This document shows positions 1 through 64,000 of a stretch of 64,000 bases of DNA, one piece after another. The DNA is from a virus. Taxonomy: Duplodnaviria; Caudoviricetes. Position numbers and translations under genes: made by a program. Positions within the stretch are counted from its first letter, which is position 1; every line of letters begins with the position of its first letter. The stretch lies in the IMG/VR virus record IMGVR_UViG_2901146262_000001, positions 32,001-96,000 of that record, one strand, 5' to 3'. The notes under the pieces are model-generated. The model had not been told where the DNA came from and searched no databases. It saw only the letters and a program-made list of their open reading frames with translations.

Positions 1-92
1 CTTACAGATCCATTTGATTCGATGTTTCCAAAATATAAGTCCCATCCACATAGATTGCGTACTGGAACTTTCTTTTCTGCACTTATTGTCAT
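1..92 (-). CDS. 5' part of a head-associated protein running off the window edge
   Basis: ATG at 92 with RBS AAGGAGG; MTISAEKKVPVRNLCGWDLYF...; lies downstream of the capsid gene. Confidence 0.6.
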   Translation of the reverse strand, partial: MTISAEKKVPVRNLCGWDLYFGNIESNGSV

Positions 93-173
93 TCAATATT
101 TCCTCCTTTTAATCCTAAAAGTAAGAGCAGGGAAGGGGAGACCAACTCTACTCTTATTCAATATATATTCTAT

Positions 174-950
174 CTAAACCTCTACCTGATACCTCATATC
201 CCAAGATACCCCTTGGATAAAATATAGAAAATCTTCTTTGACAACATTTTGCTTGCCAAACTGAAAGTGATATAGACTATGACATGATTCGCATAGTGTT
301 ATGCCATTATCTATATTCACTCTATTTTCAATATCCCAACTGTATCCATTCAGATGATGTGCCTCTAAAGATTCACCCAATTGACCGCAGTGTTGACACG
401 TATATCCATCTCTCACAAATACAGAATTTCTCCATTCGTGATACTCTCTATACTTTCTGTCAGCCAAACGTTCTTCATCGGTCTTATCGTGCTTCCAATT
501 CGGATGGTTCTCGCCGTTTCTTTCTGGTCTTTTAACGCCTTTTAGCTTATTGGATATCTTCCTTTTCCCACACTCTTTACACCTTTTGCCTTCTTTGAAT
601 TTTCCGAAAGATATTTTCGAAACATTTCCACATTCACATATGTAGTCAAGTTTTTCTCTATTGTTTTTATAAGTAGGTGATAGAAGGGTGCACCCATTGT
701 CTTCGAAATACTGCTTAACGTCTTCGTATTTTCTTCTGTATCTTGCGGACATTCTGCTTCCCATACACCCTCTACACCCTTTTGCAGTTCTAACATCTCT
801 TAGAGTCTTTCTTGTCTTTCTGCCACATATACAAATTGCATCCATAGGCGTATCAACATTAATATACTCGTCCTCTAAGAGCGTAAAACCATTGCTGAGA
901 AAAACTTCTTTTACATACTCAATATCGTACCTTGTGTTTCTTTGACTCAT
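174..950 (-). CDS. HNH homing endonuclease with N-terminal zinc-ribbon repeats
   Basis: C-terminal CQHCG...EAHH...NGITLCESCH HNH motif; two repeated CxCG...CxxC units. Confidence 0.88.
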   Translation of the reverse strand: MSQRNTRYDIEYVKEVFLSNGFTLLEDEYINVDTPMDAICICGRKTRKTLRDVRTAKGCRGCMGSRMSARYRRKYEDVKQYFEDNGCTLLSPTYKNNREKLDYICECGNVSKISFGKFKEGKRCKECGKRKISNKLKGVKRPERNGENHPNWKHDKTDEERLADRKYREYHEWRNSVFVRDGYTCQHCGQLGESLEAHHLNGYSWDIENRVNIDNGITLCESCHSLYHFQFGKQNVVKEDFLYFIQGVSWDMRYQVEV

Positions 951-954
951 TTAT

Positions 955-2040
955 TTAGGCTTGTGGAGCATCAAAGTTAGTATCAGAAATGATACCAATA
1001 GCGTCGGGTTGCGCTATTCCGCTTCCGATTTCGAGGTCAAAACGTGTAACTTCTTCACCATTCTCTACATGGAATCCAGTCGCAGAAGTAAGATCTCCAC
1101 GTTGAACAACCTGTAGAGGCGAAATCATTCCAGAATTCTTAGGAATAACATACATTAATCCTTCAGGAAGAAGTGTAGTATAGTTATCACCAGCAGAATT
1201 TAAAGTAGTACGGTCATATTGGTTAGGCAACTCTTGAACAGGAGCGCCACCATACATTCCCAAGAATCCAGCTTGACGAATTTCTTCTAGTGCTGCATCA
1301 GAGAAGTTCTTAGGAGCATTTTGTCCAAAACCATTGAATCCATTAACTTGAGAGACAACTGAGTAGTCACCAACAATAGATGGTCGACCATTACGACGAA
1401 CCTTTGTTAAAACATCATCAACACTTTCCTTCAGAATTCCGTCAGTTTCAGCAAAGTATTTTACACCAGTATGATTTTTTACTTCATTGTACAGTGTAGT
1501 CAATACATAGTTCATTGCCTTGTTATGCATATCAGTTTTAACCTGCTCGATACCTTCGGATACTTTGTTAAGATTTCCAGACAAAAGTTCACGATAGTTA
1601 ATAGCAAAACCACCAGAAATGGTTTGAGTTGCCATTGGAGATTCTTCCCATTGAACAGTAGAAAGCGGCACGTCACCTTGACTAGCTTGGAAGCCAGAAC
1701 GAGTAGTGTGCTTGTATTTAGTCAACATAACTTGATCAGCATAGCCAACCTTTGTAAATTTGCCCATAAAATCAAACAGATCAATACGAGTTTGCAGCGG
1801 GGATTCTAAAGCGATACGTACATACGAGTTGATCTCAGCTTTAGCAAGACCATCACCAGCATCAGCCTTGCTCGATAAATCAGCGATATGCTTCATTACT
1901 GTATCAACGTTCTTGCCATATTTAGTTGTATCTTCACCTTTAATGATAGCAGAGAAAATTTCTACTGCCTTTGAGTTTTTGTTTATTTTAGTGTTAAAGT
2001 TCGCATCTCGACGAACGTTATTTAATTCAATTCCGTACAT
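955..2040 (-). CDS. Major capsid protein (SPbeta YonB-like)
   Basis: 361 aa; position after portal and scaffold in SPbeta order; highly expressed codon style. Confidence 0.8.
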   Translation of the reverse strand: MYGIELNNVRRDANFNTKINKNSKAVEIFSAIIKGEDTTKYGKNVDTVMKHIADLSSKADAGDGLAKAEINSYVRIALESPLQTRIDLFDFMGKFTKVGYADQVMLTKYKHTTRSGFQASQGDVPLSTVQWEESPMATQTISGGFAINYRELLSGNLNKVSEGIEQVKTDMHNKAMNYVLTTLYNEVKNHTGVKYFAETDGILKESVDDVLTKVRRNGRPSIVGDYSVVSQVNGFNGFGQNAPKNFSDAALEEIRQAGFLGMYGGAPVQELPNQYDRTTLNSAGDNYTTLLPEGLMYVIPKNSGMISPLQVVQRGDLTSATGFHVENGEEVTRFDLEIGSGIAQPDAIGIISDTNFDAPQA

Positions 2041-2094
2041 GTTCTATTACCTCCGAGTTTAATATTTTAGTTTATGTATTATAATATTACTTAA

Positions 2095-2538
2095 TTATGC
2101 TTTAACAATAGCCTCTACGCCATTAGGTGTTTTAGCAGTTACTTCCAGTTGAATTGCATGATCGTCATCTTCTCCAGCTTTTACCCATTTACCTGTTCCA
2201 GCTTCAACTACTAATTTGTCGCCTACGGCAGATTGGCCGGACAGGGCAGCGGTACCTACTTCAACAGGAAGTTCTTTTGCATCATGAAGTAAGAATGCAC
2301 GAACGAATTCACCTTTTTCTACTTTAAAGTCAGCTGAGTTACGAATCTCCGGCTTATCAATGATGTTAAATACTACAAATAATTCAGTACCCTTTGCGCC
2401 TTCTGTGTCAGGTAGGTTGGCTTCCTTTGCTACTTCATCCAAAGTTACAGCTAATCCATTTACCAAATCCTCCTGTGCCTTACAACGCGGGTTGTTACGA
2501 ACGTGATTATAAGCACTAATTGTTACAAAGTTAAACAT
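2095..2538 (-). CDS. Capsid-associated/decoration protein (YonC-like)
   Basis: 147 aa between scaffold and capsid; synteny only. Confidence 0.55.
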   Translation of the reverse strand: MFNFVTISAYNHVRNNPRCKAQEDLVNGLAVTLDEVAKEANLPDTEGAKGTELFVVFNIIDKPEIRNSADFKVEKGEFVRAFLLHDAKELPVEVGTAALSGQSAVGDKLVVEAGTGKWVKAGEDDDHAIQLEVTAKTPNGVEAIVKA

Positions 2539-2589
2539 GTTTATATTCCTCCTATAAATTTTAATTTATTTTTTATTTTACAAGTTATT

Positions 2590-3750
2590 TTATAGCAACT
2601 CGTCAATAGATGATTCTGTATCTTCCTCAAGTATGTCACCAAAAATATAACTATTTTGTTCAGACTTTTTATCTTTATCGTCTTTATCTCTTTTCTTCTT
2701 ATCTTCGTCTTCAGTAGCTTGTTTTTTCTTACGATCTTCCACAATCTTCTTGGCAATATCTGAGTTGATTTCATTTACAATTTCAGATACTTTTTCAGCA
2801 GAAGGGGACTTAGAGAAAGTTTCAATTTTATCCTTAGAAACAGATTTCTCCTCATCTGTGTAAGCGGAAAGTTTTTCATTCAGTTCTGCAGCTAACTTCT
2901 CGCCTTCAGCCTTCTGTTTGAATTCACGAAGCTCATTTACCTCACCCTGAATTCCTTCTAATTCTTTCTTTTTATCATTCAACTCTTGGATAACAGTATT
3001 AAGCTCATTGGTTTTTTTCTCTAACTTTCCACCTAGCTCATTTAACTCAGTATCCTTTGTACCTGCTTGAACTTTTAGCTTATTGATCTCAGTATCTTTA
3101 CCATCAATTTTGCTATTTAATTCTGCAATTAACTCTTTTGACATTTTCTTGTCCTCCTTAAATTTATTTATCTCTAACAGTACGGCACTATCGTCTGCGG
3201 GAGTTTCTGATAATATTGCATGACCTGAATACTGATACTCCATAGGTACTCTGCCAGCCTCTTTCCATCCATCTTCATAAATGATGTTTTTGTGAGGGTG
3301 AGAAGCGCATATCTCAACTGAGCTTTTAACCTGCTCGAATTCATTAACTTCTTTAATCCACTTTATAAAATTAGGAAATCTCTGGTTGTAAAGATGACCG
3401 TATCCAACCAATACAGTTTTCATTTCTTTATTTATTTCAACATTTTCAATCTTGGCGTCATTCATAGTCCCTACGACAACAGAATTCTGAAAGTAAACTT
3501 CTCCATCGTCATCAACATAGACATCGCCATGACCTAAAGGCATGTCAAAATCATCATCCACAAACTCTGCAACGATAGGTGAGCCGCTAATTGTACTTAT
3601 CTGTTTTTCTACATACTCTCTTTTCCAACTAATTCCATTTTTGTTATATTCATCAGGAGAGCTATATATTTCATGCATCACAATTCTGATAGGAGTTATT
3701 CCAGTTCTTTTGTTATTCTCAGCCACTTCTATATACATTTTTCTCACCAC
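2590..3750 (-). CDS. Prohead protease/scaffold protein (YonD-like)
   Basis: N-terminal protease-like region (GH, SSVEI), C-terminal coiled coil with repeated ELN motifs; follows portal. Confidence 0.7.
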   Translation of the reverse strand: MVRKMYIEVAENNKRTGITPIRIVMHEIYSSPDEYNKNGISWKREYVEKQISTISGSPIVAEFVDDDFDMPLGHGDVYVDDDGEVYFQNSVVVGTMNDAKIENVEINKEMKTVLVGYGHLYNQRFPNFIKWIKEVNEFEQVKSSVEICASHPHKNIIYEDGWKEAGRVPMEYQYSGHAILSETPADDSAVLLEINKFKEDKKMSKELIAELNSKIDGKDTEINKLKVQAGTKDTELNELGGKLEKKTNELNTVIQELNDKKKELEGIQGEVNELREFKQKAEGEKLAAELNEKLSAYTDEEKSVSKDKIETFSKSPSAEKVSEIVNEINSDIAKKIVEDRKKKQATEDEDKKKRDKDDKDKKSEQNSYIFGDILEEDTESSIDELL

Positions 3751-3767
3751 CTTTAAAGCTGCCGAGT

Positions 3768-5285
3768 TTATTCAACTGGATTGCTCCCATTATTTTTATT
3801 TTTCATTGTATTTTCATTATCGCTATCATCATTAATCGGTTTCTGATCAACTCCGTCTTTATTAGTTTGGGTGAATGCAGTCTGATTCGGAGGATACTTT
3901 TCAGTAAACCCTTCTTCTTTTTCATAATCCAATAACGACAAATAAGCATCTGAAGACATGCCAGTGCTAGATATCCAAGCGATTAGAGACCCACCACCAT
4001 GTGTATATAACTCTTTCATATTACGGATCATATCTTTACGGTTAACGTGTGTGATAGGCATGTAATAGACTTCTATGTATGTTTTACTATCATTTATAAT
4101 GTTGGCATTAATAACTTTATTAAATTCCTCTTGAATCTGTTCTTGCCAGCTAAATAATTCAGATGAAACCAATTCTAAATTGGACTTCTGACCAGATAAA
4201 CTTCCACCTTGACCGTTTAGCGCACTACCAGCAAATCCTAAACTGGTAGATATCCTATTGATTAACTCGTCCTCACCTTTGACTTTTAACATTTCAATGT
4301 TTGTAGTTAATTTATCCAACTTCGTACCAGATGCGATTGAGAAGAAATTTACTCCTTTGGTAGCACCTTTTGTGAATAAAGCTGATTTAATATTGTCATG
4401 CTGACGCTTTTGTTGTTTTGTAGTCAAAGAAGACTGACCACTTTTTTCACCTTCTGGAAAAGTTTGATATATAACCGTACTATTTACGTCATCTAATACT
4501 TTTCTTTTAGTGTCAACAAAATACTCGTCGTATAACATGTCAACATACCCAGCCATACCTAATGGGCGACCCCATCTTTCATCCATTTTAGATCGTATCT
4601 TTACAGTAATGGTTCTATCATTGTCCAATATTGCCCACTTTTTATTAAAATCAGCTTTATACGCTTTATACGCTCGTCTGATTTCTGTGGGATATCTTAA
4701 CAACTTTTTAGATCTTCCTTTTCCAGTAAATTGATCAAAATATTCGCAGTTAAAAGCTACTATGTAAGATGAATTTCTAGTTCCTACAATCCGACAATAG
4801 TCAGTAGGGAGGGGGATTGCACTACAAACCACTTCAGAATTTAACTCTATAGAATCTATATCCTGATCACTCATATGTTTAGGAAAAGGTTTATTTTCCT
4901 CAGTTTCAAAATAGTAAAATGATATACCTTCTAACGCCACCTTGAAAAATATATCCCTAGCAATCCTTTTATCTTTCATTTTTAATAAAGTGTCATTAAA
5001 CTTTTCTCTATTATCTTTAAATCTGTTATGATTTTTGTTTTTACCATGCACAATTTTATCCAAAGTAGGGAGGGCTACCATATAATCTATAGTATTTGTG
5101 TATATGCCATTTGAGTTATATAGTATTCTTGACGCATTCCTCAGTTCTTTATTGAATTGCATTGGTCTTTTTAGCCAAGTCTTTACACTATCAATGTTAA
5201 TGCCAGTAAATCTTCCACCTACAATAATAGATTCAGTCGTTAGATCCATATTTAATTCATAATTATTTTGCTCACTTTCAGCCAT
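3768..5285 (-). CDS. Portal protein (YonE-like)
   Basis: 505 aa directly after terminase large subunit; RWGRP motif. Confidence 0.8.
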   Translation of the reverse strand: MAESEQNNYELNMDLTTESIIVGGRFTGINIDSVKTWLKRPMQFNKELRNASRILYNSNGIYTNTIDYMVALPTLDKIVHGKNKNHNRFKDNREKFNDTLLKMKDKRIARDIFFKVALEGISFYYFETEENKPFPKHMSDQDIDSIELNSEVVCSAIPLPTDYCRIVGTRNSSYIVAFNCEYFDQFTGKGRSKKLLRYPTEIRRAYKAYKADFNKKWAILDNDRTITVKIRSKMDERWGRPLGMAGYVDMLYDEYFVDTKRKVLDDVNSTVIYQTFPEGEKSGQSSLTTKQQKRQHDNIKSALFTKGATKGVNFFSIASGTKLDKLTTNIEMLKVKGEDELINRISTSLGFAGSALNGQGGSLSGQKSNLELVSSELFSWQEQIQEEFNKVINANIINDSKTYIEVYYMPITHVNRKDMIRNMKELYTHGGGSLIAWISSTGMSSDAYLSLLDYEKEEGFTEKYPPNQTAFTQTNKDGVDQKPINDDSDNENTMKNKNNGSNPVE

Positions 5286-5296
5286 TCATTCACCTC

Positions 5297-7018
5297 CTAA
5301 TTGAAGAAAAAACCGAATTCGTATTCTTCACCGCTGTGTGATTCATCTTCAAAGTTCTTGATAAACCATAACCCATAAGCGACAGCGGAATATCTGTCTT
5401 TATCAATCTTCCTAACAACTTGCTCAACAGTGTACTTTCCACTGTTTAACTCTTTTAATTTTAAGTTAGCAATCTCCTCAATCAATATGTCTGTCTGCAT
5501 AAAAGGGGCAATCCTCTTCAGATCATCATCATCATTTATGTCATAATTAGCATTATCAACTTTTTCTAATAGCAGTAGCTTCTGAGCTTCCACCATGTCG
5601 ATAAAGTTTATTATTATGTCGCTATTGATACCTTGAGAATGAAGGTCGTAGACTATCTTTTCAGCATCACTGCTTTCTGGAACCCTATCTGTGTTGATTG
5701 TGCTCCAACATCCAAGACTATCTCCTGTTTTCGGATCAAATGTTTCCTTAAGAACCTCATCAATGATAGCTGTTCCCAATCCATTCCCATCAATTACTAC
5801 TTTTGAAGCATTGAATACTTTCTTTATTTTTTTCAATTCAATAGCCTGTGACTCAAAGTTCAATCCGTTCGGCAGGTTGATAATATTTACAAGTCTTATA
5901 TGTTTTATTCTTCCGTTTTTTGTCCTATCAAGCTTAAGAACTGCTATGGAAGACTGGTTATTTGATGTGTCGTCACTTCTAGCAACGTCCATAGCCAATA
6001 TATATTCACTTCGCCCATCTGTTTTGTATTCCGGCTTTGTCATTACCCTTAAATCCATGACCTTTTTAATATCTACAAGAGCAGAAGAACTTGCACCGAC
6101 CCAACGACTTTCATAGTTTAAAGCAAAGAAAGTGGGGGAGAGCTTCTCCTTTTTACTTAATATTTGAGATTTCGTTTCACCCCTACCGAAAGAATGAGCC
6201 AATTGCCAATCCGATCCAATCAGAAATACGCCCTTTAGGTTAATCATGTCTTTATAGAGAGCTATGTTTCTATCGTATTCGGATGTGCCTCTGAACCAGC
6301 TGGTCGTGAAGAAATTAATTTGTCCATTCATCTCTTCAGGGTTTACAGCTGAATTTTTCCCAATAGTTCTTCTTGGTATATTTACAATCGGCTCTAGAAC
6401 ATCCTGAAAAAGATCATTGTTTATTTGAGCAGCTTCTTCGACGTTTAATCTTTTTCTTCTTGCTCCCTTTGTTGATTGCTGGTTTGCCAAAACATCTATT
6501 CTTCCGCCAGATGTGAAGACAACTTCCACGCTATCCTTGGAGGATCTATACGTTTGAACTTCTTCTTTAAGGAGAGGGAAGTGCTTCATTATTTCCCTAT
6601 GTTTCTCATCAACCAGTTTAGCTGCGTTCTCTCTAGTTTGAGCTGTCATGGATATATCAATATCAGGAAAGAATATTGCAGCATGATACATTCCTAGTAT
6701 TTCGAGGTATGTCTTGCCATAACCACGCGGAAATACGCCATATGTAGAGAGAAATCTCGACATAGCTCTAAGGAATACACGCTGGTCTAAGTCAAGTCTA
6801 ATTCCACCAACTTCAGGTGTTATTAAGTCGAAAAATAAATCTGGATAAAACCTACCCCAGACAACAAAATCTTTATACTTATGAATGTTTTTTGTAAAAT
6901 TATCATCCTCAGTTTCACTTCTGCCTTTAACATGTCCGACAAACTGAGGCTCGTTCCTATTGTGTCTATTCCTGGTGTGTTTGGCGCTTTTAGATTGGAA
7001 GTTGCCGTGAGATGCCAT
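5297..7018 (-). CDS. terL: Terminase large subunit
   Basis: Walker A PRGYGKT, Walker B LNVEEA, nuclease motifs AMDVA, IDGNGLG, KDRYSA. Confidence 0.93.
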   Translation of the reverse strand: MASHGNFQSKSAKHTRNRHNRNEPQFVGHVKGRSETEDDNFTKNIHKYKDFVVWGRFYPDLFFDLITPEVGGIRLDLDQRVFLRAMSRFLSTYGVFPRGYGKTYLEILGMYHAAIFFPDIDISMTAQTRENAAKLVDEKHREIMKHFPLLKEEVQTYRSSKDSVEVVFTSGGRIDVLANQQSTKGARRKRLNVEEAAQINNDLFQDVLEPIVNIPRRTIGKNSAVNPEEMNGQINFFTTSWFRGTSEYDRNIALYKDMINLKGVFLIGSDWQLAHSFGRGETKSQILSKKEKLSPTFFALNYESRWVGASSSALVDIKKVMDLRVMTKPEYKTDGRSEYILAMDVARSDDTSNNQSSIAVLKLDRTKNGRIKHIRLVNIINLPNGLNFESQAIELKKIKKVFNASKVVIDGNGLGTAIIDEVLKETFDPKTGDSLGCWSTINTDRVPESSDAEKIVYDLHSQGINSDIIINFIDMVEAQKLLLLEKVDNANYDINDDDDLKRIAPFMQTDILIEEIANLKLKELNSGKYTVEQVVRKIDKDRYSAVAYGLWFIKNFEDESHSGEEYEFGFFFN

Positions 7019-7905
7019 TAATCTCCTTCCTCCTCTATAATTCCGTATTCGTCCTCGTATTCAGATTTTCTTTCCTCATAAAATTCATACACATCTTTGT
7101 AGTCAATTAAAGACTTCCCTTCTAGGTCTCTGGCGTAATTAATGTAACTCCAAATAGTGAAATCAACCTTATCCTTTGGCCTTGACTTGAATTGAGGTAG
7201 TATTGATATGATATCCTCGACTTGCTCAGTGGCTCTGACTATCTGACCAACAGTATCTAATCCATCCGTCAGATCAGCTTGAGATAATTGAGAGGGATTT
7301 ATTTTAGCGTCTGTAGCTGCCTTGGAAGCAAGTGTGCCCCATTCCTTGGCATCTTTAACATCGCCTTTCGCGGTTGAAAGCTCTTCCTTTACCCGATATC
7401 TGATGTAAGTAAATAGAGCCTCCGTATGCATGGATGTTTTTTCTGGATAGTTGTTTTTAAGTACTGCATATTTTCTTTCGAACAGTGTATACTCTTCCGG
7501 TGTATATCCAGATCCCCATCTATTCTCCATAACATCTAAATCCACATAGTTGTCATTTTCTTTAGTTTTCTCTAGAATAATACTGTCTCCGAAATCGCTG
7601 TTATCCCATGATAATCCTCTATACTGAGGAAGTGAGTTGATTTGTCTAAAGTAATTACCAGATACGTCACAGTCGTCCCACAATGACTGAATAAAAGGTT
7701 TATTCATTGCATGTAGTATCATTAAGACTATTTCATATCCATTTTCCCCATTGGACAGATTGCCGACGCAAGTTACACACATATGGAACCTTCCATCAGG
7801 ATAAAGTGGAGAGTTATCACATTTATAAAACCTTTGCAGAGTCAAAACTTTCTTACACTCCACACATTCTTTTTTTGGCTGTATTTTATTTTTTTTAGTT
7901 GTCAA
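7018..7905 (-). CDS. Zinc-finger protein, probable terminase small subunit (YonG-like)
   Basis: CxxC...CxxC N-terminus; translationally coupled to terL. Confidence 0.6.
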   Translation of the reverse strand: MTTKKNKIQPKKECVECKKVLTLQRFYKCDNSPLYPDGRFHMCVTCVGNLSNGENGYEIVLMILHAMNKPFIQSLWDDCDVSGNYFRQINSLPQYRGLSWDNSDFGDSIILEKTKENDNYVDLDVMENRWGSGYTPEEYTLFERKYAVLKNNYPEKTSMHTEALFTYIRYRVKEELSTAKGDVKDAKEWGTLASKAATDAKINPSQLSQADLTDGLDTVGQIVRATEQVEDIISILPQFKSRPKDKVDFTIWSYINYARDLEGKSLIDYKDVYEFYEERKSEYEDEYGIIEEEGD

Positions 7906-8205
7906 TCCTTACATAACCTCCTTCAATTCTATTCCCTTTACACTATAAAACTACCTAATAAAAAATAAATCGATGAGAATAGGAGAGGGGAAGGGATGTT
8001 AAAACCTCTCCTAAGTTAGTCGCGATAGCTAATCACAACATATCTCTAAGTAGTATAAGAAAATCAAAAAAGACTCTCTTAATCGATACCCAATAGAGTC
8101 TAGTCAGTATTGGATATCTCAAAAAGAATCTTAGTGTACAAAAAACCGGTAATCGCTTTGCGAAAACTGGATGCTCCTTTTACATCTTGGTAAATGAGCT
8201 ATTTT

Positions 8206-8323
8206 ATGGTGACAGGTCGGCACTCCTGCATCTCTTTTAGCTTGGCGTTATCTTCCGACGGAATAATTAACCGACTTTTGTTGCATTAGCCAAGCGCGTG
8301 GGGAACCTTTCCCACCTCACCAT
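8206..8323 (-). ncRNA. Candidate structured ncRNA
   Basis: GC-richer island with closing stem AUGGUG/CACCAU and stems GUGGG/CCCAC, GCUUGGC/GCCAAGC, GCAGG/CCUGU; no ORF. Confidence 0.5.
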
Positions 8324-8531
8324 GTATTAAAAGTTGACAATGTTACACATTTTCTAGAACATTATAAAGCCTTCCTAGCAAGGCGCTCAGAGTCAACTGT
8401 CCGAGCATATTTTAAAGATCGCACTTATGGAGGCGAAATTCCAATCCGCTGGTAGCTATCCAGATTTTTTATCGTCATGAAGACGAAAGTCGTACATTGG
8501 TTTGGTTAAGATAAAAGAATCCTTTTATAAC

Positions 8532-8885
8532 TTACTCTTCTGGATCTGGATTATCAGTCTTCAATTCATCTATCTGCGCCTGTAATCCTGAAATTAAATC
8601 ATCTACCTCAGACTTAGGGTATACGTCACCTGAATTGGCTTTATCAGCTACCTTACCAGCCAGATCATCAACAGATGTTGCGGTTGCTAATCCCGATACA
8701 TCTGGAATAGAGGGAGTATTAGTTAAATCATTATAGCTATGTGTGTGGCTATCATCGGCTTTTTGTCCAACTAAATCAGTTAACGCGCTTATATCAGTGT
8801 CTACCTCTGCGAGTTTTCCATCTACGTAATCACCATCTACAAATCCTTCTAAATCACTCTTTTTAGCAATTTCAATTCCTGCCAT
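8532..8885 (-). CDS. Hypothetical virion-like protein with fibre-type HTH(S/Y) repeat
   Basis: KADDSHTHSYNDLTNTP resembles tail-fibre repeats; acidic. Confidence 0.5.
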   Translation of the reverse strand: MAGIEIAKKSDLEGFVDGDYVDGKLAEVDTDISALTDLVGQKADDSHTHSYNDLTNTPSIPDVSGLATATSVDDLAGKVADKANSGDVYPKSEVDDLISGLQAQIDELKTDNPDPEE

Positions 8886-8887
8886 TA

Positions 8888-9100
8888 TTACACCACCTGT
8901 TCCACATAAACTTTATTATCTTCTATGTACATTCTAGAATTCTTGTTTTCTTCATCAAAATAAACATTGTCGTTTTCATCAATATAAATAGGGTCGGTAG
9001 GGGAGAATATAATATTTCCATCTTCCAATTTTACATCTTCGCCGCCAGAACCCGTTCTACTAGAGCCAAATCCACCTAAGAAATATCCTTGTCCTAACAT
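8888..9100 (-). CDS. Hypothetical protein
   Basis: ORF coupled to neighbours; start likely ATG at 9100. Confidence 0.55.
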   Translation of the reverse strand: MLGQGYFLGGFGSSRTGSGGEDVKLEDGNIIFSPTDPIYIDENDNVYFDEENKNSRMYIEDNKVYVEQVV

Positions 9101-9357
9101 TATCTTCCACCTACCCAAAAATACTGAATGTTATCTTCTAAGAACTTAAATGACTTAACATATACGTCAGACTGGTCAGTGGAAAATCCTATTCCAGACT
9201 TTAAGAAAATTGGATCGCTGCCATTAATACTTACGGTAGAATCTCCTTCATTCATCAAGCTGAATTTATAAAACTTAGAAGCTGTTGGTAGTATTTCTTC
9301 ATTTGCTACACTAGTTTTAATAGAATCCGTTCCATGAAAACTTGAACCATATTGCAT
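9100..9357 (-). CDS. Hypothetical beta-rich protein
   Basis: RBS AAGGAGAG, 85 aa. Confidence 0.65.
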   Translation of the reverse strand: MQYGSSFHGTDSIKTSVANEEILPTASKFYKFSLMNEGDSTVSINGSDPIFLKSGIGFSTDQSDVYVKSFKFLEDNIQYFWVGGR

Positions 9358-9395
9358 TTACATCTCTCCTTTTTGATTATAATAGGGAGGATGTA

Positions 9396-9620
9396 CTATT
9401 CACCATCTTCATCCTCGTTTTGATCTTCGTCTTTTAATTCAACGGGTGTGATACGCACAATGGAGTAGCGCTGCACCACGACTGCTCTCGATCCACTTCC
9501 TAATGCAATCATATTGTGCTTGCTATCATTCAAACGTTCTGCAATCTCCTCAGCATCATAGTTATCAATCGTTAAGTTTTTAATGATACCATCATTCATC
9601 TTTACCTCAACTTCAGCCAA
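9396..9620 (-). CDS. Hypothetical protein
   Basis: TTG start with RBS, operonic. Confidence 0.6.
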   Translation of the reverse strand: MAEVEVKMNDGIIKNLTIDNYDAEEIAERLNDSKHNMIALGSGSRAVVVQRYSIVRITPVELKDEDQNEDEDGE

Positions 9621-9622
9621 TT

Positions 9623-10066
9623 TTACTCACCACCATCTTGTTTGGCATCCTTACTGTCTTCTCCTTCAAATCCGCTATACAAATGTTCAAATGCAACAGC
9701 TTCTTTGCCATCCCATTCAACTTCGCAGTCCTCAACTGAATTCTTAACAGACTTTAAAGCGACCTGTGAGTCTCCGCCATCAATTACAATTTTATCCTCA
9801 TAGAACTCTTGCATAATTTTCCGAAACTCTTCAATATCAACTTTAAGATCTAAAGTTCCATTTTCTTTTATTTTTGGTTCATCATCTTCATTTAAATGGC
9901 TGTGATCCTTACGAATTTCCTTTTCTTCTTTAATAATTCTATCTAATTTTTCTTTTAACTGATTAGCTAACCGTGTTCTATGTATAGATTTCATACCTTT
10001 TAGAGGCATTTTTTCTAGTACGGACACACAATTTCCAACCTGAATATTTTCTAACTTTAATTGCAT
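9623..10066 (-). CDS. Hypothetical phage protein (DUF1617-like)
   Basis: RBS GGAGG; LKGMKSIHRTRL resembles DUF1617 family. Confidence 0.5.
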   Translation of the reverse strand: MQLKLENIQVGNCVSVLEKMPLKGMKSIHRTRLANQLKEKLDRIIKEEKEIRKDHSHLNEDDEPKIKENGTLDLKVDIEEFRKIMQEFYEDKIVIDGGDSQVALKSVKNSVEDCEVEWDGKEAVAFEHLYSGFEGEDSKDAKQDGGE

Positions 10067-10093
10067 TTTATTTCCTCCGTTTATTCCAAATTA

Positions 10094-10336
10094 TTACTGA
10101 TAATTATCTTCATTATTTCTGTTTAAAAGATCAGTTTTAACCTCAATATCACGTATGATCATGTCTTTTTGACCTAATTCATAAGCATCCTCAAATAATC
10201 CACGTAAAACAGCTAATTTTTCATCATTGGTTTCACACTCAAGAACTATTTCGAAGTATTCTTCTGTAATTTGACAAGCTTCGCAGTCACATTCTTCATC
10301 ATTTTGATCATCTGGAAAGTTGTAGATATCTGCCAT
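10094..10336 (-). CDS. Acidic hypothetical protein with CxCxxC
   Basis: RBS AAGGA; ECDCEAC. Confidence 0.6.
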   Translation of the reverse strand: MADIYNFPDDQNDEECDCEACQITEEYFEIVLECETNDEKLAVLRGLFEDAYELGQKDMIIRDIEVKTDLLNRNNEDNYQ

Positions 10337-10418
10337 TCAAATCATCCTTTAATCATATTTTGAAAGAAAGGGGAGAGGCGTATGTAATTTTACACCTCTA
10401 CATTATAATGTTACTTAA

Positions 10419-11615
10419 TTAATTTTTAAATTTAATTATGTACTCGCATTCCATTCCATAATTCTCGTCAAATACAATAAACTTTTGAGAAGGGGAACCA
10501 CCAAATCTTCCTTGTGTGGCATAATCATCCAATCCAATCAAAGATCCATTTACTAGAGTAGTAGTTTTCCCATACTCTTTCATATAATTATGGTGCACAT
10601 GCCCACCCACAATAAAGTCAGGCACATAGCCCAGTAATTGAGGAAGTCTTGTCACAGCTTTATCGGCTTGATCGAAGTTTCCATGAACAAACACCATTTT
10701 GCTGTCAAAAATATTAGCTTCCACATAGCCATCTTTATCGACGATCATCTCAACATTATCTAAATGACTTAACCTAGCTTCTAGAAACCAAGGTACAAGA
10801 TACTCAAAGTTTTCGCTTAGGCCAACATCCGACTTATTGGGTGATGTACGTGCATGGTTTCCGATAACATTGTAATAAACAATTTTAGGGAAAACACTTG
10901 CTAATTTGTTAATCACTTCAGCTAATCTTTCAGATGCATGCTGGATTTGTCCAACCAAGGTCTCGTTCGCTTGCACTCTAGCCGAAACATGAATCAGCCC
11001 ATTTATTAAATCACCAAGTTGAGCAATGTGCAGCGTAGATATGTTATTTGTTGTGCCATGTCTGATGATTTTGTCAACTAATTCTCTTACTCGTAAGTCG
11101 AATATTTCTTTATTGTATTTATTATGATTGTTATCAACTTCACTCCCAAAATGCCAGTCGCTAAACAATGCTAACCCATGTTTCTCATCATTTACATGTA
11201 TTTTATATTTTTCATGAGGATGAAGAGGCTTAACTTTCTCCAATTCAAAAATAGATTCACGAACGTCTATTTGAATATTTTCGAATCTGGCGGAGTTACG
11301 AAGCATTTTTTGATACTCACGCTTCTGATCCTGCTTACGAATCTTCTCTTTTTCTTGCTCAATCCTAGATTCTTCATATAAGGCTAATCTTTCCTGATCT
11401 AAGCTATTTTGCAATATGTAGTCTTTCCAACGTATATACAATGAGTAGTCTTTTCTCCACTTGCTTTCATCGTAATTAGTTCCCGCAGCTTCATTCAATA
11501 GGTTAGTGATAGTATATTTATCTATGTCATAGTCATCTTTGTTTTCAAACAGTCTAATATGATAGTCGTCTACACTTTCTCCGTCTCGCTTATGCAAAAA
11601 TTCAGGCAAAGTCAT
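10419..11615 (-). CDS. Calcineurin-like metallophosphoesterase (YonJ-like)
   Basis: SDWH, LGDLING, GNH, HG, GHVH motifs. Confidence 0.85.
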   Translation of the reverse strand: MTLPEFLHKRDGESVDDYHIRLFENKDDYDIDKYTITNLLNEAAGTNYDESKWRKDYSLYIRWKDYILQNSLDQERLALYEESRIEQEKEKIRKQDQKREYQKMLRNSARFENIQIDVRESIFELEKVKPLHPHEKYKIHVNDEKHGLALFSDWHFGSEVDNNHNKYNKEIFDLRVRELVDKIIRHGTTNNISTLHIAQLGDLINGLIHVSARVQANETLVGQIQHASERLAEVINKLASVFPKIVYYNVIGNHARTSPNKSDVGLSENFEYLVPWFLEARLSHLDNVEMIVDKDGYVEANIFDSKMVFVHGNFDQADKAVTRLPQLLGYVPDFIVGGHVHHNYMKEYGKTTTLVNGSLIGLDDYATQGRFGGSPSQKFIVFDENYGMECEYIIKFKN

Positions 11616-11619
11616 TCAA

Positions 11620-11826
11620 TCACTCACTTTCCTCTACGTCTTCGATAACGTCTTTTTGAGTAATTGCAATACTAACTTCAACACCGCCAGCACCGATCTT
11701 CTTCAGTGCTTCTGCAATATCGAAAGTTTCACCTTCAGTTGCTTTATTTGTAGAAATTAACTTTCCCAGTTCTGGATCATATAGTCCTTTATTTTTAAAT
11801 TCTTTCGTAATGTTAGTCTTGTACAT
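11620..11826 (-). CDS. YonK-like small protein
   Basis: 68 aa directly upstream of the YonJ-like gene; synteny. Confidence 0.5.
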   Translation of the reverse strand: MYKTNITKEFKNKGLYDPELGKLISTNKATEGETFDIAEALKKIGAGGVEVSIAITQKDVIEDVEESE

Positions 11827-11859
11827 ATTTATTACTCCCTTTTATTCTATTTTTCTAGA

Positions 11860-12525
11860 CTACCAAACTAAATCATCAGCCTTTTGCGCCAATTTTCCCC
11901 TAAAGTTATGAGTCAAAGTACACACTTTGACGTAATCCTCACCTTCAAAGTGCTCTATGTATGGAGTAAATCCACTTTTAGAAGGGTTCTTCAGGTCTAT
12001 TTGTCCGTCATGGCCAATCATTATAACTCGGCACGAGTCATGTATTCTGGTTAATAGCTTCTTTAAGTCACCTTTAGTAAAGTTTTGACTTTCATCAATT
12101 ACAACTACCTTGTTGACAATATTTGTTCCACGTAGGAATACATGGGAATTGGCTTCCACCCATGTGTTTTCATTAATCATGTCATTATTAGTTTCTCTCT
12201 TCAGAGCAAATCTAGAATCTTCGTTAATCGCTGACAATGCATCTAACAGTGGACTAATATACTTAGACTCTTTCTTTTCTACCCCACCATCTGTGTACCC
12301 GAGAGTTCCTTCTTCAACAGGGTTAAATGTATATAATAGTCCATCTAAATCATTTCTTTTATCTGCAATTAGTAACCTTGCTGATGCGATAGCTAGTGTC
12401 GTTTTACCAGTCCCAGCTTTCGCATTGCAAATTGTAAAAAGGTTGTCAAATACACTATCCACATAAACTTCTTGTTCGTCTGTTAACTCTAAGCCAAAAA
12501 ACATATTATCTTTCGGTCTGGGCAT
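11860..12525 (-). CDS. phoH: PhoH-family ATPase
   Basis: AKAGTGKT, FLRG, IDESQN, LLTRI, GHDGQIDL. Confidence 0.92.
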   Translation of the reverse strand: MPRPKDNMFFGLELTDEQEVYVDSVFDNLFTICNAKAGTGKTTLAIASARLLIADKRNDLDGLLYTFNPVEEGTLGYTDGGVEKKESKYISPLLDALSAINEDSRFALKRETNNDMINENTWVEANSHVFLRGTNIVNKVVVIDESQNFTKGDLKKLLTRIHDSCRVIMIGHDGQIDLKNPSKSGFTPYIEHFEGEDYVKVCTLTHNFRGKLAQKADDLVW

Positions 12526-12635
12526 GTATAATAGTCTCCCTAAGTTTATTTAGGTATCAGTGAGTGGAGGGGAAGAGTGCCCCTTACTTCCACTGTAGAC
12601 ACTCTATTTTTTATGTACTGTTATTTTAAAATTAA

Positions 12636-12908
12636 TTATTTTACTGATTCTTTCAATGCTTTACCTGCTTTGAATGCCGGAACTTTAGTTGCCGGAATAT
12701 CAATCTCAGTGCCGTCCTGTGGATTACGTCCCTTACGAGCAGCCCTCTCACGTACATCAAAATTGCCGAAGTTTAAAATCTGAACCTTTTCTCCACTTGC
12801 TAATGATTCTTGAATTGTTTCAAATACAGCATCCACCAATTGAGTTGCATCTTTCTTTGAAAAATCCACCTTACCTGCTACCTCTGTAATTAAATCTGTT
12901 TTGTTCAT
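12636..12908 (-). CDS. hup: HU histone-like DNA-binding protein (YonN-like)
   Basis: MNKTDLI...[19 protein letters not shown]...[14 protein letters not shown]. Confidence 0.97.
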
Positions 12909-13124
12909 CCTTTTCATTCTCCCTTTTGTTAAATTTTATTTATATTATAATGCTACTTAATCAAAAAAATAGGGAAGAGACTACTAATCCTTTATTTTTG
13001 TAGTTTAACTTTCGCCCTTCCTATAAAGACCATTAACGTTTTTATAAATTGAAACGGGAAAAGCGTTGGCATTACTGGTATTTCAAGGTTTGGTTGAAAA
13101 AATGTCACGCAATATGTACTTAAT

Positions 13125-15647
13125 TTATCCATTTCTTTGTCGTCTTTTCCTCAATTTAGCATCTTCTTTAACCTTTTCACTCTGGCAATCTGAGCATCTA
13201 ACCTGTCTAGAGTTAACGACCCTGAATGACGAATTGCAATCTGTGCAATTTCTTTTGTTTTTAACGTTGGCACCCAATGATTCTGTTAGTACATCACCGA
13301 ATGACTCCCATAAAGTCGTCTTTGCGCTACTTTCTTTTTCTCCATATAAATACTCCACCAATGTGTCGGTAATATATATTGGATTATTATTTATCTTGAG
13401 AAGCTTATCTCGTATAAACTTATAAACATATAGCCTATCATTGCTCTTGCGAACGTCGTCGTCGCTTATAAGCCACTTCTTTCTTCTATCTAAATATGTA
13501 TATCTTTCTATTATTTCACTATCTATTTTTGTTCTTGGATTCCTCATTAGCATCTTATAATCGAATTTACCTGCAACTTTCGTAAAGTAAATACGTTTAT
13601 TTGGTATTATGTAGTTGAGTCTATTTACCGCACTGTCATTAATCTCCTCCACGTTCTTATTGTCTTTATCCTTCGCAAAGATAAAGAAGTGGGGGACTTT
13701 GCTTTTTATGTATGAATTTATCCTGTCATTTACATGCTGCGGTCTAGTTGGCATATATAGCGTTTTTGCATAATCTATAATAAAGTTATTTTCCATGCAA
13801 AGCCATCTGACAACATCTAAATCAACATCCTTACTGTTCCATATCTTAGTTATGTTATTACTTACTTCTCCAATGTTCGCATGGAAAGCTTTTATTAAGC
13901 TGTCATATATTTTAGACTCAGTTATTTCCTCTTTAGGCGCGACAGCCATCTCGTAATACAGTGGGACTATGCCTTTCATATTTCTTTTTGCAACCCTAAC
14001 AAACGTGGGATCATCAACAACCAGAGCTTTGTCCCCATCAACATCAAATTGGAGCATTTTACTTATAGTGTCATGGATGCTGGTATAGATGCCATCCGTA
14101 ATAAACCACTTATCCAAAGTCTTACTTTTAACATTGTTTTTAATGCTATGTTCTCGATACAAGTGAGGGGATCTAAGTACATCAACTTCTCCTTCGTTGT
14201 ATAGCTTGCAATAAACATTGCCGTCGTGCAATAAACCTTTGGGGTTATTGTCTCCCAAAAACAAGTACTCGCAGAACGCATACATGTCTGGGCATATAAA
14301 GGTGTATTTGCCATCAATATTGATTCTGCCAGACTTCCCATTCCTTACAAGACTTCTCTTAACATCTTTAATTGATTGCTTCGCATGAATATCATTCAAT
14401 AATTCTGGATACATCTCCAGCGCTTTTTGAAAATAATTTTTTCTTGGATTACCTTCATTTGCACCTAGTACTCTCAGCATGGTTTCTTTATCTGAACCGA
14501 TCTCAATAATGTCCTCAATAGTGCTTTGTGATATCTCATCCAATTCTTCGTCCGTTATATCAGAGAGTGTCTGTATCATCTGGTAGTTTAACTTGGCTTC
14601 ATTGAAGACGTCTTCTTCTTCATTTAATTTAGCTGCCTGACAGTTATACTTTATAAATTTATCTTTGTAATCATCCCAGCTACTGTAGTACTTCCACATT
14701 TTAAATTGGCTTTTTGTGAATATGATCTGTATATCATCTTTCACTATATCCCATTCTTTTCCGTATATATCAGTAACTTTTGTCGCATCGTTATCTTCAG
14801 AGAATTTATCGAAAGGGAAGGGGACGAGTAATCCTTTAATAAACGGTAGTCTAACCATAAATGACTTATCATTCGATTGGGGCAGTATCATTCCCGCTCC
14901 ATCTGTATGCTCGATTGGTACGTCCATTTTCTTTCTAGCTATTTCATAGCTATCCCTATCTATGTAGTCAACCAAACCCTCTACATTTGTCTCTAAATCA
15001 TCTACAACGATTGTTTTGTCAATGTCAAACCCCTTTATTTCAACTGAAGCACTGTTAGTTAAAGCTATGTATGCAAGATACTTGTTGATATTACTTCCGC
15101 CTTGCTTATTGATATCTTTCACACTCAGCCCGCATGAGATGGTGTTTTTATGCTTATTCCATGAACTTTCTTTTATCCAAACGCCTTTCTTTGTTCGTAT
15201 TTGACCAGCACTTGATGAAAAGTATATGTATTTTTCTCCATTGTACATAAATCCGTTATGTATTAAGTCACGAAGAACTTCAAAATAATAGGCTCTAATC
15301 ACCAGTATTTCTTCGGTTAGGCTATTCGTAAGAACACCGAGCACTCTAGTTAAGGTTGTTTCAAATACTGATATGACGTTTGCCTCTTTAAGTTGATCCC
15401 CGTCCAAGTTCCTCATATCTCCATTATTATTTTTAATAAGTTCGACATTTAACTTCTTTTTCAACTTTCCAATCCTAGACTTGATAAAATGTTTTCTGTT
15501 TGGATTATCGTCCTTTAAAGATTTCAAATAATTAAAGTAACCGTAAGACCTCATCAGTTTTCTATGAATAGATTGCTCTACCTCATTATAGAATGCAGAG
15601 GTATCTAGAGAGTACATGTGTATTTGTTTTTGTAAGTCCATCGCCAA
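13125..15647 (-). CDS. yonO: YonO-type single-subunit DNA-dependent RNA polymerase
   Basis: 840 aa; catalytic QFDVDGD, RSPH, TDGAG and SSAGQIRTKK motifs; upstream of the late operon as in SPbeta. Confidence 0.92.
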   Translation of the reverse strand: MAMDLQKQIHMYSLDTSAFYNEVEQSIHRKLMRSYGYFNYLKSLKDDNPNRKHFIKSRIGKLKKKLNVELIKNNNGDMRNLDGDQLKEANVISVFETTLTRVLGVLTNSLTEEILVIRAYYFEVLRDLIHNGFMYNGEKYIYFSSSAGQIRTKKGVWIKESSWNKHKNTISCGLSVKDINKQGGSNINKYLAYIALTNSASVEIKGFDIDKTIVVDDLETNVEGLVDYIDRDSYEIARKKMDVPIEHTDGAGMILPQSNDKSFMVRLPFIKGLLVPFPFDKFSEDNDATKVTDIYGKEWDIVKDDIQIIFTKSQFKMWKYYSSWDDYKDKFIKYNCQAAKLNEEEDVFNEAKLNYQMIQTLSDITDEELDEISQSTIEDIIEIGSDKETMLRVLGANEGNPRKNYFQKALEMYPELLNDIHAKQSIKDVKRSLVRNGKSGRINIDGKYTFICPDMYAFCEYLFLGDNNPKGLLHDGNVYCKLYNEGEVDVLRSPHLYREHSIKNNVKSKTLDKWFITDGIYTSIHDTISKMLQFDVDGDKALVVDDPTFVRVAKRNMKGIVPLYYEMAVAPKEEITESKIYDSLIKAFHANIGEVSNNITKIWNSKDVDLDVVRWLCMENNFIIDYAKTLYMPTRPQHVNDRINSYIKSKVPHFFIFAKDKDNKNVEEINDSAVNRLNYIIPNKRIYFTKVAGKFDYKMLMRNPRTKIDSEIIERYTYLDRRKKWLISDDDVRKSNDRLYVYKFIRDKLLKINNNPIYITDTLVEYLYGEKESSAKTTLWESFGDVLTESLGANVKNKRNCTDCNSSFRVVNSRQVRCSDCQSEKVKEDAKLRKRRQRNG

Positions 15648-15690
15648 TCAATCATTCCTCCCATTACTATACTATAATAATACCCTATAA

Positions 15691-15828
15691 TTAAAAAATA
15701 AAACGATCATATGTAGTTTCCGTCCCAGGTTCTTCTAGGAGATCGTCAACTCCTTCGCGAAATTTTGACTCTAAAATTAAATCAATATTGTTTAGTCCTG
15801 TTTCCTCATCGATAAATATATTCAACAT
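15691..15828 (-). CDS. 45-aa acidic ORF upstream of yonO (absent from ORF track)
   Basis: RBS AAGGAGGTG; MLNIFIDEETGLNNIDLILESKFREGVDDLLEEPGTETTYDRFIF; downstream of a sigmaA promoter. Confidence 0.6.
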   Translation of the reverse strand: MLNIFIDEETGLNNIDLILESKFREGVDDLLEEPGTETTYDRFIF

Positions 15829-15857
15829 TTCTCACCTCCTTATTTTCGGCATACATA

Positions 15858-15887
15858 TATTATAATGCTACCCAATAAAAATGTCAA
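15858..15887 (-). promoter_or_regulatory. sigmaA promoter of the yonO operon overlapped by the 19-bp operator-like motif
   Basis: TTGACA-N17-TATAAT on minus strand containing ATTGGGTAGCATTATAATA. Confidence 0.75.
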
Positions 15888-16150
15888 GCCCTCTATAAAT
15901 CACAACCTATTGAAAAATGGGGGATAGTTTATCTTCTTATATACAGATCGATTTAAGGCACCTGTAGAGGTAGTTATGCTATATAGATGTGTTCATTCCA
16001 ATCCTATATTAGAACGTTAGCCAGCATATCTAAATCGTCTCTAAAGTATATGTTCAATTGAATGATTAATATATTATAATATTACTTGACTTAATTTAAA
16101 ATGTCTGTATAATAAATATTATAAACGACAATTGAAAGGAATTAATAAAT

Positions 16151-17209
16151 ATGAATAACGTATATGAATTAAATAGAAATGAAGTATATGATGATATTGA
16201 AACATTCCTAGAGGATTTGAAGCATGGTAGTGATAAGACGCATCAGAGGTATAAAGCGAGCATTGAGTTGTTCTTTAACTGGACAGAGGATAACAGATAC
16301 ACCAGTGGAGATGTTTATTTTTTAACACCTATAGATATTACTAATATTGAATATACAACAATGCAGAAGTTCAGGACATTCCTAAAGGATGAGAGAAGGT
16401 ACGCCAATTCATCTACGAACAATACAATGACTGCTATTTATTCTTTATTCACTCATCTGAAGAAGGTTAAGAAAAACAAATACAAGATCCAACCAGATGA
16501 ATTGAGGTTGAAAAGTTTAAGTTTGACTGATGAGAATCATCACGGAGATATTGACTGGGAAGAGTCTGATAAGATGATTGAATATGTTAGTGGACTACCT
16601 AATAAAAAATTACCTAAAGTAAAGGCTGCGTTGATTCATACAGCAAGAATGACAGGTATTAGATTAAACGGTCTGCTGGGTCTTGACTATACAGATCTAC
16701 GCAGAGAAGGTGGAATGTGGGTATTGCACCATGCAATCAAAGGTAAGAAACATGCACAAGCTATCCGAGACGATCTGGCTGAGATGTTATTAGATTTAAG
16801 AAAAGATGAAAATGATAAGAATGAGAAAGTGTTTAAGTTATCCAGTAAGACAGTGGAGAGAATGATGAAGGAGATCAATGAGGCTATTGGTATTGATGAG
16901 AGTAGACAGGTTGTATTTCATAGCATTAGAAGATTATATGGCGGGGAAACATATGCTGCTTCTGGCAATGATATTATGAAGGTTAAGGATTATCTTGGCC
17001 ATAGTTCGATTGATACATCTAGAGGATACGTTGAAAGAAGTCAAAACCTAAAGGATTCCCCCGCTCTATACATTGGGTTAGATATGGATGAGTCAATGGT
17101 AGATCACTTGTCTGCAGATGATTGGAAGAAGTTATTTAAAGAAATGAGTAGAGGGTCACAATATGAAATAATTAACAAGATGAAAGAAATGGGAATGAGT
17201 CATTCTTAA
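16151..17209 (+). CDS. Tyrosine recombinase, catalytically intact
   Basis: R (TGIR), K (IKGK), HxxR (HSIRR), H (LGH), Y (SRGY); N-terminal SAM-like domain; own promoter TTGACT 16086/TATAAT 16108. Confidence 0.92.
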   Translation: MNNVYELNRNEVYDDIETFLEDLKHGSDKTHQRYKASIELFFNWTEDNRYTSGDVYFLTPIDITNIEYTTMQKFRTFLKDERRYANSSTNNTMTAIYSLFTHLKKVKKNKYKIQPDELRLKSLSLTDENHHGDIDWEESDKMIEYVSGLPNKKLPKVKAALIHTARMTGIRLNGLLGLDYTDLRREGGMWVLHHAIKGKKHAQAIRDDLAEMLLDLRKDENDKNEKVFKLSSKTVERMMKEINEAIGIDESRQVVFHSIRRLYGGETYAASGNDIMKVKDYLGHSSIDTSRGYVERSQNLKDSPALYIGLDMDESMVDHLSADDWKKLFKEMSRGSQYEIINKMKEMGMSHS

Positions 17210-17226
17210 TTGAATGGCTTTTCTGT
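17198..17226 (+). terminator. Intrinsic terminator after the recombinase
   Basis: AGTCATTC/GAATGGCT stem followed by T-run. Confidence 0.65.
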
Positions 17227-17278
17227 TTGTGTATTTGACAAATTTATTAGGTGATATTATAATACATTCAAGGGAGTA

Positions 17279-17495
17279 AAAATCCATGAAAATTTTACAC
17301 TTGGGTTTTGCAAAAAAAGATGTTTTTTAAACAATTCCATGATAAAAGTACAACACATAGAGCGTAATATGAGAAATCATATACAGGACGTGGTTTACGG
17401 TGATTTTGCATATAATTAAAAACACAAATCTGTGAAAATTTTTCTTTTTGACCCTCTAATTTTTCAAAAATCCATGCTCAAAGTACAACATATTA
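17279..17495 (+). repeat. Iteron-like repeats, putative replication origin
   Basis: TCCATG-N3-AAAGTACAACA at 17336 and 17471, partial copy at 17283; AT-rich; upstream of a Rep-like gene. Confidence 0.45.
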
Positions 17496-17693
17496 CTTCT
17501 ATATTATTAGATCTATTAATACTATATTATTCTCCGACAGCTTTATAATTGTTCTTTTTCATTTCATTCAAAGAAAATTATACGTGTCGATGTTGAATAA
17601 AACTGCTTGTTGGCATGTGTTGTGGTGTGTTTTACATGAATTATCTTATGTATTGGTTGTTTTGTAATTATAAAATTAAAAAGGGGTGTCTAA

Positions 17694-18407
17694 ATGTTTG
17701 CCTTTTCTAAGAAGCATACTTTGATTAATGGTAATTGGTTTACACAAGGTGAATATTTCTACTTTAAAGATGGTGGGGGTGAAAAATTATTAGCTTTATA
17801 TCTAAATTTGCAAAAGTTTATACGATATGATCAATTTAATTTTAAGTCTGATTTAAATTACGTCACATCTATCAAGCAAATTTATGACTCTATGAACGAA
17901 TATGGAAGGTTGGTCAGCATTGATGATGTATACGTGCTATTAAGTAGATTAGAAGAATTGTCTGTTGTTAAGGTAACGTCACATAAGAATTTCAAGTCTA
18001 AAAATAAGAATAGCCTATATACAAAGGAGTTGCTTATTATAAATGATTTGGATTATATGAAGTGTAGCTTCTATATGTCTGTACCACTAGATATAATCAG
18101 GTATATGCTGGAGAATGGGCTAACTTACAGACATGTTTCCTTATTTTTATTGATGAACAAGTGGACTAATAATCCAGAAGACAAGTGTTTTATTAGTGTA
18201 AATAAATTAGCAGAATGGATAGGTTATAGTAACAAGAGTGTACTTAAGTATTATGCCGATATGAATAAATTAGGAGTGATGGCAAGTTACCTGAAGAAAG
18301 ACAATAAGGGTCATACCAAATATGAACACTTCTTACTTAGAGATATGGACGATATTGACTCGTTTAAGAAGTCTAACTATACAGCTATGAATAAATTTAG
18401 AGAATAG
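17694..18407 (+). CDS. Winged-helix protein, probable replication initiator
   Basis: FISVNKLAEWIGYSNKSVLKYYADMNKLG wHTH typical of phage/plasmid Rep proteins. Confidence 0.55.
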   Translation: MFAFSKKHTLINGNWFTQGEYFYFKDGGGEKLLALYLNLQKFIRYDQFNFKSDLNYVTSIKQIYDSMNEYGRLVSIDDVYVLLSRLEELSVVKVTSHKNFKSKNKNSLYTKELLIINDLDYMKCSFYMSVPLDIIRYMLENGLTYRHVSLFLLMNKWTNNPEDKCFISVNKLAEWIGYSNKSVLKYYADMNKLGVMASYLKKDNKGHTKYEHFLLRDMDDIDSFKKSNYTAMNKFRE

Positions 18408-18465
18408 CTCAAGTGCATCATCTACATAGTTAGGTGTTAGATAAAATATGATATATAAAATTTGT

Positions 18466-18495
18466 AACTCAGATTAATTTCTGGGTTATTTTTTA
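18466..18495 (+). terminator. Intrinsic terminator
   Basis: TAACTCAGA/TCTGGGTTA stem plus T-run. Confidence 0.7.
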
Positions 18496-19730
18496 TGGAT
18501 CGATAGACAGTGTATCGAATGAATGTAGGTGCAGCATGGATTATACTATTAATATGCATCATGTATAGGCTTAAATTGACGTATCGACTACTTTGTCTCG
18601 AACAAACATAGGCTTGGCAAGGGTTATACGGTGATTATACATAGCTTTTTGTTAAAATGAGTAAATATTGGTGTAGTATGATATGAGGAAAACTATTGAT
18701 ACTATTGACTTCATTCGAGACGCTCCCGAGACCGTTTACGAGACAAAATTTGCATAATTTACGTATATATTTATATTTTAATTTATATTATTTTACATTT
18801 AATTTGGCTAATTTATATTGAGCGTGGAAATGGAACAGTTGGCCTTATATATGCGGAATATTCTATATTCATGGACTTTTCAGACCCCCCTCTAATGGGT
18901 GAAACCCTTTGATACCATTGATATTTACTGTCCTACTAATATACGTTATACCGACAGTTTCGCTGATAATCATTGGTGTGACAATGTTTATGATTAATTG
19001 GAAAGTATATACTTTAATGTAATAAATTAACTGACAATAGACTATACCGCTTGTGTGTACCACCTTAAATGTAAAGCAAACTTTACTTTTCGCCTTAGTA
19101 ACACAAAAATATAATTGCAAGTATTATAATATAAAAGGTACTAAATATTAATCACTACCTTGTATTAAACAGTAGTATAGATCCAATATAAAATATAATA
19201 AATATCCATAAAATTGTATAATCATACTAACTCTGTCTCACTCTCTCGCCACTCTGTCCAATAAATATATATAATACAGTCAATATAAATCAATAAGTAA
19301 ATGTAATCATATAATCTCAATCAAACTAAACCTATATTTCAATTGTATTATATATAAAATTAAATAATAAAATAAATATAAAAATAATATTATAATATAT
19401 AAATGTAACCGAACATAGGCAAGCACATCATGAGCAACACATACCCATATCATCATGCAGTCACATCACACACATGCACCATGTATCAATAGGCATAGGC
19501 AATCAATAGTATCAATCATACTCATGCACGTTAAGCCTATGCATGCCACACACTCTACTCTATTACGATCTATCCTATATACTCTAGTCTATCCATTCAA
19601 TCACACATACAATCGTACAATAGGCAGCCAATCAATATATAATATAATTGTATATAATGCACAATCAAATGTATCAAAGTATACACAATCAACAAACTTT
19701 AATTATATACTCAATTAAGTCAATATATAC

Positions 19731-19759
19731 TTGTATAAGTATATGATTCGTGTTATAAT
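19731..19759 (+). promoter_or_regulatory. sigmaA promoter at the head of the early gene array
   Basis: TTGTAT-N17-TATAAT with extended TG. Confidence 0.65.
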
Positions 19760-19767
19760 ATACTTAT

Positions 19768-20065
19768 ACAGAGTTAAGGAAAGGGATTGATTTCCACTGT
19801 CCAAACTCTAATCGAGTATCAGCTTACTAATGAACATTGACAATCTTATACAACTATCCTATCAATAGGAATGCTACTCATGGACAAGAAAAAGATGCAC
19901 GGATCATTGCACGTTATAGCATATGGAAGTATGATAAGCATACGATACATGGATAAGATGCCATGAACCAAGTAACATACCATAGCATGAAACAGTAGCA
20001 ATCACATTGTATTATCATATGAATGCATTATAATCTATATAGTATATTGATATGGAAATACAATA
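19768..20065 (+). ncRNA. Structured leader RNA with boxA-like element
   Basis: Hairpin, TGAACATTGACAA (19831-19843), multibranch domain closed by TGCTACT/AGTAGCA. Confidence 0.45.
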
Positions 20066-20083
20066 AGAAGGGAAGTAATAGCA

Positions 20084-23000
20084 ATGAGATACAATCAAAA
20101 ATTAGCTACAATATGTGATTACTTGCAAGCAATTGATAAGAACGGTTTCTATCATGAATTATTAGACGAGTATTCCAATGGTGAAATAAGTTTAACCGAT
20201 GCATTAGAGGAATGTAAACAGTCATTAGAATCATTAAAGCATGAAACAGATGTTACAGACGCAAGAACAATACAATCATTTATAAACTATATTAACTACT
20301 AAGCAATTACATAATTATAAAAGGAGACAATACAATATGAATATAGAACAATTTAAACTAGATTTAATAGATGAGGGCTACCAACTAACAAATAATATAC
20401 ATGAAGGCATATGGATACTGACGGACGGTAGTATGATTGACGGTGTATACGACATGGGAAAGCGTTCCGAGGAACACAGAATGATGGAATCATTCACCGA
20501 TATAGACAGGTATGACGATTCATTCTGGGACGTTGTAGTAAAGGAATATAGTCTTGTCATGATCATTCCAGAGACTCAATGCATTCTAGTTAAGCCGTGG
20601 CAGACAGTCACACAGGAACAACAATCAATAATGGATCAATTAGGTTATGAAGTAGAACAATACTAATATTTTTTAATTAAAATTAAGTAACAATATAACG
20701 AATAAAGCACTTGCATTTACCATTAAGTAATGTTATAATATAATTATAGCAAGGTTAGGAAATACAAAATAAATCAACTCAAAGGAGAAAATATAATGAA
20801 AACTTTACTCGGTGTATCACTATTAATTAAAGTATTGATTGTCCCAACGTTTGCAGGCGACATTGCAGCTAATGAAGTGTTGAATTGTGAGGTTGTTCCA
20901 CTATCAGAATACGGATTCGAGCAACAATCAGAATATCATGAGTATGTTTGCAAGAATCCAAGAAATGACGCTGATTTTACAATTATCTATGATGTATCTG
21001 ACGAATACAAGTTAGGCGATAATCTTACAGTAGGACTTAATAAGCATAATGAAGTAATTTCAATGGACAAACAATAGTAACTAAAATTAAAAGGAGAATG
21101 ATAAAAATGAGTTACCCAAAAGCATATCAACCAGAACGAGGGTATAAGTATCAAATATTAGTCAAAACGCCTTACGATAGAGCATACGAGCATTGCGACT
21201 ATGCAGCGGACAGGAAGGAATTTAAGCATTTAACAAATGAATACAAATTAGCATATGGTGCAGGATATGAATTTAAGCCTATATTACTTCCACAAAAATA
21301 TTGGAAATAAACTATATTAAAAAGGAGATAAATAAAATGATAATACAAGCTAACGAACAAATGGCAAAGGAAATTAAAGTTGATACTCTAAAATTAAGAT
21401 CGCATATGTTAGACATGGCATATGATGGAAAAGAGGGCTTGCCACAATGGAACGGCATAAAATCTGGCAGCTACCTTAACAGAAAAACATCAAAGGAGTA
21501 CGTTATCAATAAATTAAATAATCTAATTGACCATAAAGCAATTAATATTACATTACAAGAACAATGCCGAAAAGCCGTAATAATAATAGATGAAAACATG
21601 AACGAATGGGAAATAATAGATAGGCTTATGAAGCATGGAATACATGGTTATTATTCCGGAAAAGTAATAATAGATTAATCAATTTTATTTACCTAAAATT
21701 AAGTAGCATTATACTATAAATAATGCTTGCAATTACATTAAGGTGATGTTATAATATAATTAACAGTTAAGAAGTAATAAAAAATAAATCAATTCAAAGG
21801 AGCAATAAACACTATGACAACAATAATACATCTATCTAAAAACATTCAAGAGTTACCCAAGCAAATAATAAATTGGGAAATAACACCCGAAGAGGTTAAG
21901 GAATTTATAATATCAAACGGCACAGATTATAGGGTTTTCTCAAGTCAGGAATTAATAATATATAACGGAATGAAAATGATAGCAAGTTGCACAATAGGTG
22001 GTATTGCAGACATGGAAGACGATACAAGGTTTGATATAGAGAATTGTTGGACAGAGCAAGGCAACATATGGATATAGCTTTAAACGCTCGCATAACAGAT
22101 TAAAAGGAGGAAATAGCATGAGGGGAATAATAGACAAGATACAATCATATGAATTAGTTGATTACGGAATAATAATAATGTTTATCATATCATTAATAAT
22201 ATTAAATATAACTTGTTACAATCTATAATTAAGTATCTTTATAGTAAAATAAATTATAAAACACTTGACTATTAACTCATATGAGTATATAATAAAGATA
22301 GTTAAAAAATACAAATTAATTGGAGGTTTTACATTATGAGAAAAATAGAGAATCTGACAGTAGCATTTAAAAAAGAATTGTCTAACATTGAACTAAAGGG
22401 AATTGAAATAATAATAAATGAGAATAAAGAAATCCCATCAACTGATAAATTGGGAATGGCGTACACATCATCAAGCAGCTATGGAATGTATAACGCATGT
22501 AACGAACAACAATACTATGATGGAATAATAATAAGCCATTTTGCAATAACGGAAAATAATATGCTAATTATGGCATGTCATGACAATAATGAAAACTACA
22601 CTTATTACGAAGTGGAAGACATATAAAAATACAAAATACATAGGGATTATTTACTCAATCCCTAACATACATAAAATAAAATTTAATTATAAGAGGTGAA
22701 AACACTATGAATAAAGAAATTAACTTCATTGATCCATATGAAAATAAAATCAGTCTAATTGTAAATAATGGAAGTGTAACATTTAAGGCGTTTGGTCGTG
22801 AAACTTTACACCCTGCATTTATGATTAATGATATTATTGAAGTATTGGAAAATGATTACAATTGTAAAATGTTAGCGAATATCGCATAAATAAAATTTTT
22901 TAACTACTATTAAGTATCATTATAGTATAATTGGAGGTTATTAAATGGTTATTGCAGAGGTGCGCCACGTATGGAAAAAAGACATTAACGGCAAGGCTTC

Positions 23001-26000
23001 ATTGTATAAAGAGGTGTTAGTCAATGGGAAATGGTATGAGTTAAATTGCGAGGGTAGAATAATATGATTAAACGGTTTTTAATTGGTCTGTCACTATCTG
23101 TAATTATGATAGCAGGAATCGCAACGGATAGCACAGTACGAACAAGTAATATAAGCGACACTATGAAGCAATTACAAAGCAAGTCATGCAGTAATTATAT
23201 TGTCAATAATGAACAGATTAAATGTTAATTAAATACAGGAGGTTTTGAAAATGAAATTTTATACAGTTATAGCTCATTTTGATTTATCAATGCATACTGA
23301 ATGGGAAGTTAAAAGCTTTACTAGGTTAGAGAATGCGAGCAAGTTTGGCAAGGAAATGAAACAGAAATTTTTAACAATGATCAATGGGAGCAAATTAGAT
23401 CAAATGGAAAGCCATGAGGACGATAGAGGGGAGCCACAATTCTATAACTTTTATGGTGTATGCGAATTAGGCGAAAACTTTGCAACGATTGAAATTAGCG
23501 AACAGGAATTTGCTGATTAATTTAAAACTATAATTTTATTAGAAAAAAAAGGGGTCGGAGTGTTATGGAAATAGAAAATGTGCTGAAAGTTGTTGACGAT
23601 ACTATTGAGCAAATGAATAAAAATGCAATGGATTGCTTACAAGAAAGAGATAGAAAGAATGCTAAAAAATATATGCAATATGCAGATGGGATAAGAATGG
23701 TTAAAGATAATATCGAATTTAATTTTAGCAATTAATTAAATAAAAGTCACAATTTATTAAAAAATTAAATTAAAAGGAGAATGTAAAATGGAAAAAGTAA
23801 AAGTATCTATTTTAGGAGAAATTGAAAATGATGAAAAATTATATAGTGTGGCAATATTCCCTGTAGGAACAGAGATAGCTTCATACACTGAATTTGGTTT
23901 CCCTAGTCGTGAAGACGCTGAATTTCATGTTAGCGAAATGATGGATATTGAAATTATTGAAACGGAAATTACAGAAGAATTTTAAGATAAAAACAACAAT
24001 TTAAAAGGAGAATGATTATAAATGGAATACAATAGACAATCAACAATTGACTGGTTAGAAAATAATCAAATTAATGGAGCATTTGAAGGATTTCCAGAAA
24101 ACAACTTAAATTTTAATGAGTTAAGCAATGAAGTATTAGAGTTTTACTTTTATGAATCAGTGTTACCAGAACGGTTAGAACAAGAAGAACAAGAAGGATA
24201 AAGCAAAGGAGAATGATCCACAATGAAAAAGGATAACAAAAAAACAATGTCAGAACTATTATCAGAGTATAAGCATGGAAGTGATCAATATGAAACACGT
24301 TGCAACAAATGCTTATCGTACTTTGAAAGTGATGACGAATTAGAACTATTTTATGAAGACGCAAACGACTTAGAAACAGGATTTAAAGGTTGTCCAGAAT
24401 GCGAGACAGATAACTATTTAATGGACTTGAATTAAAAAAACTACATTTCAACTTAAAAATTAGGAGGAATAAAAATGAATACAATTCTTATAGATTTTAG
24501 CAACTTAGAAAACGAGGTAAAGCAAAAGGAAGTTGAATTATTACATGGTGAAAATTTATCTATGTTCATTAAGGATAAGTCTAATAACATATATGAAGCA
24601 GAAAAATATTTTGTAGGAAGTTATTTAGATGGGTTGCAATCAAACAAAGCAAAGGTAAGCTTTCATAAAATTTTGAGTAAGAATATAGAAGCAGTGGAAA
24701 ACCTTAGAATGAAAAAACTAATCGGATAAAATCAATATTATATTAGGAGGAATTGGAATGATTATGGCACAATCGCAATTAACAAATTTGGTAGACAGCT
24801 TAAAGTATGGACATGGAAATATAATTAGTAAAAATGAAAACTATGCAATAACAAAACCTTTAAATACATGGGATACCAACTACAGACTTTACGACAAAAA
24901 GGAAGGATTAACCTATCTTATTGATTGTGAGGACGTACAGGAAAACGAGGAACACTTAAATGAATATGGAGGTATCTTATTTCAAAGTCTTATAAACCTA
25001 GAAATTGAAGAAATTAAAAGCATATCATGGAAAACTGAAAAAGATAATTTTTATTAAACGACAAATAGGAGGAATGTAAAATGATAGCAATTAAATGTAC
25101 ATATTCAAATGGTGATACATCTACAACAGACATAAACGGCACACTAGAAAGCGCAAAGGACTACTTTTTAAATCAGTGGTTTAACTTTGGGGACACGGAA
25201 GAAAAGCCACACGATGATATGCAGCAATGTATAAAAGTTGAATTAATATAAAATTATTATTGGGAGGTTACGACATGAATATTAATTATAATGGTCTATC
25301 AGATAATGAGCAGGAAGTAATTGCAGCCACAATCAAGAATGGTTTTATGCATGGAATGATTGAAAATTTACATTGGAAAATAGGCTTTGAAACGCATGAC
25401 TGGGATAGTCAAGACGATAATTTACAGCACATTGCACACTTAATTAAAGAACATGATTGCACAAGCGGTGTTTATCCATCATGGAAATTAAAGTTTGAAA
25501 GAGTATAAACAATATAATAATGGAGGTTGTCAAAATGAAAGCAAATGCTTATGTAAAAATTGAGGAATCACCATCAAGTGGATATATTTCCATCAATGAG
25601 ATTATATTAGAAAATTATATTGATGAATCTTATAGGGAAAATATAGAAAGCGCAAAAGAATTTGATTTTAGAAATAAAGTAGAAACTTTGGAAGGTCATA
25701 AACTAAAGTATTTCTTCATGACAGTTGAATTTGACGGACGTAAAAAAAGTATTGCAGAAAATGACATTAAGCAATCATTAGAAAAGCAAGGGTTAGTCAC
25801 AAAGGTTGGCAGTAGCATGTTTGGCGGTTATTATCTACCAACAGAATATTTGCAAACAACTTTAAAAGAACAACTTAACAAAAGAAAAGAATTAATTAGC
25901 CAGGGGAAATATGAATTAATTGCATAAATTCATTGTTTTATTCAGAGGACAACAATAAATTATATGGAGGTTGTTAAAATGAATTGGGTAAAAAATAGCA

Positions 26001-29000
26001 ATTTTAAAGATTCTATAATAGAAAGAAGAAGCAAACAAAAATATTACGATATTAAAGTGATATACATGGACAGTACAACATATACAGGTATTTGGGCAAA
26101 CAATCCAGAAGAAGCAAAAAGCAAGGCTTATTATAAGTTTTTAGATGAAGATATAAGGAAAATAGAAATTCAATAAAACCGTTCTTATATTGAAAAATAA
26201 TTGGAGGTAATGAAAATGAGTTATGAGTATATTGTGTCTTTTAACACTGATTTCGGAGAAGTTAGGGCAGTTATCGAGAATGATGAACCTATAGAAGATG
26301 ATAACACGTTGTACATGATTGCTTTAAATAAGATAAAAGAAAGTAGCGTTATGCAGATTACAGGCGAGTTAGACGAGTCGGACATTATGGAAATATAACA
26401 AGTTAAAACCATTACTTTATTAAAAAATTGGAGGAATTAAAATGATTGAATTAAATGAAAGAGTTGAGATTACACAGGGATATAGAACTGGTGATTTAGC
26501 AATGGTTATCTATGTTGACAATGACAATAATTTATGCAAAGTGGAATTTGATGATTATGAGTTTTATGGTTACGATATAAGCGATATTAGAAGTGTTTAC
26601 GCTTAATTCAATAAAACAAATATTTTAAGGGGTGGTTTGAATGAATGAAAAAGCAATGAGTTGGATTATTGAATTATTAGAGAGCGGTGAAGTTGAAAAA
26701 GCAAAAACTGTATTAAAAGATACTAAACACAGTATAGAAACAAAAAGAAGCAATGCAAAAAGTGGAAGAATATACATTTAAGTTGAAATTAATCAATTAT
26801 GGGGGTATGGCACTATGAATTTATTAACCAATGATCACATTAACTTATTAAAAAGTAATTTTGTATTAAGGAGTAAGTTTAATGTAAACGAATTTAGCTT
26901 TGACTGCCTAGAGGGTGAATGGCTAGTTACTAAAAATAACAACCATATTGACGTATTTACTTTTAGACTTATGGAAAATGAAGAGTTTGAACAGACAATA
27001 AATGATATATTCTATAATACTGAAAAGGTAACATTTCAATAAAATCAATCATTTAGGGGTGGTATAAGATGGATCAACTAATAAAGGGTAGCAATAGTTA
27101 TAATTTTCTTAAATACATGCTTGATATAGCAAATGATTTAAAAAAGGAAGGGTATATAATAACAAGTGATATGACTATTAACGATGTAAGGGAGATTTAT
27201 TTCAGTCAAGAGAGGGCAGAACAATTTAAAAATAATCTTTAAGGGGTGATACAATATGTTTAAATTTATGAACACCAAAGAAAGATGCTTAGATTGTGGG
27301 GAAAAATTAAAAAATGAAACTCATATAATAAAAAATAAAGATGGACAGCATTTTTGTTCTAATTGGTGTAAAGACAATTGGAAAATGGATATTGAATAAA
27401 ATTAATCATTTAAAGAGGTGCAATGATATGGAATGCAAAGTTTGCGGACACAAGCATAATATAATAAGCTATGATCATTATGAGGTATCCCATGCAAATA
27501 CAGAAGAATTTATTCACATTCAAGGACATTTTACAATTGATTGGGGCAATGGATATAACAATTCACAAAGAGAAGTTTCTTTATATGCTTGTCCAGAATG
27601 TAATACTGTACAGATGGAAGTTTAAAACAATATTATAATGATGTGTAAACGATATGAAACAATTTACAAACATTCCTTGTGACTTATATATCCATAAGGA
27701 CGAATTGCCAAAGATGGAACAAGGAGAACAAGGAACAGGCTACAAAGAAGTGACCAACAATGAACAGTATATACTTTATAGTAAACATGCTTTCCTGCAA
27801 ATAACAGAAAATGAAATAATAGATAAAAACAGTTATAAAGTATTATTCATAATGGAATAAAATCAGTCTTTAAATGGAGGTAATTACAATGGATAAATTG
27901 AATAGCTTTATTGAAAACAGATTAAAAGATGCGGAATCATACACAGAAAAAGCGGACTGTTTAGAGATAATAGAAATTACGTTGCAAAGTGTAAATAAGT
28001 TGAATGACAGTATTAAGCAACAGCTAGGCAAGCACTGGGAGCATATCAATAATGCAGAACATTTTAGATTACATGAATAGTGGCCGTGATTAATTATAAT
28101 CAAAAAAATTTAACCATAATTAGGTGACTATATAATACATTAGTATAAAATAGTAGGTTTTTTATTTCCTACTTTAAGGGTTGAAGCACCATTCAATTTT
28201 TAAACTAGAAAATAAAATAAATCAATGTATAAAAAGGGGTTGGAGAAATGGGAAACATCATTCTAGTGCCCATATAAGCAAGGCATGCAGGCTTTAATGT
28301 GATATTGATACTAGCATACAATAGTAGTTATAAAACCGTCAAAGTCGCTTATATCAAACAGTACAAATACAGTCTAAAATTAGCAAAAAATAAATTTAAA
28401 ATAAGCAACTTTGAAATGATTACTATAGAATTGAACAAATTCATATAACAGCACTACTCAAATATCGCTGCCATTTTCAACAAGCGCGGCGGGCGCGGGC
28501 GGCGGCAGAAAATAAAAATATAATATAAAAAGGGGAAATTTAAAATGGAAAATGTATATTACTTTTATAACGGAACGGACAAACCTTGCGAGGTAGAATT
28601 AGACGAAATAATAATACAGGATAGTCTCATGGGGGATATGTTGGAGAGTTTCTGGGAAGATCACTCAGACTATGAGACAGACAAGGATAGTAGATACAAT
28701 GACGCTATGGGCATTACTTATGGAGTTTTGAGGAATCCAACGTTACAAGATTTTCAAGACATCAATGGCTATCACGGATTATCTCAAGAGGATTATTTAG
28801 AAGACTTTTTAATATATAGTTTTGCATAAATGAAATCCATATAACAGAATCTGTATATTATCGCTGTCATTTTTGTAATAAAAATATTTAATTTAAATTG
28901 AATAGAGGTGTTCATTATGAGGAAAAGTCCACCATTAGGAATCAGAAAAAGAGCAGGAGCCAATTATAAACATGGCGGTTGTTTAATGTATGTGGTAGCA

Positions 29001-29469
29001 GGAATTAGTGTAGTTATTATTGGAATTGCAACTATGATTTAATGGAATAGTTACTTTATAGGAGGGTAAACATTATGGAGGAATATAAATGTGAGTCTTG
29101 TGGGGAATTTGTCAGAGAGGATTTTGGAGTTACCGCACTTAACGGTGAGTGGGTTTGCGATAATGATAAATGCAGAACATTAGACAATAATAATGACTCT
29201 ACGAATAATCTAGAAACAGTGTGGAACCAGTTAGATAATGCCGGAAGAGCACAATGCAGCAACAGACAGTAGGGCAAATCATGAAGGAGATTCGCAACGG
29301 TAAAGTATTTAGGAATGGATTAATGAAAATCAAGCTATATGACAAGGATAAAGACACATTCCAAGTAGACAGTTACTTTAATGGTATGGATCTCAGGGAG
29401 GTGCTGTCCGTTGTAACAATAAGAAGAATTATAAAGGACAATATTAAACAATATTATATGGAGGGGTGA
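20084..29469 (+). other. Array of about 35 small co-oriented hypothetical genes (early/host-takeover-like region)
   Basis: 40-135 aa ORFs each with a strong RBS; several sigmaA promoters; includes ORFs under 60 aa such as 25081-25251. Confidence 0.8.
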
Positions 29470-29869
29470 AAATGAATATAATAATAGATAACACTATATG
29501 TACAGTGCAGTATAATAAAGTATATTGTAGCTATTCCGATTATATTAAGGTTCATAACAGATCTAAGGAGTTATTTAAAATGTGGTGTAATAAAAATGGC
29601 ATTAATCCAATCTGATAAAACAATCCTTTTAATTCATATAACAGCAAGGGTGAAATATCGCTGGAACTTATGCAATATTAAAAATAGGGAGGTAGCATTA
29701 TGAAGAATGTGAGGAGGTTTTTTAGATCTAAAACATTATGGGTAGCTGTTATTATTTTAATTATAGTAATATTTTCTTATGGTGAGGGTCGGTAATTCGA
29801 AGAGTAGATTATTTTTTTGGATATAATTAGGTGACATTATAATAAAAAGAGAAAAAGGGGATATTAAAA

Positions 29870-30172
29870 ATGAATAACTTATTAGCTAAAAAGGAACTAA
29901 CAGCCGAGCAATTGTCAATGGTGCAATCTGAAGCAGGAAGAAAAGAGAAGTCAAAAGGTGTAGCGTATGCGCTTTGGTTTTTCTTTGGTGGGATTGGCGG
30001 TCATAGATATTATGCAGGAAATATCGGCTATGCAATCGGAATGACATTGACAGTCGGTGGTCTGGGTTTATGGACATTAATTGATGTGTTTCTAATCGGC
30101 AAAGCTATCGAAAAGAAGAACGAGGAAATCGAATTCGAAGCAATCCAGCAAGTAAAATCATTGGCTAAGTAA
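29870..30172 (+). CDS. TM2-domain membrane protein
   Basis: KSKGVAYALWFFFGGIGGHRYY...GLWTLIDVFLI. Confidence 0.88.
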   Translation: MNNLLAKKELTAEQLSMVQSEAGRKEKSKGVAYALWFFFGGIGGHRYYAGNIGYAIGMTLTVGGLGLWTLIDVFLIGKAIEKKNEEIEFEAIQQVKSLAK

Positions 30173-30442
30173 TATAAGAGTTTAAAGTGGCTGATACGTT
30201 GTATCGGTCACTTATACATAAATAAACAAGGAGGTTGTCTAATGCGGTTGGTACACATAATAAACCATTACTTATTTGACACAGACACAATTAAATGGTC
30301 AGATGCGTTATTCTATTATGGAATAATAATAATAATGATTATCGTTTTAATTTGTACATTTACAGTTGGATAATTAAATTAAAATTATCCTTGACTAATC
30401 ACTCAATCGGGTATATACTTAATTGAGTTAATACTAACGAGG

Positions 30443-30646
30443 ATGATCGAAATGTTGAAGTTAAGACTAAAGAGTTATTTAGAAAAAAATGATATTACAC
30501 CTTACCAATTGGCCAAAATGACAAAAATTAGAATGGCTACAATTTATGGATATGTAACAGAAGAAAGAAGAAGTATCAATTTAGACAATCTGGAAAAAAT
30601 CATGAAAGCATTAGAGATTGAGGATATTAATATTCTGATTAAATAA
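30443..30646 (+). CDS. XRE/Cro-type HTH regulator
   Basis: ITPYQLAKMTKIRMATIYGY...LDNLEKIMKAL. Confidence 0.85.
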   Translation: MIEMLKLRLKSYLEKNDITPYQLAKMTKIRMATIYGYVTEERRSINLDNLEKIMKALEIEDINILIK

Positions 30647-30659
30647 AGAGGGTGAAAAC

Positions 30660-32480
30660 ATGTTGGTTAAAGATCATGATAAAAGTAAGGCAATAATAGA
30701 AACTGATTATAATTACGAATTATATAGAGAGATTAAACAAGTGCCAGAATCAAATTATAATATGGAACTAGATGCATGGGTATTAGATAAGAAGTATATT
30801 AATGCATTATTAAACAATCTAAAAAACATGAATTTATCTGTCAAGAATACCGTTGACCACACAAGACAAATCGGCTATTGCAAAGAAGTATTAAGTGAGA
30901 CAGTAAAAACGATTAAGCTGTCCGTGGTAAAGGAAAATAAAAAGACTATTGTCGTTAATTTTGACTTTGATTATGGGGTGCTTAACACAATTAAAATGAT
31001 TGAGGGTAGCAACAGACGATTCAATGGCAAGGATAAGTCGTGGGCAATCAGTAAAGACGAATTACAATGGCTGCACACTAAGCTAGATGAATTGAAATAC
31101 GTTGACACAAGCGACTTAAATCAATTTATTTCATGTAACAGCCAACCCGAAATATCGCTGGGAGATTTCCCAAAAATGGATCGAACACCTTTTGACTTTC
31201 AAATTGATGTAGCAAATCAAATGTTGAAGGAGAAGAAAATTATTAATGGACTTGAAGCAGGCTTAGGGAAAACAACAATTACAGTAATGGTTACAGAAAA
31301 GATTCAGTCGAAGACGGTAGTCATCTGTCCGGCATCGGTAAAACGTAACTGGGAGAAGGAAATCCGTATTGTTAATCCAGATGCAGATGTGGCTATTTTA
31401 AACGGCAAGGATGAATACAAGACAGCTCAATATCTGATTTTGAATTATGATATTTTGGATCGTTTCTATATGGATATTAAGAATGATAATTTTGAGACTC
31501 TTATCTTTGATGAAGCACACAAGCTAAGAGGTATTACAGGTAAAGGAACGCCATCATCGAAAAGAGCAAAATTTGGAATGGCATTGACTGAAAATATGGA
31601 GTATGTATTTCCGTTAACAGCAACACCATTTATCAATCAGACTAAAGATATTTTTAACCTATTAAGTATTATTGATAACTCTATGGCTAATAATTGGTAT
31701 GCTTTTGCAAACACTTATTGTGGAGCAGAGAATAACGGCTTTGGAACAAGTTATAACGGGTCTAGTAACCAGTCCAACCTATTTGAAAGGCTTTATCCTC
31801 ATGGTATGATTAGACTGCGTACAGAGGATCATATCGACTTGCCAGAACGTATCAGAAATTTTATCCCATTAGACATTAACTTAAAGCAGTATGAAGCTAA
31901 AATCCAGAAGTATATGGATGAAAGAGATAGTTACGAGGACAATGGACAGCACCTAGTGATGTTCGGAGCAGCGAGAAGACTATTGGCCAAAGAGAAGGCA
32001 AAGCACGCTGTGACTATGGTAAAAGACTTGCTAGAGCAGAATAAATCAGTCGTAGTGTTAAGTAACTATACAGATGTGGTAGAAAGTATCGCAAACAAGT
32101 TTAAAGAAGACGCTGTTATTATCGATGGTAGCAAAACGGATAAGCAAAGACAGGATTCGGTGGACTTGTTTCAAGATGGAATTAAAAAGGTATTGGTAGG
32201 TAATATTGATGCTGCAGGTGAAGGTATTACATTAACCAAGTCGCAACACATGATTGTTGTTGACATGCACTGGAGTCCAGTTTTCATGAAGGAACAAATG
32301 GAAAAACGTATTCACAGAATTAGTCAAACCGAACCTGCTAACATTCATTATTTATATGCAGTGGGTGCGAAAATTGACGAAAGAATGGTCGAAATGGCAG
32401 AGAAGAAAATGAACGATGCAAGTATGATCCTAGATGGCGCAAAGGAGTCCTTTGTAGACGAATTGATTAAAAGTTTGTAA
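30660..32480 (+). CDS. SNF2-family helicase/translocase (HARP-like N-terminus)
   Basis: GLGKT, ICPAS, DEAH, TATP, GEGITLT, RIHRISQ motifs. Confidence 0.9.
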   Translation: MLVKDHDKSKAIIETDYNYELYREIKQVPESNYNMELDAWVLDKKYINALLNNLKNMNLSVKNTVDHTRQIGYCKEVLSETVKTIKLSVVKENKKTIVVNFDFDYGVLNTIKMIEGSNRRFNGKDKSWAISKDELQWLHTKLDELKYVDTSDLNQFISCNSQPEISLGDFPKMDRTPFDFQIDVANQMLKEKKIINGLEAGLGKTTITVMVTEKIQSKTVVICPASVKRNWEKEIRIVNPDADVAILNGKDEYKTAQYLILNYDILDRFYMDIKNDNFETLIFDEAHKLRGITGKGTPSSKRAKFGMALTENMEYVFPLTATPFINQTKDIFNLLSIIDNSMANNWYAFANTYCGAENNGFGTSYNGSSNQSNLFERLYPHGMIRLRTEDHIDLPERIRNFIPLDINLKQYEAKIQKYMDERDSYEDNGQHLVMFGAARRLLAKEKAKHAVTMVKDLLEQNKSVVVLSNYTDVVESIANKFKEDAVIIDGSKTDKQRQDSVDLFQDGIKKVLVGNIDAAGEGITLTKSQHMIVVDMHWSPVFMKEQMEKRIHRISQTEPANIHYLYAVGAKIDERMVEMAEKKMNDASMILDGAKESFVDELIKSL

Positions 32481-32521
32481 AATGGTGATAATACGTATAA
32501 CAGGAAGGTGGAAATATCGCT

Positions 32522-33562
32522 GTGAATTCTAGGGAAATTGAAAAAATGTTCAATAAGGAGTCTATGGAAAAGAAGAAAATAGGCTCCAATGTTCATAGGA
32601 TGACTGGTAAGGGCAAACGGGGTGGAATTAAGGGAGGGATAAGGTTTGCCAAAAACAATTTTAAAAGGTATGAAAAGAATTCAAAGGTAACTACTGAAAA
32701 CATTTTTGATAATGTTATTCCTTTCAAAGAATTTAAGACGTATGAAGAAGATCACCAACAGTTATTCTTATACGAATGGAGAAGAAGATACTCAAACTCA
32801 TACATACAGAAAGAGATGCAGCTATCTATAAACAAATATAATAAACTAATCGAAGAACTTGATATAGAAGATATAGAAAGGGATGAAATTTATATGTTAA
32901 GTAGCGAAGAAATGGATGAGGCTAAACAATACGTCATACCTTACCATGAATTCAAAGAGCTACCGGACTATCAAAAATTTGAGCTGATTGATCATTATAT
33001 GAAAGAGCTTAAATTAAAAACGAGAGACATTGTAGAAAAATGGAATAATAAGGTATCGCAAGGTACACTTAGTACCCAAAAAAGTAATTGGAAGAAGTCA
33101 TATGAAGAATGGCTATCTAGAGGAGGTAACAACATGAAAGAGAGTAGATATACCAAAGAGGATGATCAGAATCTTCAGTATTTATTAGGTGGGATTAAGG
33201 AAGATCCTACTGTGTCGGATACAACAAGCGCTGACACAGCGGAAGATACAGAAGAAATTAAGCAAGATAGACGTAATGAAAAACATACAATCTCTGAAAG
33301 AGCAGAGTCGGAAAGTAGTTCATTCACGGTCAATGATGATTATGACGAGCATGTGACAGAATCATTTAAAGTGGAAATCAATGGAAATTATATTGGAACA
33401 AACTTAAAAAACAGAGTAAATAATTTAATGGATTTAATTGGCAATTTAAATAAATACGAAGTTCGTATAAATATAAAAGAAGTGGAAAACAGTGGTAATT
33501 CAACAGAAACAGAGATTTTAGAATCAATTGCAAATTTGTTAAAAACATATAATAAGCAATAA
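32522..33562 (+). CDS. Hypothetical protein with duplicated helical repeat
   Basis: 346 aa; VIPFKEFK / VIPYHEFK internal repeat. Confidence 0.7.
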   Translation: MNSREIEKMFNKESMEKKKIGSNVHRMTGKGKRGGIKGGIRFAKNNFKRYEKNSKVTTENIFDNVIPFKEFKTYEEDHQQLFLYEWRRRYSNSYIQKEMQLSINKYNKLIEELDIEDIERDEIYMLSSEEMDEAKQYVIPYHEFKELPDYQKFELIDHYMKELKLKTRDIVEKWNNKVSQGTLSTQKSNWKKSYEEWLSRGGNNMKESRYTKEDDQNLQYLLGGIKEDPTVSDTTSADTAEDTEEIKQDRRNEKHTISERAESESSSFTVNDDYDEHVTESFKVEINGNYIGTNLKNRVNNLMDLIGNLNKYEVRINIKEVENSGNSTETEILESIANLLKTYNKQ

Positions 33563-33716
33563 TACCCACTTATGCCAGAATGTGTCGATTATTGTCTTGA
33601 CAGTGTTGTTAGGTAGCATTATAATAAAGTTATCTTATCAACTGGTACTTTTATACCATTCTTATGATCGGAAAAGAGTTCGCTTGGCTACAGCAATATT
33701 CTTATAACCTTAAAAG

Positions 33717-33751
33717 GAACACTTGTTCTATTTGTGAGAATGGTGTATAAT
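33717..33751 (+). promoter_or_regulatory. LexA (Cheo) box overlapping a promoter -35
   Basis: GAAC-ACTT-GTTC at 33717-33728; TTGTTC-N17-TATAAT. Confidence 0.65.
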
Positions 33752-33782
33752 ATTACCAAACATTAGAAGGGGAGAGATCAAC

Positions 33783-34223
33783 ATGACAGATTTCAGAAAA
33801 GAGAAGGAAACGTTATTTGATTCGATAGGACTGACAAATATGGATCACAGGGTTTTACTAGATTTTTTAATCAAAACATCTGAGGATCTACTAGAGTTTG
33901 TTGAGTTTTTTTTGTCGGAAAATTTGGGGATGTGTATAAATAAGTACAGAATTTTTAAAAAGGGAAAGGTTTACATCGAATACATCATGTTTGCAAAGGA
34001 GTATGCAGCGAGTAAGAAGATTGCCTTGCAAAACATACTACAAGAACCTATCAGCGCAACAAAGGTGTCGCTTGTGAACGGGATCGACCCAAAAATAATA
34101 TACAATGAACATAAGCTTAATATCCATCACACCTTCATTAGCCTACACAGGAACATAATCAATGGAACTACTAGTGCTGAGTCAGAACTCTTTGATTGTG
34201 ATCCTAAATACCTACTAATATGA
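33783..34223 (+). CDS. Hypothetical protein, probably SOS-inducible
   Basis: RBS AAGGGGAG; downstream of the Cheo box. Confidence 0.65.
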   Translation: MTDFRKEKETLFDSIGLTNMDHRVLLDFLIKTSEDLLEFVEFFLSENLGMCINKYRIFKKGKVYIEYIMFAKEYAASKKIALQNILQEPISATKVSLVNGIDPKIIYNEHKLNIHHTFISLHRNIINGTTSAESELFDCDPKYLLI

Positions 34224-34379
34224 CTTTCTAATAAAGAACTCATAAATAACTTTATAATAAACTTACCTAAAACCGCCCCTTTTCTTTAATTGAGTATCTT
34301 TTTATTGAAATTATATTGACTTTAAGGTTATAAAGTAATATAATGTGTATATACTATAATACTAATCAAAGAAAAGAGG

Positions 34380-35378
34380 GTGGTCATCATGATGAAAATG
34401 TACAATGCAAAATATAAAGAAATCTATTTAGAACTCAAAACTTCGGATAATTATAGAATTAACTTTAGGTGGATGTTTTCGAAATCATTTGAGTTTGAAC
34501 AAAGATTCTCAAGAGATCTATTTGATTTTAGCGCAGATCAACTACGCGAATTCTTTTTGAGTAGAAACTTCAGTAAAAATACAACAGCAATTTTTTTAAG
34601 TATGATTGAGGACTACGTTAACTGGGGTATTAGTACAAATAGGACAATTAGTAAGGATAGCCAGTTTGACAAGATTGATAAAGAGTCTTTCATTGAAGAT
34701 ATTTCCAAACATCAAGCTAAATTTCTGAGCAATAAGCAAGTAGAGGAGATCTCTGGAGCTAAGATTTATGGATATAAGTATGCTCCACTAAGAAACAAAC
34801 AGGATCAGCTAATGGTTTATCTTGCATTTTTAGGTGTTACAGGTAAGGGAAACCATTATTTATTGAATTTAAAGATGTCAGATGTAAATGAAGAAGAGTT
34901 ATATATTAAAGTAGAAGACGGTAGCAGAAAGATTCATTTAAATCCCTTTGCGATCAACTTAATCAAAGAGGCTCATCAAGAGAGAATTTATTGGAAGTAT
35001 ATGGGAGAGAATTCTAATTTTAGAGGACACGAGTATTCTGAACTAGTCGAGTCAGATTATGTATTCAAGAAAGCCAACTCTGGAGGAAATCCCGAAACCC
35101 CAATGGGTAACGGTAGTCTCAGAAAGAGATTAGACGCAATTAGAGATCATATTGGCTTAGAAATGAGTTTTAACTCGCTTGAGAGGTCAGGTATGATTTT
35201 TCTGGCCAAAGTAATCTATGATAGAGACGGATATTTGAATGCAAAAAATTTAAAAGATTTGTTTGATAAATATAGAGTAAAAGATGACATGCAATCAAGA
35301 AGTAAGCAACTACAATTTGTAAGAAGAGAAATTCCAAAAGTTTATAAAGAATATGAAAATGAAAATCTTGGCAGATAA
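34380..35378 (+). CDS. MrpR/YopR-like lytic-cycle repressor (inactive tyrosine-recombinase fold)
   Basis: MYN...KEIYL...E...RDLFDF N-terminus; FLGVTG and NSLERSG replace the catalytic R and HxxR motifs. Confidence 0.75.
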   Translation: MVIMMKMYNAKYKEIYLELKTSDNYRINFRWMFSKSFEFEQRFSRDLFDFSADQLREFFLSRNFSKNTTAIFLSMIEDYVNWGISTNRTISKDSQFDKIDKESFIEDISKHQAKFLSNKQVEEISGAKIYGYKYAPLRNKQDQLMVYLAFLGVTGKGNHYLLNLKMSDVNEEELYIKVEDGSRKIHLNPFAINLIKEAHQERIYWKYMGENSNFRGHEYSELVESDYVFKKANSGGNPETPMGNGSLRKRLDAIRDHIGLEMSFNSLERSGMIFLAKVIYDRDGYLNAKNLKDLFDKYRVKDDMQSRSKQLQFVRREIPKVYKEYENENLGR

Positions 35379-35379
35379 G

Positions 35380-35426
35380 AAGATTGTTGACCGCCGACAT
35401 ATATTGGTTGTCAGCGATCTTTTTTA
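35380..35426 (+). terminator. Intrinsic terminator after the repressor gene
   Basis: AAGATTGTTGAC/GTCAGCGATCTT stem plus T-run. Confidence 0.7.
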
Positions 35427-35672
35427 ATTATAATTAAGTAACATTATAGTTGACTTTCAATATTAAGTGTTGTATAATAAATTTAAGATAAAAAAAGAAG
35501 CCAACTCTAGGAGAGATTGGCTTTAACCAAAACAGTAGAGATGACCTGTTAGGGTTATGTCGATATTATCAGAGATAGAACAAATTATCAAGCATGAATA
35601 CGGTTCTATGTAACAGCCGACCTAAAATATCGCTGGCGTTTATGGTAAAATACCGGAAGGATGGATTAAAAA

Positions 35673-35876
35673 ATGATTTCATATGAACCACTATTTATAA
35701 CATTAATAAAAAAGAAAATGAAACTAAATGATCTTAGGGAAAAGGGTATAATCTCATCGGCCACACAATCTAAGTTTCGCAAAGGTGAGAGTGTAACTCT
35801 TACAACAGTTCAGAAGGTCTGCATTTTTCTCGATGTCCCAATTCAGGATGTAGTGGAAATAATAAGCGAAGAATAA
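35673..35876 (+). CDS. Cro/C1-type HTH regulator
   Basis: MISYEPL...ISSATQSKFRKGESVTLTTVQKVC. Confidence 0.85.
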   Translation: MISYEPLFITLIKKKMKLNDLREKGIISSATQSKFRKGESVTLTTVQKVCIFLDVPIQDVVEIISEE

Positions 35877-36112
35877 AATTAAGATACAAGAAGGGTGGGG
35901 TGAAGATGAGATTGTTTAAACGGAAGTCTAAAGAAAAGCAATTATCAGAATCAGAACTGTATGCGAAAATGGGGTCGCTAGGAGTATCGCCAAGATACAT
36001 GGAGCTGTATCTAGAGTCAGCAAATAAAATCAAGGATCAAGAAAATATCTACAATAAATCTAATTAAAACAATTATTTTATAAAAAGGTAGGATCAAGGG
36101 AGGAGGAATGAA

Positions 36113-36790
36113 TTGATAACAACGGAAATTAAAATGAGAAGGTGCAGAGGATGTGGTGTTATAAAGCCCTTAGAGTCAAACTACTATGGGCAATGGGTTT
36201 ATCCTAAGACCAAAAAGAAGTATTTTAATTACCAGGGAAAATGTAAGAAGTGTATTTCAAAACAAAACGTGAAATGGCAAAGAAAAAACATTGAAAAAAC
36301 AAGAGATTTCAAAAGAGAGTGGGGAAGAAGGAATACCGACATTACTAGATATCACGCTAGAAAACCACAAAGAAAAGAGTATATGAAGGTCTGGAGAAAA
36401 GAAAACCCTGATAAAATTAAGCAATATAATTTTTATAGGCAGATGAATAAGCATCATGATATAACAGAGCGGGAGTGGAAAAGTTGCAAAGAACATTTTG
36501 ATAACTCATGTGCTTATTGCGGTATAAGTGATGGGATGGCAAAAGAAAGATATGGAAACTACTTGCACAAAGATCATGCAGATCACGATGGTTCTAATAA
36601 CTTAAACAATTGCATTCCAGCTTGTAAATCGTGCAACAGTAGCAAACATAACTTTGTGTTAGAAGACTGGTACTTAGAGAGCGAATCATTTTCTGAAGGA
36701 AGGCTAAATAAGATTAACAACTGGCTCAGCAGTGAATATAAAAAGCACATGGAGGGGAAGAGTGTGACAATTAAAGTATCTTTAGATTAA
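36113..36790 (+). CDS. HNH endonuclease
   Basis: CAYCG...KDH...NCIPACKSCNSSK; N-terminal CxxC. Confidence 0.85.
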   Translation: MITTEIKMRRCRGCGVIKPLESNYYGQWVYPKTKKKYFNYQGKCKKCISKQNVKWQRKNIEKTRDFKREWGRRNTDITRYHARKPQRKEYMKVWRKENPDKIKQYNFYRQMNKHHDITEREWKSCKEHFDNSCAYCGISDGMAKERYGNYLHKDHADHDGSNNLNNCIPACKSCNSSKHNFVLEDWYLESESFSEGRLNKINNWLSSEYKKHMEGKSVTIKVSLD

Positions 36791-36817
36791 ATTGAATCTT
36801 TTAAAGGAGAATCTATA

Positions 36818-39800
36818 ATGTATAATATATTAACAGTAAAACAATTGAAAGATATGTTGAGATCTTATCCAGACGATTATAAAATTTTCGTTAATCCAAG
36901 AACAGAATTTATTGACGAGGTTTCTCCTAGTGATTTGAAAGTAGAAGATGTAAAACTTTATAAAGATGAAGAGTTTGGAAATGTATATGGAATAGACAAT
37001 AAAGACGGAGAAGGCAAGCCTTTTAAAGCATTGATTATTGAATTATGAAATAGGCAAATTAAAATGGAACTTTTAATATGAAGCTAACAGGAATGGGAGG
37101 TTGTGATTATGCATCAATATCAAGCTAACACAAAGAACAAAAAAATGTTTGAATTGATAGATAAGCTGGATGAACACAAAGAGGAAATGGAATATTATGC
37201 AATCGGAAGAAGACCAAGCAACCGATTAGACAAGATTGAATCCAATGCAATAGAAATAGAGAAAATAGCAAGTGAAATCCAAAATCAAGTAAAATCTATG
37301 CGTAGAAAGTAAAACGAAATAAATTAGAGATTCTAAGTAAAAGGAGGCAATTGAATGAAGAATAGACTGTTATTTACAACAATATTGATTTTAATATTTT
37401 TAATTGGATGTGGTCAAATTGGTAGTACAAAAGTAAGTGCGGGTTTACCCAGTGGATTTGAATTAGTAAGTGAAGATGAAATTAATCAGGGAGATGTGTA
37501 CAAGGCTCGCGAAACAGCCACGGGATGTTATTACATCTTTGGTACTTCAGGTAGTGATTATCGTACCACTGTTTCAATTGAGCAGATGACCATCGAAAAA
37601 GACGGGGCTAGAATACCTTATTGTGAATAGAGTTCCGACATAATAAAACATGCATTTCAAAGGAAGGGGAGAATATTAAAATGAGCAGAAGTAAAGAGAC
37701 CATACTCGCTGAAATCGAGTATTTGCAAGGGGATGTTGATGAAAAAGAATTGGAGATTAAGTATTTAAAAGATAAAATAGATAAATTGGTGAATAAGTTG
37801 TCTTTAGGCTTGCATAATTAGTGAGTTAAAATAATCAATTTATAAGAATTGAGAGGGGAATTGCAATGGATCAAGATAGAGCTAATCAAATTAACGATTG
37901 TTTCGTAGATATTGTTGGAAGAAGACCAAGAATGGATGAGAGAGACTTTATCAATGAGCATCTACCAAGAGAAACTAAATTAGAAGCTGAGGAATGGGGA
38001 TGGAGTGACACTGAAGTAGGGATCAAGGTTTTCAAATGGATCAAAGATAACAAGGAATTGGTTTTATCTAAATAAAAGAATCGTTTGATCGGAGGAGATT
38101 ATTATGGAAAATAAAAATGACAAGCAGAGAAGCGAATATTTTATCAAGTATATTATCAATGGTGAGAAATTTGATTTCAATGATTTTAAAACACAAGAAG
38201 ATTTTGATAATTATAAGAAGGAGATAGAGGAGTTCAATAAAGAATCGGATACAGACAAATAAAAGAGCGATTTGATTATAAAAAAAGGGGTGGTTATGTG
38301 ATTATGGGAGGAAGTAGAAACTGCGGGAAAACAACTGAACTAATAAAGATTTCCCACGAAGACCAAAAGTATATTGTATGTTCTGACAGAAGAAGAGTCG
38401 AACATGTCTCTCGTTTGGCTCGGCAGATGAATCTGGATATACCTTTCCCAATTGCTGTTGATGAACTACCATTAAAAGGTGAATATATTAAAGACGTGTT
38501 AGTTGATGATATTGAAGATGTGTTTCTGTCTTTAGTTGGTGTACCGATCTATCAAGCAACTTCAAGTATGGGATTGTGGAGGTTGGACAATTGAGAGTAA
38601 AAATAGGTGGCATCTATACAGTTAGCACAGACAAGACAAAGTTTCATCCAATGTTTTATGACATTCTAGGAGAAAAAGTTGTTGTTACGGGTGAGTGGTA
38701 CTTAGGAAAATATCCGGTTGAATTTATAGATAATCCTAATTTGAATACAGTTGCACAAAGAGTACGTGGAGATTTATTAATGGAGGTAAAATAGAATAGT
38801 AGATGAATTAGTCAAATAAGTATAATATTAGATGAATCAATCGAATAAAATTCTTGTTTTATACAGGAGGTGATAATATGATTTATCTAATTGTTGATAA
38901 GAGAGACGAGCAAATTATTAAAATTAGTGATTATGAAAAATATAATAACAAACTCGAATCTCTAGGGTCGTATCCAGACTGCAACTATTTTCATATGATG
39001 GGCTTGAATGAAGCCGATTGTTCCGAAATGAGATATTTATTGATGGACAGTGGAGAAGCAACGTATAAAGATTTTAAGTTTGTTGAAATTAATTAAATAC
39101 TGGCAACGACCAATATAGGAGATGATTGATATGATTTTAAATGAGTCAGAAAAAGAATTACTAAGAAAATTAATTGAAGACGAGAAACACAAATTAAGTA
39201 AAAGAGTGGATGCTTTTTGGCAAATGTCTCAAAGAGATGGCGATGACTCAATTTCTGAGCACTCCTACGAAAAGAAAAAGAGGGAATCAAATAATACAAT
39301 CAGTACTTGTAACGATATTTTATCTAAATTGGACTTATAATACTATTCAATAGAAGAGAGGTGATAGAATTAATCAATTTCATATAACAGAAACGTCAAA
39401 ATATCGCTGGAGATTTAAAAATAAATTAAAGCATATTTTTTATTGACAATTAAGTGACTTTATAGTATAGTAATAAATAATAACAAAAGGGGATGGTTAA
39501 ATGCTGATAGAAGGACAGCAAGTACTGGTAAAATTATTTGGAACAAATAAAGAAAAGTATAAGAGTTTAGGATATAGTTTCAATGATGAGGATGATAATT
39601 TACTTATAGCAGCTGAACATTTACCAATATCGAGTCAACAAGTATTAAATTTTAAATGTGATGAATGCAATGAAATACATACTAAACAGTATCTTGCACA
39701 TTTTGTTAATGGGTCTGGTGGAAGGCCAAAAAAGGATATATGCGGCAAGTGTAGGGCAACAGCAGCAAAACACAGATATCAGAAAATAGAAAGAAAGATT

Positions 39801-41076
39801 AAAGTGTATGGGTTCACGTTAAAGGAGTGTTATCAAAAGATGGTTATTAGAGAGAAACAGGGATATGAAGTACTCCACCCAATTCAAAAATCACAAGGGA
39901 TTATAGATAAGTATGAAGGGTTAGAAAGAACATATTACTTTGTCAATATGGAGTTGACAAATTTTTTTAAAGCTAATTAGGTAACAATATAGTATGTACA
40001 ATAAGTTAAAATACGGATTTTAATGAAAGGGAGATAAGAATGAGCAATAAAGAGGAAATGGTATCAGGAGGCAAAATAGAGCTACTCACAGACGTTTGCA
40101 GTCTTTTGAATGGTAAGCTTCAAATTATTAATAAAGTCATGCATGACGTAGTCGAAAATGAGTCAAATTTAAAAAGTGGTCAGAAAAATACAGATTTAAT
40201 CGATTTGGCAAATGGAACTAACATTATTATCGAAAGTAGAAATGAAATTGACAAAAAGCTGAATGAATTAAAAGTTAATCATGGAATTAAATTGAGTTAA
40301 TTGATATAACAGTCGGCTTTAAATATCGCTGACACATATAAGGAGGGAATTTTGATGGAAGATATATTTGATGATATTGAAAAGAGCTTTACATTATTTA
40401 GAGATGTAATCAAGCAGTTTCCAGACAGGCATGGACATAACATTCAAGAAGTCAGCAGACTTGACCGTGAGCAGCAAGACTTGCTTCATTTGATAGAGTT
40501 TATTCCCATGAATGCTTATCAGGGCTGGAATACAACTCAAAGAATCAAGCACGTCAGACGGGACAGAAGAAAAGTAAAGGAAGAAACTGAATTACTGGAG
40601 CCAATTATTCCATTGCTAAAGAAGTATCGGCAACAATTAACTGAGATGGATAAAGTTATTGGCGAGATTAGAAAAGTAAAGAAACGCCAAGAGAATAGGC
40701 AGTATACATGTAAGGGCGATAAGTCACTACAAGAAAACTTCGACAAGGGTAAATTAGTCACAATCTAAGATAAGGGGAGATCATCATGAACAAATATAAA
40801 GAAATAGAATCTAAGTTGGTATTTACACATCATGGAGATGAAAGAAAGTTACATCCAAAAAGGAAAGATATAACTAAGAATCAAATAATAAATACAATCA
40901 TGAAGGGCACTCTTGGATTTGCCGGATCGAAACGATTTAAGAAGAATTATAAAGGAATAGAAGTAATTTACAAGAAGGATGGCCAAGGAAATATAATAGT
41001 TATAACGTTCTACAAGGTGAAAGCATCGTATTTAGATAATTTATATAGTTTAATGGATAATAGCTTGACAATTTAA
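36818..41076 (+). other. Array of small hypothetical genes, including a lipoprotein (37355-37630), a P-loop-like protein (38298-38594) and a zinc-ribbon protein (39501-39980)
   Basis: Lipobox LIGC; GGSRNCGKT; CDEC...CGKC; strong RBSs. Confidence 0.7.
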
Positions 41077-41133
41077 TTGGGTAACATTATAATACATATA
41101 GGATGAAGATAATAAAAAGGATGGGGTTAAAAA

Positions 41134-42426
41134 ATGGATGTTAATCAAATGGTAGACAATTTACAGAGTCAGGTTAATGCTCTTAACGAAAGTTTGGCTA
41201 AGGAGAAGAAGGTGTCTACAGAGTTCGAAAAGAAGTTGCTTTATAAATACTTAGGAAAAGATATGGTTAATTATTTCAAGAAATATAAAGCTATCGTTGC
41301 AGGCGGGGCAGTAACAAGTATCTTCACTAACAGTGAGATCAATGACATTGACGTATACTTAAGATCTAAAGAGGATGTAGCAGCATTAATGGAAATCATG
41401 TATGACGACTTCTATATTGCAAGTCATACAAAGAAGGCAACTACATTCATTAAGACGGTGGATGAGCAAGAATTAAAGATTCAATTGATTCATTATAATG
41501 TATTTGGTAGTGTGGATGATGTATTTGAAGCATTTGACTTCACAATCTGTATGGGAGCATTTGATTTTAAAAATGAACAATTTAGTTTCCATCATAATTT
41601 CTTTAAACATAATTCGCAACGAGCATTAAGATTTAATAAAAATACTCATTTTCCTCTTATATCGGTTATTAGAACGAAAAAGTACGAGGAGAGAAATTAT
41701 ACAATCTCAAAGCCAGAGTTATTTAGAGTCATTATGAAATGTATGGATTTAGAGATTAATTCATATGAAGAGCTAAAAGATCAGTTGGGAGGTATGTACG
41801 GAATTTCTTATGATCTACTATTTCAGGATATTGAGGATAAAGAGTTTAGTTTAGACAAAGCAATTGATCATATCGAAAATTTACATATGAGTGATGAGTA
41901 CTTTGAAGCGAATGATCCAGTTGTATTCAATAATGTAGATGAGTTGATTTCAAGTGCAACTGGGTTGCCAATTAAATATTTTAAGCAAAATGACAATAAA
42001 TATGTATTAAGATTCAATGGGAATATCGAGACATTAAGTACGATTAAGGATAATATGATCGAGGTTGATATTAGTGAAGTATTTCCAGCTGGAACAAAAC
42101 TTTATAAATATGTCAAAGAAACAGAAGTTGGATTGATCAGCTTTTATGATAAAGACTTCAAGTACGAATTAGATAGTGATATAGTAGCCAAAGAAAAAGT
42201 TGGACTGTTTTTTAACACATATGATAATCGCACAGACTCTACCTATGCTGATGACGGTGGTGTGCTAATTGAAGTAAGCGTTAATGCTGAAGACTTTGCT
42301 GGTGTTACTTCAAACCACTTGAGATTTAAAAAATGCAAAGACGTTAAAGTTATTGAGAGACCGAGCAATAATGATAAAAAGGATGAGGGAAAACTAATTA
42401 AATCCCTAGGAAACTTAGGAGATTGA
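41134..42426 (+). CDS. Pol-beta-superfamily nucleotidyltransferase with C-terminal extension
   Basis: AGGAV...NDIDVY catalytic motif and FDFTIC (polyA polymerase/CCA head-like). Confidence 0.75.
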   Translation: MDVNQMVDNLQSQVNALNESLAKEKKVSTEFEKKLLYKYLGKDMVNYFKKYKAIVAGGAVTSIFTNSEINDIDVYLRSKEDVAALMEIMYDDFYIASHTKKATTFIKTVDEQELKIQLIHYNVFGSVDDVFEAFDFTICMGAFDFKNEQFSFHHNFFKHNSQRALRFNKNTHFPLISVIRTKKYEERNYTISKPELFRVIMKCMDLEINSYEELKDQLGGMYGISYDLLFQDIEDKEFSLDKAIDHIENLHMSDEYFEANDPVVFNNVDELISSATGLPIKYFKQNDNKYVLRFNGNIETLSTIKDNMIEVDISEVFPAGTKLYKYVKETEVGLISFYDKDFKYELDSDIVAKEKVGLFFNTYDNRTDSTYADDGGVLIEVSVNAEDFAGVTSNHLRFKKCKDVKVIERPSNNDKKDEGKLIKSLGNLGD

Positions 42427-42497
42427 CTTTTTTTAAGTAAAATTAAGTAGTTTTATAGTATAAATTCACCATTTTAAAGAAAGGGAGGATATAGATT

Positions 42498-43076
42498 ATG
42501 GCCACATATTTCACATCGGATCAGCATTTTTACCACAGGAACGTTTTAAAGTTTGAGGATCGGCCATTCGACTCTGTAGACGAAATGAATCAAGGAATGA
42601 TTGACGCATGGAATGATACTGTAAGACCAAGCGATACAATTCACCATCTAGGAGACTTCTGCTTCGGAGGATATGATAAATGGGTATCGATTTTAGATCA
42701 GCTTGACGGAAAGATAATATTATATAAAGGTAATCACGATGACTCTAAGACATTGAAAAAACTAGTTCAGAATGGGTACTTTGAATATATCCATCATGTG
42801 GGCGATTATTTTAAGATTAATGGTTATCAGCTTTGGTTGACCCATTACCCTATGGAGATTGGAATGAGACCAAGAAAGTTTAGTCTGCACGGACATATCC
42901 ACAGCACACCAAGCAACATGTTGAATCAAGTAAATCTAGGAGTGGATAGTCCATTGAATTTTAACAGAAGGTTTGGCCAGCCAATTTCTGAGCATGAACT
43001 AGTAGAGTACCTGGATTACATCAACCCACTAGTAGAAAGCGAATTTCAAAAAGAAAGAAGTGAATGGAATGTTTAA
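42498..43076 (+). CDS. Calcineurin-like metallophosphoesterase
   Basis: SDQHF, LGDF, GNHD, THYP, HGHIH. Confidence 0.9.
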   Translation: MATYFTSDQHFYHRNVLKFEDRPFDSVDEMNQGMIDAWNDTVRPSDTIHHLGDFCFGGYDKWVSILDQLDGKIILYKGNHDDSKTLKKLVQNGYFEYIHHVGDYFKINGYQLWLTHYPMEIGMRPRKFSLHGHIHSTPSNMLNQVNLGVDSPLNFNRRFGQPISEHELVEYLDYINPLVESEFQKERSEWNV

Positions 43077-44064
43077 TGAAGAACAGTTACATGACGTAAT
43101 TGCAGGGTTCATAATAAAAGATTTCAGAGAGCAAGGAATTGCATTCGGAATTGATGATGAAGGATTTAATTTTGAGACCAGAGAAGATGCAGAGAAGTCT
43201 ATTAAAAGAGCACAGGAAATGGGATATAATAAATGGTTGTTTAACGGAGAAGAGACTATAGATATTGTTGATAATAATTAAATTAAAATTTGTCTTTTAA
43301 TGGAGGGAAGAGAAATGGATAAACGATTTGAAGATGGATGGAACGAAGGATTTAATGAAGGATTTTTTGAAGCAAGGCAGTTTTATAATAGTGATGAGCA
43401 AGTAAAAGAAAGTGATGGAAAACTGGAAGAGAAAGCAGCGAAAGCAGAATATCTTGCTAAGTTAGAACAAAAAAGAGCTAGTAACATATCTAAAAAGACT
43501 CAGCAATATAAGCAGACTTTAGAAGAGATAAAAACCTATATGGAAACCGATGCTGAAATGTTCTTGACGGATGAAGATAGATTTAAAGGTATACATAATG
43601 CATTGACAAAATACTATGAATTACTCAAGGAGGGTGACGCTGAATGATACGAACAAAGAAGCAAGATCAAGATGTGTCGATGATCAATCAAATTATTAAA
43701 TTGGAAAAACAAAACCAACGCTACAAACAGGCTTTGGAGGAATTGGAAAAAATAAGATACAGCGTAACGTGTACCCCAGAAGAGATTGGTCGAATTGTTG
43801 ATAAAGCACTCAAGGAAGGTGAAGCTGAATGACTGATGAAAAACAATTTATAGACGATACGGGATCTAAATTTAAATACGCATTAGCTTATTTATACTAC
43901 GGATGGGACGAGGCTGAATATAGCAATGATCTAGATGAATTAGATGAAATTGCCAAGGAAATGATTGCAGACAATAGTGGAAAGCCTCTAATAATCGTAA
44001 ATGCAAATGATGAAATTGTAAGAGAATATACAGAAAGAAAAAGATAGTTGAAGGAGGAATAGGG

Positions 44065-44493
44065 ATGAGGGAAATTAGTTTTAGAGCGTGGGATAACGAA
44101 AACAACCACATGATTGATATAGCTAGATTCGATTTTGCAGATTATACGGTCTACTCTCACCTATTTGCTTGCGAAGGTTATCTGGGCGAGAATTTAAAAA
44201 TCATGCAATACACAGGTTTAAAAGACAAGCATGGAAAAGAAATTTATGAGGGTGACATTATAGAATTTTCCCGTGGTGACGATTGGAGAGAAAACGAACA
44301 AAAACAAGGGATTTCTGAAGTGGTTTATTCAGAACAGATAACGGCTTTTGCTTACCATTATAAGGCGAAATCTTCATGGGGCACTGCTTATGATGATGTT
44401 GTCTGCGCTATAGGAAATATAACTGACCAATGCGGTGATTTAGAAATCATCGGAAACACATACGAAAATCCGGAGCTATTGGAGGAATTATAA
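44065..44493 (+). CDS. YopX-family protein
   Basis: MREISFRAWD...MQYTGLKDKHGKEIYEGDI...IIGNTYENPELL. Confidence 0.92.
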   Translation: MREISFRAWDNENNHMIDIARFDFADYTVYSHLFACEGYLGENLKIMQYTGLKDKHGKEIYEGDIIEFSRGDDWRENEQKQGISEVVYSEQITAFAYHYKAKSSWGTAYDDVVCAIGNITDQCGDLEIIGNTYENPELLEEL

Positions 44494-45813
44494 ATGAGTG
44501 AACAGATAGATTTAACTGGTGCTTCGGTAAATATTTTCCTAGAAATAGACGGAAAGATATATGCAGTCGCTTATGAAAAGGACAAATACGATGCCATATG
44601 CCACATTATTAAAAATGGTGCTGAACACATTATAAAAACTGATAAAACACAATTAGAATTGGTTGATTTTATAGGAATTGGAGGGTGATAGTAATGACTG
44701 AAAAAGTAAAAGTTACACAGAAACAATCCGATTGGTTAGACAAATATAAAAGCGACAAGGAAATAGATTATGCGATAGATATTCAACCACACAAAAAACG
44801 ACCAGACAGTCCTATTATTGATTGGTCAGCATCAAAGGTAGCGAGAGCATTGTATGATGGTTATAAAGTAGAACCGAGGTTTGAAGTTGGGGATTGGGTT
44901 GTGCACGACTCATATAGCAAACCTGAGAAAGTAGTTAGGGTTTACCCTGATGTAGTAGAAACAGAAACATTAAATGATAGACAAAAACGTTTTCGCCATG
45001 CCACTGAATCAGAAATCACAGAAGAAAAAGAGCGTAGATTCTTCGCTGAACATGGGAGAAGACCGTGGGAACTGAAGGAATTTGACGAATTGAGAAATAA
45101 AACGAATGACCATAGATACACGGTTACAGAAGAATTTGATCAATTAGAAGTTACTTTGGAAGACACTTATTTAGACAGAACGACTTTATTTAAAAGTAAA
45201 ATTAAAAGTGACTTTTACGTTGTATGCTTCGTGGAATCAAGGTTGGACGTATAGCATGAATAAATCGGAGATTGAACGAATTCATCTAATTAAAGAATTA
45301 GCCAAGCACGGACTAAAGGCAGAGACATGGGAGTTAAATTATGAGTTGAAAAGAAAGCTGTCTGCAGCCAGAACAATGGATTTAAAACCAATGGGAGGCA
45401 ATTAGAATGAGTGAAATTGTAGAATCAAAAACGTATGAAATTGACGAGTTGGAAAAAGTGGAAGTTGAAACGCGTATTGACAACCCTAATGGCATTGAAA
45501 CAACGACGATTATTATCTATTTAGAAGATGGATCATTCAGATGTTTCTCACACGAAAGAGAAATGTAATTCGCAGTGTGATTATTAAAACTTAAGCCAAT
45601 GGGGTGGTAATCGGATACTGGCATGGCACAATGACCAATGGTATCAAATAATCGATGTCAATATGGTTTCAAAATCATTTCTGTTATGCAACTATGATTG
45701 GTGGGCTTCTGATATATGGGTGAGATGGGATGATATTGAGGATTTTAAGAAGAATGATATAGATTAAAACATGGAATTTATTGCATCGAACAAGATTACA
45801 GGAGGTAGTATAA

Positions 45814-46140
45814 ATGTCAAAACTAACAGTTGAAGTAAAAGATATCGGAGAGGTAAGTGACGGAAGTCATACATTTAATGAGCTTTACGATCATCGGATG
45901 GTTTTGTTTTCTATTATTTGTAACCAAAATAAAGATAAAGCTTGGAAATCTAGATTGCACGATGATGGAACAATGTTTGACGATTACTTCATTGTAGGAA
46001 TCACTACCGACGAGGGGGACTATACATATCATTATCATGTGACATATTGGATGAATTTTGATGTTAAAGAATTGAAATGCGCACCAAAATTGGATGGTCA
46101 TAAACCAGAGGATATATTAAGGCTGTACAGCTTACTTTAG
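45814..46140 (+). CDS. WDGH-type conserved phage protein
   Basis: SDGSHTFNELYDHR...AWKS..HDDG...YHY...APKLDGH. Confidence 0.65.
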   Translation: MSKLTVEVKDIGEVSDGSHTFNELYDHRMVLFSIICNQNKDKAWKSRLHDDGTMFDDYFIVGITTDEGDYTYHYHVTYWMNFDVKELKCAPKLDGHKPEDILRLYSLL

Positions 46141-49100
46141 TATGAATAGATTGTGTTAAAACACAACTTTTATTGGAGGTGAATTCTATTCAGGAATATT
46201 GGAGTAACTGTTTAATAGAGGCGATGAGAAGATTTGTTTTAAGTCCTGTAAATATTAGAGTGCATATCACATGTAGGGTAAGAGATGCTCCCAAATATTT
46301 ATTTAAAAACAAATCCTTTCCTCATATCTACTGGAGAGACAAAAGAGATGGCACTTGTTGGCATTTTACATATAAGCGAGGACAATCACTTCTAGGTCAG
46401 CTTATTCACAAAGGCAGGGTTGAAGAGTTTAGCTTACGTCGGAGAATTGGGTAGTCAATTAAAAATTAAACTTTAAAGTAAAAAGGAGAATGGAAATGGA
46501 AGCTTTGAGTGAACCGTTATTCGAGATCAATCAAGAAAGTAAATATTACAAAACAAAAAAAGAAATAAAAGACAGCCGACCGAAGATGCATAAAATATTA
46601 AAGGAAATAGCAAATGAATTTGAATTTAAGTTAGACGACTTTGCTCGTTATGGAGCAAGAGGCTTTGGATTTTATCAATATACAGATTCATACGAAAAGT
46701 ATGAAGACAAATTAACCAAGAATGCTGACAGAAATGGAGTACATACGTTTAAGAAAGCTACACAGGAGTATAAGGCTATTAGTCCGAGATTAGTAGAAAT
46801 TGAGAGGATTGAAAACAAGGTAAACCCTTTTACTCTCCATGATATTTTTGGATTGAACAATTTAAAAGCTTCTCAGTGGCTAGGTGATAGATTCTTTGTT
46901 GAAGTTAAGTCAGCGGAAGAAACAAAGAAGAAAGTAAGTGATCCTAAAAGGAGCATAGAATTTGAGATTGAGCCTGTGAAAGAAATATCTTATAAAGAGT
47001 ACTTACAGTTACTCATGGACAGAATTGATGATTGAAGAAGGAGGATGAGAGTGGACATTTTTACAAAGATTGTAAACGAATATTTACTTAAAGATGAAGA
47101 AAACAAAGAAGAATTGCTAGAATTCGCAAATGCTGTATCGGGTCAAATTATGAGTTCAGAAGGTGAAGATAATGAATAACGAACTGAAGCTAAAGCATAT
47201 CAAAGAAGATGGTTCATTACGCACACCTTATGTAGTGTATCAAGGAGATAAGAAATTAGGAAGCTTCACAAATCGCATAGCAGCTAATAAGTTTATGAAA
47301 ATGGTTGATGAGTTACGTAGATATGATGCGTTAGATTAAAAGTGAGCTTTTAACTGGGGAGGAATAAAAATGAAAGGTTGCATTTATGCAGTATATAACG
47401 AGAAGAATAGAGTAATTGGTTTATATGCCAATGAAACATGGGCGAAACGTAAGGCAGATCGATCAGATAGTTATCGAGTTGAAACATATGTTCATACGGA
47501 AAATAGAAAGATGATAGAAATGGCATAATTTATGACGAGAGATGATTAAATGAAGGCTATATTGCTTGAAGATTATAATTCAGGGATAAACGATTACTTC
47601 TACAAAAGAGGTCAGGATGTTGATATTACCGAATTAAAGAGCTTTGAAGATAGCTATGCTGTTTATCGCTATGGTGGATTGGACTGGATACCTAAAAGTA
47701 TAGTAAAAATTATCGATTAGAGATATGCAGTAAGACGACAGAAACTAGAGGGGAAAGTTAAATGAAGGTAAAGATAAGATTTTTAATGGAGTTCCCGTAT
47801 GACAATCAATTTTTTAAACCGCTTGATGAATTCGTATTAACAGTTGAAGATGCTACTGAGTTGGTAAATGCAGGTATTGCAGTTATAGATTATATATATA
47901 CTGATTAAGAGGATAAATTTATCAAAAATGATGAGGTGATAACATGAGGTATGCATTTTATGGCAGGGTGGAAGAAACACAGTACAATCCACATATGGCA
48001 GACTGCTTTGGCACTAAAATCCCCACATTGGGAAAGTGGAATAAACTAATGAAGTGGCAAGTTTTTTACAGTAAGGATAACGTACATATCGAAATCAATA
48101 GTGGAGCTAAGATTGATATAAGCGGTGAGAGTGTTTGCATTGAAAATGTGCAATATGATATCGAAGATGATTCTTATAAGTGTTACACAGATAAGATTAT
48201 ATCAAGAAAAGATGGCAATATGACAAGACAACAAGCAGAGCAAAAAGCTGAAGAACTAAGAAATAGAGGTTTTTTCAAAAAGTTATTTGGCAGATAAAAG
48301 GATAGATTTATTAGGGAGTGATAGCTTTGAGTAGTAATATAGAACAGCAACTTCAAGATATTGGTTACAAATTAGCTGAAGCTTGGAATTGTGGAGAGAT
48401 TGAGAGACATGCTCAATTGATGCAAAGAGTTCGCAAATCAGGATTAAACGCAAAGGGCTTTGATTATGTATTGGATGTATATCAGAAAGCATTAAAATGA
48501 ATATTTTATATAATTGCAAAGTGTTATTTAGACCAGAATTGATTATTCCAGACAGAGATATTATTAAGAACATAAAGTTTAAGGAGGGTTTTAATAATGA
48601 TGGTGAGTATATTAGGCGGAATAATCCTTATGTGTGCAATCATGACTGTAGGTATGTGGGTAGCTTATTTGCTGGCGCAACTACCAGATAATTTTGTTGA
48701 TCATGAAGATTATGATAGAGATTAAACATGAACATGAGGTGATGAAATGGATATTAAAGAAATAATGGAAATGCAATTTAAAGTATTAGCTGTGACTGAT
48801 AGCAAGCTTGAAGAAAATAATATGTCTGCAGACAAAGAATTTAAAGAAAGGGTATTTGATAATATTCAATATCTTAGACGTATGGAGAAGTGGATAAAAT
48901 AATTCATTTATGGGGTGAAAACATGCCAAAAATACACAAGGTCACACTTTATCTTACTGACTTTGAAGAAATGGATAAAAGAAATATCGAGGTCGTCTTA
49001 GAACGTATGGCAGACAGGGAGGATATGAGTTTGCATATCGCAAAGCAAAATGAATCAGAAGTATTTGAATGGGACGATAATTTATTCATTAATAAGCGAG

Positions 49101-50350
49101 ACGCAAATGCAGATGATTTTGAAGCGTATATGAAGAAGGGTTAGAGTAATTAACTTATGAGGAGGAACTATGCTAAAAATTAGACAGTCCTATCATGGCA
49201 CAGGTGGCAGAGAAGGATACAAATATAAAGTTTACAATGACAAGGGCAAAAAGATTGGAGAAATTAAAGACTTTCCAATTGATTGTCGGTATGGAGATAT
49301 AATCAAAATTGGCGATGGTCTATATACTTTGACATCATCTTATGACTCTGATAACCCTAGACACGAGAAGTCAGAAGTAATGTTTCATGAATTACAACCA
49401 TACGATCCTAAACCTAATTTCGACTTAGGTGAGGTGATTTAATGTCATTAAAGATTGGAAATAAGGTGCGAAATATACATGATAATACAGAGGGCAAGCT
49501 AGTATATTCCACATTCGGTGCAAGTATTACAGGAGCAAAAGTAGATGAGGATGGTAATAGGATGCGTTTTCAAACTATAGGGCAGCCAATACAAGAATAC
49601 GAGAAAGATTGGAAAAGAGTATATAAGTTTAAATATAACATGAGGTGAAAACATGAAGAAATTAAATGAAAAGAATAAAGATGAACTTCTTAACAATTTG
49701 ATAAGTAATATTGATCGGTTAATACCTATGGCAAAAAACAATGATGAATATGTTAAATTCTCAAGAATGCGCTTAGATGTATTAGATGTTTGGCGTGAAT
49801 CTATAGATAATAAGGTTAGTCAAAAACAGGAGGAAGAACAAATAGATGAACAAGTATTAACAACCGGGCAGATGATCGATCAACTTAAAGTTGGAGAAGA
49901 GGCAGAGTCACATAGTCACGGATATATCCGAGTAAGAAAAAATCCAGATGGATCAATAACACAAGCGGGCGCTGGGAGAAAGGTGGTATTAGGATCTGGT
50001 GTAACAGATTGGGAATGGTCGGTAGTTCCAAACTATGTAACATTTGGTGAAGCAATGATTGTTTTATCAAGAAAAGGAAGGGTTCGTTTCCATTATAGGG
50101 ATGAAAATGGTGTTGAAAGAGAAGTACCGATAAAGAACTCGTTTAATGTCAGACATAGTTTCAGAGAAGATATAAGATGGTTTGATCTTATAAACGGCAA
50201 ATGGACAATCGAAGAAAATCATCAGAATAAATAATGCACCGTAAAAGTTTGTGAAAAGCAACATACATAAATCGTTGATTTAATCGTCTTTTAATTTTCA
50301 ATTCACAATCTTTTTCGAGATAAAATACTGGTTTTAAATAGGAGGATCAA

Positions 50351-50590
50351 ATGATAAGAGAAGTTCAGAGGAATTCAGTCTATCGTCATTATAAGGGTAA
50401 GTTTTATTACATATTAGAGATATGCTATCATACCGAAACATACGAAACATTAGTTGTATACCATGCACTAAATAGTGAAGGTGATACATATGCAAGACCA
50501 TTAGAGATATTTATATCAGTGGTAGAAGAAGGAGTTAATAATCCAACAGGACAACAATATAAATTTGAACTGTTTGAGGATGAAGAATAG
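50351..50590 (+). CDS. DUF1653-domain protein
   Basis: YRHYKG...HTETYETLVVY...YARPLEIF. Confidence 0.85.
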   Translation: MIREVQRNSVYRHYKGKFYYILEICYHTETYETLVVYHALNSEGDTYARPLEIFISVVEEGVNNPTGQQYKFELFEDEE

Positions 50591-50653
50591 ACTTTGACCT
50601 CAGCTATAGATGTATACTATAATTATACTGCTATAAAGGAAGAGGTGGAGACA

Positions 50654-51724
50654 ATGATAGATCGATTACAATCATTGGAAGATCGTTATAACAGATTAAA
50701 TGAAATGCTTAGTGACCCTGAAATTATTGGCGATACAAAGAAGTTACGTGAATACTCCAAAGAACAATCTGACCTAGAAGATGTCGTAATGACATATCGT
50801 GAGTATACAGATGTTTCATCCCAGTTGAAAGATGCAAAAGAAATGCTGGAAGATAGCTTGGACGATGAAATGTATTCGATGGTAAAGGTTGAAATCGATG
50901 AGCTTACAAAGAGTCGGGAAGATTTAGAAGAAAAGATGAGAATTCTTCTACTGCCGAAAGATCCAAATGATGATAAGAACGTAATTATGGAGATTCGTGG
51001 TGCAGCAGGTGGAGATGAGGCGGCTTTATTTGCTGGTGACTTGTATCGAATGTATTCTAAGTACGCTGAGAATCAAGGATGGAAGACTGAAATAATGGAA
51101 GCTAATAGTACAGGTGTTGGCGGATATAAGGAAATCACTTTTATGATTAGTGGTAAAGGGGCATATTCAAAATTGAAGTATGAGAATGGCGCACATCGTG
51201 TTCAGCGTGTTCCTGAAACAGAGTCCGGGGGAAGAATTCATACATCTACTGCAACGGTAGCAGTGTTACCGGAAGCAGAAGACATAGAGGTGGACGTTCA
51301 TGATAAGGATATTCAAGTAGATACGTACCGTGCAAGTGGAGCTGGAGGACAGCATGTAAACACAACAGACTCTGCAGTTAGATTGACTCATAAGCCAACA
51401 GGTGTAGTTGTTTCTATACAGGATGAAAAGTCTCAGATTAAGAATAAAGAAAAGGCTATGAAGGTGTTACGTGCTCGGATTTATGACAAGTATCAGCAAG
51501 AAGCTCAATCTGAAATTGATCAAAATAGGAAGTCTGCAGTTGGCACTGGAGATCGTTCAGAGAGAATCAGAACATATAATTTCCCTCAAAGCAGAGTAAC
51601 TGATCATCGAATTGGTTTGACGTTGCAAAAATTAGATCAGGTATTAGAGGGTAAGCTAGATGAATTCATTGACGCATTAATAATTGAAGAACAGGCAGAA
51701 AAAATGGAGCAAATAGGTGAATAA
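50654..51724 (+). CDS. prfA: Peptide chain release factor 1
   Basis: PxT (RVPETE), [15 protein letters not shown]; RBS GAGGTGG before ATG 50654; promoter TTGACC 50594/TATAAT 50618. Confidence 0.97.
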
Positions 51725-52583
51725 TATGGAACAATTAAAACAATATGAAGTCCTACAATGGGCTTCTCTCCTTTTAGAGAAACATTATAGAGAGTCAAGA
51801 GTTGCAGAAATATTACTTCAGCATTATTTGAATGTATCTAGATCGAAGTTTTATATGATGATGCGTGATCCAACCCCTGAAGATATTGTAGCTTTATTTA
51901 AAGAAGCTGTTACAAAGCATGCTATATCAGGCATCCCAGTTCAACACATAACAGGAGTGGAAGAGTTTTATGGTAGAGAATTTAAAGTTAATGAAGATGT
52001 ACTAATTCCAAGGCCAGAAACAGAAGAGCTTGTGCATCATATAATAGAAGCTGTAGGTGATCAGGCTCTGACAATCGTTGATGCTGGCACTGGAAGTGGG
52101 ATTATAGCAATTACATTGTCGTTAGAATTACTGAATGCGAAGGTGTATGCAACTGACATATCTACGGATGCAATAAAAGTTGCTACAGATAATAACGATA
52201 ATCTTCAATCCAATGTTACTTTTTTAGAAGGAGATTTTTTGCAGCCACTAATTGATGACGATATTAAAGTGGATGTTATTATATCTAATCCTCCATATAT
52301 TGATCAGAGAGAAGCGGATTCTATGTCAGATACAGTGAAAAGCTTTGACCCTAAAATTGCATTGTTTGCTGAAGATGATGGTTTGGCAGCTTACAAGAGA
52401 ATCATCGAACAAGGCAGGCATATTATGAAAGATAATTCAATGATGGCGTTTGAAATTGGCCATAAACAAAGTAAATCTGTTACTTCATTAATTAAATCGA
52501 CCTACCCAAATAGTAATACATATACGATTAAAGATATAAATGGTAAGGATAGAATCATATCAGTAGAAATTGGAGGTGAGTGA
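51717..52583 (+). CDS. prmC: Release factor glutamine methyltransferase PrmC/HemK
   Basis: [32 protein letters not shown]; coupled to prfA. Confidence 0.96.
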
Positions 52584-55500
52584 ATGCTGGATTTTAAAAT
52601 TGTTAGCGATTTTGAAGGAACTTTAAAAATGTTAGGTAAGAGTATTGATAATGAAGATGATGAGGCTTTGAGTTTGGCAATTATGTTAGAAGGCGAGTTT
52701 GGATATATAATACGTGATCAAATCGATACAACGAATGACGATGATAGATTTTTTATTAGTGCCACGCTGAATACCTTTAACAATTTATTGAATGCAGTTA
52801 ATGACAGGAAAGTTGCAGATGTGATTGAACGTATCAGAGATGGTATAGTTGACATTATAAAGGGAGAAGAATTAATGTAATTGAGCAATATTTAAATTCT
52901 TTGATTTCATTGTTGACATTTTTATTGGGTAGTATTATAATATAAATAGACAAAAAATAAAAATTAAAGGGAGAGATATTAATGAAATTCGGATTAAGAG
53001 AAGTTGTTGACTTGAAAGTATTCAATGAAAGTGATGAGCTTGTTACTGTACTTGACACAAGCAGGGAGAGTTTCATTCAGTATATTGGAGAAGATGAAAA
53101 GGGTGTAGGATATGTCGGTGTTAAAGATGCACTGATCGACTTAAACTTTATCAAATTCATCTCAGACGAGAGTAGCGAACTTACAGATTATGAAAAAGCC
53201 ATTAATAGCAATATGAATACGATTGAGCTAGGTGGTTCTGGCAACAGGAAGTGCAAATTGGTTGGTAACAGCTATGCAAGATCCAGAGATAGCGGAGGAG
53301 ATTGCAAATATTTAATTGAAGCTCCTAATGCAGAGGTTATCAATCGACTGTCAATTGAAAATAATACATATGATCCATCTGATTTCGATATTCTTTTTAA
53401 AGTTAAACCTTATAATGATAAAGGTTCACTGTTTAAAATTCATTTATAAATAATGCTTGACTTTATTATTGGGTAACATTATAATAGATACATAGTCAAA
53501 ATAAAGAAAAGGAGATGTTGATTAGTGATTATTGAATGCAGAAACAATGATGAGATAGGGGCAAGGAAATGGAAAATTGCTTAGAGCAGCTATTAGAGGA
53601 AATAAGTGTTAGAAAATCTTCTCACATGGAGTGGTGCGACGAATCATATGGAAATAGTAATGAACAGAGACTAATAAGAATTAAAATAAAGGAATTAGAA
53701 GACATTAGAGATATTGTTATTGATTATTGTCACAAGGAGAGAGAAAAATGACCTATTCTTTAAAGAATAACACAATAGTAAGAACGGATGACGGAGACGT
53801 TATGATTGTTCCTATTGAAGTATGTGGAAATGACCAACAAAAAGAGTTTTTTGCTTTCGGGGCAATGTATATGAGTAACGAAGGTGATTATCCGTTTGAA
53901 ATTCAATTTATTGATGAAGATGATAAGGAATTGATAAAACGCCTCAACAATGAAGTTGGAAGGGTTTTAGAAATAATCGAACCAGTTAGCAACAACTATG
54001 GGTTTTAAATACCACTTTTTCTTTTGCAGGTTGGCGTTATAAAATATTAAAAGGAGGAATAAAAATGAGCAAAATAATAACAGTAACAGCAAATCAAAAC
54101 TATGATTTTGATGGCGATGAGATTTATAAAATGGTTAAAGGTCAGGAGTTTAAACTAGAGAGATTATCAGATCGGGAATGGGAGTTTAGACTAACAGATA
54201 AGAATGGCATAACAACATATGTGGGGGATGACTTTTTAGGACAGTTTATGGACTTTAAAATGGATGAAATGCCTGAGTCAGTTGCAGTATATCTTTATAA
54301 TGAAGAGCATAAAGAAGATCATTTAAGAGATGGTACTTTGAGGGTGCTTAAGAGTCCATTCAAAGAAACACTTGAGTTACATAAAGTATTGCAAGAATTA
54401 GAGCAAGGAGAAGGGATTTCTGCTGATTCGATAGATTTAATTTTAAACAATCATAGTGACTTGTTACCCTACTTGGATGACGAGGTCAGACTACAAAAGA
54501 AGCTTGAAACATTGGTTTTTAAGTCTTGAAGATAAGAAAAGAGATGCAGAGTGGAGAGTATAGGCTTGAATGGAATTCTAGATAAAATGCGATATAGAAG
54601 AGGTGATAAAAAATGAAAAAAGCAACATTAATAACAATAACATCATTATTAGCAATCGCAGTACTGTTCCTTGTATCTGTTTATGGATTTGGATTTTTAC
54701 AGCGAGAAACAGCAGACTTTCGAGGGGAAACGGGTCAAATCGAGGATACAAAAGCTAACAGTGATTATCGCATAGCTTCATATGACAGCTTTTACGATTC
54801 GTGTGCCAGTGTTCAATCCATAGAGAGCAAGATTGTTAATATGCAAGATGAGTTAGAGGAAACTGATGAAGTGCAGCGTGAAACAGTACTTAAAACGTCA
54901 ATAACAGCTGCAAAGAATAAAAGGGCGGAACTTATTTCATCATATAATGCAGACGCACGTAAGGAAGCAACGCAAGGACAATTTAGAGCATCAGACTTAC
55001 CTTATGAATTAAATGAAAACGAGGAGGAAACAATTTGCGAAGCTTACTAAATAAAGGCAGTCTAGCCATTTTAATGTTAGTTTTATCGGCAGTTGTATTA
55101 TCTGCATGTTTGGAAGAAACATCTCAAGACAAAGAAACGGGAATACAACAGAATACTTATACCAAGCTATCAGAAAAGGAACCAGCTAAGGAGATGACTA
55201 ACCCGAAAACGAGGGAAACTATCAACTTTTTTACAGACACTTGGAATAAGAAAGATCAATTAGCCTATGTCTATCTGCAAAACTCTGATGGAGATATGAT
55301 TGGTTACTATGTGCTAGATGGGCCTCCTGTATCAATGTGTACGTCATTAACTCCGAATTTTAGGGTAGAAAGTGGTTCAAACGGAAAGGTAGTCACTCCT
55401 GCGCCGGGAACAGATGGCGTATATCGTGGCGAAGAGGATTGCAGCAGGTATTATGCAAAAGATGCTACTAGTGGTGCTTATGTAGAGTTTACTGTAGGTA

Positions 55501-56635
55501 TGGGGATCAATATGTTGCTTTATACTGAGCCATTAACAAATCATCCTAATGTACAAAGCTTATCACCAGAAGGAGAATGATTTACAGTAAAATGTAAGTT
55601 TGATTTGAACTATAATCTCAAATAAAAAAAGGAGATGGAATGAATGGAACTGAAAAGATATACTCACCGTCACGAGATGGTCATCAGGGAGCAAGTTGGT
55701 CTATATGTAGAAAAGGTTGCGGATGGAATTTATTTGATAAAGAAAGACAGATTAGGATCTAAGAGTGGTCAGTTCATTAACTCTGATACATTATTCAGTA
55801 GAATGGGTCATTATAAGAAGATAGCAATAGACGATGAGTCAGGAATTACAGCAATCTTTGATAGCTGGGAGTAAACTTTATTGAAAAAAGTATTTTTTTA
55901 ATCAATATAGGGTAGCAATATAGTATAATGTTTGTTACACTAAAGGAGTTGGTTGGTTGGCCAAGAGAGATGAAGATAAAGTATTGTACGATTTATTGGC
56001 TTACTTTGATAAGAATTATGCAGATGCAAGCATTGAACAAAAGAACATGTATGTCAGAGGAGTTTCTGATGCACTGTCTTATGTGTACCACGGCAGAATG
56101 AAGCCACGCTAAACAATAAAAAGGGGGAATTGAGTTGGACATAAATAAAGGTGACATAATCATTGTTAATATGGATCGTTTCGGTGGTGAAGGATTTAAA
56201 GAAATGGAAGTTTTTAATCCGACTGGAGATACTGACTATATTGAATATGTAGGAGAGCATTTTCTCGCTAAGTCATCATCAGGTGAAACCCATGTGATCA
56301 AAGAAGGCGATTATAAGCTTAAGGAAGATGATATTATTGATATTGCTGATAGAGTTAGAGTTCCAAAGACAAATGGCACTCAAAAGGAATGTTATATCGT
56401 AGTTGAAGTTGATAGTACTAATCGGGGTATATGTATATTTGATGATTTTGGCCATAAGATTTGGTATCAGAAGCATACCGTCACAAAAGTTGAAAATGAT
56501 CCAAACAATGAACAGTTACTTGATATGGTAGCATCTCTGTCCTCTGAGTTGATTAAGGTAAAGAATATAGTGGTTGATTTGGTTAGTAAGCAGCAAGACG
56601 TTAACGACAGAATCATGTCTGATTTATTAAATTAA
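52584..56635 (+). other. Hypothetical genes, including a membrane protein plus lipoprotein pair (54613-55050, 55035-55580)
   Basis: N-terminal TM helix; lipobox LSAC; overlapping reading frames. Confidence 0.7.
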
Positions 56636-56737
56636 CGGGACATCATTAAGGGTGGTGGTTATTTTCTGAAGGTTATAGGGTGACATTATAGTATATAAAA
56701 CAAAAATTAAACTTACAAGAAAAAAGGGAGAGATTTA

Positions 56738-57751
56738 TTGATGACAGAATTACAACCAACTTACGGAAACTTTAAACTACGAGGTATTGTACGACAAATT
56801 GGATTGCCATTTGCATTTAACAAAGGAACAACAGGCGGAGGACTAGAGTATAGACGATTAAACTTTATGATTCAAACAAGCAAGAATAACTTTGTTCCAG
56901 TTGAGCTATTTGGTATGAAATTTGACGAGATTACAATCACACCTACTGACAAAAAAGATAAGCAACGTAAGAAAATCACATATAGCGATGATGTATACAA
57001 GGATATTGAAGATGGCTGGGAAGTATTTATGGGAACTAATGTAGGAATCGAACAAGATGAAAAAGGTGGTAACATTAAAAAAGTATTAGCTCCATTCGAT
57101 GCGATCGAAGAAATTCATAAAGGATTGGAAGATGGAGATTCTGTATTTGTTAATGGAGGAAAACGATTCAATGAATACAAGGGAGATACGCAGCAGAGTT
57201 TTGAAATTCGTTCAATTTACCATACATCTGAACCCATTGACTTTGACGCAGAAGGGTTTGAAGAACAGTCTACTTTTGACCAAACATTGGTTGTGACTGG
57301 AACGGAATTAGATAAGAAAACGAATCGACTGATTGTTAATGCAAATATTATCTATGATAAAAAAGGGTTATTTGTTCCATTTGAATACTTTATTGATATT
57401 ACTCGATATAAAAAGTTCGCTTTAAACTTACGTAAATTCAAATTTGGCACACAAATTAAAGTTTCTGGACTAGTACATAGTACAACAGATATGGAGACTA
57501 TCACTGAAGAGACGGTTGTTACGGACGAATGGGGAGAGGACTTACATCAGTCTAGCGGTAATGACATTATCCGAGACACAAATAAATCACTTGAAATTAC
57601 CAAAGGATATCCTGAGACTATCGAAGAGAAAAAATACTCTGAAGATGACTTTAAAGCAGAAGAAGTGGATGAGGCATTTCAAGACAAAGAATTAGACGCT
57701 GGCGAGTGGGGAGATTCAGACGATTCGTCTGACGATGATCCATTCAAGTAG
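56738..57751 (+). CDS. Putative single-stranded DNA-binding protein (YorF-like)
   Basis: Tandem OB-like beta regions, acidic tail ending DDDPFK; adjacent to an AAA recombinase. Confidence 0.65.
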   Translation: MMTELQPTYGNFKLRGIVRQIGLPFAFNKGTTGGGLEYRRLNFMIQTSKNNFVPVELFGMKFDEITITPTDKKDKQRKKITYSDDVYKDIEDGWEVFMGTNVGIEQDEKGGNIKKVLAPFDAIEEIHKGLEDGDSVFVNGGKRFNEYKGDTQQSFEIRSIYHTSEPIDFDAEGFEEQSTFDQTLVVTGTELDKKTNRLIVNANIIYDKKGLFVPFEYFIDITRYKKFALNLRKFKFGTQIKVSGLVHSTTDMETITEETVVTDEWGEDLHQSSGNDIIRDTNKSLEITKGYPETIEEKKYSEDDFKAEEVDEAFQDKELDAGEWGDSDDSSDDDPFK

Positions 57752-57804
57752 GAAATAGTCAGACAACAAATCAAATAAATACATAAAAGGGAGAATGATG
57801 ATTA

Positions 57805-58749
57805 ATGGCATTTGTTAAACCAGATAAGAAAAAAGAAGGAACTAAGTTTTTATTTTACGGATACGCAGGAAGTGGGAAGACTCCAACTGGATTGTCTTTC
57901 CCTAACATCGCACTAGTTGACTCGGATTCAGGTACTAACTTCTATGATTTAGATAACGTAGTAGTTAACTCTAGCACATTATCTTTCAAAGAGCTTAATG
58001 ATGACTTAGATGAGTTAGAGATGGATGACGAGTTGTTTGAATCAATTGAAACATTTACCGTAGATTCTTTAACAAGATTCCACAACAACATGATTCACGC
58101 TATGAATAAGATCGCTGAGAAACGTGCGGTTAAGAATAGTCGAGATGCAGAGGGTGAAGGACTTTCATTTAAAGAGTATGGAAAAATGAAAACTTATTAC
58201 GGAGAATTCTTTGCTCGTATGCTCAACTTTGCAAAACAAGGGAAACATTTAGTCTTTATTGCTGAACAAAAGGATCAAAATGAGAATTCTGGTGGTGAAA
58301 TTAAGAAGATCGGTGTTATGCCGGATGGTCAAAAAAAGATAGAACATGATTTTGATGTTGTAGTCCGTACATTTAATGATGAGAATGGAAAACCTAAAGG
58401 TCTTGTTGAAAAAGATCGTACCGGAACATATAAAATTGGCGAAACAGTAGATAAACCTAATTACCAACTATGGAAACCTGCGATGGACAAAGCGTTGAAA
58501 GGTAAGCAGCGTAAAAAAGAAGAGATTAAATCCCTTAAGGATGTTGTCAAAGATGAAATCGAAGTGTTGGACGACGGGGAGTCACTAAAAGAAGAATTAC
58601 GCAAGGCGGCAGACGCAGTTATTAAATCTGGTAAAACAGATGAATTAAAGGCTAATTTAGAGGGTGCTGTAGGCACGATTAAATATAAAACGTTGACCGA
58701 ACTAGAAGACATTAAAAAAGCTCTGGAAGCAGTCAAGTCTATTAAGTAG
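57805..58749 (+). CDS. AAA_24/Sak4-like ATPase (YorG-like)
   Basis: YGYAGSGKT, VDSLT, DFDVV, KDRTG. Confidence 0.82.
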   Translation: MAFVKPDKKKEGTKFLFYGYAGSGKTPTGLSFPNIALVDSDSGTNFYDLDNVVVNSSTLSFKELNDDLDELEMDDELFESIETFTVDSLTRFHNNMIHAMNKIAEKRAVKNSRDAEGEGLSFKEYGKMKTYYGEFFARMLNFAKQGKHLVFIAEQKDQNENSGGEIKKIGVMPDGQKKIEHDFDVVVRTFNDENGKPKGLVEKDRTGTYKIGETVDKPNYQLWKPAMDKALKGKQRKKEEIKSLKDVVKDEIEVLDDGESLKEELRKAADAVIKSGKTDELKANLEGAVGTIKYKTLTELEDIKKALEAVKSIK

Positions 58750-58759
58750 AGGTGCGAAA

Positions 58760-59590
58760 ATGGGAAGTAACAACAAAAATAATAAATTAAAAGACGCATT
58801 TTATTATACAATTGGTACTTTCCTCATCACCTCATTTATTGTTTTTATTGGCTATGGGGGTGCAGTTATCACAACTGGCTCCCAGAAACCTACATATAAA
58901 AGTAGTCCTAGTCAATTCACTAATGATAATATCCGAAAGCGTATGAAGGTGCATGAGGAGAATAGCTTAGAAGGTAGACTAGGTAGGTACAAAAACTTAG
59001 TTTCACAGGCTGACAGCAAAATGTATGAGGACAATTTAAAAGAATTAGTAACAAAGGAAAAGAAGAGATTGGCCAAGGTTAGAGAAAAGAAGCGTGAAGA
59101 TGCAGAGGCTAAGGCTAAGAAAGAAGAAGAGAAAAGATTAGCTAAAGAGAAAAAGTTAGCTGCAGAACAAGAAGATAAAAGAGAGCAACAACTACAATTA
59201 TTAGCTGAAAAGAAAGAGAAGAGTAAGAAAGAATCTAGGTCTAAGCAGAAACCTAAAGAAAAAATCAAGAAAAGAAAACCTGTTGAAACCAACACTATGA
59301 CAATGGAAGCTACTGCATATGTAGCATTTTGTGACACACAGTGCACAGGAACAACTAAGGAAGGTACAGATGTAAGTGGTACTATTTATCATCCAAGTGG
59401 CAATAAGATTATTGCGGTTGATCCCAATGTAATTCCGTTGGGTACAATGGTCGAAATTAATGGAGAAAAGTACATTGCGGACGATACTGGTGGGGACATT
59501 CAACAAAATAGGATTGATATTCTAGTTAATTCAGAATCAGAAGCTAGGAAATTTGGCAGACAGAATGTTGAAGTTAGGATTTTACACTAA
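58760..59590 (+). CDS. Membrane-anchored 3D-domain cell-wall enzyme
   Basis: N-terminal TM, coiled coil, EATAY...IAVDPNVIPLG...ADDTGG...IDI. Confidence 0.9.
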   Translation: MGSNNKNNKLKDAFYYTIGTFLITSFIVFIGYGGAVITTGSQKPTYKSSPSQFTNDNIRKRMKVHEENSLEGRLGRYKNLVSQADSKMYEDNLKELVTKEKKRLAKVREKKREDAEAKAKKEEEKRLAKEKKLAAEQEDKREQQLQLLAEKKEKSKKESRSKQKPKEKIKKRKPVETNTMTMEATAYVAFCDTQCTGTTKEGTDVSGTIYHPSGNKIIAVDPNVIPLGTMVEINGEKYIADDTGGDIQQNRIDILVNSESEARKFGRQNVEVRILH

Positions 59591-59605
59591 AAGGAGGAAG
59601 ATAAA

Positions 59606-60133
59606 TTGGGAATTATTTATAAAGGTATGCAATTAGATGACATTTCGATGACTCACAAGGATCAAGTTTCAGCAATCGATGCTGTCACTGAAGCTATGAA
59701 TAGTAGCTACAGTTTGAATGGCCTAAATGAAGAGGCTAGTAAGCAACCGTATAGTTTAGGAGAATATGCTTCATCAATTACGTCAAAAGCTAAATATCCT
59801 CAGAATAAAAGTGATGGAGTAAAATTTGACAATATCCAAACTGATAAGATTAGCTTTGCAAAGACAAATAAAGATGCACATCAGGCGTTATTAGACGAAA
59901 TTCATGATACTTACATCAGAAAGAATAGAGACTATGGTAGTAGTTTTTCAGAACAGTATAAAGAGTATGGACTGCTGTCGCTCATCATTAGGTTAGATGA
60001 CAAGTTTCGTAGATTAAAACAATTAAACGAAAATGAAGCTTTAGTAAAAGAGAGCGTAGAGGACACGCTTCTCGATGCAGCAAACTATGCAATTATGGGA
60101 GTTATGGAGTTACGTAAACAGAAGGAAAATTAA
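59606..60133 (+). CDS. DUF1599/nucleotide-modification-associated domain protein
   Basis: YIRKNRDYGSSF...RLDDKFRRL...EDTLLDAANYAIM. Confidence 0.85.
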   Translation: MGIIYKGMQLDDISMTHKDQVSAIDAVTEAMNSSYSLNGLNEEASKQPYSLGEYASSITSKAKYPQNKSDGVKFDNIQTDKISFAKTNKDAHQALLDEIHDTYIRKNRDYGSSFSEQYKEYGLLSLIIRLDDKFRRLKQLNENEALVKESVEDTLLDAANYAIMGVMELRKQKEN

Positions 60134-60629
60134 TAACATAGGGGGAATACATAGCGTGGATCATAGCTTAAATATGAAAAAGAAAGCCCTAGTACTTGAA
60201 GATGAGGAATTAGCTACAGATTTTTCAGGAAATATTGGAACAATTGTAAGCTATGACAAAGAAGATGATGAAGGCTACGTTTTTTATAAATTGACATTTA
60301 CCAAAAAAGGTCTATACGACGAATGGTTCCATGAAAGTGAAGTCCAGTTGATCAATGACTAGGTGTAGAAACGTAACTGATAACAAAATATATCAGAATG
60401 TAGAATCATTAATGGACAAAATGGGAGATAAAGTGAAGTCAGATAAGCATTTGCTAGTATTATATTACAAATTTGTCGATAAGATTGATATTGATAAGGA
60501 TAATATGAGCACAAAACAGTTCTTATCTGATGCTACATCTCCCATTGACATCATTAATGCAAAGTATATGTACGAAATTAAGGATTATTAGGTAGTATTA
60601 TATTATAACAACTTAGAAGGTGAACATTT

Positions 60630-60980
60630 TTGAAGTATAAAGTTGGTGATGTCGTAATGATTAAAGATATAAATTTGAAAGGATCTATAACAGATGTATA
60701 TGAGAGAAGGTCAATTAGTATTTTAGGTGACACCAAGACGGTTAAATATAGGGTGCAATGCAAAGGCCAGCCATTAATGTTGTTTAGAGAAGACCAATTA
60801 TATAAGGAGAGTGAAGAAGTGAGGGAAATAGATAAAGATGCTGACGTTCCTTTGAAGCTTGAATTAGAGTTGTTGGATACATTGATTGAAGGTAGTTTGG
60901 TCAGAAAGAATAAGAAAGAATTTGAAGAGTATATGGAAATGAAAAGAGAAAAACAAGAACGATATGACAGTATGAGTTAA
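60630..60980 (+). CDS. IDEAL-domain-like protein
   Basis: N-terminal KYKVGD SH3-like region, C-terminal LIEGSLVRKNKKEF. Confidence 0.5.
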   Translation: MKYKVGDVVMIKDINLKGSITDVYERRSISILGDTKTVKYRVQCKGQPLMLFREDQLYKESEEVREIDKDADVPLKLELELLDTLIEGSLVRKNKKEFEEYMEMKREKQERYDSMS

Positions 60981-61183
60981 AGGAGTGACTATATGAAGTG
61001 GTTGGATGCGATTCGTGAGTTTGAGATCAGAGTAACCGGAGGATTTGCGTATTACTTTTTAATATGCGTGACACTTGTAACAGTTGGAGCATTAGGGGAA
61101 ATTATTGATTTGGTAATTGATTTATTCAAATAAGATGACGATTTTAATTAAAATACTAATGATTTAGACTAGGAGGAATTAGA

Positions 61184-63722
61184 ATGAAATTTAATATTGA
61201 GGAAACGAAAAACCTATTAAACCATGACAGTCAAAGCATTATCTTTAATGCTGCAGGTAGGGAGATTATTAAGCTCAGTCCTAATGGGGATATATTCGTA
61301 AATGGCAAACTAGTGGAAAACGATAAAGAAGTGGTGGAAGGCATGAGGGAACTGATAACTAATTCATAGTTAGTATAATCGAGTCTCAATCTAATTTTTG
61401 AGGAGTGATGGAAATGAAGGGCGATACTTTTAAAGATAAATATTGGGATGAAAAATTACAAATATATTGGGCTGGATATAATGGATGTGAGTACATAGCA
61501 TATAAAGGATCACATCAAATATTTGAATATCCAACATGGGAGTATCCAAGTCCACCATCTAGGATAATTCAACACAATGAAAGGATCGAGAGTGAAGATG
61601 ATTTTGAGAGTGCATTAGATAGTAGAGAGTGGTATACAGCACATTATACAAAATCAATTGATGAGTCTTTTAACTTAGATTTTACAGGCGACTCTAAATA
61701 AAACACAGATTTTACTTGAAGGAAAGATGGTGAGTAAAATATTTAATATAAAATTGCCTATTACCTACAATAGCTTCAATCATGAATTTGATATGGAGGT
61801 AGGAGAAGTCGAAGGTATGTTGTTTATAACAAAAATTAAAACCAGAAAGCAACGCAACTACAGGACACTTAAACAATTCTATAGAGAAGTAAATAACATT
61901 AAAGTAAACAAGGTTGACGAGATGCTTGAATCTTTTAGTAGGTCTGAGAAAGACATTTATAAGCAGCTTGAAGATGAGGATAACTTAATTGAAAAACTTG
62001 GTATTGATAAAACAAAAGTTGCTGAATTTTTCAAGGAGGAATTAATTAAAGAAATCAAAGAGAAGGTGTTTAGATAGCCAGATACAATTACGGTTTTAAT
62101 GGGAAAGGATGTGTTAAGGTGTCTGACTCTAATCAATTTGATGATAGAAATAAAGTATTTTGGCTAGGTGTAAACGGAATGGAGTATATTTCATGGGAAA
62201 ATTCGCGGCAAATTATTGAATATGACCCATATTATCATCCATTACCTTCAAGTGTTATTCATTATCAAAAAAGGATTAATTCAGAAAGCGATATGTATGA
62301 AGCTCTAGAAAATGGCGCTTGGTATCAAATTGAAGGACTCAAACTGATAAATCAGTGATTGTTACTGATGGTTTTAAATAGAAAGGAGTTAGAGAAATGA
62401 AAAGCACAAAAGAAGAACGCATTGAAGTGGTAAATAAGCTAATCAAATTCATATCAGAACGTGGTCGAAAATTCTTTTACTCAAGCAGCACAGTGAATAT
62501 GGATAATGTTGATAGCATTGCATTCATGAAATTAATAAATGGTCGTATTTATTTCGTTGATGATTACACACGAAGAGAGATTGCTGTAATAAATAATTAT
62601 CGAGATTGGAACGGATTTAGTCATGGTGGAACACTTAGGGCTTTGATAATAGACTTCGCAGAATTTATCCGAACTGGTAAATACACTAATGGAAACAATG
62701 GTTACGGTGGACTGTACTGCCCCCACTGGGGTCATAGCGACGAGATTCAGCGGGAAATAATTGATTATGCAAAAGAGATTGGGTATTTAAAATGACAAAA
62801 TGAAACCTTAGAAAGAAGGGTATTTGATGGATGAGCTAACTATTTCTGACATTGAAGCGGAAGTACAAGAACGAATGGAAACGCTGGAAAGACAGGATAG
62901 ACACGAACGTTTGAATGAATTGCAATTATTTATGGATTGGCTATTATGTGGCGACGATTACACGGGTTGATTATATTTCCGATCAAATTTTCGTTTTAAA
63001 GAATTTAAAGAGGGAGTAAAAACAGATGAAGACCATTACAGGGAAAGTGAACTTTGTGCTACAAGCATATTCTTTTCAAGATTTTCTTCAACATATGGAC
63101 AGATATAACTGTGAGGTGCTTGATATTAAACGATCATTCACCTCTTATATAGTGACTGTCAAAGGAACAAATGAAAACTTAAATCACGCGAGATGGTTTT
63201 TCAAGCACTGCGGATCTATTATTTAATCATAGCTAAATAGTTTATGTTATAAACTCCCCATTTTAATAAGAAAGGAGATTGAGAGTGATGCATAGGATTG
63301 TAAACATTCCTTTGAGCAACACTTACGGAAATGTAACTGCAATCAGAGATAGCGACAAGTTTTTCCTGCTACTAGATGACTACTCAAGTACTGATAGAGT
63401 TGAAATTAGTGCAGAGTTGTTTTGGATGATTGAAAGCGAGTTTAATTAAAAGAAGAATTATATCCTAAAAGGAGAGATGTTAATGGATGATGCTAAGACA
63501 ATTACCGTGGTGACTGGAGATGATTGGTCAGGAGTTTATATCGATGGACTGTTAGACAGAGAGGGTCACTCTATTGATTGCAGCGACATGCTTGAAATTA
63601 TCGATAGCTACAAGTGCTTTAAGAACGTTGCAGATTATGAGATCGACTTGGAGTATCTAGAAGATCTAGGGAGTTTACCTTATAAATTCGAAGATATTCC
63701 AAAGGAAAAGTTATTTAAATAA
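61184..63722 (+). other. Array of small hypothetical genes
   Basis: Co-oriented ORFs, most bounded by TAAAA-N6-TTTTA-like sites. Confidence 0.7.
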
Positions 63723-64000
63723 AACTCTGTTTTAATAAGGAAAGGATGAGTAAAAGTTGAATCAATATGAAGGACTAGAAAGTTTATTCAAACAGATGGA
63801 GTCAGAATTGCGTTATTTAAAGCCAGCCGAAAAGCAAAGTGTAAAGAAGTTTATGATATTCGCCTTTGAACGTGGAGAGAGTTCGACAATCAAAAAGTAT
63901 TTATAATTAAAATACATATTTTAATGGGAGGTTAAGCAGATGAAAAAAGTAGTAAATGGACTTCTATTTGACACAAGCCAATCGACTCATATCGCAAAAT

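Follow-up and report, generated by a model that had tools for sequence, protein, structure and literature searches.

The palindrome TAAAA-N6-TTTTA, which recurs between the small genes of an SPbeta-like prophage, may be where an as yet undescribed system exchanges genes. We give about even odds (roughly 0.5) to the overall reading that it belongs to a 28-bp, protein-bound boundary site serving module exchange among SPbeta-like phages and related large Bacillota siphoviruses. In the proposed mechanism, TAAAA-N6-TTTTA would be the inner portion of a 28-bp site that punctuates the boundaries of gene modules and, as double-stranded DNA, would be bound by a phage-encoded dimeric protein, the likeliest candidate being a tyrosine recombinase of the YomM type. 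Related phages would swap modules at the palindrome, the exchange being either catalysed by the recombinase or due to recombination through the short homology that a conserved binding site offers.

The window (the whole stretch of DNA that was analysed, 64,000 nt) is part of an SPbeta-like prophage, as follows from the presence of a polymerase that is not itself linked to the palindrome (YonO was found in one of 10 phages searched, nine of them palindrome-bearing):

13125..15647, minus strand, single-chain RNA polymerase of the YonO type, sharing 57% identity with YonO of SPbeta

The window contains 17 exact copies of the palindrome versus about one expected by chance. In 100 dinucleotide shuffles of the window the mean was 0.99 and the maximum 5, and 17 was attained in none of them. 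A scan of spacings from k = 0 to 14 gave 17 copies at k = 6 and 0–2 at any other k. The sharp k = 6 peak over shuffled intergenic DNA that the original prediction anticipated was also obtained with 147 intergenic segments (16,202 nt) from the early arm of the whole prophage, each shuffled 200 times within the segment. There are 19 exact copies (shuffle mean 0.39, maximum 4) and 52 copies with at most one mismatch (mean 6.97, maximum 15); other spacings are at background, apart from k = 7 and k = 8 with one mismatch, an excess that consists partly of k = 6 sites counted shifted. The whole genome (4.36 Mb) has 76 exact copies, 28 of which lie in the prophage of ~140 kb. All 14 exact and all 23 one-mismatch copies listed originally were recovered, and the present call adds the exact copies at 10124, 48493 and 58788. 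The exact copies are as follows:

8512..8527, late arm, intergenic
10124..10139, within a called minus-strand gene, possibly chance
23523..23538, core CTATAA, intergenic
26612..26627, core CAAATA, intergenic, 14 nt upstream of a start codon
29616..29631, core CAATCC, immediately 3' of a stop codon
36065..36080, core CAATTA, upstream stop is the left-arm TAA
37060..37075, core TGGAAC, intergenic
38846..38861, core TTCTTG, intergenic
40007..40022, core TACGGA, intergenic
43284..43299, core TTTGTC, intergenic
46157..46172, core CACAAC, intergenic
47337..47352, core GTGAGC, upstream stop is the left-arm TAA
48493..48508, gene calls ambiguous here
50321..50336, core TACTGG, within an intergenic stretch of ~90 bp
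58788..58803, within the called gene 58760-59590, possibly chance
61699..61714, core CACAGA, upstream stop is the left-arm TAA
63908..63923, core TACATA, intergenic

One-mismatch copies, given by their starts, are grouped by region:

22887..27873, first small-gene array, intergenic copies at 22887, 23741, 23988, 24727, 25925, 26174, 26404, 27040, 27227, 27397, 27858; a copy at 23246 overlaps a start codon, possibly chance
36788..48910, second small-gene array, intergenic copies at 36788, 37644, 37827, 38073, 38260, 39427 (adjoins a promoter -35), 42461, 45765, 46460, 48295, 48895; a copy at 41128 overlaps a start codon, possibly chance
55588..63735, intergenic copies at 55588, 55885, 61131, 62083, 62983, 63250, 63447, 63720

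The ~90-bp stretch around 50321 recurs ~32 kb downstream, beyond the window, with a palindrome copy of its own.

The placement at gene boundaries claimed for the palindrome holds as well. Between positions 19000 and 64000 (the early arm) there are 54 copies with at most one mismatch, 45 of them intergenic, while the non-coding share of this region is 24% by ORF/RBS gene calls. A copy is present at 43 of 111 gene junctions, and in 16 copies the left-arm TAA doubles as the upstream gene's stop codon, 48295 being a seventeenth. The frequency is 0 of 8 junctions in the helicase/MrpR block (29700-36000), 2 of 17 in the block 50400-61000, and 1 of 19 in the late arm (1-16000).

Most copies in the window follow a stop codon and precede a ribosome-binding site (RBS), 13–40 nt ahead of the start codon. 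This order would suit an RNA-level signal acting between stop codon and RBS, be it a hairpin, a processing site or a translation element. Such a signal is nevertheless improbable, since its stem would consist of five A-U pairs, the arm-adjacent positions being unpaired within single sites, and since copies in SPbeta lie between terminator and promoter or between convergent genes, where no common transcript is expected. The SPbeta copies 76171 and 99498 have a terminator on one side and the next promoter on the other, 39886 lies between convergent genes, 57148 between divergent genes, and 129297 in a 5' leader. Because the sites occupy all these positions, we think that the palindrome acts on duplex DNA and is not a fixed part of a transcript. 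At the promoter-bearing junctions of this phage (39427 and two downstream, outside the window) it is always upstream of the promoter.

The full consensus is a 28-bp palindrome of 11-6-11 architecture with an arm of roughly T-Y-T-r-r-W-TAAAA and a free 6-bp centre. In five of five phages the left-flank consensus is the reverse complement of the right-flank consensus, and the core positions adjoining the arms are symmetric at the population level, yet unpaired within single sites. The geometry of a tyrosine-recombinase site, originally proposed from the 5-bp arms, is strengthened by these symmetric flanks, which lengthen the palindrome to 28 bp. We consider it quite probable that a phage protein reads the palindrome as a DNA site.

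A blind scan covering every 5-nt arm at spacings 0–12 ranked TAAAA-N6-TTTTA first in five of five elements: the prophage itself (28 copies vs. 1.5 at other spacings), SPbeta (34 vs. 1.75), and three distant prophages (45, 35 and 14 copies). Nine further large siphoviruses of Bacillota are enriched for it. Exact counts at k = 6 and k = 7 are 30 and 1 in Geobacillus E3, 36 and 1 in phi6255, 23 and 3 in Tsamsa, 31 and 5 in PJN02, 17 and 4 in Staphylococcus SPbeta-like 2, and 7 and 1 in Lactococcus 949, the enrichment in the last two being only modest. Against a reversed-pattern control, Perkons has 17 vs. 2, vB_BcoS-136 23 vs. 6, and Kirov 25 vs. 1. A host factor as the reader is disfavoured, because Basilisk and BtCS33 (recorded hosts Bacillus cereus, B. 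thuringiensis) lack the palindrome, whereas it is carried by Tsamsa, a phage of B. anthracis, and by Kirov, a phage of B. cereus.

SPBRE-type operators had been named as the alternative to recombination, and the window does encode an MrpR-like protein:

34380..35378, plus strand, MrpR (YopR)-like repressor of tyrosine-recombinase fold, Pfam MrpR_N_CB, E 3.5e-14
41060..41106, plus strand, repeated promoter unit with consensus -35/-10 and a conserved 17-bp spacer

According to the available part of the source, the MrpR palindrome often lies directly 5' of a ribosome-binding site (PMC10516654), as would be expected if TAAAA-N6-TTTTA were the operator of an MrpR-like master repressor. This alternative is highly improbable, however, as SPBRE, the operator of MrpR, turned out to be a different palindrome of SPbeta. 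In the same part of that source, MrpR peaks in SPbeta are located at about 10 promoters (PMC10516654). We derived that these promoters have ATACA-N7-TGTAT in common, and the 34 TAAAA-N6-TTTTA sites of SPbeta are a set apart from it. MrpR homologues are merely 25–34% identical, whereas the palindrome is constant, and the palindrome is missing from Sundance (0 copies vs. 4 of the control pattern) and KKP_3916 (2 vs. 1), both of which have an MrpR-like gene. No copy lies within any of the nine strongest sigma-A-type promoters of the window; that at 39443 is merely adjoined by one. Furthermore, the phage has promoter-embedded repeats of its own: the promoter unit, with seven prophage copies including 53452(+) and 15846(-) in the window, is likely the counterpart of SPBRE, and the MrpR-like protein of the window probably reads a different repeat.

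A YomM-type tyrosine recombinase is encoded in the structural-gene cluster ~5.4 kb left of the window. Of the 27 SPbeta proteins matching the prophage it is the best conserved, with 63.5% identity as compared to 24% each for terminase and DNA polymerase. All 11 elements with a full-length YomM homologue (E at most 1e-39) are palindrome-enriched, and clear enrichment is seen in none of the six with a weak homologue or none, two of which have an MrpR-like gene; the 11 of 11 overstates the support, since co-occurrence tracks phage kinship and the YomM-bearing phages may be one clade with other genes in common. A phage HU-like protein was found in one of five palindrome-bearing phages. These data point tentatively to YomM as the reader, at slightly less than even odds. 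The original prediction had named another enzyme as a possibility:

16151..17209, plus strand, tyrosine recombinase with a complete set of R, K, HxxR, H and Y, matching SPbeta YopP only weakly (23% identity)

This protein gives way to the YomM type (64% identity to SPbeta YomM), which tracks the palindrome far better, as 23% identity to YopP fits poorly with a palindrome that is clade-wide. The best named models for the two Xer-like recombinases of the phage are XerA, XerC and XerD, all below cut-off. Neither is needed for integration, because a large serine recombinase is encoded at the right end of the prophage.

Breakpoints between related phages were predicted to fall at the sites, and within the SPbeta clade they are enriched there with an odds ratio of about 6 over other intergenic gaps, homology blocks meeting the palindrome edges. 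The test was confined to this clade because the nearest relatives of the phage are too far diverged, no close relative being present in the collections searched. SPbeta was compared with phi3T, Goe13, SPbetaL2 and SPR using BLAST block ends and crude gene calls, which yielded 72 unique homology-block ends. Breakpoints occur in 20 of 42 palindrome-bearing gaps vs. 19 of 149 others (odds ratio 6.2, p 4e-6), the events being non-independent among four related phages. For gaps of 14–120 bp only, the values are 12/24 vs. 9/66 (odds ratio 6.3, p 7e-4), a control of gap length that lessens and does not remove the confounding by variable regions, where sites and breakpoints are both concentrated. Near a palindrome, 11 of 24 block starts are at position -2 to +1 and 7 of 20 block ends at position 13–16, these edge positions being open to bias from the natural extension of BLAST blocks through a conserved palindrome. 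At SPbeta 86074 and 92753, one relative has the palindrome with an identical core and only the left flank in common with SPbeta, and another has it with only the right flank. In phi3T, a pair of genes is absent between two sites, and the joint is immediately after the left arm. We infer that exchange occurs within the palindrome itself rather than merely beside it. In short soil-metagenome contigs covering 31000-50999, none of four informative divergence points is within a site: one is 8 bp before 48295, one 32 bp before 50321, and two are unrelated to sites.

Such junctions could come from a dedicated cassette system, in which a tyrosine recombinase would cut where the 6-bp centre meets the arms and capture, excise and shuffle single genes integron-style. 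The 11-6-11 geometry, the two Xer-like recombinases dispensable for integration, the SPbeta-clade junctions together with the two-gene loss in phi3T, and the 16 copies abutting a stop codon all agree with it. It is rather unlikely all the same: there is no single entry site beside the enzyme gene, no circles or empty sites were seen (the only run containing this DNA consists of contigs), and the cores of the 17 exact window copies are all different. To our knowledge, most tyrosine recombinases would not join sites with differing cores. The integron membership proposed originally does not stand, as the phage lacks both an attC-like folded site and an integron integrase (model scores of 21.7 and 24.3 bits vs. 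a cut-off of 265).

The palindrome could also be a regulatory or architectural binding site, e.g., for late shut-off or for a DNA-compacting protein, the shared 16–28 bp that its conservation provides being accidentally exploited by general or Sak4-type annealing recombination. We regard this as possible, on the unlikely side. In 18 of 19 palindrome-edge junctions the entire palindrome including the core is common to both phages, as homology-driven exchange requires, and a suitable protein is encoded:

57805-58749, Sak4-type AAA_24 protein

The PeSL cassettes of T4-type phages, as described in the available part of the report (PMC2839356), offer a precedent. The YomM family retains R, K, H, H and Y, with Lys as the second Arg in the SPbeta-like subgroup; this replacement suits a bind-only protein, and by analogy SPbeta-like YomM may bind without cutting, as published for MrpR. 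On the other hand, the YomM relatives of Tsamsa, 949 and PJN02 have all the catalytic residues, 16 identical bases are very short for homologous exchange, and no regulatory logic is seen in sites that are pre-promoter, post-terminator and intra-operon. Within the preferred reading of a protein-bound boundary site, catalysis of strand exchange at the palindrome is possible, if doubtful.

Among known systems, the integron reaction attC x attI is similar in that its sites end short, mostly promoterless genes and its enzyme is a tyrosine recombinase of the Xer-like branch. The palindrome differs from it in having no long imperfect attC repeat, attI, integron integrase or single expression promoter; its sites are symmetric and, in the proposed mechanism, would be read as duplex DNA. 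The core sites of the Xer/dif type (inverted arms of ~11 bp, a centre of 6–8 bp) resemble the 28-bp site with its 11-bp arms and free 6-bp centre, and the phage encodes two Xer-like recombinases. However, Xer/dif has one site per genome, whereas the palindrome is present in dozens per genome, each with a different centre; it is sited at gene boundaries, has no known partner translocase or accessory sites, and is a candidate cleavage site only.

PeSL elements of T4-type phages, according to the available part of the source, are likewise short, conserved and intergenic, concentrated in variable regions of small genes, with insertions, deletions and replacements of close relatives joined at the element (PMC2839356). 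They consist of a strong promoter and a terminator hairpin and recombine by homology (PMC2839356). The palindrome, by contrast, has no promoter and no stable hairpin, is shorter by far, and is found alongside a recombinase gene. SPBRE, in the part of its report available, is also a palindrome with 5-bp arms from the same phage family, is often placed before an RBS, and is read by a protein of tyrosine-recombinase fold (PMC10516654). As derived here, it is ATACA-N7-TGTAT, with ~12 promoter-embedded copies, and is unconserved beyond the SPbeta clade. In contrast, TAAAA-N6-TTTTA has 28–45 copies in four of the five elements scanned and 14 copies in the remaining one, and its conservation extends far past the SPbeta clade.

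The palindrome TAAAA-N6-TTTTA turned out to be strongly over-represented in the window, with 17 exact copies in 64 kb against a mean of 0.99 and a maximum of 5 in 100 dinucleotide-preserving shuffles. When the spacing k between the arms was varied from 0 to 14, 17 copies were found at k=6 and 0-2 at every other k, and the other three arrangements of the TAAAA and TTTTA arms gave no spacing peak in the window. A pattern search of the window recovered all 14 exact and 23 one-mismatch copies listed in the original prediction, and both the sharp peak at six and the enrichment over shuffled intergenic DNA that it anticipated were found: in 147 intergenic segments (16,202 nt) from the early arm of the whole prophage, there are 19 exact copies vs. 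0.39 in 200 within-segment mononucleotide shuffles, and 52 vs. 6.97 with ≤1 mismatch. By our own gene calls, made with a crude ORF-plus-RBS method that places some starts wrongly, the early arm within the window (19000-64000) holds 54 copies with ≤1 mismatch, 45 of them in the 24% of sequence that is non-coding; a copy is present at 43 of the 111 gene junctions and absent at 68. In 16 of the copies in this region, the TAA of the left arm serves as the stop codon of the upstream gene, as had been stated. The motif occurs at 0 of 8 junctions in the helicase/MrpR block, at 2 of 17 in the block 50400-61000, and at 1 of 19 in the late arm. The 4.36-Mb host genome contains 76 exact copies, 28 of which lie within the ~140-kb prophage. 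All 17 exact copies in the window differ in their 6-bp centre. Separately, an intergenic stretch of ~90 bp (window 50250-50340) is repeated ~32 kb downstream in the prophage; both copies of it end in TAAAA-N6-TTTTA, with different centres, and a ribosome-binding site comes next.

The window is part of contig 1 of the host genome and, judged by gene content, belongs to an SPbeta-like prophage, since this prophage has a YonO-type RNA polymerase (57% identity to SPbeta YonO), a YopP-like tyrosine recombinase at 16151, an MrpR-like protein (Pfam MrpR_N_CB, E 3.5e-14), and a large serine recombinase. The last of these lies in the following frame:

Contig-1 532250-534955 (L047:13255-15960), ~33-36 kb past the right end of the window: large serine recombinase and phosphorylase frame.

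The frame has 901 residues, of which 1-512 make up the large serine recombinase, fused in frame to residues 550-899 of a pyrimidine-nucleoside phosphorylase. As the recombinase runs in frame into the 3' part of the phosphorylase gene, the right end of the prophage is placed there, with the host pdp gene as the apparent insertion site, corresponding to spsM for SPbeta. SPbeta and the phage of the window are very distant, the terminase and DNA polymerase having ~24% identity. At window 50594-52583, the prophage also carries a prfA (RF1) equivalog (560 bits vs. a cut-off of 423), adjoined by prmC for the release-factor methyltransferase (273 bits vs. a cut-off of 199); the host has a copy of its own on contig 9, to which this stretch has 81% DNA identity. 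Such an RF1/PrmC pair is unusual on a phage and may have a role in stop-codon use or counter-defence.

The motif is a property of the phage family and not of the window's phage alone. When all 5-nt arms were paired with their reverse complements at spacings 0-12 and scanned blindly, TAAAA at spacing 6 came first in five of five elements, including three distant prophages (G013, G135 and G120) whose MrpR homologues have only 25-34% identity to that of the window.

Copies of TAAAA-Nk-TTTTA in five elements (blind scan)
Own prophage: 28 at k=6; mean 1.5 at other spacings
SPbeta (NC_001884): 34 at k=6; mean 1.75 at other spacings
Prophage G013: 45 at k=6; mean 1.92 at other spacings
Prophage G135: 35 at k=6; mean 1.25 at other spacings
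Prophage G120: 14 at k=6; mean 1.0 at other spacings

Exact copies in other phages (whole-record counts at k=6; control is k=7 or the reversed pattern)
Geobacillus E3: 30; k=7, 1
Mammaliicoccus phi6255: 36; k=7, 1
Tsamsa: 23; k=7, 3
PJN02: 31; k=7, 5
Staphylococcus SPbeta-like 2: 17; k=7, 4
Lactococcus 949: 7; k=7, 1
Perkons: 17; reversed, 2
vB_BcoS-136: 23; reversed, 6
Kirov: 25; reversed, 1

In the same whole-record counts, no clear motif excess was observed in BtCS33 (2 at k=6 vs. 0 at k=7), Basilisk (2 vs. 4), Enterococcus 9183 (7 at k=6, 2 at k=7, 5 reversed), SEP9 (10 at k=6 and 1 at k=7, but 9 reversed), Sundance (0 at k=6, 4 reversed) or KKP_3916 (2 at k=6, 1 reversed).

In five of five phages, the left flank of the motif and its reverse-complemented right flank agree in a consensus T-Y-T-r-r-W ahead of TAAAA, which extends the site to an 11-6-11 palindrome of 28 bp. 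The core positions beside the arms have preferences that are symmetric across the population of sites, with no pairing within single sites, as would suit a pair of independent half-sites on duplex DNA but not a hairpin. The placement of the motif relative to transcription signals varies, as it is found after terminators, before promoters, in convergent and divergent gaps, and in leaders, which argues for a role at the DNA level. A reading of the left arm as the -10 element of a sigma-A promoter was rejected, as a -35 is missing and a TG is absent from the required distance.

We looked for close relatives of the window's phage in several ways. Megablast of window 16000-36000 against phage records and an IMG/VR search with the MrpR-like protein returned nothing. 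An MrpR-like match was present in 7 of 246 genomes of the same family, the window's own included, with 34% identity at best; a comparison of the DNA of 36000-52000 with 60 relatives gave matches in the prfA/prmC stretch only. When the prophage was compared by blastn with three distant prophages, the resulting blocks of 63-83% identity fade inside genes and are uninformative on junctions. Among the sequencing runs listed, no RNA run contains this DNA, and the only one with all of it may be the source assembly. Of the sampled words, 8% were found in a soil metagenome, as contigs of ~200-370 nt, in which rare deletions or circles would not show; comparison with these short contigs gave four divergence points, none inside a site, one of them 8 bp before the one-mismatch copy 48295 and one 32 bp before the exact copy 50321. 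Since no close relative was found, the junction test was run on the SPbeta clade, comparing SPbeta with phi3T (all but 12 kb of the genome) and with Goe13, SPbetaL2 and SPR (an early region of ~30 kb each).

The 102 block ends gave 72 unique breakpoints, 16 of them ≤12 bp and 24 ≤25 bp from a motif centre. The expectation that breakpoints would fall at the sites was borne out: a breakpoint is present in 20 of 42 motif-bearing gaps vs. 19 of 149 others (odds ratio 6.2, p 4e-6), although the four relatives are kin, so that the events are not independent, and variable regions are favoured by both sites and breakpoints. For gaps of 14-120 bp the values are 12 of 24 vs. 9 of 66 (odds ratio 6.3, p 7e-4), and for the early region only, 12 of 22 vs. 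7 of 42 (p 0.002). Among the block starts near a motif, 11 of 24 lie at motif position -2 to +1, and among the block ends, 7 of 20 lie at position 13-16, with the caveat that BLAST blocks run on through the conserved motif. In the alignments, identity begins at the first T of the motif or stops at its last A, the 6-bp centre being common to both phages; 18 junctions of the clade are at motif edges. One more, in phi3T at SPbeta 87599, immediately follows the left arm, and its centre matches that of a site 800 bp off; this is a two-gene deletion between two sites. At SPbeta 86074 and 92753, one relative shares the motif and its centre plus the left flank alone, and a second relative shares them plus the right flank alone, a pattern expected if exchange occurs in the site.

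Which protein might read the site was approached through conservation. Among the 27 SPbeta proteins that match the prophage, the best conserved are YomM (63.5% identity), YonO (57%) and the HU-like YonN (55%), all of which bind nucleic acids. A reading of the site as a YonO promoter or terminator was rejected: YonO was found in only one of ten phages searched, nine of which bear the motif, and not in the other nine, eight of them with the motif, though the filter may miss remote homologues. The published late operon, which has one start site (PMC5467207), also counts against it. The HU-like protein was rejected as well, being found in one of five motif-bearing phages. A host factor is argued against by phages whose recorded hosts are of the same group but that differ in the motif, which is absent in Basilisk (B. 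cereus) and BtCS33 (B. thuringiensis) and present in Tsamsa (B. anthracis) and Kirov (B. cereus). The remaining protein is encoded outside the window:

Contig-1 428564-429577 (L045:13565-14578), minus strand, ~5.4 kb left of the window: YomM-like recombinase, 337 residues.

It aligns across both domains with solved XerC-like and XerA proteins. Members of the YomM family retain Arg, Lys, His, His and Tyr; in place of the second catalytic Arg, the SPbeta-like subgroup has Lys, whereas Tsamsa, 949 and PJN02 have the Arg and with it the full set. A full-length homologue (E ≤1e-39) is present in 11 elements, and all 11 carry the motif, whereas none of the six elements with a weak homologue or none reveals a clear motif excess, Sundance and KKP_3916 with their MrpR-like genes among them. 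In the records with a neighbour of known role (Tsamsa, 949, PJN02 and SPbeta), the YomM gene sits among structural genes, and it does so even in Lactococcus 949, a virulent phage; it is therefore not an ordinary integrase. The original prediction had named the tyrosine recombinase at 16151 (window 16151..17209, plus strand) as a possible enzyme. This protein has the full catalytic set R-K-H-R-H/W-Y, but at only 23% identity to YopP it is the poorer match for an unchanged motif. Most likely, the 28-bp site would be read by YomM.

The best-supported reading is that the 28-bp boundary site would be bound by a protein and would take part in module exchange between related phages. For a typical tyrosine recombinase, differing centres block the joining of sites within one genome and permit same-site joining between genomes. 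We propose, with a probability of a little under one in five, that YomM-type recombinases drive an addressable exchange that keeps gene order, at sites with shared arms and private centres; the private centres are suggested by the different centres of all 17 exact window copies. The recombinase, whose gene lies with structural genes in large siphoviruses both temperate and virulent, would be made late and would act at dozens of sites with common arms, each with its own 6-bp centre. Sites with differing centres in one genome could not recombine with each other and the genome would stay intact, while the same site on sister or co-infecting genomes could recombine. Such recombination would join monomers into multimers for headful packaging; in mixed infection, modules flanking an "address" common to two phages would be swapped.

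SPbeta has been a model phage for 50 years, and the small-gene arrays of its relatives are rich in defence and counter-defence genes. If module joints carry a conserved site, that would account for the free rebuilding of these arrays with gene order kept. Pairing with the motif would also give a function to the orphan YomM recombinase, the best-conserved protein of the group and a so far unexplained gene that is present even in virulent phages such as 949. Searches by motif string and keyword found no description of the motif in the literature, although it may appear in the 1999 SPbeta genome paper or in supplements; by keyword, no mention of it was met in the review of SPbeta, PMC8270828, or in the preprint 10.1101/2021.11.22.469490. 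Among the matches listed for yomM in the literature search, no paper was relevant.

Comparison with known systems begins with SPBRE, the MrpR operator of SPbeta, which the original prediction had named as the alternative. The passages of PMC10516654 on MrpR report about ten ChAP-seq peaks at SPBRE promoters and a 15-bp motif whose sequence is not printed in the text. As derived from the ten named upstream regions, SPBRE is ATACA-N7-TGTAT within a longer conserved promoter, with ~12 copies in SPbeta. It is thus a different palindrome in SPbeta itself, where both elements stand side by side at 76171 (terminator, then TAAAA motif, SPBRE promoter and aimR). The alternative is further contradicted by Sundance and KKP_3916, which have an MrpR-like gene yet 0 and 2 motif copies vs. 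4 and 1 in the control. The site lies inside none of the window's nine best sigma-A-type promoters; a copy abuts the one at 39443. The prophage has another set of repeats, in seven near-identical promoter units with consensus -35/-10 and a conserved 17-bp spacer:

Window 41060-41106: promoter unit.
Window 53452-53498: promoter unit.
Window 15846-15892, minus strand: promoter unit.
Downstream of the window: four more promoter units.

One unit precedes the YonO-side operon, and a related palindrome, TTATA-N-TATAA, has 12 copies that overlap the -10. These promoter-embedded repeats are probably the SPBRE counterpart of the window's phage and the operator of its MrpR-like repressor.

Exchange at the TAAAA sites may be catalysed by a recombinase, or it may be short-homology exchange at a conserved binding site, which would resemble that published for the PeSL cassettes of T4-type phages (PMC2839356). 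The likeness is that the motif lies at joints of insertion, deletion and replacement between close relatives (SPbeta clade, odds ratio ~6). The difference is that a PeSL cassette has a strong promoter and a terminator stem-loop, whereas the motif sites lack both a promoter and any stem rich in G+C, and terminator-like structures are as numerous as in the shuffles. As for the integron-like array originally proposed, integron attC sites are long, imperfect inverted repeats whose single strands fold up, and the motif is instead a symmetric palindrome of 16 bp, at most 28 bp. Integron cassettes are single genes that lack a promoter and each end in a site; here a site stands at 43 of 111 junctions, with 16 sites overlapping the stop codon, but at 68 junctions there is none. 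Against the NCBIfam integron integrase model, the YomM-like and 16151 proteins score 21.7 and 24.3 bits vs. a cut-off of 265, and no array of sites starts beside either gene, as would be looked for with IntI, attI and a cassette promoter. The layout agrees with that of Xer/dif-like core sites, which have two inverted arms of ~11 bp around a centre of 6-8 bp: the motif has 11-bp arms, with five A-T pairs in each arm of its 16-bp part and a spacing of strictly 6.
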